DNA of 64,000 nt, taken from NCBI GenBank assembly GCA_965222155.1, contig CBDCTH010000012.1, positions 1,120,001 through 1,184,000 of the forward strand, written 5' to 3'. A program made the translations under genes and the position numbers. Position 1 is the stretch's first letter. Every line of letters starts with the position of its first letter. Below are positions 1-64,000 of this stretch, piece by piece. The notes beneath the pieces are model-generated. The model saw only the letters and a list, made by a program, of their open reading frames with translations, did no database searches and was not told the origin of the DNA. The stretch comes from Gammaproteobacteria bacterium (GTDB lineage Bacteria > Pseudomonadota > Gammaproteobacteria > Eutrophobiales > Eutrophobiaceae).

Positions 1-110
1 GCATCTCGGGGCAGGGTAAACAACAGAGAATAGTATTTTGACTGGATTCCGGCATTCACCGGAATGACGGGGAGAGCATGAATGATAACGCCTGTAGCAG
101 GAAGATATAG

Positions 111-536
111 ATGAAAGTTACTGTAGAGCAGAACAATATCCACTGGGAAGCAGCCCATGCGCTGGTACAGGCCGCAGTAAAGCAGGCTGATGAAATGAAC
201 GTAACAGTCAACGTCGCGGTGGTGGACAGCGGCGGTCACCTGGCTGCTTTCCTGCGCATGCCGGGTTCGGCGTTCCACTCCGTTGACGTGGCCATAAGTA
301 AGGCTTACACGGCTATGAGTTTCGGTATGCCTACGTCACAGTGGCAGAATGTCATCGATAATTTGTCTGTTCCGTGTCAAACGGGCCTGCCGTCGGTGGA
401 TCGGTTGATGACTTGCGGCGGGGGTGTCCCCATAGAAGTCGATGGGCTTCGCATCGGCGCCATCGGCGTCTCCGGGGCGAGTGAAAAACAGGATGAGGAA
501 ATTGCAGAAAATGCGCTGAAAATTCTGCATGAATGA
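111..536 (+). CDS. GlcG/HbpS (DUF336) heme-binding family protein
   Basis: Motifs VAVVDSGGHL, AISKAYTA and GGGVPI..G..IGAIGVSG; this family often lies upstream of dmpC/xylG in meta-cleavage operons. Confidence 0.88.
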   Translation: MKVTVEQNNIHWEAAHALVQAAVKQADEMNVTVNVAVVDSGGHLAAFLRMPGSAFHSVDVAISKAYTAMSFGMPTSQWQNVIDNLSVPCQTGLPSVDRLMTCGGGVPIEVDGLRIGAIGVSGASEKQDEEIAENALKILHE

Positions 537-540
537 TATT

Positions 541-615
541 TGGGGTCAGAGTAAAAATACAGTCAGTTTGGCAAGTGGTAGTAGCTTGTTGTTGAGTATT
601 TTTACTCTGACCCCA
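541..615. repeat. 20-bp perfect inverted repeat (REP-like)
   Basis: TGGGGTCAGAGTAAAAATAC (541-560) and GTATTTTTACTCTGACCCCA (596-615). Confidence 0.85.
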
Positions 616-648
616 TGGACTGCAAGTCTGGTATGAGGGTTCGGGTTA

Positions 649-2139
649 ATGCACGCAAAAGTAGAACAAGTCTTTTCAGGTACGCCGTTTTGTCATTTCG
701 TTAACGGCGAATTTATCGGATCTGCCGGCGGCAGGATGTTCGATACGCTTAACCCGGCAACGGGTGAGGCCTATGCACAGGTGCATGAAGCGGGCAGGGA
801 AGAGGTCGACGCGGCAGTCAACGCTGCCCGTGCCGCCTTGACGGGATCCTGGGGCGCAATGACGGTACAGCAACGGGTCGCGTTATTGTATGACCTGGCC
901 GACGGGATTAATGCCCGGTTCGATGATTTTCTTGAAGCGGAATGCCTTGATACCGGCAAACCCTGGTCATTGGCCAGGCACGTCGATATTCCACGGGGCG
1001 CGGCCAACTTCAAAATCTTTGCGGATATCATCAAGAACGTCCCCGCAGAATCCTTCATGATGGATACCCCGGACGGGGCCGGGGCGCTGAATTATGCGTT
1101 GCGCGTACCCAAGGGTGTTATCGGTGTCATCTGTCCCTGGAATCTGCCCTTGCTGCTGATGACCTGGAAAGTCGGGCCGGCACTGGCCTGCGGTAACACC
1201 GTCGTTGTCAAACCGTCGGAGGAAACCCCCGCGACGGCAACCCTGCTGGGCGAGGTGATGAATTCAGTAGGTATACCCGCGGGAGTATACAACGTAGTGC
1301 ATGGTTTCGGTCCCGATTCCGCCGGTCAGTTTCTGACTGAGCATCCGGGCGTGGACGCCATTACGTTTACCGGTGAAACGGTCACGGGCACCCAAATCAT
1401 GAAGGCCGCGGCAGTCGGCCTGCGCGACGTATCGTTTGAACTGGGCGGAAAGAACGCGGGAGTGGTGTTTGCCGACTGTGATATGGATAAGGCCATAGAG
1501 GGGACTACGCGCTCTGCGTTTGCCAATTGCGGCCAGGTTTGCCTGGGAACGGAAAGGGTTTACGTTGAACGGCCTGTGTTCGCCGAATTCGTGCAACGGC
1601 TCAAACTGGGTGCGGAAAACCTGGCGCCGGGACGACCTGAACTGGCAACGACCACCCTGGGACCCATGATCAGCCGGCAGCAAAGGGAAAAGGTGCTGTC
1701 CTATTATCGAAAGGCCAGGGAGGAGGGGGCAGAAATTATTACCGGCGGCGCTGTTCCGCAAGTGCCTGATGAACTTGGAGGCGGTTTCTGGGTGGAACCG
1801 ACTATCTGGACGGGTTTGCCCGAGTCAGCGCCGGTTATTCGAGAGGAGATCTTCGGTCCCTGCTGTCATATTCAGCCCTTTGATGAAGAATCGGAGGTAA
1901 TCAGCATGGCTAACGATACGCCTTACGGGCTGGCAACGGCAATATGGACGGGTGACGCGGCGCGTGCACATCGGGTTGCCGCTGCCATTGAGGTTGGTAT
2001 TACCTGGGTTAATTGCTGGTTCCTGCGGGATCTCAGGACACCTTTCGGCGGCTCCAAACAATCGGGCATCGGCCGGGAAGGTGGTGTACACTCGCTGGAG
2101 TTCTATACTGAAATGCGCAACGTGTGTTTGAAATTGTAA
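649..2139 (+). CDS. dmpC: 2-hydroxymuconic semialdehyde dehydrogenase
   Basis: ALDH motifs PWNLPLLLMTWKVGPALACGN, FTGETVTG, ELGGKNA, GQVC and EEIFGP, plus the DmpC/XylG-typical DIPRGAANF and WFLRDLRTPFGGSKQSG. Confidence 0.93.
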   Translation: MHAKVEQVFSGTPFCHFVNGEFIGSAGGRMFDTLNPATGEAYAQVHEAGREEVDAAVNAARAALTGSWGAMTVQQRVALLYDLADGINARFDDFLEAECLDTGKPWSLARHVDIPRGAANFKIFADIIKNVPAESFMMDTPDGAGALNYALRVPKGVIGVICPWNLPLLLMTWKVGPALACGNTVVVKPSEETPATATLLGEVMNSVGIPAGVYNVVHGFGPDSAGQFLTEHPGVDAITFTGETVTGTQIMKAAAVGLRDVSFELGGKNAGVVFADCDMDKAIEGTTRSAFANCGQVCLGTERVYVERPVFAEFVQRLKLGAENLAPGRPELATTTLGPMISRQQREKVLSYYRKAREEGAEIITGGAVPQVPDELGGGFWVEPTIWTGLPESAPVIREEIFGPCCHIQPFDEESEVISMANDTPYGLATAIWTGDAARAHRVAAAIEVGITWVNCWFLRDLRTPFGGSKQSGIGREGGVHSLEFYTEMRNVCLKL

Positions 2140-2145
2140 ACATTT

Positions 2146-2433
2146 GCCACAGAGGACACAGAGAACACAGAGAACACAGAGAAAAATCGTTCCGTCATTC
2201 CGGGCAGGCCCCTGCCTTACAACATGCCAGGGCAGGCCTGGAATCCAGTAGCCAGAATTTCCTTATCAGTAGGGAATAATTTTTCGACTGGATTCCTGCT
2301 TCCGCAGGAATGGCGGGGTCGGACGCAGGAATGGCGGGGTCGGACGCAAATGGCGGGGTCGGGCGTAGGAATGGCGGGATCGGACGCAGGAATGGCAGAA
2401 GTCAAACTCTGTGTTCTCTGTACTCTCTGTGGC
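2146..2433. repeat. Composite palindromic miniature element, copy 1 (outer CACAGAG 9-mer arms, inner GTCAT..GGAATCCAG/CTGGATTCC hairpins)
   Basis: GCCACAGAGGACACAGAGAACACAGAG at the left end and CTCTGTGTTCTCTGTACTCTCTGTGGC at the right; internal ~21-bp GGAATGGCGGGGTCGGACGCA tandem repeats. Confidence 0.85.
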
Positions 2434-2457
2434 TGAAGATAATAAAAGAGCGAGAAA

Positions 2458-3249
2458 ATGACTTTTGCTGCAGACAAAATACTATCCTACGGTAATACAC
2501 TCTACGATTGTCTACGCAAGCGCAATACTATCGAGCCGTTAACGGAGCAGGAGGCTGATATTACCATTGAGGACGCCTATCGTATTGCACTGCAATTGTT
2601 GCAGCGACGACTGGGCGATGGTGAAAAAATCATCGGTAAAAAAATCGGCGCTACCAGCAAGGCCGTACAAAATATGTTGAAGGTGAACCAGCCGGATTTT
2701 GGTTACCTGACTGACCGCATGGTCTATAACAACGGCGATGAAATGCCCATCAGTTCGGTACTAATCCAGCCCAAGGCAGAAGGAGAAATAGCGTTTATCC
2801 TGAAACACGACCTGGAAGGGCCGGGCGTGACCAATGCCGCCGTCCTGCGGGCGACGGAATGCGTGATGCCTTGTTTTGAAATAGTCGATTCACGCATCAA
2901 GGATTGGAAAATCAAGATCCAGGATACCATTGCCGATAATGCCTCCTGTGGTCTGTTCATGCTGGGTGACCGGGCCGTTGACCCGCGGCGCGTTGACCTG
3001 GTGACCTGCGGTATGGTGCATTCAAAGAACGGCGAAGTCATTGCCACGGGCGCCGGCGCCGCGGCCCTGGGATCGCCGGTTAACTGTGTTGCCTGGCTGG
3101 CGAATACCCTGGGCGAATTCGGCATCAAGCTGGAGGCCGGTGAGGTGATCCTGTCGGGTTCCCTGGTTCCCCTGCATCCGATAGTGCCGGGAGACTCGAT
3201 GAATTTATCCATTGGCGCTATCGGCAATGCATCAGTCCGGTTTACATAA
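2458..3249 (+). CDS. dmpE: 2-oxopent-4-enoate (2-hydroxypenta-2,4-dienoate) hydratase
   Basis: FAH-fold motifs GKKIGATSKAVQ..PDFG, EGEIAF, EIVDSRIKDWKIKIQDTIADNASCG and VILSGSL. Confidence 0.9.
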   Translation: MTFAADKILSYGNTLYDCLRKRNTIEPLTEQEADITIEDAYRIALQLLQRRLGDGEKIIGKKIGATSKAVQNMLKVNQPDFGYLTDRMVYNNGDEMPISSVLIQPKAEGEIAFILKHDLEGPGVTNAAVLRATECVMPCFEIVDSRIKDWKIKIQDTIADNASCGLFMLGDRAVDPRRVDLVTCGMVHSKNGEVIATGAGAAALGSPVNCVAWLANTLGEFGIKLEAGEVILSGSLVPLHPIVPGDSMNLSIGAIGNASVRFT

Positions 3250-3256
3250 TTGATTT

Positions 3257-3514
3257 GCCACAGAGGACACAGAGTATACAAACAACGACACGACGACGCG
3301 ACGACACGACGTCATACTGGCGAATGCCAGTATCCAGTGAACTGATATTCATTACAATAAGGAATGATTTTTTGACTGGATTCCGGCATTCGCCGGCATG
3401 ACGGGAATGGCAGGAATCAGACTCTGTACTGTAAGGAATGATTTTTTGACTGGATTTTCGGCATTCGCCGGCATGACAGGAATGTCAGGAATCAAACTCT
3501 GTGTCCTCTGTGGC
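3257..3514. repeat. Composite palindromic miniature element, copy 2, with an internal ~70-bp tandem duplication
   Basis: GCCACAGAGGACACAGAG...CTCTGTGTCCTCTGTGGC arms; inner GTCATACTGGCGAATGCCAGTATCCAG..CTGGATTCCGGCATTCGCCGGCATGAC; the TAAGGAATGATTTTTTGACTGGATT.. segment occurs twice. Confidence 0.85.
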
Positions 3515-3540
3515 TGATATTAGATTAAGAGGTTGATGAT

Positions 3541-4449
3541 ATGAAAGTAAATGCTGCCCTGGTCGGTTCCGGGAATATCGGAACGGACCTGATGATGAAG
3601 GCGTTACGCAGTGACTGGATCAATCCGGTCTGGATGGTGGGGATAGATCCTGCCTCGGACGGTTTGGCGAAGGCGAGAGCCAGCGGTTTGAGGACCACCC
3701 ACGCGGGGGTGGATGATCTGCTTGAGCATATCGATGCTGACGGCATCAAGATTGCTTTTGATGCGACTTCCGCTTATATCCATCTGGAAAACTCCAGGAA
3801 ACTGGAGGCGCGCGGCGTGCTGGTTATCGACCTGACGCCGGCAGCCATCGGCCCTTACTGTGTGCCGCCCGTTAACCTGCAGGAGCACGTAGGCAGACAG
3901 GAGACCAATGTGAACATGGTCAGTTGCGGCGGGCAGGCTACAATCCCCATGGTCGCGGCGGTGAGCAGGGTGCAACCGGTGAAATATGCTGAGATCGTTG
4001 CCACGGTGGCGTCAAAGTCCGCAGGGCCAGGCACGCGCAAAAACATCGACGAATTCACCCGCACCACGGCTGACGGCATAGAACAGGTCGGCGGCGCCAA
4101 ACAAGGCAAGGCGATCATCATCCTCAACCCGGCGGAACCCCCCATGATTATGCGCGATACCATCCATTGCCTGACGGAAGACACTCCAGATGAGGACGCG
4201 ATCACAAAATCCGTCCATGACATGATCAGGGAAGTGCAAAGATACGTGCCGGGATATAAATTGAAAAACGGACCGGTGTTCGACGGCAACCGTGTGTCCA
4301 TTTTCATGGAAGTGAAAGGTCTGGGGGATTATCTGCCGGAATATGCGGGTAACCTGGACATTATGACTGCTGCCGCGTTACGCACCGGTGAGATGTTTGC
4401 GGAGGAAATCATTAATGGCGAGTTGCAGTTGGAAGCTGTTAACGCCTGA
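3541..4449 (+). CDS. dmpF: Acetaldehyde dehydrogenase (acylating)
   Basis: [50 protein letters not shown] and YAGNLDIMT. Confidence 0.95.
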
Positions 4450-4461
4450 GGAGATGAAGCC

Positions 4462-5529
4462 ATGAACCTGACAGGTAAAAAAGTCAAACTACATGATATG
4501 TGTCTGCGTGACGGGATGCACGCCAAAGGCCACCAGATCAGCATAGAGCAAATGATAAGCGTTGCTTCGGCGCTCGACGATGCGGGCATTCACCTTATCG
4601 AGGTGACCCACGGTGACGGACTGGGCGGCGCTTCCATCAATTACGGTTTCCCCGCCAGTTCGGATGAGGAATATCTGCGGGCAGTCATCCCGCGTATGAA
4701 AAATGCAAAAATCTCGGCGTTATTGTTGCCCGGGATAGGCACCGTGGATCATTTGAACATGGCACGGGATTGCGGTGTTCATACCATTCGCGTCGCTACC
4801 CACTGCACGGAAGCGGATGTGTCCGAACAACACATCAGTTCCGCCCGAAAGCTTGACCTGGATACGGTCGGTTTCCTGATGATGGCGCACATGGTGGAGC
4901 CGCAACATCTGCTTGCCCAAGCCAGGTTGATGGAATCTTACGGAGCCAATTGTATCTATTGCACCGATTCAGCCGGCTACATGTTGCCGGATGATGTCAC
5001 GGCCCGTATCGGGGCCTTGCGCGAAGGGTTGAATGAAGACACGGAGATTGGTTTTCATGGGCACCATAATATGGCTATGGGTATTGCCAACTCATTGGCA
5101 GCCGTCGAGGCCGGCGCGGATCGGATTGATGGTTCTGCGGCGGGTTTAGGCGCCGGCGCCGGCAACACCCCCCTGGAAGTATTCAACGCGGTGCTGGACC
5201 GGATGGGCGTTAAAACCGGCGTGGACGTATACAAGTTGATGAACGTGGCGGAGGACAATGTAGTGCCCATGATGGACCAGCAGATCCGGGTTGACCGTGA
5301 TTCACTGATTATGGGCTATGCGGGCGTGTATTCCTCTTTTCTCCTGCACGCTAAACGTGTGGGGAAAAAATACAATCTTCCTTCCGGGGATATCCTGGTT
5401 GAACTGGGGAAGATGAAAACTATCGGCGGCCAGGAAGACATGATAGAAGACGTTGCGCTGAACATGGTACGCGCACGCCGGGAATTAAAGCCTGCCCCTG
5501 CAGGTCGTAAGCAGGGGGTGGCGCAATGA
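4462..5529 (+). CDS. dmpG: 4-hydroxy-2-oxovalerate aldolase
   Basis: [47 protein letters not shown] and [10 protein letters not shown]. Confidence 0.95.
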
Positions 5530-6314
5530 CGCTGGACCAGGCCACGATCAGCCAACTGGCAGAGCACCTGGAAAATGCCGAGTTGAACAGGCAGCCGGTG
5601 ACGAAAATCACCGATGCTCACCCGGAACTTGACTGGGATGACGCCTATTCCATCCAGTATGAGATCCGCCGTCGTAAAACAGAGCGCGGTGGTAAAATCG
5701 TCGGTCTGAAAATGGGTTTGACCTCCCAGGCAAAAATGAAACAGATGGGCGTGGCTACGCCGGTGTATGGGTTTTTGTCTGATTACGGCAGTTATGCCGA
5801 CGGCGCAGAAATCGATACGGGGGCGTTTATCCATCCCCGGGTGGAAGCGGAAGTGGCCGTTATGACCAGGACAGAGTTGGCCGGGCCGGGTTGTCATATC
5901 GGCCAGGTGTTGCCGGCCATAGATTTCATTACCGGGGCAGTGGAGATCATAGATTCCCGTTATGAAAATTTTCGGTTTGACCTGAAAAGTGTCATTGCCG
6001 ATAATACTTCAGCCGCAGGTTTTGTCTGCGGCAGCGTGATTCGGGATGCGGCTGAGGTGGACCTGCCGACCCTTGGGGTTGTAATGGAGAAAAACGGCGA
6101 AGTAGTGGAAACCGGCGCAGGCGCTGCAGTACTGGGGCATCCCGCGTCCAGCGTGGCCATGCTGGCAAACATGCTGGCGGCGCGCGGAGAAGTCATACCT
6201 GCCGGGACGTTTATCATGACCGGCGGCATAACGGCAGCCGTTGCAGTGGGGAAGGGCGATGCTGTTAATGTGCGTTTTCAGGGCCTGGGCAAGGTCAGTT
6301 TCCGAATGATCTGA
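5526..6314 (+). CDS. dmpH: 4-oxalocrotonate decarboxylase
   Basis: [24 protein letters not shown] and [21 protein letters not shown]; ATGA overlap with the aldolase. Confidence 0.92.
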
Positions 6315-6365
6315 GGGCATCATAACCTGCCAGGATAGCCATACAATAATAATGAAGGGGGGATA

Positions 6366-7355
6366 TTGTTTAATAACATAACCAAGAACCTGGCCAGGGT
6401 TGCACATTGTTGCCTGTTGGCTGTTATCTTTATGCTGTCTTCCGGCTGTGAAGCGCCGCTGGTATTGGACGAAGTGGAAACAGCCGAACGGTCTCCGCTA
6501 CGCAGGACGGATAATTTTCAGGCAGTCGGTTCCTTCGGGCAGAATATTGTTGCGGTGGGAGCAAGCGGAGTCATCCTGACGTCAGGGGACAGCGGGGCCA
6601 CCTGGCAACGGCAGCAAATTCCTTCCTGGCCTTCCTTCCTGGATATCACCAGTTGCAGTGACGGCCTGTTCGCCGCATTGGCCTTTGAAGGCGAAGTGTG
6701 GCTTTCCAGCGACGCCGGCCTGACCTGGAGCCAGAGTAAACTCACTACCGAGGAGGCGCCGCAGTCTATCCAGTGCGACCCCGCAGATAATTTGTGGGTG
6801 GTAGGCAGTTTTTCCACCGTATCGATCAGCCGGGATGGCGCTGCGACCTGGGAGGTGTCCTCCCGGGATGAAGACATGATTTACACGGATATCCAGTTTT
6901 TTGATGAGCGGACCGCTTACATCGCCGGTGAATTCGGTTCCCTGCTGAAAACCAGGGATGCCGGAGCCACCTGGGAATCAATGCCCATCATGCCCGATGA
7001 GTTTTATCCGCAGAGCATGTATTTTGAAGATCTGGACAAGGGCTGGATTGCCGGCCTGGGCGGTGTCGTCCTTGAAACGTCTGACGGCGGACAGAGCTGG
7101 CAGATACAGGCTACCGGCAGCCTGGTCACCTTGTACACCCTGGCTAAATCCAACGGTAATGTATTCGTCGTCGGTGGTGAAGGCACCATATTCCGTTATG
7201 ACGGAGGAAAGTGGGCGCCGGTCGATCACGGCCAACCGTTCCGCCTGTACCTGCGCGGGATACAGCCCCTGGCTGGTCACCGCTTGATCGTCAGCGGTCC
7301 CGGGGGCGTATTGCACGTCTTTTCAATTGAAGAACTACTGAACAGTGATAATTAA
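6366..7355 (+). CDS. YCF48/BNR-repeat beta-propeller lipoprotein
   Basis: Lipobox-like LSSGC after a hydrophobic signal; repeated S/T-x-D-G/A-G-x-T/S-W Asp-box motifs. Confidence 0.85.
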   Translation: MFNNITKNLARVAHCCLLAVIFMLSSGCEAPLVLDEVETAERSPLRRTDNFQAVGSFGQNIVAVGASGVILTSGDSGATWQRQQIPSWPSFLDITSCSDGLFAALAFEGEVWLSSDAGLTWSQSKLTTEEAPQSIQCDPADNLWVVGSFSTVSISRDGAATWEVSSRDEDMIYTDIQFFDERTAYIAGEFGSLLKTRDAGATWESMPIMPDEFYPQSMYFEDLDKGWIAGLGGVVLETSDGGQSWQIQATGSLVTLYTLAKSNGNVFVVGGEGTIFRYDGGKWAPVDHGQPFRLYLRGIQPLAGHRLIVSGPGGVLHVFSIEELLNSDN

Positions 7356-9757
7356 TGAAATTTAATACCAGTCAGATTTTCCCTACTTTTGGTAATTTCC
7401 TGTTCAACAACAGAAAATTCGTACTGGTTGTGATCTTTTTGATTACCGCCATGTTTGCCTGGAATATACCCGCTGTACGCATGCTGTCTGATTTTGCCGA
7501 TCTGTTACCCCAGGAGCACCCCTATATACAGCTTCATAACAGCATCCGCGATACCTTCGGGGGCGCCAATATCATCGTTATGGCCATGGAAGTGGAGGAG
7601 GGTACGATATTCACCAATGATTCCCTGGACCGGGTTCACCGTATCACCCAGAAGCTGGACAGCGTGTCCAACATCAACCACAATCTGGTAAGCAGCCTGA
7701 CCCATCGCAATACCCGGAAAATCTTCCTGACACCGGACGGGACGATACGTTCACAGACCTATTACGATCCGCACCATGATGAATATACGGAAGAACAACT
7801 GGCGAAAATCCAGCGGGACGTGGTGGCCAGTACCAACGTATACGGCTTGCTGGTATCACCGGACATGAAGTCGGCGCTGATTAAGGGTACCCTGAATGAA
7901 GGCCAACTCGATTACGGCAAGGTATTCGATGAAATCCAGGCTATTCGGGCATCGGAAATTGCGCCCGGCGTAAAAATCCATGCAACCGGCCATCCTGTGC
8001 TGGTGGGTTGGGTGGATTCCTACAGTGGCGATATCCTGCTTATCTTTTTCTACACCATACTGATCGTCCTGGCGATCCTGATCTTCTATTCGCGCCGACT
8101 GTACGGCATCCTGTTACCGTTGGTAGGCATGGTATTGACCAGTATCTGGGGAGTGGGGTTCATGGGGGTGTTCGGTTATAACCTGGATCCGTTAATGCTG
8201 GTTGTACCGTTTCTTATCTCGGCCCGGTCCATGTCCCACGGTATCCAGAAGCTGGAGCGTTACTTTCTTGAACTGTCCCGCACCCATGAGAAGGTGTCGG
8301 CTGCCAGGAACACCTTTAATGCGCTGTTCAGACCCGGCGCGCTGGCGATCGTTGCGGACGCTTCGGCCCTGTACCTCATCGGGCTGGGGTCTGTGCCCAT
8401 CAATGACAAAATGGCCATTTACGCGTCTTTCTGGGCGGTATGTATGGTCGCCACGGTATTGATAGCGATCCCCATGCTGCTGGCGGAACTTCCCAGGCCG
8501 AAGGAAGTGGCCGTCAAGCATACCATGGCGCGGGTGATCTTTCCCAAGTTTGCCCGGGTCGTCGGGACCCCGGGACGCTCCAAAGCGGTGTTAATCACCT
8601 GTCTGGTTATTACCCTCTGCGCAACCTATTTCAGTTCCTGGGTGCAGATCGGCGAGCCGGAACCGGGTTCGCCGCTGCTCTACCGGGATCACGATTTCAA
8701 TATCTCATCTACGGCCATAAACGACCGCTTCCCGGGCGCCGAGGAATTGTTTATCATCGCCCGCGCCGATGAGAACGGCGGCTTGAAGAAACCTGAAATC
8801 ATGAAGGCCCTGGCGGACTTCCAGAACCACATGATGCTGGACCCGCATCTTGGCGGGGTAAAAGGGGTGAATAACCTGCTCACGCAGGTGAATCAAATGA
8901 CCCGCAACAACGACCCGCGCTGGGCGGTCATTCCCTCTATCGACCAGAATATCGGCGGTCTGTTGTTCATGTTCATGATGTCGGCGCCGACTCAGGGCGC
9001 ATTACAGGAATATATCGACACCGATGACCGGCTTGCCAATATGGTTTTTTACTATAAGGACCATACCGGTGAGACTATCCGCCGCGCCATTTACATGGCC
9101 AAGGAATGGATAGACAGCAAAGGCGCGCAGGTTGAAGGTTTGCATATTGACCTGGCCGGCGGGCCCGTCGGGGTGACCGCAGCAATTAATGAAGAGGCCT
9201 ATGATACCAACGTCATCGTCGTGCCGGCGGTGCTGATTCTTATCCTGTGTTTTACCCTGTGGTTTTACGGTTCGTTTCACTCCGGGTTCATGATGCTGGT
9301 ATCCATGACGTTCGCCACCACGCTGACTTATGCCTGTATGGGATTATTGAATATGGGGTTGAACGTCAATACGGTACCGATGATTGCCGTGGGGATCGGG
9401 CTGGGGGTGGATTACGCCATTTACATGATGGACCGGATCAAGGAGGAAATGCATGTGGCCGAGGATCTCCAGGACGCCATCCGGCGCGCGGTCACCACCA
9501 CCGGCGTCGCCATTGCCTTGACCGCCACGACACTGGTCGGCGGCATTATCATGTGGGTATTTATATCTGAACTGCGCTTCCAGGCAGATGCGGCGCGCCT
9601 CTTGATCATCATGCTGGTCATGAACATGGCGGCCGCCATGTTCCTGGTGCCGGCATGGGTGAACATCTTCAAGCCGAAATTCATTATGCAGGCGGCTGAA
9701 GAGCGCTGGGCAAAAGGGGAAGGTTCGACGATCGATGAAATTGAAGTTCTGGATTAA
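7355..9757 (+). CDS. RND/MMPL-family membrane transporter
   Basis: Two repeats of one TM + large periplasmic domain + ~5 TM; IGIGLGVDYAIY-type motif (VGIGLGVDYAIY); start overlaps the upstream stop. Confidence 0.9.
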   Translation: MKFNTSQIFPTFGNFLFNNRKFVLVVIFLITAMFAWNIPAVRMLSDFADLLPQEHPYIQLHNSIRDTFGGANIIVMAMEVEEGTIFTNDSLDRVHRITQKLDSVSNINHNLVSSLTHRNTRKIFLTPDGTIRSQTYYDPHHDEYTEEQLAKIQRDVVASTNVYGLLVSPDMKSALIKGTLNEGQLDYGKVFDEIQAIRASEIAPGVKIHATGHPVLVGWVDSYSGDILLIFFYTILIVLAILIFYSRRLYGILLPLVGMVLTSIWGVGFMGVFGYNLDPLMLVVPFLISARSMSHGIQKLERYFLELSRTHEKVSAARNTFNALFRPGALAIVADASALYLIGLGSVPINDKMAIYASFWAVCMVATVLIAIPMLLAELPRPKEVAVKHTMARVIFPKFARVVGTPGRSKAVLITCLVITLCATYFSSWVQIGEPEPGSPLLYRDHDFNISSTAINDRFPGAEELFIIARADENGGLKKPEIMKALADFQNHMMLDPHLGGVKGVNNLLTQVNQMTRNNDPRWAVIPSIDQNIGGLLFMFMMSAPTQGALQEYIDTDDRLANMVFYYKDHTGETIRRAIYMAKEWIDSKGAQVEGLHIDLAGGPVGVTAAINEEAYDTNVIVVPAVLILILCFTLWFYGSFHSGFMMLVSMTFATTLTYACMGLLNMGLNVNTVPMIAVGIGLGVDYAIYMMDRIKEEMHVAEDLQDAIRRAVTTTGVAIALTATTLVGGIIMWVFISELRFQADAARLLIIMLVMNMAAAMFLVPAWVNIFKPKFIMQAAEERWAKGEGSTIDEIEVLD

Positions 9758-9885
9758 CGGAACTATAATTTCATTATATATGTGACAAATAAAGATAGCG
9801 CCCGCTAAAAAAAACGTTACAATACCGAAATATCGATATTTTCCAGTATAGATTCTAATCAAGTCAGCATAGCTTAGGGGGATAA

Positions 9886-12090
9886 ATGATGAATATCCGC
9901 AGGTTCAATCTCACCTTGTTATCAGGTGTCTTCGCATGCGCCCTGGTCATCCTGCCGGCACAAGTGAGCGGCTGGAATTCCAGAGACGGCACCCTGGAGT
10001 TACATGGCTTTCTTGATAATACCTATCACAACCGTGACGGTTATGGCATAACCAAGGAACGCGTGCGTGGTCAAATCGAGTGGTCCAAGATATTCAAACC
10101 CACAGGCCTGTTCTCCGAGCTCTCCTTTCATGGGACCTTGCGGGCGACCTATGACGGCGTGTATGACCTGAACGATGATACATTCGGTAAACGGTCGGGT
10201 GGTCCGGTCAGTACCATAAGCTCCGGTAAGGCGGTTAACATCAACAGCTTCCTTTCCTTAGTCCCCAATCCACAACCCGGTCCGCCTGCTGTGATTCCGA
10301 ATAGCGCCATCCCCTCACTTCCATCCACGGCATATCCTTGGGGGAATTCTCCGGTAACTGCAGGTACACCTGCGCTACCTGGCGGTGGCGGCTTTGGGTT
10401 TGATACCGTGGCTAATCCCAATGAAGGTCTGAAGAGGGTAGGTAGTGAACTTGCCTCTACCAACAATAACGGTGAGTTCGGTGGTGGTCTGGAATTCTTT
10501 ACCCCGACACGGCCCTGCAACGTGGATTCCCGCGGCTGCATTCCCGGTTATATGGATGCGAGCCTGGACGACCTGCGCTTTCCCGAGTTCACCGATGACC
10601 ATGGCTGGCTGCGGGAGATTTACATTGACGCTACCATGCCGGTCAATAACGGCGACGAGATCAACTTTCGTATAGGCCGCCAACAGGTGGTCTGGGGTCG
10701 GACCGATTTGTTCCGCGTTCTGGACCAGGTCAACCCCATCGATTTCTCCATCCAGAGTATTTATGAAGAATTCGAAGATAGTCGTATTCCCGTAGGCATC
10801 TTTTCCGCTGAGTACCGCGCCGGCGCGGTGGGTGCTTTCGATGACCTGAACCTGCAACTGCTCTGGAACTTCGAGAAATTTCGGCCGAACACGTTGGGAC
10901 AGGGTGGTCAACCCTATAATATTTTGCTGGCCGGCGACCTGTTTCGGGCATTGAAAAACTGTTGGGACAATGGTTGTACCATCAATAATTTTGCCACCGG
11001 TCTTTCTTTTGAGGGCAACCTGGCTACAGATTTTCCTGCTCACGTCGTCGGTATCCGGGATATCCACTTGCCGGGCTGGGACTTCGACCAGGGCGGCGTG
11101 CGGCTTGAAGGTGTGTTCAAAGGCGTGGGATTCTCAATCAATGCCATGACGTTTTACTCGCAATTACCGGCGTTAAGAGGGGGAATAGAGGGTGCGAATC
11201 CGTTTGTGGGTAATACATTACCTGAACCGGTATGTGATTTTCTTGTAAATACTGCATTTACGGGGCCGGCGCAACCGGATAATCCTTTCTTGTGTGGGCT
11301 GAGCGCTAATCCCTTTGATCCTACTGATGCTCCGGGCCTGGAGCGGGTACGACCCTACGTGCCGGCATTTGATATTCATTTTCCGCGAGTTACTCTGGTA
11401 GGCGCATCGGCCGACTTTTACGTGGATCCGCTCAAATCAGCGATCCGGATGGAAGTGGCCCATACCAGTGGAGAGGAGTTTGCCGATACGTTGACATCCG
11501 ACCTGAATACTGAATCTGATGTAGTCCGCTGGGTGATAGGTGTGGACCGTCCCACCTATATTCGTTGGTTGAACCCGAACCGGACGTTCCTGCTGTCAGC
11601 ACAGATGTTCGGCCAGCATATCCTCGATCATAAATCAATCAGTCACCCGTTGACCGGGGGACAGATAGGATTCCAGGACTGGAAGAACGGTTATATCGGC
11701 ACCTTCCTGTTCCAGGGTTTTTATGCTAACGATCGTATTCTGCCAAGGTTGATTTTGGCCCGAGACTTCCGCGCGAAAGCGACTGTATTGGGTCCGGCGG
11801 TGGATTATCTCATCAACGATAACCTGCGCCTGATCTTCGGCGCCAATATCAAACTGGGAAGCGGTCCCCGGGTAGCCGATGACGGTCGCACATCCAACTC
11901 CTATCCGCCATTCACAGCCGGTCCGGCTTGCCATCCGCCGGACAGTGTCGCTCCCTGTGTGCCAGGTAATGAATATTCAAGTTTGGGGATACGTAGAGGT
12001 TTCGAACCACTGGGTCGCTTCCGCTCCGGACCCCTCGGCATGGCGCAGCATGAAGATGAGTTTCAAATACTAATCCGCTATCGCTTCTAA
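9886..12090 (+). CDS. DUF1302-family outer-membrane protein
   Basis: Signal peptide; LREIYID..RIGRQQVVWGRTDLFRVLDQVNP motif; terminal aromatic beta-signal IRYRF; context with DUF1329/RND/YCF48. Confidence 0.8.
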   Translation: MMNIRRFNLTLLSGVFACALVILPAQVSGWNSRDGTLELHGFLDNTYHNRDGYGITKERVRGQIEWSKIFKPTGLFSELSFHGTLRATYDGVYDLNDDTFGKRSGGPVSTISSGKAVNINSFLSLVPNPQPGPPAVIPNSAIPSLPSTAYPWGNSPVTAGTPALPGGGGFGFDTVANPNEGLKRVGSELASTNNNGEFGGGLEFFTPTRPCNVDSRGCIPGYMDASLDDLRFPEFTDDHGWLREIYIDATMPVNNGDEINFRIGRQQVVWGRTDLFRVLDQVNPIDFSIQSIYEEFEDSRIPVGIFSAEYRAGAVGAFDDLNLQLLWNFEKFRPNTLGQGGQPYNILLAGDLFRALKNCWDNGCTINNFATGLSFEGNLATDFPAHVVGIRDIHLPGWDFDQGGVRLEGVFKGVGFSINAMTFYSQLPALRGGIEGANPFVGNTLPEPVCDFLVNTAFTGPAQPDNPFLCGLSANPFDPTDAPGLERVRPYVPAFDIHFPRVTLVGASADFYVDPLKSAIRMEVAHTSGEEFADTLTSDLNTESDVVRWVIGVDRPTYIRWLNPNRTFLLSAQMFGQHILDHKSISHPLTGGQIGFQDWKNGYIGTFLFQGFYANDRILPRLILARDFRAKATVLGPAVDYLINDNLRLIFGANIKLGSGPRVADDGRTSNSYPPFTAGPACHPPDSVAPCVPGNEYSSLGIRRGFEPLGRFRSGPLGMAQHEDEFQILIRYRF

Positions 12091-12120
12091 AAATATACAA
12101 GAGACGGAGGCTTAAGAATC

Positions 12121-13428
12121 ATGATTAAGTATGTCAAGTATCTCGTTATACTACCGCTGTTTGCCCTGAGTCTGGGTGTTTCGGCAGAATTTACAGAAGA
12201 AGATGTAAGAAATTCATTCTATCCTTATGAAAACTGGACACCGGAATTTCCGGGTTACACCCCCGGAATGGTGATCGACCAAAGCAACGTGGAGCAGTTC
12301 AAGGATATTCTCGACCCGGCATTGTATGACCACATCATAAAAGGTCAGACCGCGTTGCAGACCAAGGTGACGGAATCCCTGGAACTGCACCCGGGCTATA
12401 TCAATGCGACGCTGGAAGCCGTGAAAAATCCACCGTCGCTCAGCGCTGACGGTCTGGTGGATAATTTTGTCGCAGGCAGGGCATTCCCTGCCGAACCGGA
12501 TGTCAATGACCCCCAGGCCGGCCGCAAACTCGCCTGGAATTACCAGTACGGCTATAACTGGGGTGACAATGCAGCGATTTCCCCGTTTTACTGGAAGTTC
12601 AGGAATGCCAAGTCGGGGAAACTGGAACGCACCATCAAGTGGAGCTTCCACTTCCTGAACTGGAAACACCGAGTCAACCAGGACCCGGTCCCGGAGTTCA
12701 CGGATAATCCGGCCCAGTTGTTCCGTTCCGTTTACGTCAAGGCACTGGAACCGTTTGATATCGCCAATACGCAACTCCTTATTCACCGCTATAAAAACGA
12801 CCTGAAGCGGGATGATGCCTGGTTGTACCTGGGCTTCCAGCGGCGAGTGCGGCGTCTGGCAACGGGTCAGACAACGGATTCTTTCCTGGGTACGGATATC
12901 ATGATCGAGGATTTTGAAGGTTACAACAACCGCGTGTCCGACTATGACTGGACCTATATCGGCAGCAAGAACGCATTTCTGCCGTTCCATAATCATAATG
13001 AGTTGGCCCTGGCCACCGACATGCCGCCGGAACCTGATGGTTACCAGTTCGTAGACGTGGAGGGTTGTTTTCCCAAGACCACCTGGGAACTGCGTAAAAT
13101 TTATGAGCTGCATGGATCGGCCAAGGACCCGAACCACCCGTTGAGTCGGCGCGTGATGTATCTCGACGCGCAGACGTTTACCATACCCCGCCAGGCGGAG
13201 TTCGATCGCAAGGGAGACCTGTGGAAATCATTCTCCATCTGCCAGGCCTATCCTGACAATCACATGCCCAATAACGTAGGCTCCGGCGTGGCCATTGATG
13301 ACTGTTTCATGATGTATGATGTGCAGGCCCAGCACTGCACCACCGGTCAGTTCAAGGGCCAGCTTGATCCGACATTGAACCCACCGCAGATGTTCACGGT
13401 GCAGAACCTGCGCAAGAGCGGAAGGTAG
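12121..13428 (+). CDS. DUF1329-family periplasmic protein (copy 1)
   Basis: Signal peptide; GRAFP..DPQAGRKLAWN, AWLYLGFQRRVRR, HPLSRRVMYLD and FDRKGDLWK. Confidence 0.85.
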   Translation: MIKYVKYLVILPLFALSLGVSAEFTEEDVRNSFYPYENWTPEFPGYTPGMVIDQSNVEQFKDILDPALYDHIIKGQTALQTKVTESLELHPGYINATLEAVKNPPSLSADGLVDNFVAGRAFPAEPDVNDPQAGRKLAWNYQYGYNWGDNAAISPFYWKFRNAKSGKLERTIKWSFHFLNWKHRVNQDPVPEFTDNPAQLFRSVYVKALEPFDIANTQLLIHRYKNDLKRDDAWLYLGFQRRVRRLATGQTTDSFLGTDIMIEDFEGYNNRVSDYDWTYIGSKNAFLPFHNHNELALATDMPPEPDGYQFVDVEGCFPKTTWELRKIYELHGSAKDPNHPLSRRVMYLDAQTFTIPRQAEFDRKGDLWKSFSICQAYPDNHMPNNVGSGVAIDDCFMMYDVQAQHCTTGQFKGQLDPTLNPPQMFTVQNLRKSGR

Positions 13429-13456
13429 AGCAAGCAAACAACACTTGCTTTTGATA

Positions 13457-13698
13457 GCCACAGAGGACACAGAGAGCACAGAGAGCACAGAGAGCATAGG
13501 GATTGATCCCTGCCATTCTCGTCATTCTGGCGCATGCCAGAATCCAGTCGATAAGATAATTCCTTATAAAGGAAGGGTTGTCCGACTGGATACCAGGCCT
13601 GCCCTGGCATGTTGTAAGGCAGGAGCCTGCCCTGGCATGTTGTAAGGCAGGGTCAAGCCCGGAATGACGGATCGACTTTTCTCTGTGCCCTCTGTGGC
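13457..13698. repeat. Composite palindromic miniature element, copy 3
   Basis: GCCACAGAGGACACAGAGAGCACAGAG...CTCTGTGCCCTCTGTGGC arms; inner hairpins; CCTGCCCTGGCATGTTGTAAGGCAGG occurs twice in tandem. Confidence 0.85.
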
Positions 13699-13718
13699 AA
13701 ACGTAAGGAGCGGGACGG

Positions 13719-14312
13719 ATGACTGAGCGTGTTGATTTAAAGTTTTTTTTCAATTTCCGCAGTCCCTACTGTTATCTCGCCAGCAAAACGATGTTCAGTC
13801 TGGTGGATGATTATCATGTAAATTTCGTCTGGCGCCCACTGGCAGGGTGGAATGGCCGTTCAGCCCCGGAACGGGCCAAAGTCAAGATACCCATTACCCG
13901 GCAGGACGTGGCCCGCTGGGCGAAGCGGATGAATATTCCCTGTATTCCCCCTCCCATTACCACTGACCCGACACCGGCAGGTATCGGCTCCTTACTGGCC
14001 GAAGAGAAAGGTTGTTTGCGGGAATATATCATCAAAGTGACGGACACCGAATGGGGGCAGGGAGTGGATATCGGCCAGCCCGATACACTGATCGGATTAG
14101 CCAGGGAAGTGGGGCTTGATCCTGTTGAGTTTGAGACGGTATTAAACGACCCGGACAAACAAAAAATTCTGGAAGACAACTGGCAGGAGGCCCAGGAAGC
14201 CGGAGTAATCGGCGTGCCGACGTTTGTCATAGACGACCAGGTATTCTGGGGTAATGACCGGATTGATTTCGTCCATGAGCACCTTCGTGATCTGGGACTG
14301 CAAAAAACATAA
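13719..14312 (+). CDS. nahD: 2-hydroxychromene-2-carboxylate isomerase-like (DsbA/GST-kappa family)
   Basis: FFFNFRSPYCYLA N-terminal motif and GVIGVPTFVID..FWGNDR C-terminal motif. Confidence 0.8.
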   Translation: MTERVDLKFFFNFRSPYCYLASKTMFSLVDDYHVNFVWRPLAGWNGRSAPERAKVKIPITRQDVARWAKRMNIPCIPPPITTDPTPAGIGSLLAEEKGCLREYIIKVTDTEWGQGVDIGQPDTLIGLAREVGLDPVEFETVLNDPDKQKILEDNWQEAQEAGVIGVPTFVIDDQVFWGNDRIDFVHEHLRDLGLQKT

Positions 14313-14359
14313 TCCAGGGACACGAGCCGGATTTGAATATTTGGTTAGTAATTTCCGAA

Positions 14360-14461
14360 AGGTTGGGATAGCATTTTCAAGACCGTCGCCAGCCAGGGAG
14401 GGCTGGCGATGAGCGTACATGGATGTATTCACAGCGTGTCTTGAAAATGCTATCCCAACCT
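14360..14461. repeat. Palindromic element with 24-bp perfect arms and internal hairpins
   Basis: AGGTTGGGATAGCATTTTCAAGAC ... GTCTTGAAAATGCTATCCCAACCT enclosing CGCCAGCC-AGGGAG-GGCTGGCG and TACATGGATGTA. Confidence 0.85.
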
Positions 14462-14491
14462 GTCAACCATCTATATTAAACGTGGATTAAT

Positions 14492-16741
14492 ATGCGACTT
14501 TTTTCTCATAAAAACCGGGCAATGCATCTTGGCCCTTTTGCCCTTGAAAGGCTCGCCAGGAGGGATTCAGGACCTGACTATCCAGTCCTCGGGGAACAAC
14601 GCCCTCTGGAAACGACTACGCCGGACAACCCCGTATCCATGGCTAATGCGTTCCGCGATTATATCGACCTGTTCGACCGGATGCGCCTGGGTGATCCTGC
14701 TCCCAGACAGGCGCCGATCCCGTCCGACCCACAGGCGCGCGCAGACCACCTGAAAGCCGCGTGTTATAACCTGGACGTCAGTATGGCGGCAACCTGCGCC
14801 ATACCCGAACAGGCGCTGCTGGCAGAGCCCATCATTAATGAATCCCTGGCGCAGGCGCAGGAAAAAGAATACCTGGCCGGTTCTGCCGCCAATGTCGTGG
14901 CAGAGACCAGCGTCAAGGAAGGCCGGAAGGCATGGCAGCGCTCCCTGGAGGACGCGGCTAAGGAGTTCAAGCATGGTTACGCGCTGGTTTTACTGGTGGA
15001 ATACACCAGGGAACCGGATCCCGATGTTGAGAGTGAAGCCTGGCTGGTTGGAACGCAAGCACAACGGGCCGCGGTCAGGGCCTCTGAAGCGGCTGCCGTC
15101 ATGGTGAATTACATCCGATTTCTGGGTTTTGAAGCAAGATTACATACGCCGACGGCAAGCGATTTTGATCTCGATTACCTGTTACTCTGCAGTGGCCTGG
15201 GTGAGGTCAACGGCAGCAACGGCAACAGCACTGTCAGCAATCCCTACCTGGGCGATCAATTCGGCCTGGCCGTGATTTCAACGACCATGGAGCTTGCAGC
15301 AGATAAGCCGTTGGCTGAAAGGGGGCCAATGGCATCCTTGAAATCCCATGGTCCGGGCTGGTGGCTGGGCCTGGGTGGCGCGCGACCGGGTTACAAGGGT
15401 CGGCTGTACAAAAACAGGCCGTTTTACCTGGGACCTTACCCTATGGAAAAATTGAAGCCTCAGGAAACCACCACCACCCTGATTGACGCACCGAATGTGC
15501 CGCGTATCCCCAAGCGGCATGATATGTTCCTCAGGGCGGCAATGGGCGACCTGGGGGAAAAGCCGCAAAAGGAATTGGAAAACTTTCGCATGATCACCAA
15601 GTCGCCCTACGGCCACGCCATGGTGCCGCCGTTGGGCGCAATGGTCCCGCTCCAGTACGGCAAGGAGGCGGACCGGATCATGGAAGGGACTGACGATCCG
15701 AAAAAAAACGCTGAGGCGGTAAAAGCCGCCCTGTATTACCTGGGCGCGGATATGGTGGGTATCTGTAAGTTACCGGACTATGCCTGGTATTCCCATGATC
15801 TGGATGGAGCGGAGATAAAGCCGTACCACAAATACGGGATCGCCATCCTGGTGGACCAGGGGTACGAAACCATGGAAGGGGCCAGCGGTGATGACTGGAT
15901 CAGCGGTGCGCAAAGTATGCGCGCTTACCTGCGCGCGCAACTGATTGGGGGCATTGTCGGCAGCCATATTCGTTCCCTGGGTTACTCTGCCCGTGGCCAC
16001 AGCGTGATGGACCAGGACGTGCTGCATATACCGATTATACTGGGAGCCGGTCTGGGCGAGTTGAGCCGGATTGGTGAACTGGTATTAAACCCCTACGTAG
16101 GGCCGCGCTTTAAATCGGGCATCATCACGACCGACCTGCCGTTGTTGCCGGATAAGCCCATAGATTTCGGATTGCAGGATTTTTGTGAGAAATGCACCAA
16201 GTGCGCCAGGGAATGTCCGTGCCAGGCGATCCCTTACGGTGACAAGATCATGTTCAACGGCTATGAAATGTGGAAGCCGGACGTGGAAAAGTGTGCCCGC
16301 TACCGTATCACCAACTCCGCCGGCGCGTTGTGCGGCCGTTGCATGAAAACCTGCCCCTGGAATATTGAAGGGGTATTGGCCGAGAGGCCTTTCCTGTGGG
16401 CAGCCATGAACCTGCCTTTTACCCGGAAGTGGATCGCCAGACTGGATGACATAGTCGGCAACGGTTTGATCAATCCGGTGAAAAAATGGTGGTGGGACCT
16501 GGATTCGGACGAGCAAGGCAATATTATCCCGGCCAGGCGAACCAACAGACGCCAGTTTTCGACACGCACGAATATGGATCCGGAAAAGCAAACCATGGGT
16601 TGTTATCCGGCAGATATAGCAGCGCCGCCGGTCGCGGAAAAACCAGTTATCCTGCACAGGAAGATAGCCGTACAGAGATACAAGAGCGCAGAGAGCCCGG
16701 ACGAATACAAGGCCCGAAAAATGATGAAAGAGGTTGGCTGA
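14492..16741 (+). CDS. rdhA: Catabolic (non-respiratory) cobalamin-dependent reductive dehalogenase, NpRdhA/BhbA-like
   Basis: N-terminus MRLFSHKNRAMHLGPFALERL resembles NpRdhA as I recall it; internal duplication (LGPFALERL/LGPYPMEKL; SGLGE..NPYLG/AGLGELSRIG..NPYVGPRFK); two Fe-S motifs CEKCTKCARECP and C..CGRCMKTCP; no Tat signal and no rdhB. Confidence 0.9.
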   Translation: MRLFSHKNRAMHLGPFALERLARRDSGPDYPVLGEQRPLETTTPDNPVSMANAFRDYIDLFDRMRLGDPAPRQAPIPSDPQARADHLKAACYNLDVSMAATCAIPEQALLAEPIINESLAQAQEKEYLAGSAANVVAETSVKEGRKAWQRSLEDAAKEFKHGYALVLLVEYTREPDPDVESEAWLVGTQAQRAAVRASEAAAVMVNYIRFLGFEARLHTPTASDFDLDYLLLCSGLGEVNGSNGNSTVSNPYLGDQFGLAVISTTMELAADKPLAERGPMASLKSHGPGWWLGLGGARPGYKGRLYKNRPFYLGPYPMEKLKPQETTTTLIDAPNVPRIPKRHDMFLRAAMGDLGEKPQKELENFRMITKSPYGHAMVPPLGAMVPLQYGKEADRIMEGTDDPKKNAEAVKAALYYLGADMVGICKLPDYAWYSHDLDGAEIKPYHKYGIAILVDQGYETMEGASGDDWISGAQSMRAYLRAQLIGGIVGSHIRSLGYSARGHSVMDQDVLHIPIILGAGLGELSRIGELVLNPYVGPRFKSGIITTDLPLLPDKPIDFGLQDFCEKCTKCARECPCQAIPYGDKIMFNGYEMWKPDVEKCARYRITNSAGALCGRCMKTCPWNIEGVLAERPFLWAAMNLPFTRKWIARLDDIVGNGLINPVKKWWWDLDSDEQGNIIPARRTNRRQFSTRTNMDPEKQTMGCYPADIAAPPVAEKPVILHRKIAVQRYKSAESPDEYKARKMMKEVG

Positions 16742-18320
16742 TATGAGCGCCGTGCTGGAAAAAGAAACCCTGAAAAATAATGTTCGCCCCTACACCGGCG
16801 ATGAATTTCTTGCGGACCTGAAAGATGATCGGGAAATCTGGATCTATGGTAAGCGCGTTAAGGATGTAACGGAGCACCCTGCCTTTCGTAATCCTGCCCG
16901 GATGATGGCGCGGCTGTACAACGCGTTGCATAACGAGAAGGAATACCCGCACCTGCGAACCGATACGGATACCGGCAACGGCGGCTTTACCCATCCCTAT
17001 TTTAAAGTGGCGCGAACGCGTGAGGAAGTGATTGCGCAACGTGAAGCGATTGCCCAATGGGCGCGCCTGACGTATGGCTGGATGGGACGTACCCCTGACT
17101 ATAAGGCCAGCCTCATGCTCACCCTGGGATTTAACCCGGAATACTTCGGTGATTATGCCGGGAACGCCTTGAACTGGTACAGGAATTCACAGGAACGCGT
17201 GCCTTTTTTGAATCATGCCCTGGTCAATCCCCCGGTAGACCGCAATAAATCCCATGAGGAGATAGAGGACGTTTATATGCACTGCGTCAAGGAAACTGAC
17301 GAAGGCATCATTATTTCCGGCGCCAAGGTGGTGGCCACCGGGTCGGCATTGACCCATTACAATTTTCTCGGACAGTACGGGCCGATACCCGTCAGAGACA
17401 AACGCTTTGCCATAAGCGGCATGCTGAAAATGAATACCCCCGGTGTCAAGCTGCTTTGCCGTCCTTCATACTCGTATGCGGCTGAAGTAATGGGCAGTCC
17501 GTTCGATAACCCGCTGTCGAGTCGGCTGGATGAAAACGATGCGATCCTGATACTGGACAATGCCCTGATGCGCTGGGAGGATATCTTCATTTACCAGGAC
17601 CTGGACGCGGCCAGCACTTTCCTGGGCACATCCGGCTGGGCCTATACATTTGCGTTTCATGGTTGTACCCGTCTCGCGGTCAAGTTTGATTTTATTACCG
17701 GATTATTCATGAAGGCCCTGGAGATCACCGGCACAAAGGATTTTCGCGGCGTACAGGTGGCAATCGGTGAAATGATCGTCTGGCGCCACCTGTTCTGGGC
17801 GTTATCGGACGCCATGTGCGGTATGCCCGACGATTTCAAGGGAGCAAAAGTGCCGAACGGTAATGCCGGCCATGTGTACCGGGTACTGATGACCATGGCC
17901 TATCCCCGGGCAAAGGAGTTGATAGAGAACATGGTCGCCAGCGGTCTGATTTACCTGAATTCCCATGCCACGGATTTTAACGTACCGGAGTTGAAGGGTT
18001 ACTTGGACAAATACCTGCGGGGTTCCTACGGTCATAATGCGGAAGACAGGGTCAAGACCATGCGCCTGCTATGGGATGCCATCGGCACGGAGTTCGGCGG
18101 TCGCCACGAACTGTATGAGCGCAACTATTCCGGTAATAATGAAAACATCCGAATCGAAGCATTATGGTCAGCACAGGGTTCCGGCCTGGATAAACAACTC
18201 AAGGACTTTGCCCAGCAGTGTATGGATGAATATGACGTCAACGGCTGGACTGTGGCTGATCTTGTCAACCCGTATGACGTGAATTTATTCATGAAAAAAT
18301 CCGCAGATGCCGCAGATTAA
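16734..18320 (+). CDS. Two-component flavin-dependent phenol monooxygenase, oxygenase subunit (HpaB/PheA1 family)
   Basis: RPYTGDEFL..DREIWIYGKRVKDVTEHPAFRN, GWMGRTPDYK, SGAKVVAT, PLSSRLDENDA and GGRHELYERNYSG; overlaps rdhA by 8 nt. Confidence 0.9.
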   Translation: MADMSAVLEKETLKNNVRPYTGDEFLADLKDDREIWIYGKRVKDVTEHPAFRNPARMMARLYNALHNEKEYPHLRTDTDTGNGGFTHPYFKVARTREEVIAQREAIAQWARLTYGWMGRTPDYKASLMLTLGFNPEYFGDYAGNALNWYRNSQERVPFLNHALVNPPVDRNKSHEEIEDVYMHCVKETDEGIIISGAKVVATGSALTHYNFLGQYGPIPVRDKRFAISGMLKMNTPGVKLLCRPSYSYAAEVMGSPFDNPLSSRLDENDAILILDNALMRWEDIFIYQDLDAASTFLGTSGWAYTFAFHGCTRLAVKFDFITGLFMKALEITGTKDFRGVQVAIGEMIVWRHLFWALSDAMCGMPDDFKGAKVPNGNAGHVYRVLMTMAYPRAKELIENMVASGLIYLNSHATDFNVPELKGYLDKYLRGSYGHNAEDRVKTMRLLWDAIGTEFGGRHELYERNYSGNNENIRIEALWSAQGSGLDKQLKDFAQQCMDEYDVNGWTVADLVNPYDVNLFMKKSADAAD

Positions 18321-18329
18321 ACCGTTAAA

Positions 18330-18689
18330 GCCACAGAGGACACAGAGGACACAGAGGATACAGAGAACACAGAGAACACAGAGGATACAGAGGATACAGA
18401 GAACACAGAGAACACAGAGAACACAGAGGATACAGAGGATACAGAGAACACAGAGGACACAGAGTTAGCCAGAAGACGTCATTCCGGGCTTGGCCCGGAA
18501 TCCAGTAAACAAATATACCTTATAAATAATGAATAATTTATTGACTGGATTCTGGCATTCGCCAGAATGACAGGAATGGCGGGAATGACAGGAATGGCGG
18601 GAATGGCAGGAATGGCGAGAATGGCAGGAATGGCGAGAATGGCAGGAATGGCAGAAATCCGTTTCTGTGCTCTCTGTGTCCTCTGTGGC
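18330..18689. repeat. Composite palindromic miniature element, copy 4, with expanded 9-mer microsatellites
   Basis: About 15 tandem CACAGAG(G/A)A / TACAGAG(G/A)A 9-mers, an inner GTCATTCCGGGCTTGGCCCGGAATCCAG..CTGGATTCTGGCATTCGCCAGAATGAC hairpin pair, about 10 GAATG(G/A)C(A/G)G 9-mers, then CTCTGTGTCCTCTGTGGC. Confidence 0.9.
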
Positions 18690-18707
18690 ATAAAAAATAT
18701 ACGTCTT

Positions 18708-20018
18708 ATGCAAATAATCATGTCATTGCAAACCCTGACTCACATATTGTTTTTCTACTTACTGGCAAGCTCCGCCGTGGTAAGGGCAGACGTTATCGAG
18801 CAGTCGTTTGCCGTTGACCATGAGAAAACCGCATCGCTCAATCCCGCGCCCGGTACGGTTATTACAAAAGAAAACGTTGCTTCGTTCAGTACTATTCTCG
18901 CACCGAAACTTGCGGAGTTGATCAATGATGAATTTTTGACGATCACCACGGGCGAGGCTCTATCCTTTGCCACGCACCCTGCCTACCTGGAGGCCACCAG
19001 GCACTACCTGGACACAACCGAGCTTGGGGAAGAACCGGGAATTATTCGCAACTACGTGGCCGGCAGGCCGTTCCCCCGGGAACCACAGCTTGATGATCCC
19101 AGGGCAGGAGACAAGCTGGCCTGGAACCTGCGTTATACCTATATATACGACAGTGGAGAACTCTCAAGCTTTTATTGGCAGTATAAGAGTATCCTCAGAG
19201 ACAAGCTGGAAAGGGAGTTATCTTTCTATGCAAGCTCCATGAAGTTCATGCACAGGCACGTACAGGAACCCATCCCCTCTATGCCTAACAATCCTTCACA
19301 GGTCTATCATGGGCTTTACCTGAAGGTATTGGCGCCCCCGGATTTGCGCGGGACACAATTACTGGTGCAACGCCTGGAAGATGACACCAAGCAGGAGCAA
19401 ACCTGGCTTTACCTTTCCAGCCACCGCCGAGTCCGGCGCCTGGCGTCCGGTCAGACAACGGACGCGTTTCTGGGCAGTGATATCATGATAGAGGATTTTC
19501 TCGGTTATAACGGTCGTATCATGGACCAGAAATGGACTTACAAGGGGGTTACCTGGGTATTGTTGCCGTTCTTTAATCATGATCAGCAACCTCTGGTAGA
19601 TGCAGGGCAGCAATTGGACGGTTTTCAATTTATCGGTTTCCATGGCAAGGGCGGCTGTTTTCCGAATGTCACCTGGCACCTGCGTAAGGCCTATATCCTG
19701 GAAGCAGAGCCGTACTGGAAACAGCATCCTTTGTCGAAACGGCGTTATTACCTGGATGCCCAGACGATGCTGCCGGTTTACGGGCATATCTTCGACAGGC
19801 CCGGCAACCTGTGGAAAGTCGCCATCGCCGCTTACTCTCACCCGGACCGGCATCACCCATCCAACCTGGGTTCGGGCACGCCTATCATCGATGCGGTCTC
19901 CATGATTGACATCCAGGCCCTGCACTGCACGACCCTCCAATTCAAGGCAGTACTACCGGAGAAAGCATTTCGCGAGACGGATTTCACTGTGCAGGCTTTA
20001 CGCGCCAAGGGGCGCTGA
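18708..20018 (+). CDS. DUF1329-family periplasmic protein (copy 2)
   Basis: Paralog of 12121-13428 (RRVRRLASGQTTDAFLGSDIMIEDFLGYN); the track start at 18567 lies inside the repeat, so the true start is likely ATG 18708 or 18720, just before the signal peptide. Confidence 0.82.
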   Translation: MQIIMSLQTLTHILFFYLLASSAVVRADVIEQSFAVDHEKTASLNPAPGTVITKENVASFSTILAPKLAELINDEFLTITTGEALSFATHPAYLEATRHYLDTTELGEEPGIIRNYVAGRPFPREPQLDDPRAGDKLAWNLRYTYIYDSGELSSFYWQYKSILRDKLERELSFYASSMKFMHRHVQEPIPSMPNNPSQVYHGLYLKVLAPPDLRGTQLLVQRLEDDTKQEQTWLYLSSHRRVRRLASGQTTDAFLGSDIMIEDFLGYNGRIMDQKWTYKGVTWVLLPFFNHDQQPLVDAGQQLDGFQFIGFHGKGGCFPNVTWHLRKAYILEAEPYWKQHPLSKRRYYLDAQTMLPVYGHIFDRPGNLWKVAIAAYSHPDRHHPSNLGSGTPIIDAVSMIDIQALHCTTLQFKAVLPEKAFRETDFTVQALRAKGR

Positions 20019-20022
20019 GCGG

Positions 20023-20340
20023 GTGCACAAGATAACGCTGGTATGCGCCGGGGAACGGGCTGATTTTAATTGTGCAGATAAGGCGTCGATACTGAAGTCT
20101 GCCTATGCGGCCGGATTTCAGTTGGCCTGTGGCTGCCTGCAGGGTCGTTGCAGGACGTGTCGTGCGCGCTTGCTGAAAGGCAGTGTAAGATCGCTTCGCC
20201 CTCTATCAAGATATGCTACTATTGACCCGGCAAACCTTGAGGATGGAAGCGTGCTGCTGTGTTCTGTTACGCCACTTGAGGATATAGATATTGAGCCTCA
20301 CTCAAAGTGGGAACCTGGACGAAACTGTAACACGGAGTAA
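20023..20340 (+). CDS. Plant-type [2Fe-2S] ferredoxin
   Basis: C-x4-C-x2-C (CLQGRCRTC) plus a distal LLC; in-frame GTG at 20023, just after the DUF1329 stop. Confidence 0.8.
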   Translation: MHKITLVCAGERADFNCADKASILKSAYAAGFQLACGCLQGRCRTCRARLLKGSVRSLRPLSRYATIDPANLEDGSVLLCSVTPLEDIDIEPHSKWEPGRNCNTE

Positions 20341-20403
20341 CAGGATGCGCAGGACAGATGATATATGTCCGGTAATCCTGTATATCCTGTCCATCCATGT
20401 AAA
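20340..20403. repeat. CAGGAT-family 9-mer inverted repeat element (short)
   Basis: ACAGGATGCGCAGGAC...ATCCTGTATATCCTGTCCATCCATGTAAA, matching the 51861-52044 family. Confidence 0.65.
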
Positions 20404-20427
20404 AAATACGATATAAGGGGACTAATC

Positions 20428-21297
20428 ATGCGTGATTTTACTATCGATAACCTGACGGAAATTGTGCTGGAGGAATACGGTTCCAAAACAGAAGATCCCA
20501 GGTTCAGACAAATTATCACTTCATTAATCAAACACGTGCACGCCTTTGTCAAAGACGTGGAACTGACGGAAGAGGAATGGTTCAAGGCAATCATGTTTTT
20601 AACCAGGACCGGCCAGACCTGCGATGACAAGCGCCAGGAGTTTATCCTGTTATCGGACGTGCTGGGTGTGTCCATGCTGGTAGATGCGATCAACCACCCC
20701 AAGTCGGGCAGGGGGACGGAATCCACGGTACTGGGACCGTTTTACGTAGCGGGCGCGCCGGAATATGAAAACGGCGCCAGCATCATAAAACAGCAATATG
20801 CCGCTCAAGTCGCATTGGTACAGGGGAAAGTGACGGACCCCGACGGCGCCTCCATAGCCGGCGCAAAACTGGATGTGTGGCAGACTGCCGCCAATGGCTA
20901 TTATGATGTACAGGATCAGTCCATGCCCGAAAATAATATGCGCGGTATTTTCACTACAGATACAGAGGGTAACTATACCTTTGTGACGGAAAAGCCGTTG
21001 TCCTACTCCATACCAACGGATGGCCCCGTCGGCGATCTGCTCAGGACCAGCCGACGCCACGGCATGAGGCCCGCCCATATCCATTTCGTCGTGTCGGCGG
21101 ACGGCTATGAGCCGTTGACGACCCATGTATTTTCTGATGGCGATGAATACCTGGACTCGGACGCGGTGTTTGCCACCAAGAGTTCACTGATCGGCTATTA
21201 CACGGAGTCCGATGACGCTGATCTGGCGACCCGCTATAATCTTTCCGTACCGTTCAGCCACCTGCAATTTGATATGGGTCTGATGCCGACCCGATAA
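20428..21297 (+). CDS. Intradiol ring-cleavage dioxygenase (hydroxyquinol/catechol 1,2-dioxygenase family)
   Basis: RQEFILLSDVLGVS, TVLGPFY, GYYDVQ, YSIPTDGPVG and RPAHIHF (Fe ligands Y,Y,H,H); ATG 20428 follows AAGGGG. Confidence 0.9.
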   Translation: MRDFTIDNLTEIVLEEYGSKTEDPRFRQIITSLIKHVHAFVKDVELTEEEWFKAIMFLTRTGQTCDDKRQEFILLSDVLGVSMLVDAINHPKSGRGTESTVLGPFYVAGAPEYENGASIIKQQYAAQVALVQGKVTDPDGASIAGAKLDVWQTAANGYYDVQDQSMPENNMRGIFTTDTEGNYTFVTEKPLSYSIPTDGPVGDLLRTSRRHGMRPAHIHFVVSADGYEPLTTHVFSDGDEYLDSDAVFATKSSLIGYYTESDDADLATRYNLSVPFSHLQFDMGLMPTR

Positions 21298-21309
21298 AAA
21301 GGGGAGATT

Positions 21310-21463
21310 TATCCGCAGATTACGCAGATTTACGCAGATTAAAATCAATCTTTAGAGGAACAGATAAAATCCACTGTATATGCAACTATATTTACGCTAA
21401 TAATCACACAGTTTTTTTATCTGTTGTATTCTTATCTGCGAAAATCTGCGTAATCTGCGGATA
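21310..21463. repeat. CGCAGAT-family 9-mer inverted repeat element
   Basis: TATCCGCAGATTACGCAGATTTACGCAGAT ... ATCTGCGAAAATCTGCGTAATCTGCGGATA around an AT-rich core. Confidence 0.85.
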
Positions 21464-21468
21464 CTCCT

Positions 21469-22692
21469 ATGTATGACCTGTTGAAGGATCTGCGCATCGT
21501 TGAAGGCTCTGCCTTTGTCGCTGCGCCGCTGGGGGGCATGACCCTGGCGCAACTGGGGGCGGATGTCATACGCTTTGACCCTATCGGTGGTGGGCTGGAC
21601 TATCGGCGCTGGCCGGTGACGAGTGCGGGACAAAGTCTGTACTGGGCGGGTCTGAACAAGGGCAAGCGCTCTATTGCCATCGATTTACGCTCCCCCGAAG
21701 GAAAAGAACTCGCCGTTTCTCTGATAACCGGGGACGCCCCCAACGCGGGGATTTTCCTGACCAACTTCCCGCAGTCGGACTGGCTGGATTATACGACGCT
21801 GAAGAAGCGGCGTAATGACTTGATCATGGTACAGGTGCAGGGAAATCCGGATGGGAGCAGCGCGGTCGACTATACGATCAATTCCGCAACGGGTATTCCC
21901 TATGCGACAGGACCGGCAGATGAGCCGGCGCCGGTCAACCACATGTTTCCGGCCTGGGATGCGCTGACAGGCATCAATGCAGCGCTGGCAGTGGTAGTCG
22001 CAGAGCGCCAACGGCGACTTGCCGGCGCCGGCCAACTGATCAGGCTGGCGCTGTCGGATATTGCGTTTTCCATGGTGGGCAACCTGGGACACATCGCCGA
22101 AGCGCAAATCAATGGTGCAGAACGTCAAGCTATCGGTAACCGGTTGTACGGTGCGTTCGGCCACAATTTTAAAACCAGGGACGGACATGAGATCATGCTG
22201 GTGGCCATCACCCGCAGACAATGGCGGAACCTGGTCACGGCATCTCAACTTGAGCAGGAGTTTAAAAAGATAGAAACCGAACGTGGATTGAAACTCGACC
22301 AGGAAGGTGATCGTTACCAGGCTACGGATGCCCTTATCGGTTTATTGGAACCGTGGTGTGCGCGGCATGACCTTGCGGAGTTGGCTTCGATATTCGATTC
22401 CCACGGTGTGTGCTGGGGACCGTACCAGACTTTTTCCGAACTGGTAAATCATGATCCGCGCTGCTCTGAGAAGAATCCCGTTTTTGCAACGGTTCGCCAA
22501 CCCGGTATAGGTGAATACCTGATGCCCGGTTCACCTCTGCGCTTTGAGGCGGAACCGCGCCAACCGGTCACGCCGGCGCCGCAACTCGGCGCCGATACCG
22601 ATGAGATACTCTCCACGATCCTGGGTTTGAGCAGCGCCGCCATCGGCGATCTGCACGACCGGGGAATCGTCGCCGGCATTACAGCTGATTAG
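21469..22692 (+). CDS. mct: Family III CoA transferase, mesaconyl-CoA C1-C4 CoA transferase (2-methylfumaryl-CoA isomerase)-like
   Basis: LRIVEGSAFVAAPLGGMTLAQLGADVIRFDPIGGGLDYRRWP and SLYWAGLNKGKRS match Mct as I recall it; the family assignment is firm, the substrate is inferred. Confidence 0.75.
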   Translation: MYDLLKDLRIVEGSAFVAAPLGGMTLAQLGADVIRFDPIGGGLDYRRWPVTSAGQSLYWAGLNKGKRSIAIDLRSPEGKELAVSLITGDAPNAGIFLTNFPQSDWLDYTTLKKRRNDLIMVQVQGNPDGSSAVDYTINSATGIPYATGPADEPAPVNHMFPAWDALTGINAALAVVVAERQRRLAGAGQLIRLALSDIAFSMVGNLGHIAEAQINGAERQAIGNRLYGAFGHNFKTRDGHEIMLVAITRRQWRNLVTASQLEQEFKKIETERGLKLDQEGDRYQATDALIGLLEPWCARHDLAELASIFDSHGVCWGPYQTFSELVNHDPRCSEKNPVFATVRQPGIGEYLMPGSPLRFEAEPRQPVTPAPQLGADTDEILSTILGLSSAAIGDLHDRGIVAGITAD

Positions 22693-22722
22693 TCACCGGG
22701 ATGTTTACCCCACACTAAGCCA

Positions 22723-24555
22723 ATGCCCGAAGTAATTCGTAACATCGCCATTATCGCTCATGTTGATCACGGCAAGACGACGTTGGTGGATCAATTATTG
22801 AAACAGTCCGGCACTCTGCAGGCGAGAGACATGAGCTCTGTGCGCGTCATGGACTCCAACGACATCGAAAAAGAACGTGGCATCACAATTCTGGCGAAGA
22901 ATACCGCGCTACGATGGAATGACTATCGCATCAACATTATCGATACTCCAGGTCACGCAGACTTTGGCGGAGAAGTGGAAAGAATTTTGTCTATGGTCGA
23001 TTCAGTGCTGTTGCTGGTCGATGCCGTTGAGGGGCCGATGCCACAAACCCGTTTTGTCACACAGAAGGCATTGGCCCGCAAGCTGACCCCTATTGTCGTT
23101 ATAAACAAGATTGATCGCAACGGAGCGCGGCCTGATTGGGTGCTTCATCGCACCTTCGACTTGTTTGATCTTCTTGGCGCCAGCGATGAACAACTGGATT
23201 TCCCGGTGATATATACATCCGCGAAAGAAGGCTACAGCGGCACTGATCCCGGTTGTAAAGACCAGGACATGACCGCCTTATTTGAAACTATCGTAACGAA
23301 AGTCCCGGCGCCCGATGTCAATGAAAATGGCGCTTTTCAATTTCAGGTCAGTGCGCTTGATTACAACAGTTATATAGGGGTAATTGGAATCGGCCGCATC
23401 ACCCGCGGCAAAGTGACATCCAATACACCTGTTTCGATCATTGGTAAAGACAATAAAATACGTAGAGGACGCATTCTGAAGCTGTTTCGTCTGCTCGGTC
23501 TTGAACGAACTGAAATTAATTACGCTTGTGCCGGCGACATTATCGCCATAGCCGGTATTGATGAACTTAATATATCAGATACCTTATGTGAGCCGGACAC
23601 AGTCGACGCCTTACCCCCACTGACCGTTGACGAACCGACGATCACCATGACCTTCCAGGTCAACGACTCGCCCTTTAACGGTCAGGAAGGAAAATACGTC
23701 ACCTCTCGCCAACTCAGCGAGCGATTGTTGCGCGAATTAAAACACAATGTTGCCTTACGCGTTGAAGAAACAGACGACTCCGACAAGTTCAAGGTCTCTG
23801 GTCGCGGCGAATTACACCTGTCCATTCTTATTGAAAATATGCGCAGGGAAAATTATGAGTTCAGTGTCTCTCGCCCTGAAGTTATTATTAAGAATGTCGA
23901 CGGTCAATTATGTGAACCCTATGAACAACTCACCGTTGATATGGAGGTCAGTTATCAGGGAAGCGTTATGGAAATGTTGGGTTCTCGCGCAGGCAGCCTG
24001 CAGGACATGGCGCCGGACGGTAAGGGGCGAATAAGACTTGATTACCTGATCCCCGCCCGCGGTATTATCGGTTTTCGTACTGAATACCTGACGGCAACAG
24101 CAGGTACAGGACTGATGCATTATGTTTTCAACCACTACGGGCCGTTAAAATCGACGCTGAACAATCAAAGAGTCAATGGCGTACTGATTTCCAACGGTAA
24201 GGGTAAGGCACTGGCCTATTCCTTATTCAACTTGCAGCAACGCGGACGGTTACTGATTGAGCCCGGCATGAATGTTTACGAAGGCATGATCGTCGGCATC
24301 CACTCCCGCGATAATGATCTTCTGGTTAATCCACTCAAAGCTAAACAACTCACCAACATTCGTGCTGCCGGCAAAGATGACAATATTTTATTGACCCCGC
24401 CCGTGAAGCATTCGTTGGAGCAGGCACTGGAATTTATCAATGATGACGAACTGGTAGAAATTACACCTGACAATATCCGGTTACGAAAGAAATTACTAAA
24501 GGAGTACGAAAGAAAACGCGCATCCCGTGAAAGCGATATGCGTTTGGCGATTTAG
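22723..24555 (+). CDS. typA: Translational GTPase TypA/BipA
   Basis: [55 protein letters not shown] and DDELVEITP. Confidence 0.96.
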
Positions 24556-24560
24556 AAAAA

Positions 24561-24626
24561 ATGGCTCGAATTGACGAACTGTTTCCCGCGTGGCAGGGCA
24601 AGTCCCCAGTCTCGCCTCCCGGGTAG
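24561..24626 (+). pseudogene. 5' remnant of the Meh-like hydratase gene (MARIDELFPAWQGK...)
   Basis: ATGGCTCGAATTGACGAACTGTTTCCCGCGTGG is near-identical to the start of 28936 (TTGACTCGATTTGACGAACTGTTTCCCGGGTGG). Confidence 0.7.
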
Positions 24627-24702
24627 GGCTAACCTGACTACCCCTCAATATAACAGCCTCCAGACTTGGTGAACTTTAAGATGGTACTGACTGATTTCAT
24701 CA

Positions 24703-24798
24703 TATGACGGAAACGTGGTCAAACGGCAGCCGGACGATACGTGGAAAACACTAATAGATAATCCGTTTCATGCGCATCATATCGGTCTTCTGGATTAA
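24703..24798 (+). pseudogene. 3' remnant of a SnoaL/YybH-like (NTF2-fold) gene
   Basis: Frame reads YDGNVVKRQPDDTWKTLIDNPF..*, resembling the R-QPDG-W...DNP C-terminal motif; no start codon. Confidence 0.4.
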
Positions 24799-24889
24799 GG
24801 ATACCGACAGAAAACCCATAGTCTAAGACGCGAAATGCCGGCCATGTGCAGGCTTGGCCAGCATTTTGTTGTCAGCTCTGGATAACAGC

Positions 24890-27232
24890 TCAGAAATTGT
24901 AATCCAGGGATACTCCGTAAGTCGCCGGCATCCCGTTCATCTTCACATAACAGCAATTGCTGGTAGAAGACGAGTGCCAGAATTCTTCATTGAAGATATT
25001 CCGCCCCCACAGGGTCACGCGCCAGCGTCCATCGGCCGCGCTGATCCCTGCACGTGCGTTAACCAGAAAATAATCACTGATGGGAGGCTGGACGGCGCCA
25101 TCGTTGTCATCCTTGTATGAAAAATCACTGGCTACCATCATGTTCATCCCATTGGATATGGGCCATTCGTAAGTCAATGTGCCGTTCGCCTGCCAGTTTG
25201 GCGAGTTGGCTAAATCAGAACCCGAGGCGTCAAATGTCACCACGTTGGGGAAAACACTGGCAAATTCATCGATGGCCTCATACTCCTTGATTTCAGTATT
25301 CAGCCAGGCGACGCCCAGGTCCAGGGTCAGTCCTGTTGTCATAAGCCAGTGTGACTCCATTTCGATGCCGACAGATTCCGATTCGGGCACGTTGGTCAGC
25401 CTTGAAATATTGCCGACCGGCGTGACGGCCACGCTGGGTTCCTGTTTATCTTCATAGTCATAATAGAAGCCGGCGACGTTAAGTTGCAGCCGGCCGCCAA
25501 ACAATGCAGATTTGAAACCCGCCTCATACGCCGTCAACGTTTCCGCTCTGTACGGTAATAACTGGCTGTGGGTTTGTGCCGCGGCGCCGTTAAAACCGCC
25601 GGACTTGAATCCTTTCGACACCGTGCCGTAAAGCAGTACGTCTTCCATGGGGCTGTAGTCCAGCGTGACTTTCCACATCCATTTTTCCGTGGAGATATCC
25701 TCGGAAAAAACGGCTAACTGGCCAAAAGTTGGTGAGCCGGGTCTTTCGTCATAAATACCGCAAGCGCTCGGACCGAGGGGTCCGGGATCCGGGAAACCCT
25801 GCGGCACCATAACGGAAGGTGTGAGGATAAAATTCCAGAGCGCGCCCAGCGAACCATCGCCGGTGTCATAAGTACAGCCGCTCCATTCCCGATCCTCTTC
25901 GGTGTAGCGGGCTCCCAGCGTCAACCGCAGGTCAGGAATAAATTCATATTCAATATGGCCAAAGCCAGCGATGGCTTCCGTGGTCTGATCATAACGGGTG
26001 TCTATATCCAGTCCCGGCGGGTTGCCGAAAAAGGCAATAAAGGATTCATCCATGTGCAATATATAACTCTCATTCATATCATCCCGGGAATAGTAGGCGC
26101 CCACCAGCCAGTACAGGTTGGAGTCATTATTGGATGAGATACGAATTTCCTGGGAAAAAACTTCCAGGTCGGTGATATTGAGAACGTCGGCGTCCTCAAA
26201 CCCGACGCCGGAGGTATCAAACCTTTCGTCCCGCTCAAACTTGTCATAAGCGGTAATCGTCGTCAGGTTGATCCCGCCTGTGTCCCAGTTCAGTTTTGCG
26301 GAAGCGCCCTTGAGGGTGTTATCCCGTTTCGGGGTGAAATCCGGCGACCAATCAGCCAGTCTGTTCTTTCCTTTGGAAAAGATGACGTTTCCGGGGGGGG
26401 GCAGGATTAATGAGGTTGGAAGCCCTATGGTTGTCCCGTCGAACGGCGTTGCGGCCATATTGTCGGAATTGTCCTCGTACCAATGCAGGTTGAGAAACAG
26501 CGATGCATTGTCATTGATATCCAGGTCCAGCAGGCCGCGCACAGCCACGTCATCGTACTCTCCAAGCCTGTCGCCCGGTCTGCTCAGGCTTTTTTGCCAG
26601 CCGTCGCCGGCTGACTGGGTAGTTTTCACCGCGACGCGGGCGCGGGCGTTATCGGTCAGCGGTCCGCTGACATAAGCTTCCGCGTCAATCACGTCAAAGC
26701 GGCTGTACCCGAGTTTTATTCCCGCCGCAAATTCATCCGTGGGTTTGCGGTTGACAAAGTTGATCTGGCCCGCGCTGGTATTGCGCCCGTAAAGGTCGCC
26801 CTGCGGTCCTTTCAGCACTTCGACCCGTTCCACGTCGAACAATACTCCACGGCTCATAACGGTATAAGGAATGCTCACCTCGTCGGAATAAAGACCGACG
26901 GTAGCGGAGGCCGAGGTGGTGTAATCCGCGAACCCAACGCCGCGAATGGTATAAACAGGTACGCCCTGGGGTTGCGCATTGGTAACGGTCAGTCCCGGAG
27001 TGATGGTTTCCAGGTGTTCCGCAGAACGGACTCCATAGTTTTCAAGCTGGGCCGCGGTGAACGCGTTGACGGTGATGCCCACGTCATTAATTCCCTGCTC
27101 GCGTTTTTGCGCGGTCACAATGACTCCTTCAAGCACAGTCTGCTGGCCCTGGACGAGACCGGGAGCAGCGACCAGTAGAGACAGCAGGTAGATGGCCGAC
27201 CTGCCGGAAACAGATATTTTCCTGGCTGACAT
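24890..27232 (-). CDS. TonB-dependent receptor
   Basis: Signal peptide, TonB box (VIVTAQKRE), IRGVG, VERVEVLKGPQGDLYGRN, KGFKSGGFN and a terminal F. Confidence 0.93.
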   Translation of the reverse strand: MSARKISVSGRSAIYLLSLLVAAPGLVQGQQTVLEGVIVTAQKREQGINDVGITVNAFTAAQLENYGVRSAEHLETITPGLTVTNAQPQGVPVYTIRGVGFADYTTSASATVGLYSDEVSIPYTVMSRGVLFDVERVEVLKGPQGDLYGRNTSAGQINFVNRKPTDEFAAGIKLGYSRFDVIDAEAYVSGPLTDNARARVAVKTTQSAGDGWQKSLSRPGDRLGEYDDVAVRGLLDLDINDNASLFLNLHWYEDNSDNMAATPFDGTTIGLPTSLILPPPGNVIFSKGKNRLADWSPDFTPKRDNTLKGASAKLNWDTGGINLTTITAYDKFERDERFDTSGVGFEDADVLNITDLEVFSQEIRISSNNDSNLYWLVGAYYSRDDMNESYILHMDESFIAFFGNPPGLDIDTRYDQTTEAIAGFGHIEYEFIPDLRLTLGARYTEEDREWSGCTYDTGDGSLGALWNFILTPSVMVPQGFPDPGPLGPSACGIYDERPGSPTFGQLAVFSEDISTEKWMWKVTLDYSPMEDVLLYGTVSKGFKSGGFNGAAAQTHSQLLPYRAETLTAYEAGFKSALFGGRLQLNVAGFYYDYEDKQEPSVAVTPVGNISRLTNVPESESVGIEMESHWLMTTGLTLDLGVAWLNTEIKEYEAIDEFASVFPNVVTFDASGSDLANSPNWQANGTLTYEWPISNGMNMMVASDFSYKDDNDGAVQPPISDYFLVNARAGISAADGRWRVTLWGRNIFNEEFWHSSSTSNCCYVKMNGMPATYGVSLDYNF

Positions 27233-27486
27233 TTTTTCCCTCCGTTAAAGATGAGATTTACTTGGGTTTCTGATTGATTTGAGTATGAGTATTTATTTGC
27301 ATTCAGAGTTTAAAGTCAAGAATATATTTTGCTTTTACGCCATATTCTGTTGCAATACTGCAATTCATCTACTGATTCCTCCTTTTGTGAACGCGGTTGG
27401 GACGGTTTCTTTCGTGTAGACAGGTTTTTATTTATATTTGTAATAGTTTGCATTTCTGACAGGGCATAAAACAGGTTGAATGCCTG

Positions 27487-28656
27487 CTATGACGGCTCGG
27501 CGCTGCTCAAGTAAGCCAGGACGATAATCACGACAAGTACCTGCATGGTTATCATCATCGGTAAAGCCGTGCCATCGTGGAGCCAGCTGACTGCGAGTGC
27601 TGCGAGTGACCCTATTGCCATTTCCGCAGAGACGAGCATGGCTGCCGCAGCCCCGGTTCTTTTGTCGGTTGAATTCATGGCCAGAGTGGGTATCACGGCG
27701 AATATGGGCCCATCGGCAAATACGATAATTGCTATGGCGAGTATCAGGGTAACAGGTGTCTCTACTCCCGAAAAGATGATAGCCAGCAACAACAGGGCGC
27801 CGATTACCGCGGCGTAAACACCTGCTCGTAATATCGCCCTGGCCTCGTGCGTCCTGATCAACTGTGTTGCCAGCAGGCTGCCGATGACATAGGCAAGGAC
27901 GAGTACTCCCTGAAAATAACCGAAATGTTCGGTCGCCACACCATGATTCTTAATCAGGATAAAGGGTCCGGCGGTGATAAAGGCAAAGATACAGCCCAGG
28001 CTACAGCCGCCGACAGTGATATAAATCAGGAATGATTTGTTGCTGAGCAAGCCGCAATAATCGGCAAAAATTTCCTTCAGGTTCAGCGCATTGTAATCTT
28101 TTTCGGTTGATTCTTTCAGAACAAGGGCAATCAGCAGGGTTACCAGCAACGCCAGAATCGTGAGCAAATAGAAATTCACTCTCCAGCCGAAATACACGTG
28201 AATATAGCCACCCAACAGGGGCGCAACGGCAGGCGCGAAAGCCGTTGCAATGCCATAGATGGCAATGGCCCGCACCTGTTCCTTCTCGGTAAATACGTCC
28301 CGTATGATAGCAAGCACGACTACGCCTTCCACGGCGGCTGCGACCCCTTGGAGTATCCGGGCAAGGAGCAGTTGACCTATATCAGCGGCACTGGCGCAGA
28401 GAAGACTGGTCAGGGTAAATCCTATCATGCCCCAGAGCAGGACCGGTTTCCTCCCAAACCGCTCCGATAAAGGGCCGTGAACCAGGGTTGCAATGCCGTA
28501 AGCCGCTATATTGAGGCTTACCGTCAGCTTGACCAATTGGGGACTGGCGCCAAGCAGTTCCGGTAAATGAGCCAGGCTCGGCACATACAAATCCGTCGAC
28601 ATCATGGTGATGACACTGGCCGAGACAAGCAGTATGAGGAGAATGCGTTTGTTCAT
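27487..28656 (-). CDS. Bcr/CflA-family MFS efflux transporter
   Basis: TDLYVPSL, GPLSERFGRKPVLL, RILQG and APLLGG..GWR; about 12 TM segments. Confidence 0.9.
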   Translation of the reverse strand: MNKRILLILLVSASVITMMSTDLYVPSLAHLPELLGASPQLVKLTVSLNIAAYGIATLVHGPLSERFGRKPVLLWGMIGFTLTSLLCASAADIGQLLLARILQGVAAAVEGVVVLAIIRDVFTEKEQVRAIAIYGIATAFAPAVAPLLGGYIHVYFGWRVNFYLLTILALLVTLLIALVLKESTEKDYNALNLKEIFADYCGLLSNKSFLIYITVGGCSLGCIFAFITAGPFILIKNHGVATEHFGYFQGVLVLAYVIGSLLATQLIRTHEARAILRAGVYAAVIGALLLLAIIFSGVETPVTLILAIAIIVFADGPIFAVIPTLAMNSTDKRTGAAAAMLVSAEMAIGSLAALAVSWLHDGTALPMMITMQVLVVIIVLAYLSSAEPS

Positions 28657-28835
28657 AGTTCCTTACTGAGAAAAGGGCGCTTGGATAATAATATGCTGAG
28701 TATCTGTGAGAATTAACCGATTGAATTGTTGAACCAAAGTAAATTATGGAATGGGATGTTGATTAATCAGTTGATTAGACAGTATTCCATTTTGGAACCA
28801 TAATGTAACTACCGTATTTCTTGGAGACATATTCC

Positions 28836-28949
28836 ATGCCTGCATTGACTATAAAAAATATTCCTGATGAGCTCTATAACGAGCTTAAACTTGTTGCCGA
28901 GCAACATCAAAGAAATATTAACAGTGAAGTGATCGTTGACTCGATTTGA
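28836..28949 (+). pseudogene. Truncated Arc/FitA-like ribbon-helix-helix antitoxin
   Basis: GGAG RBS then MPALTIKNIPDELYNELKLVAEQHQRNINSEVIVDSI*; similarity breaks where the downstream gene begins. Not in the ORF track. Confidence 0.7.
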
Positions 28950-29790
28950 CGAACTGTTTCCCGGGTGGATAGCAAAGGTTGACAATTGTAGCGAGATCAT
29001 TTCGCCTGTTCCTGTCAACAGGCTGGCGGCCACACTGGATGAAGCGGCGCCGGACTACAGGGAGGGTGATAAGCTGCCGCCATTATGGCATTGGATTTTT
29101 TTTATCAAACCTGTATCCCACGCCGGCCTGGGCAAGGACGGTCATCCGAAACGGGGCGGTTTCCTTCCTCCCGTGCCGTTACCCCGGCGCCTGTTTGCCG
29201 GGATGAAGACAGACTTCCTGCATCCGCTCATTATCGGCCATGCAGCCGAGCGTGAGTCAGAGGTCACTGACATAAAAGAAAAAACAGGCGCATCCGGACC
29301 TTTGTTCTTCGTCAAGGTGCAGTCGAGGATCAGGCAAAAGGGACGGTTGTGTATTATTGATGAGCAGGAAATTGTCTACCGGGAAATGAGCGCGCCCATG
29401 ACAATACCGGAAGCAAAACTCTTACCGGAGCCACCGGCAAACAGTTGGACGCAGGAAATGATCGTGGATGCGGCCATGTTGTTTCGTTTTTCGGCGGTGA
29501 CCTTTAACGGACATAAGATCCATTATGACAGAACTTACGCCGCGACAGAGGAAGGCTATCCCGCCCTCGTCGTACACGCCCCCCTGGTAGCCATGCTGCT
29601 ATTGCAACTGCTGAGGAGAAACACCGATAAAACACTCAGCAGGTTTGAGTACCGCGCCAAAGCGCCGCTGTTTGACGGCCAGGCTTTTCAGTTGTCGGCT
29701 GTTACGGAGGGAACCGATACCGTCAATATGCAGGTATTACGCGCAGATGGAAAAATTGCAGCCCAGGCAAGGTGTGTCACGTCCAAATGA
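28936..29790 (+). CDS. Mesaconyl-C4-CoA/itaconyl-CoA hydratase-like double hot-dog dehydratase
   Basis: LPPLWHWIFF, GKDGHPKRGGFLPPVPLPRRLFAG, LFRFSAVTFNGHKIHYD and GYPALVVHAPL. Confidence 0.8.
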   Translation: MTRFDELFPGWIAKVDNCSEIISPVPVNRLAATLDEAAPDYREGDKLPPLWHWIFFIKPVSHAGLGKDGHPKRGGFLPPVPLPRRLFAGMKTDFLHPLIIGHAAERESEVTDIKEKTGASGPLFFVKVQSRIRQKGRLCIIDEQEIVYREMSAPMTIPEAKLLPEPPANSWTQEMIVDAAMLFRFSAVTFNGHKIHYDRTYAATEEGYPALVVHAPLVAMLLLQLLRRNTDKTLSRFEYRAKAPLFDGQAFQLSAVTEGTDTVNMQVLRADGKIAAQARCVTSK

Positions 29791-29799
29791 AATAAAGCC

Positions 29800-29836
29800 A
29801 CAGAAGGGGACGGATTTGAAATCCGTCCCCTTCTGT
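29800..29836. terminator. Perfect hairpin (REP-like or terminator)
   Basis: ACAGAAGGGGACGGATTT-G-AAATCCGTCCCCTTCTGT, 10 nt after the hydratase stop; no strong U-tract. Confidence 0.55.
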
Positions 29837-29897
29837 CTTGTAAGAATCACTGTATTGACCTCGATTTAGCGGGAGCACCTGCCTACTCTTAGACATT

Positions 29898-30161
29898 ATG
29901 CCGACGGTCTGGATCCCAACAGCTATGCAGACGTATACCGGCGGCAAGGAAATCGTCGAGATGGAAGGTCGTAACGTGAGGAGACTGATCGCCGCCCTGG
30001 ACGATACCTACCCCGGATTAAAGGATGCACTCATGGAAGGTGACAGACTCAAACCTGGCATCGCGGTTGCCGTTAACGGGCAAATCAGCCACTTGGGGGC
30101 ACTGCAACCCCTGGAAGAAAACAATGAGGTCTTTTTCGTCCCTGCTATCGGCGGAGGGTAG
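29898..30161 (+). CDS. MoaD/ThiS-family ubiquitin-like sulfur carrier
   Basis: 87 aa with AVNG and a C-terminal PAIGGG diglycine. Confidence 0.85.
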   Translation: MPTVWIPTAMQTYTGGKEIVEMEGRNVRRLIAALDDTYPGLKDALMEGDRLKPGIAVAVNGQISHLGALQPLEENNEVFFVPAIGGG

Positions 30162-30191
30162 TATAAACCGCCCTACCTGTCATTCCTGCAC

Positions 30192-31862
30192 AGGCTGCAC
30201 TCCCGTCATACTGGCGAATGCCAGTATCCAGTCCATAAATTATCCCTTATAAATAAGGAAGGTTTGTTTACTGGATTCCGGCCTGCGCCGGAATGACAGG
30301 TGTTCCGGTGTTAAAGTCACCCGGTAGATCGCACCCTTATCATCCGAGATCAGGAGGCTGCACTCCCGTCATACTGGCGAATGCCAGGTCCATAAATTAT
30401 CCCTTATAAATAAGGAGGGTTTGTTTACTGGATTCCGGCCTGCGCCGGAATGACAGGTGTTCCGGTGTTATTCCCCCTGGTAAGTCACCCGGTAGATCGC
30501 ACCTCACCTTATCATCCGAGATCAGGAGGCTGCACTCCCGTCATACTGGCGAATGCCAGTATCCAGTCCATAAAGTATCCCTTATAAATAAGGAAGGTTT
30601 GTTTACTGGATTCCGGCCTGCGCCGGAATGACAGGTGTTCCGGTGTTATTCCCCCTGGTAAGTCACCCGGTAGATCGCACCTGACCTTATCATCCGAGAT
30701 CAGGAGGCTGCACTCCCGTCATACTGGCGAATGCCAGTATCCAGTCCGTATCCCTTATAAATAAGGAAGGTTTGTTTACTGGATTCCGGCCTGCGCCGGA
30801 ATGACAGGTGTTCCGGTGTTATTCCCCCTGGTAAGTCACCCGGTAGATCGCACCTGACCTTATCATCCGAGATCAGGAGGCTGCACTCCCGTCATACTGG
30901 CGAATGCCAGTATCCAGTCCATAAAGTATCCCTTATAAATAAGGAAGGTTTGTTTACTGGATTCCGGCCTGCGCCGGAATGACAGGTGTTTCGGTGTTAT
31001 TCCCCCTGGTAAGTCACCCGGTAGATCGCACTCACCTTATCATCCGAGATCAGGAGGCTGCACTCCCGTCATACTGGCGAATGCCAGTATCCAGTCATAA
31101 ATTATCCCTTATAAATAAGGAGGGTTTGTTTACTGGATTCCGGCCTGCGCCGGAATGACAGGTGTTCCGGTGTTATTCCCCCTGGTAAGTCACCCGGTAG
31201 ATCGCACCTTATCATCCGAGATCAGGAGGCTGCCATCCCGTCATACTGGCGAATGCCAGTATCCAGTCCATAAATTATCCCTTATAAATAAGGAAGGTTT
31301 GTTTACTGGATTCCGGCCTGCGCCGGAATGACAGGTGTTCCGGTGTTATTCCCCCTGGTAAGTCACCCGGTAGATCGCACCTTATCATCCGAGATCAGGA
31401 GGCTCATCCCGTCATACTGGCGAATGCCAGTATCCAGTCCATAAAGGCTGTTTACTGGATTCCGGCCTGCGCCGGAATGACATACTGGTGCACCCGTAAT
31501 GCCAGTATGCCATCCCGTCATACTGGCGAATGCCAGTATCCATTATCCCTTATAAATAAGGAAGGTTTGTTTACTGGATTCCGGCCTGCGCCGGAATGAC
31601 AGGTGTTCCGGTGTTATTCCCCCTGGTAAGTCACCCGGTAGATCGCACCTGACTTATCATCCGAGATCAGGAGGCTGCACTCCCGTCATACTGGCGAATG
31701 CCAGTATCCAGTCCATAAATTATCCCCTTATAAATAAGGAGGGTTTGTTTACTGGATTCCGGCCTGCGCCGGAATGACAGGTGTTCCGGTGTTATTCCCC
31801 CTGGTAAGTCACCCGGTAGATCGCACCTGACTTATCATCCGAGATCAGGAGGCTGCCATCCC
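30192..31862. repeat. Tandem array of ~10 units of ~163-178 bp (palindromic element + 3' end of the PQQ dehydrogenase gene)
   Basis: Unit starts (AGGCT..) at 30192, 30355, 30527, 30705, 30878, 31055, 31227, 31400, ~31510 (garbled) and 31672; the last junction motif at 31850 lies inside the intact gene. Confidence 0.92.
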
Positions 31863-32871
31863 GGGATACCAGTACATCGTTGGGGCGTCCCGATACCTCG
31901 TCGTCCTTCAGCCACAGGTTCAGGAACGGTTCATACACCGGCCCGGCTTCGCCGAAGCGCACGACACTGACGCGATAACCCACCTTGGAGGAGCGGTTCC
32001 AGGAACCATGCTCAGCGATAAACAGCGCGTTTCGATAGGACGCAGGGAACTGATCACCGGTGTAAAAGGTCAGCCCCAACGCCGCGGAGTGGGCCTGAAT
32101 CCTGATTTCGGGAGATACGTAGTCCGCCGGGTCGCGTCCTTCACCGAACCGGGGGTCCGGGATGTCACCGGCATGAACATAGGGATAGCCATAGTGGGCG
32201 CCCGGCCTGACGACGCGATTGATCTCCTCGGCGGGCACATCATCCCCCAGCATGTCACGCCCGTTGTCGGAGAACCAGAGTTCGCCGGTGTCCGGATGCC
32301 AGGCCATGCCAACCGAATTTCTGACCCCTGCCGCATAGATCGTCGTCTCACCGCTCACCGGGTCCATCCGCAATATGCTGGCAAACCGCGGGTCGTCGGA
32401 TTCGCAGATATTGCAGGGCGCGCCTACGGGAACGTAAAGAAATCCATCAGAACCCACGGACAGATATTTCCAGCCATGGTGACGCTTGTCAGGCAGACTG
32501 TCAGTCACTATCTCCGGTTGCGGATTGTCCCGAAAGGTGGTCTCGATAGCGCGATAACGAAGCACCCGGTCCAGGGCGCCCACGTACAGGTCTTCACCGA
32601 CCAGGGCCAACCCACTCGGCAAGGTAAGTCCACTCGCAAAAGTGACCACCTCGGCCTTGCCTTCCCGGTCAGGTATCACCGCGTACAGCTTACCGGGACG
32701 CAGCGTTCCCACCAATAACAGGCCGGATTCCGTTTCCGCCATCTGTCTTACCCCCGGCACTTCATCGGTAAGCACGGAAAGCTGAAAATTCCTAGCGGTT
32801 TCAGCCAGCGCAGTGGAAGCAAACAACAGCAGTAAAAATGTCAGCCTCTTCATGATGATAGTATTCGACAA
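31792..32871 (-). CDS. PQQ-dependent sugar/sorbosone dehydrogenase family protein
   Basis: Signal peptide; HHGWK..G.DG.LYVPVGAPCNIC, GVRNSVG, DNGRD, AHSAALG, AEHGSWNR and GRPNDV..DGSLLISDD. Confidence 0.9.
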   Translation of the reverse strand: MSNTIIMKRLTFLLLLFASTALAETARNFQLSVLTDEVPGVRQMAETESGLLLVGTLRPGKLYAVIPDREGKAEVVTFASGLTLPSGLALVGEDLYVGALDRVLRYRAIETTFRDNPQPEIVTDSLPDKRHHGWKYLSVGSDGFLYVPVGAPCNICESDDPRFASILRMDPVSGETTIYAAGVRNSVGMAWHPDTGELWFSDNGRDMLGDDVPAEEINRVVRPGAHYGYPYVHAGDIPDPRFGEGRDPADYVSPEIRIQAHSAALGLTFYTGDQFPASYRNALFIAEHGSWNRSSKVGYRVSVVRFGEAGPVYEPFLNLWLKDDEVSGRPNDVLVSRDGSLLISDDKSGAIYRVTYQGE

Positions 32872-32914
32872 ATGGAAACGAACCTCAAGTAATGCGGAAG
32901 CCGCTGGCCCGTAA

Positions 32915-33143
32915 GTAAAACGAAGTCCGAACTACATACGCCAGGAGGAAATTCTCGACTCGGCTGAGATTATCTATGCGGCGAGATGCTTCATATCTGC
33001 TCGACATACTTGTTGCGGCGCGCAAGGCCATGATCTTTGCGGCGGATCTTACATTTGCGCACTTCGAGCAGAACTGCGACGCGAAGATCGCCTCTGCGTC
33101 GCCACCGTTTCATATCTCAAGCCCGGTCCGGGCCAACTATTGA
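32915..33143 (+). pseudogene. Remnant of an MNT-HEPN (nucleotidyltransferase/DUF86) toxin-antitoxin pair
   Basis: One frame reads VKRSPNYIRQEEILDSAEIIYAA (MNT-like C-terminus), overlapping ATG 32976 MRRDASYLLDILVAARKAMIFAADLTFAHFEQN (DUF86-like N-terminus); both are truncated and absent from the ORF track. Confidence 0.65.
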
Positions 33144-33191
33144 ATAGCGAAGATATTGTCTTCCACGGACAACCAGTTTCTCTGATGCCTT

Positions 33192-33602
33192 CTATTCTCG
33201 TATACAGGTTTGCACATATCGCATGAACACGTCACGTGGGGACATCACCAGGAACATGTTCGCCATTTTCTGGTCGTGAATACCGTAATGAAACAGTTCC
33301 ACCTCACTGATTCCATAGGTGTAAACGTTGTTATACGACTTAAAATAGGCACTCACTTCATGGTTGCAATTGTTTTTTACGTTGTAGCCAACCGTTCTAC
33401 CGACTTCGAAGGTAGGGAAAGTGCGGGAATCGTAGGGAGCATGCTCTACGCTGAAGCATTGTGGCAGAGGCTCGAACCGAGCACACTCCCCAGCCGTGAC
33501 ACGCTCCGGTGTCAAAGCCAAGGCGAGTACTCCCAAGGCCAGGGTACAGAATCTCCTCGTGTGAAGTCCAGGAAAGCAACTGGGAATGCAACGAATATTC
33601 AT
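33192..33602 (-). CDS. Hypothetical, possibly secreted Cys-containing protein
   Basis: Hydrophobic segment TLALGVLALAL followed by a Cys-containing domain; no family recognised. Confidence 0.35.
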   Translation of the reverse strand: MNIRCIPSCFPGLHTRRFCTLALGVLALALTPERVTAGECARFEPLPQCFSVEHAPYDSRTFPTFEVGRTVGYNVKNNCNHEVSAYFKSYNNVYTYGISEVELFHYGIHDQKMANMFLVMSPRDVFMRYVQTCIRE

Positions 33603-33949
33603 AAATTCACCCTTTTATCCGATGTTGCCCTGAGCGTCTCGAAGTTCGGATATTACTTCAAGCACTTGGTCAAAAAGACGGTACAATAACCTCTACATTC
33701 GGTATGCACCGGTCAGTATTGTCTGTCGCAATACCTTTTATCCCGACCTTACCCAAGGGGATTCTCACGGCCACGCGCAGGCCACGCCGTCTCGGCTGAC
33801 GTTTTCCCAGCCTGGTCCCGGCGTATATCTTCATCCTGGTGTTGCAGAATCCGATGCCCATGGATAGGCCCGCCCTGATCCGCCTCAGGCAGAATCGACA
33901 GCAGTAATACTCCTTCTGCGCGGTAATGTCAAGATTAATGGTACGGTCA

Positions 33950-35577
33950 CAGCCGTTCCCGCTAACTCTAGCAACTGGTTGCATTATCGGGCCATATGCG
34001 TTTTTTTCACACTGCCCCGACCGTCAGGGGATGCGCGGCCCTCCGGCTATCCCCGGTTATGTTGCTTTGGCTTGGCTTCCCCTGAAGTCCCCCGCCTTGA
34101 ACACCTCGACCCCGGCCCACCCTCAAGAGGTATCATACGGCACCACCACCGTAGGCGATACACCGTAGGCCAGGGCCCGATACAGCGTCTCCCAGTCCGG
34201 CAACAGCCAGGTGGAGAAGACGCTGCGTAGTGTCTCCCAGACGTCACGCTTGCAGCCCTGCTTCACCAACCCCTGTTGAAACAGCCCGCAGCAGTGCTGC
34301 TGCACCGGGTCAATCAGACACGCCAGCAGCATCAGGTACGCCAGCACCGTGGACAGGTGCTGGTAGCCGTGTTGGAGGGTATGCTCAAAGTGGTAGCCTT
34401 GGTGCTTCAGGGTATTAAATGTTTCGTTCTCAATCTTCCCACGCGCCCGCGCCCCGCGCAGCAGCCGCATCAGGTTGTCGCTGTGCAGGGGACTATCGGT
34501 CACCCAGGTAAACGTCTGTACCTTGCCCGACGGACGCTGTGCTTCGTAATCCAGGAAGTTCACCTGAAGGTCAACGTGTGACTCGTTCAAGGGCGCCCCG
34601 TTCAGATACCGAAACCGATGCACGGTGCCGTCCTGTCCCGGTATCTCCGCCGTCTGCACCCCCGGCGTGGTTGCCACCCAATCAAACAAAAACGTATGGT
34701 CACCGGGCTTCACCCCCAGGATATAGCGCAGCGTCAGCGACTGTAACAGACGAATGTGTGGCCCGTTGGATGCCAGGGCATCTTCCACGACAATCAACTT
34801 CAGGTGCGGATGTTCCCGCCGCACGTCCGTCAGCACGCGCTGCGCCGCATTGCGCTCACACTCATTCTTGCTGGTCCCGTCACCACGCATGAGCGGCGCT
34901 GGCGCCAACGGCAGCACCGCACGTTGTTCAGGATGCACCAGCACCGCCCCCAGCAACTGATGATAATAACTCACCCGCCCGTCCCGGTGATGTGTCTCAC
35001 AACACTGCTCGCAATGCACCTTGTCCGAATGAAACTACCCGGTCCCGTCCACCGACAACAGGTAGTGACCGCCCCACCAGAGAACGTCTTCCAGCAGCTT
35101 GCCCCGTTGCAGCACATGAAACACCCGCCGGCAGGCACGCCGTAACCTCGAAGGGGCCACCGTGTCCAAGCGCGCCCGCAAGGCCGTGTCCGATGGCGCC
35201 CGCCCTATCCCGTATAACGACCGCAGATTCGACTGCACCAACTCGTCCTCCCGACCCCGGTCAAACTGCAACAACGACGGGTACGTCAAGCCGAACACGG
35301 CCAACCCCGACAGCAGATAATCCGTCAGGGTCAAACCCCGACCGACCGTGTCATCGTTGATAGCTTGAAAACAACGACGCACCTCGCGTAACAAACCGGG
35401 GGCACTCAGGGTCTTGCGCAGAGAAGAACGAGACATGTTGGGTCACCTTTGACTTGAACAATGCCTGCTATTATACTGAATTAACATGAAAAGTTTACGA
35501 ACACTTTTTTCGCCCCTGCAAAAATCCCTGTATTCATAAGGATTTCAGCACGTCTCAGGCGTTAGCGGGAATTGCTG
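33950..35577 (-). mobile_element. IS element (DDE transposase, probably ISNCY ISDol1-like), frameshifted
   Basis: Imperfect 17-bp TIRs CAGCCGTTCCCGCTAAC / GTTAGCGGGAATTGCTG; 9-bp target duplication GTACGGTCA (33941-33949, 35578-35586); transposase split into 35035-35436 and 34123-35019 (VDGTG, VEDAL, KIENETFNTLK). Confidence 0.88.
34123..35436 (-). pseudogene. Frameshifted transposase of the 33950-35577 IS
   Basis: Two ORFs in different frames join at about 35030. Confidence 0.85.
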
Positions 35578-35777
35578 GTACGGTCACGCTCCAATCGGTT
35601 CGAGCAGTCGGCGACCAGGTCGCAGTAATCATCCGGTAGCAGAAGGTCTCTATCCGTTTCCGTCAGAGCATCAAAAATATCCTTGACGATTCTCGACCCG
35701 CGCTATTCCACTGTTTTAAGGCCCAGGATTATAAGGGCACGTGTCTTCTTGTATCGTGTTGAGATTGAGTTTTGTGT

Positions 35778-36065
35778 TCAGGCGGCTTGGCCGTGGTGTT
35801 CAGGGTTTGGGGGTGGCGGATCAATTCGGACTCGGAAGAACGTCTCTACGGTGGCCTTGAGCGCGGCCAATTCGGTGGCCAATCCGCCGATTTTCTCGTT
35901 CAGTTTGTCAAATCGCGTATCCAGCTGTTTGCCTTGGTCATCGCTGCGTTTGTCCAACCGCGCGCCGAGTTCCAGGATATCCGATCGTAACCAGCCAAAC
36001 AGTCCGATCAGGAGTCCAGCCAGGGTTATGCCGGTTGCAATAATGCCAATGAGTTCTGTTGTCAT
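35778..36065 (-). CDS. Small hypothetical protein, N-terminal TM + coiled coil
   Basis: IIATGITLAGLLIGLFGWL followed by a heptad-like segment. Confidence 0.6.
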   Translation of the reverse strand: MTTELIGIIATGITLAGLLIGLFGWLRSDILELGARLDKRSDDQGKQLDTRFDKLNEKIGGLATELAALKATVETFFRVRIDPPPPNPEHHGQAA

Positions 36066-36179
36066 GGTGTTAGTATAGCAGTTAGAGTGTTCGTTTTAAA
36101 GTAGAGTATTTTCCAGAAATTTGAACGCTTTAATAAGGGTGAATGAGAATGCACACTCAACGATTCACCGCCTCAAAAA

Positions 36180-36494
36180 TTAAGCCGCAATAGGCTTTGC
36201 CCTCTCAATTCGAGTGCGCCGCTTTGGCGTATTCAGCGCCTTCCACAGTTCGTTGCGTTGCTGCAGGTTCAACCAGAAATCGGCAGTGTTGCCGAAAACC
36301 GTGGCAAGCATCAATGAGGTGTCCGCCGTAATAGCGCGACGGTTGGTACACAGTTCGTTGACGGTTTTTCGACTCACACCCATCGCTTCCGCCAGCTGTC
36401 CCTGTGTCAATCCCATAGGCACGAGAAATTCCTCGGTAATCATCTCACCGACACTGACGGGTTGTCGTTTTGTGATATTCATAGCCTGCCTCAC
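36180..36494 (-). CDS. higA: HigA-family antitoxin (HTH Xre)
   Basis: GEMITEEFLVPMGLTQGQLAEAMGVSRKTVNEL..RRAITAD..FGNTADFWLNLQ. Confidence 0.92.
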   Translation of the reverse strand: MRQAMNITKRQPVSVGEMITEEFLVPMGLTQGQLAEAMGVSRKTVNELCTNRRAITADTSLMLATVFGNTADFWLNLQQRNELWKALNTPKRRTRIERAKPIAA

Positions 36495-36787
36495 CGATAA
36501 TCGTGATTATCCAGATAGACGCCCTGAGCCTCGCCACGTTCATCAGACCAAGTAAACACCAACCGCCATTGTTTGTTGATGCGGACAGAATGTTTACCTG
36601 CCAGATTTCCTTTCAACTTTTCAAAATGGTTTCCTGGTGGTGACCGCAAGTCGAGATCACAGGTTGCATCATCGATTAACTGCAGTTTTCGGAACAACCG
36701 ATCTTCGATCTCAGCGGGTATTTTCTTTCCGGCTTTATCTTCCAGATAAAAGTCCCGCAACCACCGGTCCCGAAAACTGAAAATCAA
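36491..36787 (-). CDS. higB: HigB-family (RelE/ParE) toxin
   Basis: TTG at 36787 after an AAGGAGG RBS; RKLQLID..DLRSPPGNHFEKLKG..HSVRINKQWRLVF; 4-nt overlap with higA. Confidence 0.92.
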   Translation of the reverse strand: MIFSFRDRWLRDFYLEDKAGKKIPAEIEDRLFRKLQLIDDATCDLDLRSPPGNHFEKLKGNLAGKHSVRINKQWRLVFTWSDERGEAQGVYLDNHDYR

Positions 36788-36845
36788 AAGTAACCTCCTT
36801 GAATTTGTATCACTATAACGCACCTGGTTACTTTTGGTAAGTATG

Positions 36846-38247
36846 AGTATTTTCCAATATGAAATGAGCCTGAAGGGGGTGCGTGATTCCAACATGAAAT
36901 GAGCCTGAAATAGTCTGTGTTTCCGTTCATGATAGGAGGATGAAAACGATCATGAATGCAAACGAGTTAACGAGTATTAACCAGGTACGTGCTTTTTTGT
37001 CAGGCACCCAACGGGTGGTCTTTGAGGTGGCCAGTGACAAGCAGAGCCGTTATGACTGGGTACGGCGGACACTGGTGAGGTTCAACTACCTGGGCTGTAA
37101 CAAATCGGACAAGGGGGTACTCATGGGTTACCTGATGAAGGTGAGCGGGTATTCCCTGGCCCAGGTGAAGCGGTTGATTAAGCGATACCGGGAGACCGGG
37201 AAGCTGGCGCCACGGCAACGCACGGTACGGGGGTTTGCCCGGCGCTATAGCAAGGCGGACATTCGCCTGCTGGCGGCCATGGACGAACGCCACAACACCC
37301 CCAACGGGCTGACCTTGAAGAAGCTCTGTGAGCGCGCCTATGAGGTGTTCGGCCAGGCCGAGTATGAGCGCCTGGCCGGTATCCCGGTGTCCCACCTGTA
37401 CAACCTGCGCCAATCGCAGACCTACCGGCGTCAGCGGCACACGGTGGAGAAGACCCGTCCGGTCAACCGTGACATCGGCGAACGACGTAAGCCGCAGAGT
37501 GACGGTCAGCCGGGCACTATCCGTATCGATACCGTGCACCAGGGCGATTTAGACGGGGAAAAAGGCGTCTATCATATCAATGCGGTGGATGAGGTGACCC
37601 GGTTCGAGGTCGTGGTCAGTGTCGAGCGCATCAGCGAGGTGTATCTCATCCCGGCCCTGGAACACCTGCTGGAGGTCTTTCCGTTCGTGGTCCTGGGATT
37701 CCATACCGACAACGGCTCGGAATATATCAACCACCGGGTCGCCCGGCTGCTGGAGAAACTGCGCATCGAGTTCACCAAGTCCCGCGCCCGGCACAGCAAC
37801 GACAACGCCCTGGTGGAATGCAAGAACGGCCATGTCGTGCGCAAGCTCCTCGGCCATGCCCATATCCCGCAGCGCTGGGCCGGCCTGCTCAATGCCTTCC
37901 ATCGCCAGCACCTCAACCCGTACGTCAACTATCACCGGCCCTGCCTGTTCCCGCACACCGTCACCGACAAGACCGGGAAACAACGAAAACGCTATCCCTA
38001 CCAGTCCCTGATGACCCCGTATGAGAAACTCAAATCCCTCACCGATGCAAAGACGTACTTGAAACCGGGGTTAAGCTTTGCGATACTGGACAGGATCGCT
38101 TACCAAATCAGCGACAACGCGGCGGCCGATGCCTTGCAACAGGCGCGCCGGGAACTCTTTACAACCATCCATGAACAGGAATACAAACGGGCTTGAGATC
38201 GAGTCAGAATCTCTCTCTACAGGCTCATTTTAGAATTGGAAAATACT
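36846..38247 (+). mobile_element. IS element with rve integrase-type transposase (ISNCY/IS481-like)
   Basis: TIRs AGTATTTTCCAATATGAAATGAGCCTG / CAGGCTCATTTTAGAATTGGAAAATACT; 5-bp target duplication GTATG (36841-36845, 38248-38252); subterminal repeat ATGAAATGAGCCTGAA. Confidence 0.88.
36940..38196 (+). CDS. Integrase-core DDE transposase
   Basis: IRIDTVH, FHTDNGSEY and NDNALVECKN catalytic motifs; intact 418-aa ORF. Confidence 0.9.
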   Translation: MKTIMNANELTSINQVRAFLSGTQRVVFEVASDKQSRYDWVRRTLVRFNYLGCNKSDKGVLMGYLMKVSGYSLAQVKRLIKRYRETGKLAPRQRTVRGFARRYSKADIRLLAAMDERHNTPNGLTLKKLCERAYEVFGQAEYERLAGIPVSHLYNLRQSQTYRRQRHTVEKTRPVNRDIGERRKPQSDGQPGTIRIDTVHQGDLDGEKGVYHINAVDEVTRFEVVVSVERISEVYLIPALEHLLEVFPFVVLGFHTDNGSEYINHRVARLLEKLRIEFTKSRARHSNDNALVECKNGHVVRKLLGHAHIPQRWAGLLNAFHRQHLNPYVNYHRPCLFPHTVTDKTGKQRKRYPYQSLMTPYEKLKSLTDAKTYLKPGLSFAILDRIAYQISDNAAADALQQARRELFTTIHEQEYKRA

Positions 38248-38306
38248 GTATGAGTATGTGTTAGTAACTGTGTTAGGAACACATAAACTATCCGCATCTG
38301 TACACA

Positions 38307-38404
38307 TAGATGGTATGGACACCGCCCTCTCTTAATCGGCAATGATGTGCCAGGATAATGGTTCCATCAACCAACACGAGGGCGGCATCCATGAAAGATA
38401 TTAA
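38307..38404 (+). mobile_element. Left-end remnant of an IS1111-like (IS110 family) element
   Basis: TAGATGGT-ATGGACACCGCCCTC with an inverted copy GAGGGCGGCATCCAT overlapping ATG AAA GAT ATT AAG (MKDIK), cut off by the IS5 end. Confidence 0.5.
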
Positions 38405-38479
38405 GGGAACCTCTATTTATTCGGCCCATGATATAATATCGGCGACTGATTTCAACACTCACGTTGGTATGGAGACGCT

Positions 38480-39508
38480 ATGAAGACACAAGATCTGTTC
38501 GGTTCCTTTTTTGACCCCCAGGACAAACGGCTGGCTAAACTGGGCGATCCGTTACTGTGTCTGGCGGAGACGGTAGACTGGGAGCAGTTTCGGCCGTTGT
38601 TGGAGCAGGTCAAGCCGGCGCTACGCAAGCGCAATGCGGGGGCGCCGCGGCGGGACGTGGTGCTGATGTTCAAGGGGTTGGTGCTACAGGATTTATACGG
38701 GTTGAGTGATGAGCAGTTGGAATATCAGCTAGAGGACCGGCGCAGTTTTCAACGGTTTTTGGGGTTGAACAGTTATCGACGGGCGCCGGCTGCGAAGACG
38801 TTCTGGGCGTTTCGGGAGCGGTTGGTGGCGTTAGGGTTGATGGGGGATTTGTTTGAGCAGTTTGCGGCGCAGTTACAGGGTTTGGGGTATCGGGCGCGCA
38901 AGGGGCAGTGGGTGGATGCCTCGCTGGTACCGGTGCCGGTGCAGCGCAACACGCGGGCGGAGACTGCGCTGATTAAGGCGGGTGAGACACCGACGGACTG
39001 GCGTGCGGCGAAGCGGCGTCAGAAGGCTACGCAGGCGCGCTGGACGAAGCAGCACGGCAACGCGTATTTTGGCTATAAGAATCACGTGAATGTGGACCGG
39101 GCGCACAAGCTGATACGGACCTATGAGGTGACGGCGGCGAATGTGCATGATTCGCAGAAGTTGGATGACCTGCTGGATGGGGGCAACAGCAGCAAGGCGG
39201 TGTGGGCGGACAGCGCCTGGCGTTCGGCAGAACAGGAAGGGCGCTTACGGGATAAGGGCTATCGCAGTCACATCCAACGCAAGGGGACGCGCAAGCGGCC
39301 GTTGACGGCCCGGGAGAAACAAGGCAAGCGCACCCGGGCGAAGGTGCGGGCTCGGGTGGAACATGTATTTGGCGCGCAGTGCACGTTACGGGCGAAGGCG
39401 TTACGTTGTATCGGGCCGGCGCGCAGTGAGTTAGCCATTGGGATGATGAATCTGGTGTACAACATGCGGCGTTTGTGTTATCTGCAAGGGGTCCGTGTGC
39501 CGGCCTGA
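38480..39508 (+). CDS. IS5-family transposase (probably degenerate)
   Basis: DPLLCLAETVDWEQFR, GLSDEQLEYQLEDRRSF, VDASLV, YFGYKNH, NVHDS, ADS and RARVEHVFG; several normally conserved residues look substituted. Confidence 0.88.
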   Translation: MKTQDLFGSFFDPQDKRLAKLGDPLLCLAETVDWEQFRPLLEQVKPALRKRNAGAPRRDVVLMFKGLVLQDLYGLSDEQLEYQLEDRRSFQRFLGLNSYRRAPAAKTFWAFRERLVALGLMGDLFEQFAAQLQGLGYRARKGQWVDASLVPVPVQRNTRAETALIKAGETPTDWRAAKRRQKATQARWTKQHGNAYFGYKNHVNVDRAHKLIRTYEVTAANVHDSQKLDDLLDGGNSSKAVWADSAWRSAEQEGRLRDKGYRSHIQRKGTRKRPLTAREKQGKRTRAKVRARVEHVFGAQCTLRAKALRCIGPARSELAIGMMNLVYNMRRLCYLQGVRVPA

Positions 39509-39532
39509 CGGAGACAACGCCTGACCGGCATA

Positions 39533-39601
39533 CCTTGCATTTTAGGGGGCTCACTCCGGATTTGCAAGGTATTTATAAGTAATCAATTAAATAAACCCTG
39601 T
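39533..39601 (-). promoter_or_regulatory. Orphan copy of the AAA-DUF4143 promoter/operator region
   Basis: Identical to 44814-44882 (CCTTGCATTTTAGGGGGCTCACTCCGGATTTGCAAGGTATTTATAAG...). Confidence 0.8.
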
Positions 39602-39775
39602 AAAAGCAAAACATACAGTTTGCCGGGACGCAGCGACCCCACCAGCAACAGGCCGGATTGCGTCTCCGCCATCTGGAGGAAATTATCGTCACCTGTTCCC
39701 GCACCAGCCGGGAGCCGGCTGATGGGTTCACTCAAATGTGGAGGTTCAAGTCCTCTCCTGACCGTAAGTTGAAGA

Positions 39776-40297
39776 TTACGCCCTACTTCCCCTTAAAAGC
39801 AGCTCTGACATCTCAGCCAGACCTATAGCTTCCACGCCCTGTGAAATCGGATATCTGTCGTCACCTGCATAAACCACAAAGCTTTTATTCGGTTGTATGT
39901 CTTCGCAGGCGTGGTAGAAGCCCTTTTTCGGTTTTGCCGACAAAGCCCTCTTAATCTCAATGACCCATATTTCAGAAATCCCCGGGAACTCCAGCACGAG
40001 GTCTACTTCGGCTCCTGCCGAGGTCCGGTAGAAGCTGGCAAGCGGCATGTCTTTAACGACCGACAACAAATTCTTAATTCAGTAATGACCCCTGCCCATG
40101 GGACAACATCTTCCACAGTCTTTCCAGTGTCTCAGCCGGAATGCGAGGCCCGAATTGCGCAACATCACGTTCCAGATAAGTCCGGATAAAGTCTTTTCTC
40201 AGCTTAAAGCTATCCCTGTCAGATTTTGCCAGGTAGCTGTCCGGGAACCCGCCTCTTATCCAAAGGCGGTTCATTGCGTTATCCGCTATTCCAACTT
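39776..40297 (-). pseudogene. Truncated, internally deleted duplicate of the AAA/DUF4143 ATPase at 42242
   Basis: Near-identical to the 3' part of 42242-43423; the 5' part and ~250 bp between SLLN and NLLSVV are missing. Confidence 0.9.
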
Positions 40298-40314
40298 CCA
40301 TAAATACAAGGTGG

Positions 40315-40911
40315 TTAGCTGGTTCCATATTTCCTCATTGCCTCTACGACTTGGGCAGTCTGCTGGCTATCAATTTTCGCCCCATGAATTCCACCTCCTT
40401 CGGCCCGGAGATCTTCAACGTGCAATGCCTTCGTTAACATATCTAGCGACGGTCCTCTATGGCTGCACTGGAGATTCATTGCCTGTGCCCAGGGAATAGC
40501 CGCTTTCTGACTGCAAAACACGCCCTGAACTTTTGGTAGTTTCAAACAGTACCGTTCGACGTGGTCGAGCAGGATGGGCCAATCGAAACTCGCGTTGTGA
40601 ATCACGATAAGCTGATCCGCCAAGTAGCCGGCAATCTGATTCCACTGGGACTCAAAGGATTCAAACCCGGTGGCCTGTTCGTTGGTAATGCCGTGTACTG
40701 CTTGCGCTTCGTCTGAAATGCATCGTTGCGGTCGCGTTTCAAACTCTACGGATTCCGTAATCTCTCGATTCCTCACCACTATTATGCCTAGGGTGACGAT
40801 ATCCGGCAGGCCGTTGTCATCGGGAAGACCGGTGGTTTCGGTATCGAGAACGAGGTAATCGTCCGGCAGTTGGGTGAATATCCATAGCAGCTCGCTGTAC
40901 ATCGCCATCAC
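40315..40911 (-). CDS. DEDDh 3'-5' exonuclease (DnaQ-like)
   Basis: VLDTETTG, AVHGIT, HNASFD and HGAKIDS motifs; GTGA overlap with the RES toxin stop. Confidence 0.88.
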   Translation of the reverse strand: MMAMYSELLWIFTQLPDDYLVLDTETTGLPDDNGLPDIVTLGIIVVRNREITESVEFETRPQRCISDEAQAVHGITNEQATGFESFESQWNQIAGYLADQLIVIHNASFDWPILLDHVERYCLKLPKVQGVFCSQKAAIPWAQAMNLQCSHRGPSLDMLTKALHVEDLRAEGGGIHGAKIDSQQTAQVVEAMRKYGTS

Positions 40912-41600
40912 CTCCTGCCACTACCGTCCAGCGATCCAACCTCAACGATCGTTCCTTGGTTATAGTGGTAACGCAGATAACGCCAGTGGATCGCATCCGA
41001 GAGCGCTCTGGCCCGCATGACCCCATAGCAGTCACCGTCCGCTCTGACACTTTGGTAGTGAACGCCGTAACTTTTGGCATCCCGCAACGCGCAGCCAAGC
41101 TGCTGTGCTGTCACATACTCACCGGGATCGTAAATAGCGTCACCTGCCAGATGTCGCACGTCATGCAGGGTAACCGTTCCCAGCTGCGCCCGAATAACGC
41201 GCATCTCCTGCGTAGTTTTCTCAATTCCGGATTCCCGCAGGAATCGTGCCCGGTGGAAAGATGACTCGGCGATGGCCACCGCCTCGTCGGGAGCACAGTA
41301 ATAGATACCGAAATCCCGGTTGAAGCGGCCTCCACGGCCATCCACGGGTGGATGGGTGAAAGCCGCCATTATCCAGGATGCGCCATCGCCGTACACCCGG
41401 TCTTCCGGTGGTACCAGGCGGATATCACCCACTTCATCGCGCAGCCTGGGGTTGGTCAGCGCCTCAACTGCATAGAGTACGTCCCAATCTTTTGGACCGG
41501 AGACCTGCTCGAACAGGCTGATCTGCGGATAGCGCGACAGAATGACCCGATAGACGAATTCATTCACTTCGCTATCAGGCAGGGTATTGATATCAATCAC
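40908..41600 (-). CDS. RES-domain toxin (NAD+ phosphorylase family)
   Basis: YRVI..RYP..LFE, TNPRLRDEVG, IMAAFTH..GRF, AIAE and YQSVR (R, E, S); GTG at 41600 overlaps the antitoxin stop, so the track start at 41912 is too far upstream. Confidence 0.88.
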   Translation of the reverse strand: MIDINTLPDSEVNEFVYRVILSRYPQISLFEQVSGPKDWDVLYAVEALTNPRLRDEVGDIRLVPPEDRVYGDGASWIMAAFTHPPVDGRGGRFNRDFGIYYCAPDEAVAIAESSFHRARFLRESGIEKTTQEMRVIRAQLGTVTLHDVRHLAGDAIYDPGEYVTAQQLGCALRDAKSYGVHYQSVRADGDCYGVMRARALSDAIHWRYLRYHYNQGTIVEVGSLDGSGRR

Positions 41601-41998
41601 CAGCCGCCCCGCTCCGCATCGAGGAAATTCCTGACCACGGCCAGGTCCACCACCTGACCGGCCAGCAAGCGATCCAGTGGTACCGTACCATTGAACAGCG
41701 GGTTGTCGTTGGGCGTGGCCAGCCACTGATCGGCCAACGCCTGGTCGGGCAATAGTATCTGCAGGGATTTGTAGATACCCAGGATATAGCTGGCCCGTTC
41801 CAGTAAATCCCGCGTCAGCTTGGCCTTTTCCGGCTGGCTCTTCCAGTTGTAGAGGGTCTTCTCGTTGCTGAGCCCCAACAAGGTCATCTGCTGGGCGCCG
41901 GTCAGGCGCCACTGGCTGAAAATATTGAAAATCGCAGGCAGCAATGAACTGGTGACATTGGAACCGCGTTGCAGCAATTGTTCGGCTTGAGCGAGCAT
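41597..41998 (-). CDS. Xre/MbcA/ParS-family antitoxin
   Basis: ATG 41998 after GGAGG; TLYNWK HTH, LERASYILGIYKSLQILLP..ADQW..PN.NPLFNG and VRNFLDAERGGW. Confidence 0.9.
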   Translation of the reverse strand: MLAQAEQLLQRGSNVTSSLLPAIFNIFSQWRLTGAQQMTLLGLSNEKTLYNWKSQPEKAKLTRDLLERASYILGIYKSLQILLPDQALADQWLATPNDNPLFNGTVPLDRLLAGQVVDLAVVRNFLDAERGGW

Positions 41999-42241
41999 GA
42001 TTACCTCCAATACTGTATCTTTACAGTGTTTTGATGCAGAATAGCAAACTGTATTATTACAGTCAACTGTATCAGAGATACTTTTTGAAGGCTCTGGCCG
42101 TAATGGTCACTGCAAAGGAAAACGCCAGCGCGAACGGCAGGATGATCCAGGACGGATACAAACTGACCGGCAATGCAGGTACTGTACCCGGGAGGCAAGT
42201 ATCAGCGGGGTGATACAGGTCCGGCCCTAAAAGCGTAAAAG

Positions 42242-43423
42242 CTACGCCCCACTTCTCCTTAACAGTAGCTCTGACATCTCAACCAGGCCTATAGCTTCCA
42301 CGCCCTGTGAAATCGGATATCTGTCGTCACCTGCATAAACCACAAAGCATTTATTCGGCTGTATGTCTTCGCAGGCGTGGTAGAAGCCCTTTTTCGGTTT
42401 TGCCGACAAAGCCCTCTTAATCTCAATGACCCATATTTCAGAAATCCCCGGGAACTCCAGCACGAGGTCTACTTCGGCTCCTGCCGAGGTCCGGTAGAAG
42501 CTGGCAAGCGGCCTGTCTTTAACGACCGACAACAAATTCTCAATAACGAACCCTTCCCAGCTTGCGCCAACAACCGGATGACCCGACAACTGGTTATAGT
42601 CCTGGATATCAAGTAAGGCATGTACCAGCCCACTGTCTCTGACATATACCTTTGGCGATTTAACCAAGCGTTTGCCGACATTCACATGAAACGGTCGAAG
42701 TCGCCGGACCAATAACAGATCAACCAACAGGTCAATATATCTGGTTACAGTCGGCGCTGACAGAGACAATGCCGCCGCCAGGTTGGAAGCATTCAGTAAC
42801 GACCCCTGCCCATGGGACAACATCTTCCACAGTCTTTCCAGTGTCACCGCCGGAATGCGAGGCCCGAATTGCGGGACATCACGTTCCAGATAAGTCCGAA
42901 TAAAGTCTTTTCTCAGCTTAAAGCTATCCCTGTCAGATTTTGCCAGGTAGCTGTCCGGGAACCCGCCTCTTATCCAAAGGCGGTTCATTGCGTTATCCGC
43001 TATTCCAACTTCCGTTATATCCAAAGGCCGCATATCGACATACTCGATACGCCCGGCCAGCGACTCCCCGGATTGCCTTAACAGGTCAATCGATGCCGAT
43101 CCCAGAATCAGGAACCGCCCTGTTCGTTTTCCCTTCCGGCGACCTCTATCAATGATCCCCCGCAAAGTCCGGAATAGTTCGGGGGTACGGTGGATCTCAT
43201 CCAGAACGACCAACTTGTCTTCATATTGATCTAAAAACAGCGCCGGTTCAGACAGCTTCTCCCGATCATTGCTGTCTTCCAGGTCCAGATACAGCGCATC
43301 CCTCTCCCCGGTCAACTCATAAGCCAGTGTCGTCTTACCAACCTGGCGCGGCCCGATCAAGGCCACCGCGGCCTGGCGACCCAGTGCTTCTCTTACCTGT
43401 TCCTTGACTCTTCTCTCAATCAT
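42242..43423 (-). CDS. AAA+ ATPase with DUF4143 C-terminal domain (copy A)
   Basis: GPRQVGKTT, LDEIH, LGSAS, ESLAGR, RGGFP, YLERD, KSPKVYVRDSG and EVDLV..IEIK; start probably ATG 43423. Confidence 0.9.
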   Translation of the reverse strand: MIERRVKEQVREALGRQAAVALIGPRQVGKTTLAYELTGERDALYLDLEDSNDREKLSEPALFLDQYEDKLVVLDEIHRTPELFRTLRGIIDRGRRKGKRTGRFLILGSASIDLLRQSGESLAGRIEYVDMRPLDITEVGIADNAMNRLWIRGGFPDSYLAKSDRDSFKLRKDFIRTYLERDVPQFGPRIPAVTLERLWKMLSHGQGSLLNASNLAAALSLSAPTVTRYIDLLVDLLLVRRLRPFHVNVGKRLVKSPKVYVRDSGLVHALLDIQDYNQLSGHPVVGASWEGFVIENLLSVVKDRPLASFYRTSAGAEVDLVLEFPGISEIWVIEIKRALSAKPKKGFYHACEDIQPNKCFVVYAGDDRYPISQGVEAIGLVEMSELLLRRSGA

Positions 43424-43460
43424 CCTTGTATTTTGAAACAAATATTTTCAATTTGCAAGG
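43424..43460 (-). promoter_or_regulatory. Sigma70-like promoter inside a palindrome, abutting the start codon
   Basis: Minus strand reads CC-TTGCAA-N17-CAAAAT-ACAAGG-ATG. Confidence 0.6.
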
Positions 43461-43530
43461 ATTAATTCAAGCTACGTTGGGTTACGTGCGTATTGTTGGT
43501 TTTTGATGCCACCCGGTGCCGGACGCGGAA

Positions 43531-43549
43531 TCATTCCCACTCGATTGTA
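43531..43549 (-). other. Duplicate of the guaA 3' end (att-like site)
   Basis: TCATTCCCACTCGATTGTA versus guaA 50269-50287 TCATTCCCACTCAATCGTA (17/19); both read TIEWE* on the minus strand. Confidence 0.75.
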
Positions 43550-43642
43550 AATAAGTAATTATTTTTCTTTATATTCAATATTTTATAATTATCCATACAC
43601 CCCAATACCATGAAATATACCATGTTCAAAAATTATAAAAGA

Positions 43643-44812
43643 TCAGCCTGAATGAAGTCTTTCCATAAGCGCCGACAGAGAAATGATGTTCACATCATTA
43701 CCCACAGGAAACTCATCGTCACCACCGTAAAGGATGTATTTATGCGTTGCGCCAACATCATCACAGGTTTGGCTGTAGTGCTTGCCGAGTTTGGGGGCAA
43801 CGCCATGTTTGATCTCTATGGCCCAGATTTCAGACGATGGCATCCTGATAACCAGATCAACCTCTGCTCCGGCGGCTGTTCGGTAAAAGTAGGTTTCTGC
43901 GCGACCCGGCAGTATCGAAAGAATATTTTCAACCGCAAAGCCTTCCCAACTCTTACCCAAAACCGGATTAGACAGCAATTCATCGTAGCTGTTGATACCT
44001 AGCAACCGGTGCAGAATACCGCTGTCACGGACGTAATAACGGGGTGATTTCACTAAGCGCTTTTTGACGTTGGCATGCCCGGGATCAAGGCGCCTGACCA
44101 GCAAAAGGTCCGTCAGAATATCAATGTAATTACTTACCGTCTTAGCATCGACTTCCAGATTCGAAGCCAGCTTGGAATAGTTAATGGTTTCACCCTGCAA
44201 ATGAGCCAACATCGTCCACAGTCGGCGCAACCTTGCTGCGGGAACACGGAAGCCCATTTGCGGGACGTCACGTTCAAGATAAGTGCGAACCAGATTTTCA
44301 AGCCAGTCCATGGCCAAGTCATCATCTGTTGCCAGATAGCTGTCGGGAAAACCTCCCCGTAGCCAAAGGGTCTGCCGATCCTGTTGGTTACCATCAATCT
44401 CAGCAAGGTTCAGGCCGCTCATCCCGATATAACTAATCCGACCAGCCAGGCTTTCCGAAGACTGATGCATCAAATCCATTGATGCCGATCCAAGCAGCAA
44501 AAACTGACCCGCTCTACGACCCTGCTCCCGGTTTTTATCAATCAGACCCCGTAGCACAGGGAACAATTCCGGACTTCGCTGTATTTCATCCAGAATAACC
44601 AGCTTATCGGCATGAGCGCTTAAAAAACTGGTGGGATCGCTGAGCTTCAGCAGATCCTCGGGAGCTTCCAAATCGAGGTAAATTGAATCGATGCTTTTAG
44701 CAATGGTTTTTGCAAGCGTCGTCTTACCGACCTGGCGCGCGCCAAGCAATGCGACCGCAGGCACTTGTGTGATCATTGCTTGAAGTTTTTCTGTAATTTG
44801 GCGCTCTAACAC
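43643..44812 (-). CDS. AAA+ ATPase with DUF4143 C-terminal domain (copy B)
   Basis: GARQVGKTT, LDEIQ, LGSAS, ESLAGR, RGGFP, KSPRYYVRDSG and EVDLV..IEIK; start probably GTG 44812 (or ATG 44821). Confidence 0.9.
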   Translation of the reverse strand: MLERQITEKLQAMITQVPAVALLGARQVGKTTLAKTIAKSIDSIYLDLEAPEDLLKLSDPTSFLSAHADKLVILDEIQRSPELFPVLRGLIDKNREQGRRAGQFLLLGSASMDLMHQSSESLAGRISYIGMSGLNLAEIDGNQQDRQTLWLRGGFPDSYLATDDDLAMDWLENLVRTYLERDVPQMGFRVPAARLRRLWTMLAHLQGETINYSKLASNLEVDAKTVSNYIDILTDLLLVRRLDPGHANVKKRLVKSPRYYVRDSGILHRLLGINSYDELLSNPVLGKSWEGFAVENILSILPGRAETYFYRTAAGAEVDLVIRMPSSEIWAIEIKHGVAPKLGKHYSQTCDDVGATHKYILYGGDDEFPVGNDVNIISLSALMERLHSG

Positions 44813-44813
44813 A

Positions 44814-44850
44814 CCTTGCATTTTAGGGGGCTCACTCCGGATTTGCAAGG
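44814..44850 (-). promoter_or_regulatory. Sigma70-like promoter inside a palindrome, abutting the start codon
   Basis: Minus strand reads CC-TTGCAA-N17-TAAAAT-GCAAGG-T-GTG. Confidence 0.65.
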
Positions 44851-45155
44851 TATTTATAAGTAATCAATTAAATAAACCCTGTTCCTGATCCTTCATGTAA
44901 CGCTTTCGAATTAATGGAACGTGAGTGGAATGCAACAGCAGTAACATTGTGAATTTCTTCATGAATGATATACCGTCAATGAACCTGGGAACGGAAACCC
45001 GGTCAAAGGGTAATGCACCTGATCCGGAGTATTATATCTGATACTGGTATACCAGACCGCGCTAAAACCATTAACACTATTCGCTGTCCCTGGGGTTTCC
45101 AGGAATTCCGGATGATGATATTTTCCCTTACCATTAGACATAGGAGTTCAAGATT

Positions 45156-45370
45156 ATGCGCTGCGAAGAAATAGATTATCAAATTTTCGGTAACGACATG
45201 CAGGTCGTGGAAGTGGAACTGGACCCGGGCGAGACTGTGATTGCCGAGGCCGGCGCCACCAACTGGATGGATGACGGAATTACCTTCGAAGCCTGGATGA
45301 GCGATGGCTCCCGGCCCGATGAAGGGCTGATGGGACAATTGTTAGGCGCCGGCAAACGCGCCCTGACCGG
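45156..45370 (+). pseudogene. TIGR00266/AIM24-family 5' fragment
   Basis: [41 protein letters not shown], then similarity is lost. Confidence 0.8.
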
Positions 45371-45517
45371 TGTCAAACCGACACCTGAAGGCAGCAAACA
45401 GGCCCCATTAGCGGGTGGATGAAGGCGCATTCGGCAACCCATTGCATACATTTATATATACCAGGAACCCGCTTGCCTTCTCACACAGCGCCGCATCCGA
45501 AAACGTCAATTAATAGA

Positions 45518-46781
45518 CAGGGCAACCGCATACTTTTTTATATCTATTATAAGGACTGTCCAAATAGAATCTGCGCCCGTCTCGTATCACGCCACCCGGC
45601 CTGCTTGAGCTTCCCCCGCATACTGTTCTTGTGTGGGTGCAGCCGTGCCAGGTTCAAACAGAAGCGCCGGATTATCCCCACGTTCTCCGCCCCATTGCCC
45701 CGTCGTAGCCGACAGTCATCTTCCTTGAACGCCACGTCCAGCACCCAATGCGCCTTGTTCTCCACGTCCCAATGCTGACGTATCCCGCGCGCTACCCGCA
45801 CCGCAGCCACCGGCAGGGAACTGATAGAGTACTGTGTCTCGGTCTCCATGTCTTGCCCCGGCAGGTGTCGTTCCCGTTCCATCTCAATCACCGTTTGCAA
45901 CCCCGGCCACTTGACTGCCTCACTACTCCATGCCGTCACCCGCAGTTGCCGACAGACACGCCGCGCCACCCGGCCATGCCCCCCATCGACTTACCTCTAC
46001 ACCGCCAACGTCGCCGGCTTATCGCGCGTAACCTTATGAAAGTACGCCTTTATTTCCCGTTGTAAGGTCTTATGATTGGCCTTCAGACACAACGTGTAAT
46101 CGCCCCCCTTCTCGTGTATCTTCCGGGCAATCTTCTTCTGCGTGTTCATCGCATCCGCAGTAATATGTGCTCCTTTGACGTGCAACACATCCAACATCTC
46201 CAACACCGATGCCTGCTCGTTCTTCTTCCCCTTCGACTTCATCTGTGCCAGCACCAGCCCGCATTCATGGCCCCAGGCCGTGATGCTGTGCAAGGCCGCC
46301 TGCCTTTCCCCGTCATGGGAACTTTGTTGAGGTCTTCCCATCCAGGGCAATCTGCGCCTGGCCCTGCTCACGCCGGACCGCATTCACCCAATTCAAAAAC
46401 GCCCGGTTGAACTGCACCGGGTCCAGCGCCCGCACTACCCGCGCAATCGTATCATCCACCGGTATCCCGTTAGCAAATGGCCGGTAGTGCCGCAACCAGG
46501 CCAGCTTCTCATCACCAAAATCCTTGCTGTCTTTCCAGCCCTCTGCCCCCGACAGCACCGCACTCACTGTCAAAAACAGACTGTCCAACAGCGCATGTTT
46601 CACATTGATATCACGACGCGGGTCGTCAATCGTGGCCACATGCAAGTAAACTCACGGTTTTCTCCTCTGTTTGGGGTGAATACTGCTACGATCCCCACAA
46701 CATCCTTAAGTTCACTGCTTATTTATATCTCTTTAGAATAAAAAATCCCCTGCTTATGACAAAAAGTATGATCTTGCCCTG
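45518..46781 (-). mobile_element. ISAs1-family IS, transposase fragmented
   Basis: TIRs CAGGGCAACCGCATACTTTT / AAAAGTATGATCTTGCCCTG; 10-bp target duplication AATTAATAGA (45508-45517, 46782-46791); fragments with IDDPR, ALDGK, TADAM, LKAN and RQHWDVEN.AHW.LDV.F.ED. Confidence 0.92.
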
Positions 46782-46804
46782 AATTAATAGAGGTTCCCTT
46801 AAGA

Positions 46805-48010
46805 ATGTTGATGAGAAAACCTGTTCGTTTTGGTAAACTGTCTCCTATGGCGTTGACCTATAAAGACAACCCCTTCAGACCAGATTTTGGCGGCATCCCG
46901 CCGTTGCTGGCTGGGCGCACGGAGGAGTTGCTTGAACTGACCACTGGCCTGCAGCAGTTACAGGATGGGACAACCCCTGCTACCATCTTAATCAGTGCCC
47001 CGCGCGGCATGGGTAAGTCTGTACTGCTCAACAGATTGAAGGAGGAATCAGACAGGACAGGCATTAAAGTCAGGAAGAACCATGCTGGCGACATCAAAAC
47101 CCTGCAGCAACTGACGGAGTGGCTGGCGCCAGACCTGGTGGAAAGGACGCGGGCAAGTGGTGTCAGTGGCGGCGGAAAATTCCTGGGCGCAGGTGTTGAT
47201 TATAGGTCCAGCCAAGGAGCTGCCTTCGGTGAACCGGCCTGGACAATCAGACTTCAGAACACGCTGCTTGAGCGGCACCAGAATAAGCCGCTCATCATCT
47301 GCGTGGATGAGGCACACACGTTGATCCCCGAAGTAGCCCTGGCGCTGGGCAGTCTGCGTCACCAGATGAATGACAACAAGCGTCCGGTATGGCTGTTGCT
47401 GGCCGGTACGCCAGGATTGAGTGAGACACTTCGAGACGCAAAAGCCACTTTTATTGAACGGGTTACTCGTCTCAAACCGACCCTGTTATCGGCCGTGGAA
47501 TCAGCCGAGGTTCTGCATGTGCCACTGACGGAACGCGGCTGGCAGGTGAATGAGACAACGCTGGCGGATATTGTCGAGGATTCGCAGGGTTACCCCTACT
47601 TCCTGCAACTATGGGGTAGGGAAGTTTGGAAGGCAGGCGTCTCTCTGCGCCGGGCCCGGCTAGATGGTGACACCTTGGCCCGGGCTGCCGTCTCTGTAAA
47701 CAGGCAACGTGATGAGTTCTATTTCAACCGGTATGTCGAATTGATGGACACACCCCAATCAGACCTGTTTCAGGATGTTGATATTATCACCGTCACCTTG
47801 GCTGTCATCAATGTTGTGAGTCAACGCCAGGCCGCATCGCTGCTGGATATAAATGGTGCAATCAGCGCCTGTCTCCCGTCTAATAGAGTACCTGCACCCA
47901 TACGCAGGTATTTTGAAACAAAGGGGTTCATCTGGGCGGCTAAGCCTGATCAGTATGTGCCCGGTATCCCGTCCCTGATGGACTACGTTGAGGAAAAGCT
48001 TGATAGTTAG
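46805..48010 (+). CDS. P-loop ATPase (AAA_16/AAA_22-like) with a possible winged-helix C-terminus
   Basis: NPFRPDFG..PPLLAGR, APRGMGKS, CVDEAH, LAGTP and SQGYPYFLQLWG. Confidence 0.82.
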   Translation: MLMRKPVRFGKLSPMALTYKDNPFRPDFGGIPPLLAGRTEELLELTTGLQQLQDGTTPATILISAPRGMGKSVLLNRLKEESDRTGIKVRKNHAGDIKTLQQLTEWLAPDLVERTRASGVSGGGKFLGAGVDYRSSQGAAFGEPAWTIRLQNTLLERHQNKPLIICVDEAHTLIPEVALALGSLRHQMNDNKRPVWLLLAGTPGLSETLRDAKATFIERVTRLKPTLLSAVESAEVLHVPLTERGWQVNETTLADIVEDSQGYPYFLQLWGREVWKAGVSLRRARLDGDTLARAAVSVNRQRDEFYFNRYVELMDTPQSDLFQDVDIITVTLAVINVVSQRQAASLLDINGAISACLPSNRVPAPIRRYFETKGFIWAAKPDQYVPGIPSLMDYVEEKLDS

Positions 48011-48160
48011 AGGCAGAAACACACACCTGATCTGTCGATGACTCCCACACGTTGAGTCTTTATAACATATCTTATGTTTTTCGGGATCCGGTGGAATGGT
48101 GTATCTACTGAACCAGGGAAGGGAAGTCGGTTGTCGGTTATATTAACTTGTTGGGCAACA

Positions 48161-49453
48161 TTATAGTTCAAGTAGTTCGAGTTCTTCCAACCGAATAGCC
48201 ATAGCTTTGACAGATACACGAAACTGTTTCGAAATCGAATGGAAGTTTCTACCGTTATAATATTCGGCAGAAGCAAGGGTTTTAGACAACTCGCGCAAAT
48301 CTCTACATCGCGACATAAAATCGCTAATACTTCCTGCGTTTAATGCAAATACAGTTTCTTCTTTGACTTTAAATTTTTCTGTTAAAAATAAATCTTTAAA
48401 TTTACTTTCAACTAATTTTCTTGGCATTAAGAAATAAGTGGCGAATTTGTCGGACTGTAACTCTTGGAGATTACGAGGGCCAGGAATTACGGAACCATCC
48501 AATGCTCTATCACGATGCAGTTCGTTCTGCTGGTGCAAAAGTGCATGTCCAAGCTCATGTGCAGCAGTAAAATTTTGAGTTTCTGAGGAGAACTCTTTTG
48601 ATATTTCGACTATTTTATTCTTCCTGTCAATTAGCCCTGCAACATCAATAAGTTTTCCTTGTATTTCATGTTTTCCAAGGGTTGTTGGTTGTTTGAATTG
48701 GAATCCCAATATTTTTTCTAGAGCAATTCTTGGTATTAATATATCTATCAGTTCTTCAGGTGTGTCGTCCTTCCAAATCATGCTTCGATACTTCCAAATT
48801 GTGTTTTGAAGTTGCCTAGCAATGTCTTCAATTTCCGAATTTGAAAGTTTCGATTCAACCCATTTATCTGAACGGAATACTTTAATCGCCAAATTGAACG
48901 CGTTTTTCTGATCTGCCTCCGCTTCTAGGCTTTCAAGCCGTTCTGTCGTTTTCAAGGATAGGTTTTTATAACTGGATATCAAGCGACTTTTTTCAGATCT
49001 GATATTTTCAGTCCATTTGTCGCTGTCAAAGGAGAGCAAGTTTAAATCTATGATTGATAAACATCCCGCAACTGCAGAAACAGCACTATTTAGAGCAACT
49101 CCAGATTCTCCTCTCGCCGCCTTATATCCATGGTCAAACACAGAAGCAGCGTAATCAGCCAATTCTATACATAGTTCAGCAATCTCAATAGGCATTTCTG
49201 TAGCTGTCTTAAGTTCTTGTAATGCCTTTACTTTTAATTCATTTTTCCTTTTTAATTCAGTTTCTTCGTCGCGAGCTTGGCGTAGATTTATGACCTCACA
49301 GAATTGATTGGCGTCTTCTTGAAATAACCTTTTCAGCGATGGATAAATTCGACTTTCAATCTCTGAATTTATTCTCAGAAGATTTGGAAGCCATTCTGTG
49401 TAATTATGCCTTGGATTAGAATTGTCCGTTAGATTGATTACGTTCCGAATCAA
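48161..49453 (-). CDS. Cyclodeaminase (FTCD_C)-like domain fused to an ImmA/IrrE metallopeptidase; probably 5'-truncated
   Basis: LFQEDANQF..ATEMPIEIA..G.KAARGESGVA..IIDLNL (FTCD_C-like), then NFTAAHELGH..ELQSDKFATYFLMP..FRVSVKAMAIRL; AT-rich; no ATG start. Confidence 0.72.
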   Translation of the reverse strand: MIRNVINLTDNSNPRHNYTEWLPNLLRINSEIESRIYPSLKRLFQEDANQFCEVINLRQARDEETELKRKNELKVKALQELKTATEMPIEIAELCIELADYAASVFDHGYKAARGESGVALNSAVSAVAGCLSIIDLNLLSFDSDKWTENIRSEKSRLISSYKNLSLKTTERLESLEAEADQKNAFNLAIKVFRSDKWVESKLSNSEIEDIARQLQNTIWKYRSMIWKDDTPEELIDILIPRIALEKILGFQFKQPTTLGKHEIQGKLIDVAGLIDRKNKIVEISKEFSSETQNFTAAHELGHALLHQQNELHRDRALDGSVIPGPRNLQELQSDKFATYFLMPRKLVESKFKDLFLTEKFKVKEETVFALNAGSISDFMSRCRDLRELSKTLASAEYYNGRNFHSISKQFRVSVKAMAIRLEELELLEL

Positions 49454-49727
49454 TTGCGCTGAGAACCTTACCGATGAATCCCCACCCTACGTACCCGATG
49501 TGGCTCTCACACTTCATCGATCTATGACTACCCAGGCTGGTTATACTTCGTTCGGCTGAAACTCGGATTTTATTCAGTTCTTGCCTCCGGCACCAGCGTC
49601 TACAGGATATCGTGGAGTAGCGCTGGGGACGATCATAGTGAGATTTCGATTCTCAATTAACTTTTTTCTAAAAAAAACCGAAACTTCGTTATTTTGCTTC
49701 TCTCTAATAAAAAAAATGAGGCCGATT

Positions 49728-50204
49728 ATGTACTGCGAAGAGATAGACTACCGGATTTACGGCAACGACATGCAGGTCGTTGAAGTGGAACTCGACCCCG
49801 GCGAGACAGTTATAGCCGAAGCTGGCGCCGGTTTCTTCGGTGGCGAAGGGTTTATCCTGCAACGTCTGCGCGGAGATGGAATGGCATTTGTCCATGTCGG
49901 CGGTACGGTTATCCGGAAGGAATTACAGGATGAATTACTGCGTGTGGACAGCGATTGCCTGGTGGCATTCACCAGTGGAATCAACTACAACATTGAGCAA
50001 CCCGGCAACCTCAAATCCATGTTCTTCGGTGGTGAGGGGCTGTTCCTGGCTACATTACAGGGCACCGGTGTTGTCTATTTGCAGAGTCTGCCGTTTTCAC
50101 GCTTGGCCGACCGCATTCTTGGAAACGCACCCTCCGAAGGCGGCAGAAATCAGGGTGAAAGCTTCATTCTCGGCGGCATTGGTAAACTGATTGGCGGGAG
50201 GTGA
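49728..50204 (+). pseudogene. TIGR00266/AIM24-family gene with an in-frame internal deletion
   Basis: [13 protein letters not shown] joins directly to [13 protein letters not shown], so the middle segment whose start is seen in the 45156 copy is missing. Confidence 0.75.
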
Positions 50205-50268
50205 GGTCGCTGGATAACCGTCCCTGACCGCGTTTAAAATTAATCAGGCCAATACTTTTGCTGAATCA

Positions 50269-51843
50269 TCATTCCCACTCAATCGTAGCTGGCGGCTTGC
50301 TGGAGATGTCATAGACCACCCTGGACACCCCTTCCACCTCGTTCATGATACGCTCGGAGACTTCCTGCAGGAATTCGCCGGGCAGGCGGGCCCAGCGGGC
50401 GGTCATGAAATCGACGGTTTCCACGGCGCGCAGGGCTACCACGTAGTCATAGCGCCGGGCATCGCCCTTGACGCCTACGGACTTGACCGGCAGGAACACG
50501 GTGAATGCCTGGCTGGTCTTGTGGTACAGGTCATGCCGGATGAGTGCGCGGATGAAGATATCGTCGGCCTGGCGCAGGATTTCTGCGTATTCCTTTTTTA
50601 CTTCTCCGAGGATCCTCACCCCCAGGCCCGGGCCCGGAAACGGGTGGCGCCGGATTATTTCCGGCGGCAGTCCCAGTTGCTCGCCCAGTTTGCGTACTTC
50701 GTCCTTGAAAAGCTCGCGCAGGGGTTCGAGCAGCTTCAGCTTCATGCGTTCCGGCAACCCCCCTACGTTATGATGTGACTTGATAACGTGGGCCTTGCCG
50801 GTGCCGGCGCCGGCGGACTCGATCACGTCCGGGTAGATGGTGCCCTGGGCCAGCCATTTTTCATTTTTGAGTTTTTTTGCTTCCTCTTCAAAGATGGCAA
50901 TAAACTCACGGCCGATGATCTTGCGCTTTTCTTCCGGGTCGGCAACTCCCTTGAGTTTATCCATGTAACGTCGTTCGGCGTTGACGCGGATTACGCGCAT
51001 ACCCATGTGCCTGGAAAAGGTCTCCATAACCTGATCGCCCTCATTGAGGCGCAACAGGCCGGTGTCGACGAAGATACAGGTCAATTGATCGCCTATGGCC
51101 CGTTGCAACAGCGCTGCGGTCACCGCGGAATCGACGCCGCCGGACAAGGCCAGCAACACCTCGTCAGCGCCCACCCTGGCGCGCACGTCCGTGATGGCTT
51201 CCGTGATGATGTTGTCGGCGGTCCACAAGGTATCACAACCGGCAATCTCGCAGACGAACCGCTGCAGGATGGCCATGCCCTGACGGGTATGGGTCACCTC
51301 GGGATGAAACTGCAGGCCGTAAAACCCGCGCGCCTCGTCGGCCATGCCGGCTATCGGTGAGTTGTCCGTTGAGGCGATGCGTTTGAAACCTTCGGGCAAT
51401 TCATCGACCCGGTCACCGTGGCTCATCCAGACGTCCAGTAATCCGTGGCCTGCCGCGTTGCTGTCGTCCTGGATATCGCGCAATAAACGTGAATGCCCCC
51501 GGGCCCTGACCCTGGCGTACCCGAATTCCCGCAGATGGGAAGTGGCGACCTGCCCTCCCAGTTGCTGCGCCATGGTCTGCATTCCGTAACAGATACCGAG
51601 CACCGGCACGCCCAGATGGAACACGATATCAGGGGCGCGCCAGCTGTTATTGCCGGTCACCGATTCCGGTCCACCGGATAATATGATGGCTTTCGGGTTG
51701 AAATACCTGATTGCCGACTCATCCAGGTCGAACGGATATATCTCGTTGTAGACCCCTGTTTCCCGGACCCGCCGGGCGATGAGCTGGGTATATTGCGAGC
51801 CGAAGTCCAGGATCAGGATCTTGTCGCTGTGTATATCAGGCAT
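50269..51843 (-). CDS. guaA: GMP synthase (glutamine-hydrolysing)
   Basis: [41 protein letters not shown] and KPPATIEWE. Confidence 0.98.
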
Positions 51844-51860
51844 TGACGGGCAAGATTTAA

Positions 51861-52044
51861 TTTACATGGATGGACAGGATATACAGGATATACAGGATGT
51901 GATTCAGAAAAATAATAGTGTTTTACAGACGCCGTTTTACAAGGTCCCTGGAAGTAACATACAGGTTCAATCAGATACCATAGCCTGGCAACGTCTTGAA
52001 ATACATGATCAATAATCCTGTATATACTGTTCATCCATGTTAAA
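51861..52044. repeat. CAGGAT-family 9-mer inverted repeat element between guaB and guaA
   Basis: TTTACATGGATGGACAGGATATACAGGATATACAGGAT ... ATCCTGTATATACTGTTCATCCATGTTAAA. Confidence 0.85.
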
Positions 52045-53508
<1,464 letters not shown>

Positions 53509-53584
53509 TTATTATAATGACCTTGAGAGAAGTGGTAAACAAAAAACACAAAAAACATTCATGATTCCTGTGTTGCTGTAGAGA

Positions 53585-54967
53585 ATGGTTTCTGATACCG
53601 GATTTTTTATGAACACTGTTATTACTGAAGAGCGCCGCGATATTTACACAATCACCCGTCTCAATCGTGAGGTCAGGGCTGTATTGGAGGACAGTTTCCC
53701 TCCGTCCTTATGGGTGCGCGGTGAGATTTCCAACCTGGCGCGGCCCGGTTCGGGGCATATCTACTTCTCCCTGAAGGACAAGCATTCACAGGTACGTTGC
53801 GCGATGTTCAAGAGCGCCAACCGCCACTTGAGATTCCCGGCAGAGAACGGCCAGGAAGTATTGGCCAGGGCCGGTGTCAGCCTGTATGAGGGTCGGGGTG
53901 AATTTCAATTGATCGTGGAACACATGGAGCCGGCCGGCGCCGGCGCCCTGCAGCAGGCGTTCGAGAAGCTCAAACAGAAGCTGCATGAAGAAGGTCTGTT
54001 TGCTGAAGATCACAAACTGCCACTCCCGGCCTACCCGGGGATAATCGGGGTTGTGACGTCGCCGACCGGTGCAGCCGTTAAAGACATAATCCAGGTGCTG
54101 GGGAGACGCTACGCCACTGCCGGTGTCATCGTTTACCCCGTACCCGTACAGGGTGAAGACGCAGCGCAACAGATTGCAGAAACCATCGATGAGGCAAACC
54201 GGCGCGAGGAATGTGACGTATTGATCCTCGCCCGGGGCGGCGGCTCCCTGGAGGACCTGTGGTCATTCAATGAGGAAATTGTTGCCAGGGCAATCTATCG
54301 CTCGGCTATTCCGCTGGTCAGCGGCATCGGCCACGAGATAGATTTTACCATTGCCGATTTCGTTGCCGACCAGCGGGCGCCTACTCCCTCGGCGGCGGCT
54401 GAACTGGTCAGTCCCGATGCTGCTGCCCTGCAGTCAAGGCTGAATACCCTGTACTCGCAACTCCACCTGCGTATCAACGACCTGCTGAACACACACCTGC
54501 GAAACGTGACGCAGTTGAGCAAACGCCTGCCACGACCTACCTACCTGCTGCAAAACATGGCACAGCGTATGGATGACCTGGCTATCCGGTCGAGACTCGC
54601 ACTGGATAACGGTATTGCATTACGCAGGGTGCGTCTGAACCGGTTCGCAGACGCCCTCACGAGCAGGAATCCCCTGCAACAGTTGGCAGGATACCGTACA
54701 AAATGCGATGTCCTGGACAAACAACTGAAAAATCACCTTGTCCGTAACCTGAAGGCATGGAAAAAACAACTGGATTTTCTTTCTCATTCCCTGAAGACGG
54801 TCAGTCCTCTGGCAACTCTGGACAGGGGCTATGCAATTGTCACGGATAAAGACGAAAACATCGTGCGCAGGGCGGATCAACTACATGAAAACGCCGTGAT
54901 CAGCACAAGATTCTCCAAGGGAAGCGTCCGCTCGACTGTCAACAAAATTAACGCTGATGATGAATGA
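53585..54967 (+). CDS. xseA: Exodeoxyribonuclease VII large subunit
   Basis: GEISN..SGHIYFSLKD, VTSPTGAA, RGGGSLEDLWSFN, GHEIDFTIADFVAD.RAPTPS and SPLATLDRGY; the start may be ATG 53609. Confidence 0.96.
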   Translation: MVSDTGFFMNTVITEERRDIYTITRLNREVRAVLEDSFPPSLWVRGEISNLARPGSGHIYFSLKDKHSQVRCAMFKSANRHLRFPAENGQEVLARAGVSLYEGRGEFQLIVEHMEPAGAGALQQAFEKLKQKLHEEGLFAEDHKLPLPAYPGIIGVVTSPTGAAVKDIIQVLGRRYATAGVIVYPVPVQGEDAAQQIAETIDEANRREECDVLILARGGGSLEDLWSFNEEIVARAIYRSAIPLVSGIGHEIDFTIADFVADQRAPTPSAAAELVSPDAAALQSRLNTLYSQLHLRINDLLNTHLRNVTQLSKRLPRPTYLLQNMAQRMDDLAIRSRLALDNGIALRRVRLNRFADALTSRNPLQQLAGYRTKCDVLDKQLKNHLVRNLKAWKKQLDFLSHSLKTVSPLATLDRGYAIVTDKDENIVRRADQLHENAVISTRFSKGSVRSTVNKINADDE

Positions 54968-55049
54968 TCAAACATGGATGTACAGGATAGACAGGATTAT
55001 TGTGATTTAAGCTTTAAAATATACCAATGAATGGTATATAATCCACATC

Positions 55050-55316
55050 ATGACATGGACTGTTTACCTGACCAAAAAGGCGCATAAACAACTGGCAAAG
55101 CTGCCACGAATGATACAGGTCCTGGCTGATCTTGCCGTGACTGATCTGGAGGAACAGGGAGTTAACCCTCAGGGTTGGAATACTTTGAAAATCGGCAAAG
55201 ACGAATATCGTCTGCGCCTGAATTTCCGGTATCGCATGCGTTATCGTGTAACGACAGAACAGTCCTTGAGGATCGAAGTATTTTATATGGGGCATCGACG
55301 GGAGGCTTACAGATGA
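55050..55316 (+). CDS. RelE/ParE-family toxin
   Basis: WTVYLTKKAHKQLAKLP..YRLRLNFRYRMRY..IEVFYMGHRREAY. Confidence 0.85.
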   Translation: MTWTVYLTKKAHKQLAKLPRMIQVLADLAVTDLEEQGVNPQGWNTLKIGKDEYRLRLNFRYRMRYRVTTEQSLRIEVFYMGHRREAYR

Positions 55317-55684
55317 GTCATACATTGAAAATTCAACACGATTTGAGGGGTGTGCTCGTGAAGCCTACCGAAAAAGTGGAGCGGGCACGCCTGAAAAACA
55401 TGAGCAGCCCAAGCGTGGATCAATACTTGAACGATGAGCTTGTGCCCGCTCAAACGTTGCACGACGAAATCAGACAGCGCTACGGCGATGCTTATAGAAC
55501 TCCGGCTTACTATTTGCGATCGTATCGCCAACGGGCCGGATTGACCCAGGCACAGCTGGCAGATCAAGCAGGTATTCGCCAGCACCACATCTCTGAAATG
55601 GAAAATAATAAACGGGCTATGGGGAAAACGATGGCCAGGAAGCTGGCGCAGATACTGGACTGTGATTACCGAAGATTGTTATAA
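55313..55684 (+). CDS. HTH-Xre antitoxin (HigA-like)
   Basis: ATGA overlap after GGAGG; LRSYRQRAGLTQAQLADQAGIRQHHISEMENNKRAMG. Confidence 0.82.
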   Translation: MSHTLKIQHDLRGVLVKPTEKVERARLKNMSSPSVDQYLNDELVPAQTLHDEIRQRYGDAYRTPAYYLRSYRQRAGLTQAQLADQAGIRQHHISEMENNKRAMGKTMARKLAQILDCDYRRLL

Positions 55685-55845
55685 GGAATGATTAATCGAC
55701 TGGATTCCTGCCCCTGCTCAACGCCATACAGGGGCAGGCTTCCGCAGGAATGGTATCGGGGCAGATGCTGCTGTTACATTGCTGCGTGTTGTTACTTTTC
55801 CCCAAACATCCTGTACATCCTGTACATCGATGTGAATTTCCTCAA

Positions 55846-56820
55846 CTAAATTTCTGCCCGTTCCTGGGGCGATATCTGCGCGGCCTGCAGGTCGGCATGA
55901 TACGATGAGCGCACCATGGGGGCGCTGGCCACGCTGGTGAAGCCCAGTTGTCTGGCGTATTCGCCCAGGTCGGCGAATTCTGCCGGGTCCACGAATCTCT
56001 CCACCTGCAGGTGATACCGGCTTGGTTGCAGGTACTGGCCCAGGGTCAACATGTCGCAGTCATGTTCCCTGAGGTCGCTCAAGACCTGTTTGACATCCTC
56101 AATATCTTCACCCAGTCCCAGCATGAGGCCGGACTTTGTCGGAATTCCGGGGTGCTGTGCCTTGAATTTCCGGATCAGTTCCAGCGACCAGGGATAATCG
56201 GCGCCCGGCCTCGCCTTGCGGTACAGGACCGGTGTCGTCTCCAGGTTATGATTAAACACGTCGGGGGGCGCTTCGCCCAGTTTTTCCAGGGCTATGTCCA
56301 TCCGGCGGCGAAAGTCCGGGGTCAGTATTTCGATCTTCGTGGCAGGCGTCTTGCGGCGCACAGCCTTGACACAATCCCTGAACTGCCCTGCCCCGCTGTC
56401 GCGCAGGTCATCCCGGTCAACGGATGTAATGACCACGTATTTCAAGCCCATTAATTTAACGGCATGGGCCAGGTGTTCCGGTTCCTCCTTGTCCAGGGGT
56501 TGGGGGCGACCGTGGGCGACGTCACAAAAAGGACAACGCCGGGTACAGGTATCACCCATGATCATGAAGGTAGCGGTGCCCCGTGCAAAGCACTCACCCA
56601 GGTTGGGACAGGAAGCCTCCTCACACACCGTGTGCAGGGAATGTTCCCGCAACAGGCTCTTCAACTCAAACACCCTGGGATCGGTCGGCGCTTTTGCCCG
56701 GATCCAGTTGGGCTTTCTCGGCGGCTTCCCCTCCATCGGTACAACTCTTATCGGGATACGCGCGGTCTTGAATTTTCCGCGCCGTTCCTGCTTTGTGCGG
56801 TTTTCTAATGCCGTATTCAT
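55846..56820 (-). CDS. lipA: Lipoyl synthase
   Basis: [20 protein letters not shown] and VRSSYHA. Confidence 0.97.
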
Positions 56821-56845
56821 CTGTAAATATGTCGGGACAAAGCGT

Positions 56846-57514
56846 TTACGAAGCCATCTCTATGGGAAATAGAGTGTTCCTGTTATCACATCGTTCTATT
56901 TCATTGTATATAAACTGGTTTAACAGGCAAGGTAAAAAATTCTCAAGTGCTTCATCCAGCGTCAACCTTACCCCCCAGTCCGCCAGGTGCGTCACCTCCA
57001 GTCCCGGATAACCGCAAGGATTAATGCGCCGGAAAGGAGACAAATCCATACAGACATTGACAGCCAGGCCGTGATAACAACATCCCTTCCTGACCCGCAC
57101 GCCCAGGGCTGCGATTTTCTTGTCAGCCAGGTATACGCCCGGCGCGCCCTGGCGGCGTTGCGCGTTCAGGTCGTAGATAGCGAGAAAATCCATAACCGCC
57201 TGTTCCAGCAGCTTGACGAAACCCTTGATGGATACCCCGAGGCGCTTCAGGTCCAGCAGCAGGTAAACAACCAGTTGACCGGGGCCGTGATAAGTCACCT
57301 GTCCGCCCCGATCCACCTTATGCACGGGTATGGCGCCCGGGTCCAGCAGGTGCTCGGTGCGGCCGGCGAGGCCCAGGGTAAATACAGGCTCGTGTTCCAG
57401 GCACCAGATTTCGTCCACAGTTGCCGGGTCACGTCGGTTGGTATATTCAACCATTGATTCATAGACACCCAGGTATTCCTGCAGACCGAAATGCCGGATT
57501 ATGACCTTGTTCAT
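56846..57514 (-). CDS. lipB: Octanoyltransferase
   Basis: [34 protein letters not shown] and INPCG. Confidence 0.96.
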
Positions 57515-57521
57515 AGATTAC

Positions 57522-57550
57522 TTACATGGATGCACAGGATAGACAGGATA
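57522..57550. repeat. Solo left arm of the CAGGAT-family repeat
   Basis: TTACATGGATGCACAGGATAGACAGGAT upstream of lipB; no partner arm seen. Confidence 0.65.
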
Positions 57551-57648
57551 TAATTAAAAAATTCTGTATGATAATGGTTTCGCCCGAACGAATAAAATCA
57601 TAGTATACGCTCAGGTGATCTGAAAACATATACTCATAGGAGGCGCCC

Positions 57649-58029
57649 ATGAAGTTGGCAGCACTGTATTTGTCCTGTTCCTTGATATTCGGCTTCGTGC
57701 CAATCCAGGTCGTGCTCGCACAGGCCGAATCCGCATCCACCGAAGTGATTGAAACCTGCCCGATGCCGGAAAGACCTTCCATTCCCAACGGGTTGAAGTC
57801 CAGCGAGGATGAAATGATTGAGGCACAAAAAGGCATCAAAGACTATATTGCCAAAGGGGAAGCCGTACTGGCTTGCCTGGATGGACTCCGGGAAAGCTGG
57901 GGAGAAACCGCCACTGAAGAGCAACAGCAAATCAACATGCTTTTCTACAATAAAATGGTAGATGAAATGTCATCGACGGGTGAGTTGTTTAATTCTGCGG
58001 TTCGGGCCTATAAAGGCAGAAACCAGTAA
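57649..58029 (+). CDS. Secreted hypothetical helical protein
   Basis: AGGAGG RBS, signal peptide, CP.P..P.IP.G motif and a second Cys. Confidence 0.75.
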   Translation: MKLAALYLSCSLIFGFVPIQVVLAQAESASTEVIETCPMPERPSIPNGLKSSEDEMIEAQKGIKDYIAKGEAVLACLDGLRESWGETATEEQQQINMLFYNKMVDEMSSTGELFNSAVRAYKGRNQ

Positions 58030-58229
58030 TCCGCTGCAAACACCTGACAACCTGGTATCAATAGACAGGTTGCCTTGAGAATATAACCATAAGATGCCGT
58101 AAAGCCGTCATTGAGGGCGCAAGTTCACCTCCTGCCTGCAACATGCCGGCGCAGGTTTTTTAATGGTGTCGTGCAGAGTCCCGATTGCAGGAATCCATGG
58201 GCAGACCCTGAGGCATTGTCGTATTACGA

Positions 58230-59159
58230 ATGAAAGCGCTGGAGATTAATCGCCTGGAAAAAACCTACAAGAACGGGTTTCAGGCATTGAAAGGAATCGA
58301 CCTGGAGGTGGATGAAGGCGATTTCTTTGCGTTACTCGGCCCCAACGGCGCCGGCAAGTCCACCACCATCGGCATCATTTCCTCGCTGGTAACCAAAACC
58401 GCCGGTAGCGTCAGCGTTCTTGGCCTCGATAGCGACACTCATATAACCGAGATCAAATCCCGGTTAGGCATCGTCCCCCAGGAAATCAACTTTTCATTAT
58501 TTGAAACCTGCCTGAATATCTTGCTGAACCAGGCTGGATACTATGGAATTGACCGGAAACTGGCTTACCCCAGAGCGGAGAAATACCTCAGGCAACTGGG
58601 TTTGTGGGAACGGCGCAACGATATATCCCGCAACCTCTCCGGCGGACTCAAACGCCGGTTGTTGATTGCCAGGGCCCTGGTCCATGAACCGAAACTGCTG
58701 CTGCTGGATGAGCCGACTGCCGGCGTGGACGTGGAGTTGCGCCGTTCCACCTGGGATTTTCTGAGGGAGATTAACCGCCGGGGCACAACCATCGTCCTGA
58801 CCACTCATTACCTGGAAGAAGCCGAGAGTCTGTGTGAAAAAATTGCCATCATCGACAAGGGATCGATCATTGAATTCGGCTATAAAAAAGACCTGCTCGC
58901 CAAATTGCACTCGGAGACATTTATCCTGGACCTGGTAAGTCCACTGGAGAAACTGCCCGATATGCCGTTATTGGACATACGCCAGGTCGATCCGACAACC
59001 CTGGAAGTGGTCATCAACAGGGAGCAGAATGCAAACGCCGTATTTGAAATGCTGTCGGAGCACCGGATCATCGTGAGCAGCATGCGCAACAAGGCGAATC
59101 GCCTGGAAGAGTTATTCATCCGGTTACTGGACGACAATGAGCACGGAAATGACCACTGA
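58230..59159 (+). CDS. yadG: ABC transporter ATP-binding protein (YadG-like)
   Basis: GPNGAGKST, LSGGLKRR, LLDEPTAGVD, TTHYLEEAE and SMRNKANRLEELF. Confidence 0.88.
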   Translation: MKALEINRLEKTYKNGFQALKGIDLEVDEGDFFALLGPNGAGKSTTIGIISSLVTKTAGSVSVLGLDSDTHITEIKSRLGIVPQEINFSLFETCLNILLNQAGYYGIDRKLAYPRAEKYLRQLGLWERRNDISRNLSGGLKRRLLIARALVHEPKLLLLDEPTAGVDVELRRSTWDFLREINRRGTTIVLTTHYLEEAESLCEKIAIIDKGSIIEFGYKKDLLAKLHSETFILDLVSPLEKLPDMPLLDIRQVDPTTLEVVINREQNANAVFEMLSEHRIIVSSMRNKANRLEELFIRLLDDNEHGNDH

Positions 59160-59925
59160 GCGGTTCTACATAGCCTACAAGACCATCGTCACCAAGGAGA
59201 TCACCCGGTTCTTGCGCATCTGGATGCAAACCGTGCTGCCGGCGGCGATCAGTATGGCGCTATACTTCATCATATTCGGCAACCTGATTGGCCCCCGTAT
59301 CGGCGTGATGGGCGGGTTCTCCTACATGGAATTCATTGCTCCGGGCATCATCATGATGTCGATAATCAATAACTCCTACTCCAATGTTTCTTCCTCTTTT
59401 TTCGGGGCGCGGTTTCAACGCCATATCGAGGAAATGCTGATTGCGCCCGTGCCTAACTGGATCATCCTCGCCGGTTATATTACCGGCGGTGTATTCAGGG
59501 GCTTGATTGTGGGGCTCATCGTGACCATTATTGCGTTGTTCTTCACGGGGATGCCCTCGGTTCACAACCCCTTCATCGTCTTAACTATAGTCATCCTGAC
59601 CTCCGTCCTGTTTTCCCTGGGCGGTTTTCTTAACGGCATATTTGCGAAGAACTTCGATGACATCTCCATCATCCCGACTTTCGTGCTGACCCCGCTGATA
59701 TACCTGGGGGGAGTATTCTATTCCATAGACCTGCTGCCTGACATCTGGCAATCCATCTCCCTGGCCAATCCGATACTGTACATGGTGAACGCCTTCCGAT
59801 ACGGCATATTGGGCGTTTCCGACATCAACATCCATGTTGCTTTCGCCATCATCCTGCTGTTTATCATCGCCCTGTCGTTTTTGTCCCTTTATCTGCTGCA
59901 GCGGGGGACGGGGATAAAGACCTGA
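59137..59925 (+). CDS. yadH: ABC-2 permease (YadH-like)
   Basis: KEITRFLRIWMQT, YFIIFGNLIG.RIG, NSYSNVSSSFF and FDDISIIPTFVLTPL.YLGGVFYS. Confidence 0.9.
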   Translation: MSTEMTTERFYIAYKTIVTKEITRFLRIWMQTVLPAAISMALYFIIFGNLIGPRIGVMGGFSYMEFIAPGIIMMSIINNSYSNVSSSFFGARFQRHIEEMLIAPVPNWIILAGYITGGVFRGLIVGLIVTIIALFFTGMPSVHNPFIVLTIVILTSVLFSLGGFLNGIFAKNFDDISIIPTFVLTPLIYLGGVFYSIDLLPDIWQSISLANPILYMVNAFRYGILGVSDINIHVAFAIILLFIIALSFLSLYLLQRGTGIKT

Positions 59926-59946
59926 TTCAAACCGGAAACTATTCAG

Positions 59947-62900
59947 CTACCGAACCCAATGGTTGGAGCGTTCATCCTCCCGCCTGGCTTCTTCCTCATA
60001 GTCTCTCGCCACACGTCGAAGTGAAGCGGCGGTTTTTGGCCATTCCATCTCGCATTGGCTTGCATATTGATGATATTTTTTTGCGAGTTCTCCTTCCTGT
60101 GATCTTCCTGTCTCAAAAGGGACGCTGCCGTTTTTATTATATATCCCGACCCTGAAGCCACGGACTAAATCATCGCTGTCGATTTCATCTATTACATCCC
60201 GTACCGGTAGGCTCGGCCACTCATCACTACATTCCGGATCCATCGCCAGAACCTCGCCAATACGCTCATCACACACTGCCAGGTGACCTGACTCTTCACA
60301 TTTTTCTCTGGCGTTCCTTACCCAATCCATCAGTTCCTGTTCATTGATTACTCCTGAATCACTTATTCCGGGTATCCTCCTCCATTGAGTTAATAACATA
60401 TACGCTTGATGCGCGCGTGCTTTTTCCTGTTCCGTGAGAGCTTGCTGGTTATCTTCCAACTCTTTATCCGAGCGAAAATTCATATGAATGAGTTGACAGA
60501 AGAATTCGGGATTCTGCTGTAAGGATTTTTCCAGGGTTACCGGAGATGACCCACTGTATTCATCCAGAAATTCAAGGTAGACCCACTCCAATTCAGCTAG
60601 TCTGGTCGAATCTATATCCAAGCATCTTTCTTGTAGATATTTAAATAATTCCTGGATTTTATACTTATCATCATTCACCACCACATCTTCAGGACTGATC
60701 TTATTTTGTGCTTTCAGTCTTATTTCTAAAGTTTCCAGTGTTATAATAACCAGAGTAGGATCAATCTTGCATTGGTCATACAAGGCCACATTCAATACGT
60801 CAATGGCTTGCAAAGGTCGTTCATAGTGGAGTAATTTTGTTACAGCGAACTCAATGTCTTCTTTCTTGCCATCTCGAACAAACGCTTGCACAAGCCCCCA
60901 ATAAAAAGCCTCGACACCAGTATTCTGCTTTTCCACCCATGCCCAGGTTTTTCGTTCAAAAGGTAAAACGGATAAAAATAAACCGGATTGTTCCGGTTGC
61001 CATGTCCTCACGGGAAGTTTTTCAACCCACTCCCAGCCTTTGTGTTCAAACAGCGCGCCGACAACGCCTGCAGCAAATTCTCTTTCCTGTTGATTTTCCG
61101 AACTCAACAGAAAAGGAATAATTTCGTCATTATCACTATATAGTGTGCTTTTTACATAAGTATTGCCTACGATATCTGGACGCTCGGATTCTCTGGCAAG
61201 CCTGAGGATATCTTTTAATCCGGCTTCCTTAAATATTCCCCATAAAGCCTGCTTTCTGTTTTGATAAATTGTTTCCGTTTGCTCTTGTCGGGAATTACCA
61301 GGATTGATTAAGCTTGGAGAATATGTCGTAAATAACCATAGGTGCTTAGCGACCAGGTCAACAGGTTCAAAACGGTTTTGTAATATCTCCAACCTGCCAA
61401 CAAAATCTGGTGGAATAGTCCAATTTATGACTGGGTTATGGTGTTTTTTTAGCTGTTTTCGTATGCTTTTCGTTATTTTTCTCCTGACCAATGTATCCAC
61501 CTCTGTCAGGTCCCATTGTTCCATACGATCGAGCAGATGTTTTTGTGTGGCTTGCGGAAGATGGTCAAACTCATCGAACAACTGTGACCATCGTTCGATA
61601 TCATTTCCCGCCATGGAAACCAAGTAGTCCGCACAAGCGGATATTTGTTGCCAATACCCGGCATAAGTAGGTGTGTACTCCCAACCCATAGACCAATCCC
61701 GCCATACTGGCATACGCGTATCCGAGGATGTCCTTAATACATTGGGCAGGAGGCTGATCAATAATTTCCAGGCTGTTTTCGGGGCTTTTTCTATCATCTT
61801 TTTTATCGCTTTTATTCTCTGTTCTGTCGAGGCGGTTGTGTGAGAATGCCAGGGCAGGAAAACCTGTTGCAGACTAGACAGGGGTCTGCTTGACCATTTT
61901 CTTTGCGGGTCGCATTGATACAAGCGCACAAGAATTAAACTCACGCGCGTAAGATAAGGCGGATTCCAGGCCAGTACTTCCAGTGTGTCTGACAATCCAT
62001 CGTATGCAGAAAATAAAACGGGTAAGAAAACATCAGAGTTATTAAACAATTTCTTCAGCGCAGGACTGTTGCGATTGATATCTTTTTCGACGGATGATAA
62101 GAACACATCGGGGGCAGCTTCTGCCAATACAGGTAACAAGTCGGACAAAGAAGCCCATTGTTGCCAGGAAGTCCTCTCATTCAGAAGGTTACTAACGATT
62201 TGTTCAGCCTCTCGCTCAGGGTTGATACCGCCTTGAAGCAGGCCGTTCCCGGATTTGCATCCCAACAAAGCCAGCGTTTCACAAATACCCGAACGGATCT
62301 GCGCGGAATATTTCAGTTCGCTATCGTGAAACGCAGTATAAGGTTGTTCCTCAGCAGGCAGGTCATGCCTGGAGTCCACCTCGCTGAGAACTTCTACTGC
62401 TATCTCCTCAAATGTAAGAAGGTCCTGTCGGGTTATATAGCTAGCCAACAGCATCCATGAATCTTCTCGTGACACCAGGCTACAGTTTGCCTGCACACGC
62501 AGGACGGGGGAGTCAATTTCATTCAGCCAGCGATTGATTATGTTTGCATTCTCTTCATACGACTCACCGGATAATTTCTCTATGGCGCGTTGATCGGCGT
62601 CAGACGTCTCGTCCCAAGCGCCGACTAAAATAAAAGGTATTAATTTTCGAGCATTGGATGATTGGCTCCATTCAGGCTGTTTTGTAGCAGGAGAACGGGA
62701 AATAGCGCGTTTTAATACGGTTAAACTCCCACCCGACTGGCGGGCAAGATCAGAAGCTTCTTGTTCTTTAAGACCGGAATTAGTCAATACTTTTTTTAAT
62801 TCGTATCGCTCGGGTCGTGGTAAACGAATTCGCTCATGTTTCGTGGAGAAACGGTGAGAGCAAAGCAGAACGTGATGGCCTTGACGCACGGCTTCAGTGA

Positions 62901-64000
62901 GCATTTCCATATCCATGAGCAAATCCGGTTCAGGGATTAACAGTAACGAATTGGGGGAGGTTGAGATGTCCCTCCATGCCTCCTTGTCGCGGATAATCAG
63001 TGTTCTTGCTGCCATTTTATGAGGATCGACTTTCAAATCCAGTGTGCATTCCGAGGTCTGTGTATAAACATGATACGCTGAAATAAAATCAATCACGTCA
63101 ACAGGGGAAGATGATTCAAAGGCAAGTACGGAAGGTGATGAATCCAGCCATTCCATAAGCCGTTCAATGGCTTTATCACGTGATACCAGGAACACTTCTG
63201 CAGTTAAGGACGGATTGGTGGATGCGGACAGATTTTCCCAATATCCTTCAAGATCAATGACTCCTTCCGGTCGAAGACCAAGCATACGTGCCAGCCAGTT
63301 GTCGACACCTCTGGACGCCTCCAGCCATTCTTCCAGGGCCTCAGAGTCGTACACTCTGACATCTTTCCAGATATTTAAATTTTTCTTCTCCAAACACCAC
63401 GCATCTTTACCCTGCCATTTTCGCAAAGTAACAAATATAAATGTCGACTGTTTTTTATCCACTCCATGTGAATTTGCAGTGCGTTTTGTGAAATCCTCCT
63501 CTGCCTTTTTTCGAAACTGTCTATTGACACTCATTGCCCATACACTCAGCCCCACAGGTACAAATTCGTTGCCGCGTGTTGACTCAACGAACCCATCCCA
63601 GCCCGGACTTTGTATGCCATCCAGAGCGGGAAATTGCACACGAAGAAGGTTGTCTGAATCAACAGTGCCGCGAACCAATCGTCGAACCAAGAGGGGCAAT
63701 GCAGATTGTGCATCAATATGGTCTGCCCACAGTTCCAACGTTATGGCTCTAACACGGTTTGATATTCTTCTGCTGCGCGGGGGCTGGGGTAACCTGGCAG
63801 TGCTTTCTTTCAGGGCCAGCCCGAACATTATTTCCCATTCAATCGTTTCCGGCTCCAGCTTAAGCGCTTTTGCGTACGATTCCAGAAGAGTTACAGAACG
63901 TGGGGGAGAGAGAATATTCCGTTCAAGTTTACTGATGTTACCCGGGTCTAATCCATTACGACGCGAGAATTCACGCAGGGACAAACCTAACGCCTTACGG
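59947..64000 (-). CDS. Large (>1345 aa) protein: N-terminal Xre HTH, restriction-endonuclease-like domain, helical C-terminus; 5' end outside the window
   Basis: Frame is open to the window edge (RKALGLSLREFSRRNGLDPGNISKLER HTH); LPLLVRRLV..PGWDG..FVP.G.SVW..KAEEDFTKRT..FIFVT.RKW..W.DVRVYD...LEEWLE; AT-rich. Confidence 0.75.
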   Translation of the reverse strand, partial: RKALGLSLREFSRRNGLDPGNISKLERNILSPPRSVTLLESYAKALKLEPETIEWEIMFGLALKESTARLPQPPRSRRISNRVRAITLELWADHIDAQSALPLLVRRLVRGTVDSDNLLRVQFPALDGIQSPGWDGFVESTRGNEFVPVGLSVWAMSVNRQFRKKAEEDFTKRTANSHGVDKKQSTFIFVTLRKWQGKDAWCLEKKNLNIWKDVRVYDSEALEEWLEASRGVDNWLARMLGLRPEGVIDLEGYWENLSASTNPSLTAEVFLVSRDKAIERLMEWLDSSPSVLAFESSSPVDVIDFISAYHVYTQTSECTLDLKVDPHKMAARTLIIRDKEAWRDISTSPNSLLLIPEPDLLMDMEMLTEAVRQGHHVLLCSHRFSTKHERIRLPRPERYELKKVLTNSGLKEQEASDLARQSGGSLTVLKRAISRSPATKQPEWSQSSNARKLIPFILVGAWDETSDADQRAIEKLSGESYEENANIINRWLNEIDSPVLRVQANCSLVSREDSWMLLASYITRQDLLTFEEIAVEVLSEVDSRHDLPAEEQPYTAFHDSELKYSAQIRSGICETLALLGCKSGNGLLQGGINPEREAEQIVSNLLNERTSWQQWASLSDLLPVLAEAAPDVFLSSVEKDINRNSPALKKLFNNSDVFLPVLFSAYDGLSDTLEVLAWNPPYLTRVSLILVRLYQCDPQRKWSSRPLSSLQQVFLPWHSHTTASTEQRIKAIKKMIEKAPKTAWKLLISLLPNVLRTSSDTRMPVWRDWSMGWEYTPTYAGYWQQISACADYLVSMAGNDIERWSQLFDEFDHLPQATQKHLLDRMEQWDLTEVDTLVRRKITKSIRKQLKKHHNPVINWTIPPDFVGRLEILQNRFEPVDLVAKHLWLFTTYSPSLINPGNSRQEQTETIYQNRKQALWGIFKEAGLKDILRLARESERPDIVGNTYVKSTLYSDNDEIIPFLLSSENQQEREFAAGVVGALFEHKGWEWVEKLPVRTWQPEQSGLFLSVLPFERKTWAWVEKQNTGVEAFYWGLVQAFVRDGKKEDIEFAVTKLLHYERPLQAIDVLNVALYDQCKIDPTLVIITLETLEIRLKAQNKISPEDVVVNDDKYKIQELFKYLQERCLDIDSTRLAELEWVYLEFLDEYSGSSPVTLEKSLQQNPEFFCQLIHMNFRSDKELEDNQQALTEQEKARAHQAYMLLTQWRRIPGISDSGVINEQELMDWVRNAREKCEESGHLAVCDERIGEVLAMDPECSDEWPSLPVRDVIDEIDSDDLVRGFRVGIYNKNGSVPFETGRSQEGELAKKYHQYASQCEMEWPKTAASLRRVARDYEEEARREDERSNHWVR

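Follow-up and report, generated by a model that had tools for sequence, protein, structure and literature searches.

A conserved gammaproteobacterial gene island with a predicted role in the breakdown of halogenated phenols

How might an aerobic bacterium join an oxygen-tolerant, B12-dependent reductive dehalogenase (RdhA) to the degradation of aromatic rings? We analyzed 64,000 nt of genome assembly GCA_965222155.1 (contig CBDCTH010000012.1, here C12, forward strand 1,120,001–1,184,000; hereafter the window), in which genes for such a dehalogenase, for phenol-ring breakdown and for an envelope transporter are linked in a coherent candidate route for growth on halogenated phenols. We judge with moderate confidence that the locus is a vertically inherited island of an aerobic, uncultured, marine-type gammaproteobacterial genus, which would remove ortho bromine from bromophenols or bromohydroquinones and pass the products to interchangeable hydroxylation and ring-cleavage cassettes. 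The halogen handled is most likely bromine, carried by ortho-halogenated phenolic compounds. The enzyme type is already known; the gene combination is new.

Gene content and layout of the run

Positions 1–22692 of the window hold a single co-directional run on the + strand, as read from the open reading frame (ORF) listing and from Pfam and NCBIfam profile searches, which recovered every gene of the earlier note on that strand and at the same coordinates. The true start of the run is a GST gene that begins ~0.8 kb 5′ of the window (C12:1119228 to window position 19), with a divergent GntR/FCD regulator farther upstream. The genes are as follows:

1..19 (start at C12:1119228, 772 nt before the window), +, 3′ end of a GST, 263 aa, first gene of the run (Pfam GST_N/GST_C)
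111..536, +, HbpS/DUF336-like protein, 141 aa (PF03928, 3.4e-39)
649..2139, +, dmpC, 2-hydroxymuconic semialdehyde dehydrogenase (TIGR03216, 859.7 bits, cut-off 693)
2458..3249, +, dmpE, 2-oxopent-4-enoate hydratase (TIGR03220, 426.4 bits, cut-off 408.8)
3541..4449, +, dmpF, acetylating acetaldehyde dehydrogenase (TIGR03215, 468.5 bits, cut-off 282)
4462..5529, +, dmpG, 4-hydroxy-2-oxovalerate aldolase (TIGR03217, 544.2 bits, cut-off 286)
5526..6314, +, dmpH, 2-oxo-3-hexenedioate (4-oxalocrotonate) decarboxylase (TIGR03218, 426.2 bits, cut-off 350.55)
6366..7355, +, BNR/Ycf48-like periplasmic protein, AmeC-like (PF14870, 1.1e-18)
7355..9757, +, HAE3-family RND/MMPL inner-membrane transporter, AmeD-like (PF03176, 1.6e-24)
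9886..12090, +, DUF1302 outer-membrane protein, AmeA-like (PF06980, 3.2e-30)
12121..13428, +, DUF1329/LolA-like periplasmic protein, AmeB-like (PF07044, 3.8e-64)
13719..14312, +, DsbA-fold, HCCA-isomerase/kappa-GST-like protein, 197 aa (PF01323, 6.6e-33)
14492..16741, +, NpRdhA-type catabolic RdhA, cytoplasmic, B12/[4Fe-4S], 749 aa (4RAS, TIGR02486)
16743 (or 16734)..18320, +, HpaB/SgcC-type two-component flavin monooxygenase, oxygenase subunit (PF11794, PF03241)
18567..20018, +, second DUF1329 paralogue (PF07044, 7.4e-57)
20023 (GTG; ORF caller 19906)..20340, +, small plant-type/XylT-like [2Fe-2S] ferredoxin, 105 aa (PF00111)
20365..21297, +, intradiol dioxygenase, hydroxyquinol 1,2-dioxygenase-like (PF00775, PF04444)
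21469..22692, +, family III CoA-transferase (PF02515; TIGR04253 below cut-off)

Whether the CoA-transferase is a member of the island is uncertain; it adjoins the dioxygenase in 5 of 10 related genomes. Junctions along the run are short or overlapping, all on one strand, and the genes may be expressed together. Co-transcription of the entire run is not assured, because MITE-like repeats break several of the intergenic spacers in the source genome. No shared promoter or terminator signal rose above shuffled controls across the run.

The dehalogenase and its neighbors

What kind of dehalogenase does the run encode? The RdhA matched NpRdhA (PDB 4RAS) with an E-value of 1.5e-172, as against 2.1e-26 for PceA and 0.019 for QueG, which excludes a QueG assignment, and it scored 199 bits against TIGR02486 (cut-off 160). 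It thus groups with catabolic enzymes of the NpRdhA/BhbA type, and the three absences noted earlier hold: residues 1–80 contain no twin-arginine (Tat) motif, no rdhB-sized + strand ORF adjoins the gene, and no reductase domain is fused to the protein. Cysteine motifs lie at 565/568/571/575 and 601/614/617/621. The residues S475, Y479, K541 and R605 align with S422, Y426, K488 and R552 of NpRdhA, and NpRdhA M423, F291 and F310 are likewise conserved (substrate-hydroxyl, proton-donor and pocket roles as given in the available part of PMC7565698). Five lining or entrance positions differ (F290M, K307L, P311R, A419G and N452V), so the substrate may differ from that of NpRdhA. Fused RdhA forms occur among close relatives at 60–64% identity (P0063, P0081 and L063). 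The ferredoxin of the run, which has a CX4CX2C motif and is 26% identical (4e-9) to a free ferredoxin that follows the fused RdhA of L063, is present in 3 of 10 related genomes and missing in the other 7; it therefore cannot be an obligate electron donor.

The gene that follows RdhA is an oxygenase of the HpaB/SgcC ortho-hydroxylase subgroup, matching SgcC (PDB 4OO2) at 1.8e-187 and Escherichia coli HpaB at 1e-175; a TcpA/TftD/HadA assignment was rejected, since matches to those enzymes reached only 1e-25 to 1e-27. The earlier note described this gene as overlapping RdhA. The adjacency stands, but the 8-nt overlap requires a TTG start at 16734; an ATG at 16743, 1 nt past the RdhA stop and with AGAGG 9 nt upstream, is the more plausible start and removes it. 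The cluster contains no flavin reductase, and the only PF01613 gene of the genome is 359 kb away. Hydroxyquinol 1,2-dioxygenases are the closest relatives of the intradiol enzyme (2.9e-81 to PnpC, PDB 3N9T; 1.2e-75 to the 6-chlorohydroxyquinol dioxygenase 8R2X); as a catechol 1,2-dioxygenase it was rejected, with matches of 4e-44 at best and a score under the NCBIfam cut-off for that family. No maleylacetate reductase was found in the cluster.

The dmpCEFGH genes all exceed their NCBIfam equivalog cut-offs, and dmpF and dmpG occur once in the genome, both here. Their complement lies ~0.55 Mb away: dmpLMNOP, a ferredoxin and the genome's single catechol 2,3-dioxygenase are found only at C12:1692–1698 kb, a locus flanked by no lower-pathway genes. 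The earlier claim that the cluster holds both modes of ring cleavage is thus not borne out, as neither the cluster nor the 20 kb upstream encodes an extradiol dioxygenase and the meta pathway is represented by its lower genes alone. The dehydrogenative branch is short of one canonical step, because no 4-oxalocrotonate tautomerase (PF01361; dmpI) was found anywhere in the genome; dmpD is absent from the cluster.

The four envelope genes between dmpH and the DsbA-like gene have the composition of AmeABCD from Castellaniella defragrans 65Phen, which comprises a DUF1302 protein, a DUF1329/LolA-like protein, a BNR/COG4447 protein and a HAE3 RND pump (available part of PMC6394551). The RND transporter, 90–97% identical across the genus, has TIGR00921 (HAE3) as its best NCBIfam match, yet under the cut-off. 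We do not retain the term uptake module, as AmeABCD, the only characterized relative, is described in the same partial source as an efflux/tolerance system. The second DUF1329 protein is 41% identical to the first, and its relatives align over 86–93% of the ORF. Repeats occupy 18317–18689, and because the listed start of this gene falls within the repeat element, its true start is probably after ~18690.

Conservation across the genus and rival readings

How widely is this arrangement conserved? Full-length RdhA orthologues (73–96% identity) occur in 18 of the 22 other genomes of the genus; G006 has a copy cut by a contig end, G002 has one in two fragments, and none was found in G010 or G021 (the latter 77% complete), nor did any turn up in 16 genomes representing as many other families of the class. 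The order GST-dmpCEFGH-BNR-RND-DUF1302-DUF1329-DsbA-like-RdhA was the same in all 10 same-genus genomes examined, down to 73% RdhA identity, so the synteny that the earlier note proposed as a check extends across the genus. The DsbA-like gene lies directly 5′ of RdhA in these 10 genomes and in all 8 genus-type loci, and a 53% identical copy sits beside the RdhA of L075. The HbpS/DUF336-like gene is found in 8 of the 10 clusters, with a homologue directly 5′ of RdhA in L064 and L074. HpaB, the second DUF1329 gene and the dioxygenase are also found in 8 of the 10, the hydroxylase/dioxygenase pair being missing from the other two. In one of these, G005, RdhA is followed by an FAD monooxygenase, a PcpA-like dioxygenase (1.6e-82 to the 2,6-dichloro-p-hydroquinone 1,2-dioxygenase 4HUZ) and a maleylacetate-reductase-like Fe-ADH, a three-gene cassette that the source genome carries elsewhere (C12:2750683–2754701). 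PcpA-like genes also adjoin RdhA in L057, L066 and L075.

In a FastTree phylogeny of 33 RdhA sequences, from which L074 was left out for a frameshift, the genus forms a clade (support 1.0) whose sister group, joined to it with support 0.98, has eight members. In four of these eight (L057, L060, L064 and L066), dmp phenol hydroxylase/DmpR genes lie no more than 10 kb away, and such genes are near the RdhA of L074 as well. Because of the RdhA class, the conserved catalytic residues, the synteny within the genus and the phenol genes beside sister RdhAs, degradation of halogenated phenols is the best reading. The halophenol role put forward in the earlier note is thus kept, together with its RdhA class, but not extradiol cleavage within the cluster, uptake or bicyclic substrates.

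Could the substrates instead be bromotyrosine-derived acids? RdhA would then debrominate 3-bromo- or 3,5-dibromo-4-hydroxyphenylacetate, and the HpaB-type enzyme would form homoprotocatechuate, to be degraded by the hpa meta pathway encoded on contig C4. For JtRdhA, 3-bromo-4-hydroxyphenylacetic acid is a substrate roughly on a par with the best one (available part of PMC10463259), the gene adjoining RdhA is the sole HpaB homologue of the source genome, and C4:241.6–248 kb carries the full hpaI/G/E/D/F set but no hpaB. We nevertheless consider this reading unlikely: the HpaB-type protein scores 670 bits against TIGR02310, under the 885-bit cut-off of this 4-HPA hydroxylase equivalog, a hydroxyquinol-type rather than a homoprotocatechuate dioxygenase comes next, and the sister-clade neighborhoods hold phenol hydroxylase and PcpA-like genes. 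The E. coli HpaB loop S210-A211-Q212, which we take to function in carboxylate binding, is P-I-P here, as in SgcC. NpRdhA K307, described in the available part of PMC7565698 as forming, at the mouth of the pocket, a salt bridge to the benzoate group, is replaced by leucine. A role in tolerance rather than carbon gain, in which RdhA and the GSTs disarm bromophenols, the AmeABCD-like pump expels them and the dmp genes, as neighbors only, serve ordinary phenol catabolism, appears less probable still. It would fit the two GSH-type enzymes that flank the module, the drop in monoterpene tolerance and the rise in dye influx that followed deletion of AmeABCD in Castellaniella (available part of PMC6394551), and L058, whose RdhA travels with both GSTs and the RND set (BNR-RND-DUF1302-DUF1329-GST-GST-RdhA) and no ring-cleavage Pfam match (E ≤ 1e-8) among the ORFs scanned. 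Yet the lower meta pathway, found nowhere else in the genome, belongs to the order fixed in 10 of 10 genomes, and independent lineages repeatedly join RdhA to ring-hydroxylating and ring-cleaving genes.

Chance or historical juxtaposition of genes without a shared pathway is improbable in our view. The genes differ greatly in their degree of conservation within the genus, and the repeats and the lack of a common signal noted above also agree with it; the single strand, tight junctions, genus-wide synteny and renewed association of sister-clade RdhAs with the same functional classes speak against it. We give very little credence to the idea, raised in the earlier note, that a NahD-like isomerase marks a route for bicyclic or diaryl-ether organobromines such as hydroxylated PBDEs. 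The similarities behind it are both weak (8.7e-17 between the DsbA-fold protein and NahD, 2IMD; 1.7e-24 between the GST and its best PDB match, the beta-etherase LigF), the GST matches no NCBIfam equivalog (21.5 bits for the beta-etherase model, cut-off 440), and in the cluster the Pfam and NCBIfam searches found neither a ring-hydroxylating dioxygenase nor a hydratase-aldolase, nor any other gene of the naphthalene type. The RdhA pocket is NpRdhA-like, probably of a size for a single ring judging by descriptions of 4RAS/6ZXU in the available part of PMC7565698.

How, then, might bromophenol degradation, the preferred reading, proceed? The AmeABCD-type machine would deal with the hydrophobic substrate at the envelope, in whichever direction it transports, and the cytoplasmic RdhA would reductively strip halogens ortho to the phenolic hydroxyl, as NpRdhA does, probably with electrons from a ferredoxin system not fixed in the cluster. 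Debrominated products could then be hydroxylated by the HpaB/SgcC-type enzyme and cleaved by the hydroxyquinol-type dioxygenase to maleylacetate, a branch suited to para-substituted phenols or hydroquinones. Fully debrominated phenol would go to the distant phenol hydroxylase and catechol 2,3-dioxygenase, and the semialdehyde from meta cleavage would return to dmpCEFGH for conversion to pyruvate and acetyl-CoA. The GST, with orthologues (62–64% identity) near RdhA in L058 and L063, and the DsbA/kappa-GST-like protein may be conserved helpers, with no step assigned.

Comparison with known systems

The dmp phenol meta-cleavage operon is typified by that of Pseudomonas sp. CF600. Its dmpCEFGH, dmpLMNOP, ferredoxin and catechol 2,3-dioxygenase are all present in the source genome, but split over two loci, the lower half being joined to RdhA, GST and RND genes. 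PcpC and PcpA catalyze steps of pentachlorophenol degradation, a likeness seen here in the PcpA-like dioxygenase and maleylacetate-reductase-like gene of G005. The established chlorophenol routes (Tcp/Had/Tft/Cph) combine a two-component flavin monooxygenase, a hydroxyquinol dioxygenase and a maleylacetate reductase (available part of PMC6922536), and here, too, an HpaB-superfamily oxygenase adjoins a hydroxyquinol-type intradiol dioxygenase. Here, however, the oxygenase is of the HpaB/SgcC rather than the TcpA/HadA subgroup, it is mainly the B12 enzyme, not the oxygenase or a GST, to which dehalogenation is assigned, and the reductase partners and maleylacetate reductase of the source genome are encoded elsewhere.

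NpRdhA of Nitratireductor pacificus pht-3B (PDB 4RAS, 6ZXU), which reduces 2,6-dibromophenol and requires a ferredoxin and its reductase (available part of PMC6922536), aligns with our RdhA over its full length, including the N-terminal extension. Both have the two [4Fe-4S] cysteine motifs and lack Tat signal, RdhB and fused reductase; unlike NpRdhA, the enzyme described here has catabolic and transport neighbors, and its single small ferredoxin is not conserved. The self-sufficient BhbA (of the Comamonas sp. 7D-2 bromoxynil cluster) and JtRdhA belong to the same catabolic clade, and their type is likewise embedded in an aerobic aromatic-degradation cluster (available part of PMC10463259), but our RdhA lacks their C-terminal PDR-like reductase, and the route downstream is of the phenol/hydroxyquinol rather than the 4-hydroxybenzoate/protocatechuate type. 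AmeABCD shares its four components with the set described here, and both are encoded within a catabolic island whose substrate is hydrophobic (available part of PMC6394551); the set differs in gene order, in its extra DUF1329 paralogue and in its neighbors, which are halophenol and not monoterpene genes.

Gene content of the RdhA cluster

How are the genes around the reductive dehalogenase (RdhA) organized? Nineteen genes follow one another on the + strand, separated by short gaps or overlapping; they extend from 0.8 kb ahead of the window, which is C12:1120001-1184000, to position 22692. Their identities come from Pfam and NCBIfam profile searches and from PDB sequence searches.

Genes of the RdhA cluster (window coordinates, strand, identity and its basis)
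Upstream of the window, divergent: GntR/FCD regulator (profile matches)
From 0.8 kb before the window, +: GST, 263 aa, first gene of the run
111-536, +: HbpS/DUF336-like protein (Pfam)
649-6314, +: dmpC, dmpE, dmpF, dmpG and dmpH (all five above NCBIfam equivalog cut-offs)
6366-7355, +: BNR/Ycf48-like protein (PF14870)
7355-9757, +: HAE3 RND pump (PF03176; TIGR00921 the top NCBIfam match, below cut-off)
9886-12090, +: DUF1302 protein (PF06980)
12121-13428, +: DUF1329 protein, LolA-like (PF07044 and PF17131)
13719-14312, +: DsbA-fold HCCA-isomerase-like protein (weak PDB match to NahD)
14492-16741, +: RdhA, 749 aa (4RAS, TIGR02486)
16743 (likely ATG) to 18320, +: HpaB-type oxygenase (SgcC/HpaB matches)
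18567-20018, +: second DUF1329 protein (listed N-terminus spurious, made by a repeat element)
20023 (probable GTG start) to 20340, +: small 2Fe-2S ferredoxin, 105 aa (CX4CX2C motif)
20365-21297, +: intradiol dioxygenase, hydroxyquinol-dioxygenase-like
21469-22692, +: family III CoA-transferase (profile match)

Housekeeping typA follows directly at 22723. Genes unrelated to the cluster fill the remainder (27-64 kb): an MFS transporter, mobile elements, toxin-antitoxin genes, guaAB, xseA and lipAB. Promoter and terminator counts between 4000 and 23000 equaled or only slightly exceeded those of shuffled controls and marked no distinct operon boundaries, and an Rfam scan of the whole window at gathering thresholds returned no matches, so a cobalamin riboswitch was not detected.

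Five cluster spacers (22-83, 2121-2436, 3253-3523, 13441-13510 and 18317-18689) carry a MITE-like composite element with inverted ends (GCCACAGAGGACACAGAG ... CTCTGTGTCCTCTGTGGC) and internal 9-nt tandem units, CACAGAGRA and GGAATGRCR. In relatives the corresponding intervals are far smaller; in the same-genus genome G022, for example, dmpC directly adjoins dmpE. The elements also give rise to spurious ORF starts, as in the second DUF1329 gene. Farther along lies a mobile/defence-type patch (36491-48010) with a HigB-like toxin, an integrase, two DDE transposases, a RES-domain protein and two AAA_14/DUF4143 ATPases; GC content falls to 0.41 at 48-50 kb, and a 1345-aa ORF at 59947-63984 on the - strand has no Pfam match at 1e-8.

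Is RdhA a catabolic enzyme? The earlier note had called it a catabolic RdhA, and the searches agree: its PDB matches are NpRdhA over the whole length (4RAS, 1.5e-172), respiratory PceA (2.1e-26) and QueG (0.019), and it passes TIGR02486 (199.1 bits against a cut-off of 160.35) and fails the QueG model (26 bits against 200). Pfam yields nothing above the 1e-5 threshold except weak Fer4 models. Both [4Fe-4S] cysteine motifs are intact (C565/C568/C571/C575 and C601/C614/C617/C621), in identical alignment with NpRdhA. Residues S475, Y479, K541 and R605 align with NpRdhA S422, Y426, K488 and R552, described as the hydroxyl-binding network (Lys/Arg/Ser) and proton donor (Tyr) in PMC7565698. Since these residues are kept, the chemistry is very probably that of NpRdhA—removal of a halogen ortho to a phenolic OH. 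NpRdhA M423, F291 and F310 are also conserved; F290, K307, P311, A419 and N452 become Met, Leu, Arg, Gly and Val, and the preferred substituents may differ between the two enzymes.

The description of RdhA as free of a Tat signal, rdhB and a fused reductase likewise held. No twin-arginine (RR) motif occurs in residues 1-80; the + strand ORFs of at least 35 aa outside known genes in 13428-14492 are repeat-derived frames only, none of them RdhB-like; the next gene begins 1 nt past the RdhA stop; and RdhA has no reductase domain. Lacking a Tat signal peptide and an RdhB membrane-anchor gene, RdhA is predicted to be cytoplasmic. The family is large (3925 proteins at E<=1e-30 among 7999 candidates, with relatives encoded by 548 of 578 candidate stretches in a species-level genome collection), and fused forms occur in relatives at 60-64% identity.

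The source genome carries a second full-length NpRdhA-type paralogue (L132; contig C12, 201544-203746) with 42-48% identity, conserved across the genus; it follows genes for an acyl-CoA ligase, a DUF485 protein and a sodium:solute symporter, and precedes a restriction-modification pair and paaABCD. Three shorter RDH-like ORFs (C12:1002308-1002985, C4:462255-462914 and C12:372318-372701) share 32-38% identity with the RdhA core, and a probable QueG lies at C12:3143707. This genome clearly uses corrinoids in several pathways, with MttB methyltransferase loci that include a RACo-type activator. The 20 kb upstream of the window encode a corrinoid-binding protein with an MttB-family methyltransferase, two dimethylglycine/sarcosine-dehydrogenase-like genes and TonB-dependent receptors, and a second MttB, with the RACo-type corrinoid activator, adjoins the distant phenol hydroxylase locus (dmpLMNOP).

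Conservation of the cluster and its relatives

How widely is this arrangement shared? A full-length RdhA orthologue (73-96% identity) is present in 18 of the 22 other same-genus genomes. One of the remaining four has a copy cut by a contig end, another has it in two fragments, and two have no detected RdhA (one of these genomes is 77% complete). The fragmented copy (G002:C1:2841273-2842165, residues 1-150 and 581-745) looks as though one species has lost the middle of the gene. Elsewhere in the class, 16 genomes drawn from as many other families yielded no orthologue.

Comparison of about 26 kb in each of 10 same-genus genomes bore out the synteny expected of a true cluster: the order GST-dmpC-E-F-G-H-BNR-RND-DUF1302-DUF1329-DsbA-like-RdhA is identical in all ten. 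The HbpS-like gene is present in 8/10, as are the HpaB-type oxygenase, second DUF1329 and dioxygenase genes (8/10), and the ferredoxin in 3/10. Genome G005 lacks the HpaB/dioxygenase pair; there RdhA is followed by a TetR regulator, an FAD monooxygenase, a PcpA-like dioxygenase (PDB 4HUZ, 1.6e-82) and a maleylacetate-reductase-like Fe-ADH. Genome G009 (L044/L045, L051) has a second HpaB-type gene and three tandem copies of the hydroxyquinol-type dioxygenase downstream of RdhA.

Neighborhoods were examined for the best 80 of 548 genome matches. A tree of 33 RdhA sequences (mafft and FastTree), from which L069, L074, L075 and L081 were left out because a single tblastn HSP covered <90% of the query or contained a stop, resolved the genus as one clade (support 1.0) whose sister, with support 0.98, comprises eight gammaproteobacterial sequences. 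In or next to this sister clade, DmpR and a multicomponent phenol hydroxylase lie within 10 kb of RdhA at loci L057, L060, L064 and L066, and at L074 outside the tree; all of these except L060 also have a catechol 2,3-dioxygenase (C23O). At L064 the phenol hydroxylase/C23O locus continues into dmpC-dmpH-BNR-RND, and L058 reads BNR-RND-DUF1302-DUF1329-GST-GST-RdhA. A PcpA-like gene sits 3-4 kb upstream of RdhA in L057 and L066; in L075 PcpA-like, maleylacetate-reductase-like and DsbA-like genes sit beside RdhA, and GST orthologues (62-64% identity) occur near RdhA in L058 and L063. Around distant RdhAs (Acidimicrobiia and Rhodospirillales, 41-50% identity), these neighbors were absent in a tblastn screen. 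The association thus belongs to this gammaproteobacterial RdhA clade and does not extend to the family at large.

L063, from an Amphritea MAG, encodes a fused self-sufficient RdhA (1087 aa, DmmA-like_N plus Fer2), preceded by a 2-oxoacid:ferredoxin oxidoreductase pair and followed by a free 2Fe-2S ferredoxin and an AcrAB-type pump.

Ring cleavage, hydroxylation and candidate substrates

Can the cluster by itself open an aromatic ring and process the product? The earlier note had credited it with both ring-cleavage modes, which is half right: the intradiol dioxygenase and the claimed lower meta genes dmpC/E/F/G/H are present, the latter each above its equivalog cut-off, but profile searches found no extradiol dioxygenase (DmpB) in the cluster or the 20 kb upstream. 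The single C23O of the source genome (the only TIGR03211 match above cut-off; C12:1692469-1693377) adjoins dmpLMNOP and a ferredoxin at a locus devoid of lower-pathway genes, and dmpF and dmpG are found solely within the window cluster. Two loci about 0.55 Mb apart thus hold complementary parts of the classical dmp pathway. The cluster has no dmpD-type hydrolase. Although dmpC and dmpH are present, the DmpI 4-oxalocrotonate tautomerase (PF01361) has no match in the genome, for which marker genes indicate 100% completeness, a result to be read knowing that this 60-residue family can be missed. An FAD monooxygenase, a PcpA-like dioxygenase and a maleylacetate-reductase-like gene lie together at C12:2750683-2754701.

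Two further genes could cover the tautomerase step or carry out glutathione-dependent dehalogenation. One is the GST, whose best PDB match is LigF (1.7e-24) and which has no NCBIfam equivalog; the other is the DsbA-like protein, which shares the DsbA fold family with NahD (weak match, 8.7e-17, to 2IMD), has no NCBIfam equivalog hits, and has no naphthalene-type neighbors by Pfam within the cluster. The HbpS/DUF336 family includes the PduO C-terminal domain, a haem binder required for propanediol use that depends on B12 (PMC4923194), as well as EfgA, a sensor of formaldehyde (PMC8153426); for the HbpS-like protein, a role tied to cofactor handling or to aldehydes is speculation.

The oxygenase was said to overlap RdhA. 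The tight coupling stands and the overlap probably does not: its likely start, an ATG at 16743 with AGAGG upstream, lies 1 nt after the RdhA stop. Its closest match is SgcC (4OO2, 1.8e-187), followed by E. coli HpaB (1e-175), and it is far from TcpA, TftD and HadA (1e-25 to 1e-27). SgcC is a 3-chloro-beta-tyrosine hydroxylase (PMC12442393). Against TIGR02310, the 4-hydroxyphenylacetate 3-monooxygenase HpaB equivalog, the oxygenase scores 670 bits, below the cut-off of 885.2. E. coli HpaB R113, Y117 and H155 are conserved, and the S210-A211-Q212 loop, which we take to bind carboxylate, is replaced by a SgcC-like P-I-P; with score and loop both departing from the equivalog, we rejected that assignment.

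The intradiol dioxygenase best matches characterized hydroxyquinol and 6-chlorohydroxyquinol 1,2-dioxygenases (3N9T, 2.9e-81; 8R2X, 1.2e-75; 1TMX, 4e-65), with catechol 1,2-dioxygenases at 4e-44 or weaker, and falls below the catechol and chlorocatechol NCBIfam equivalog cut-offs. It is thus nearer to the hydroxyquinol type than to the catechol/chlorocatechol type, and hydroxyquinol is its predicted substrate. NpRdhA, which converts 2,6-dibromophenol to 2-bromophenol, requires a ferredoxin and its reductase (PMC6922536). The cluster ferredoxin most resembles the free one behind the fused Amphritea RdhA (26% identity, 4e-9), and its likeness to the genome's own DmpQ-type ferredoxin is marginal. 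The sole flavin reductase of the genome, at C12:761225-761668, lies 359 kb from the cluster.

What, then, might RdhA and its neighbors degrade? Three sets of partners recur beside RdhA: phenol hydroxylase and C23O; a PcpA-like halohydroquinone dioxygenase together with maleylacetate reductase; and an HpaB-superfamily oxygenase paired with hydroxyquinol dioxygenase. All act on phenol, hydroquinone or hydroxyquinol. We lean toward the simplest coherent scheme, in which RdhA would strip ortho-bromines off bromophenols or bromohydroquinones. Phenol would then pass through the distant dmpLMNOP/C23O locus and back to dmpCEFGH of the cluster, and para-substituted products would end up as maleylacetate through the action of the HpaB/SgcC-type oxygenase and the hydroxyquinol-type dioxygenase. 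Brominated 4-hydroxyphenylacetates, feeding an hpa pathway on contig C4, are an unlikely alternative substrate: the genome's lone hpaB homologue does sit in the RdhA cluster and JtRdhA is active on 3-bromo-4-hydroxyphenylacetate (PMC10463259), but the oxygenase loop is not that of HpaB, NpRdhA K307 is lost from RdhA, and the neighboring enzyme types speak against it.

Relation to known systems

The structures of oxygen-tolerant catabolic RdhAs are well studied; to our knowledge, little has been learned about their natural substrates, about what donates their electrons and about the metabolism around them. Here one RdhA clade is repeatedly wired to phenol/hydroquinone/hydroxyquinol ring-cleavage genes, GSTs and an AmeABCD-type transporter, and this picture reduces the candidates for the natural substrate to ortho-brominated phenols and hydroquinones. 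The locus and its relatives provide concrete enzyme sets for joint expression, and they give an unsolved family of transporters a defined class of substrates. If the scheme is true, a whole uncultured lineage would draw carbon from natural organobromines under oxic conditions, a role demonstrated so far mainly in anaerobic debrominators.

A more sweeping reading is that of a modular "reduce first, then oxidise" mineralization of natural organobromines in aerobic, uncultured marine-type Gammaproteobacteria, which at present we regard as doubtful. In that reading the B12-dependent RdhA replaces the GST-type (PcpC/LinD) or oxygenolytic dehalogenation of known chlorophenol pathways, and a swappable cassette slot behind it handles leftover substituents. 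The slot is filled by the HpaB/SgcC-type oxygenase and hydroxyquinol dioxygenase; by an FAD monooxygenase, PcpA-like dioxygenase and maleylacetate reductase; or by the dmp phenol hydroxylase and C23O. The GST, DsbA/kappa-GST-like and HbpS/DUF336-like proteins would be dedicated helpers, which might replace the missing DmpI tautomerase or, in line with a proposal made for the PduO C-terminal domain, handle a corrinoid/haem cofactor, and the AmeABCD-like machine would import hydrophobic phenols.

How does the locus compare with what has been described? Its four envelope genes (DUF1302, DUF1329/LolA-like, BNR/COG4447 and HAE3 RND) match exactly the composition of AmeABCD of Castellaniella defragrans, the set defined in PMC6394551. 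There it is read as an efflux/tolerance device, with ameB also needed for growth on monoterpenes; Pseudomonas requires its homologues on Tween 20 and on fatty esters (bioRxiv 10.1101/2020.07.04.188060), and a Zoogloea phenol hydroxylase cluster also holds DUF1302/DUF1329 genes (PMC7012976). Because this literature is divided between efflux/tolerance and Tween 20/fatty-ester use, the uptake function given to the module by the earlier note can only be inferred. The Tcp, Had and Cph routes, as presented in PMC6922536, parallel the oxygenase and hydroxyquinol-dioxygenase branch, and the sole aerobic RdhA catabolic cluster in the available part of PMC10463259 is the bromoxynil cluster. A literature search, with most subscription journals outside its reach, found no description of RdhA joined to phenol hydroxylase, to meta-cleavage, or to a sponge or gammaproteobacterial context. 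The enzyme itself is a further member of a well-studied family, and nothing in the locus is categorically new; the gene set, going by its content, is a variation on halophenol catabolic clusters that appears new—a B12-dependent RdhA fixed to a lower meta pathway, GSTs, an AmeABCD-type envelope set and a swappable hydroxylase/ring-cleavage slot.
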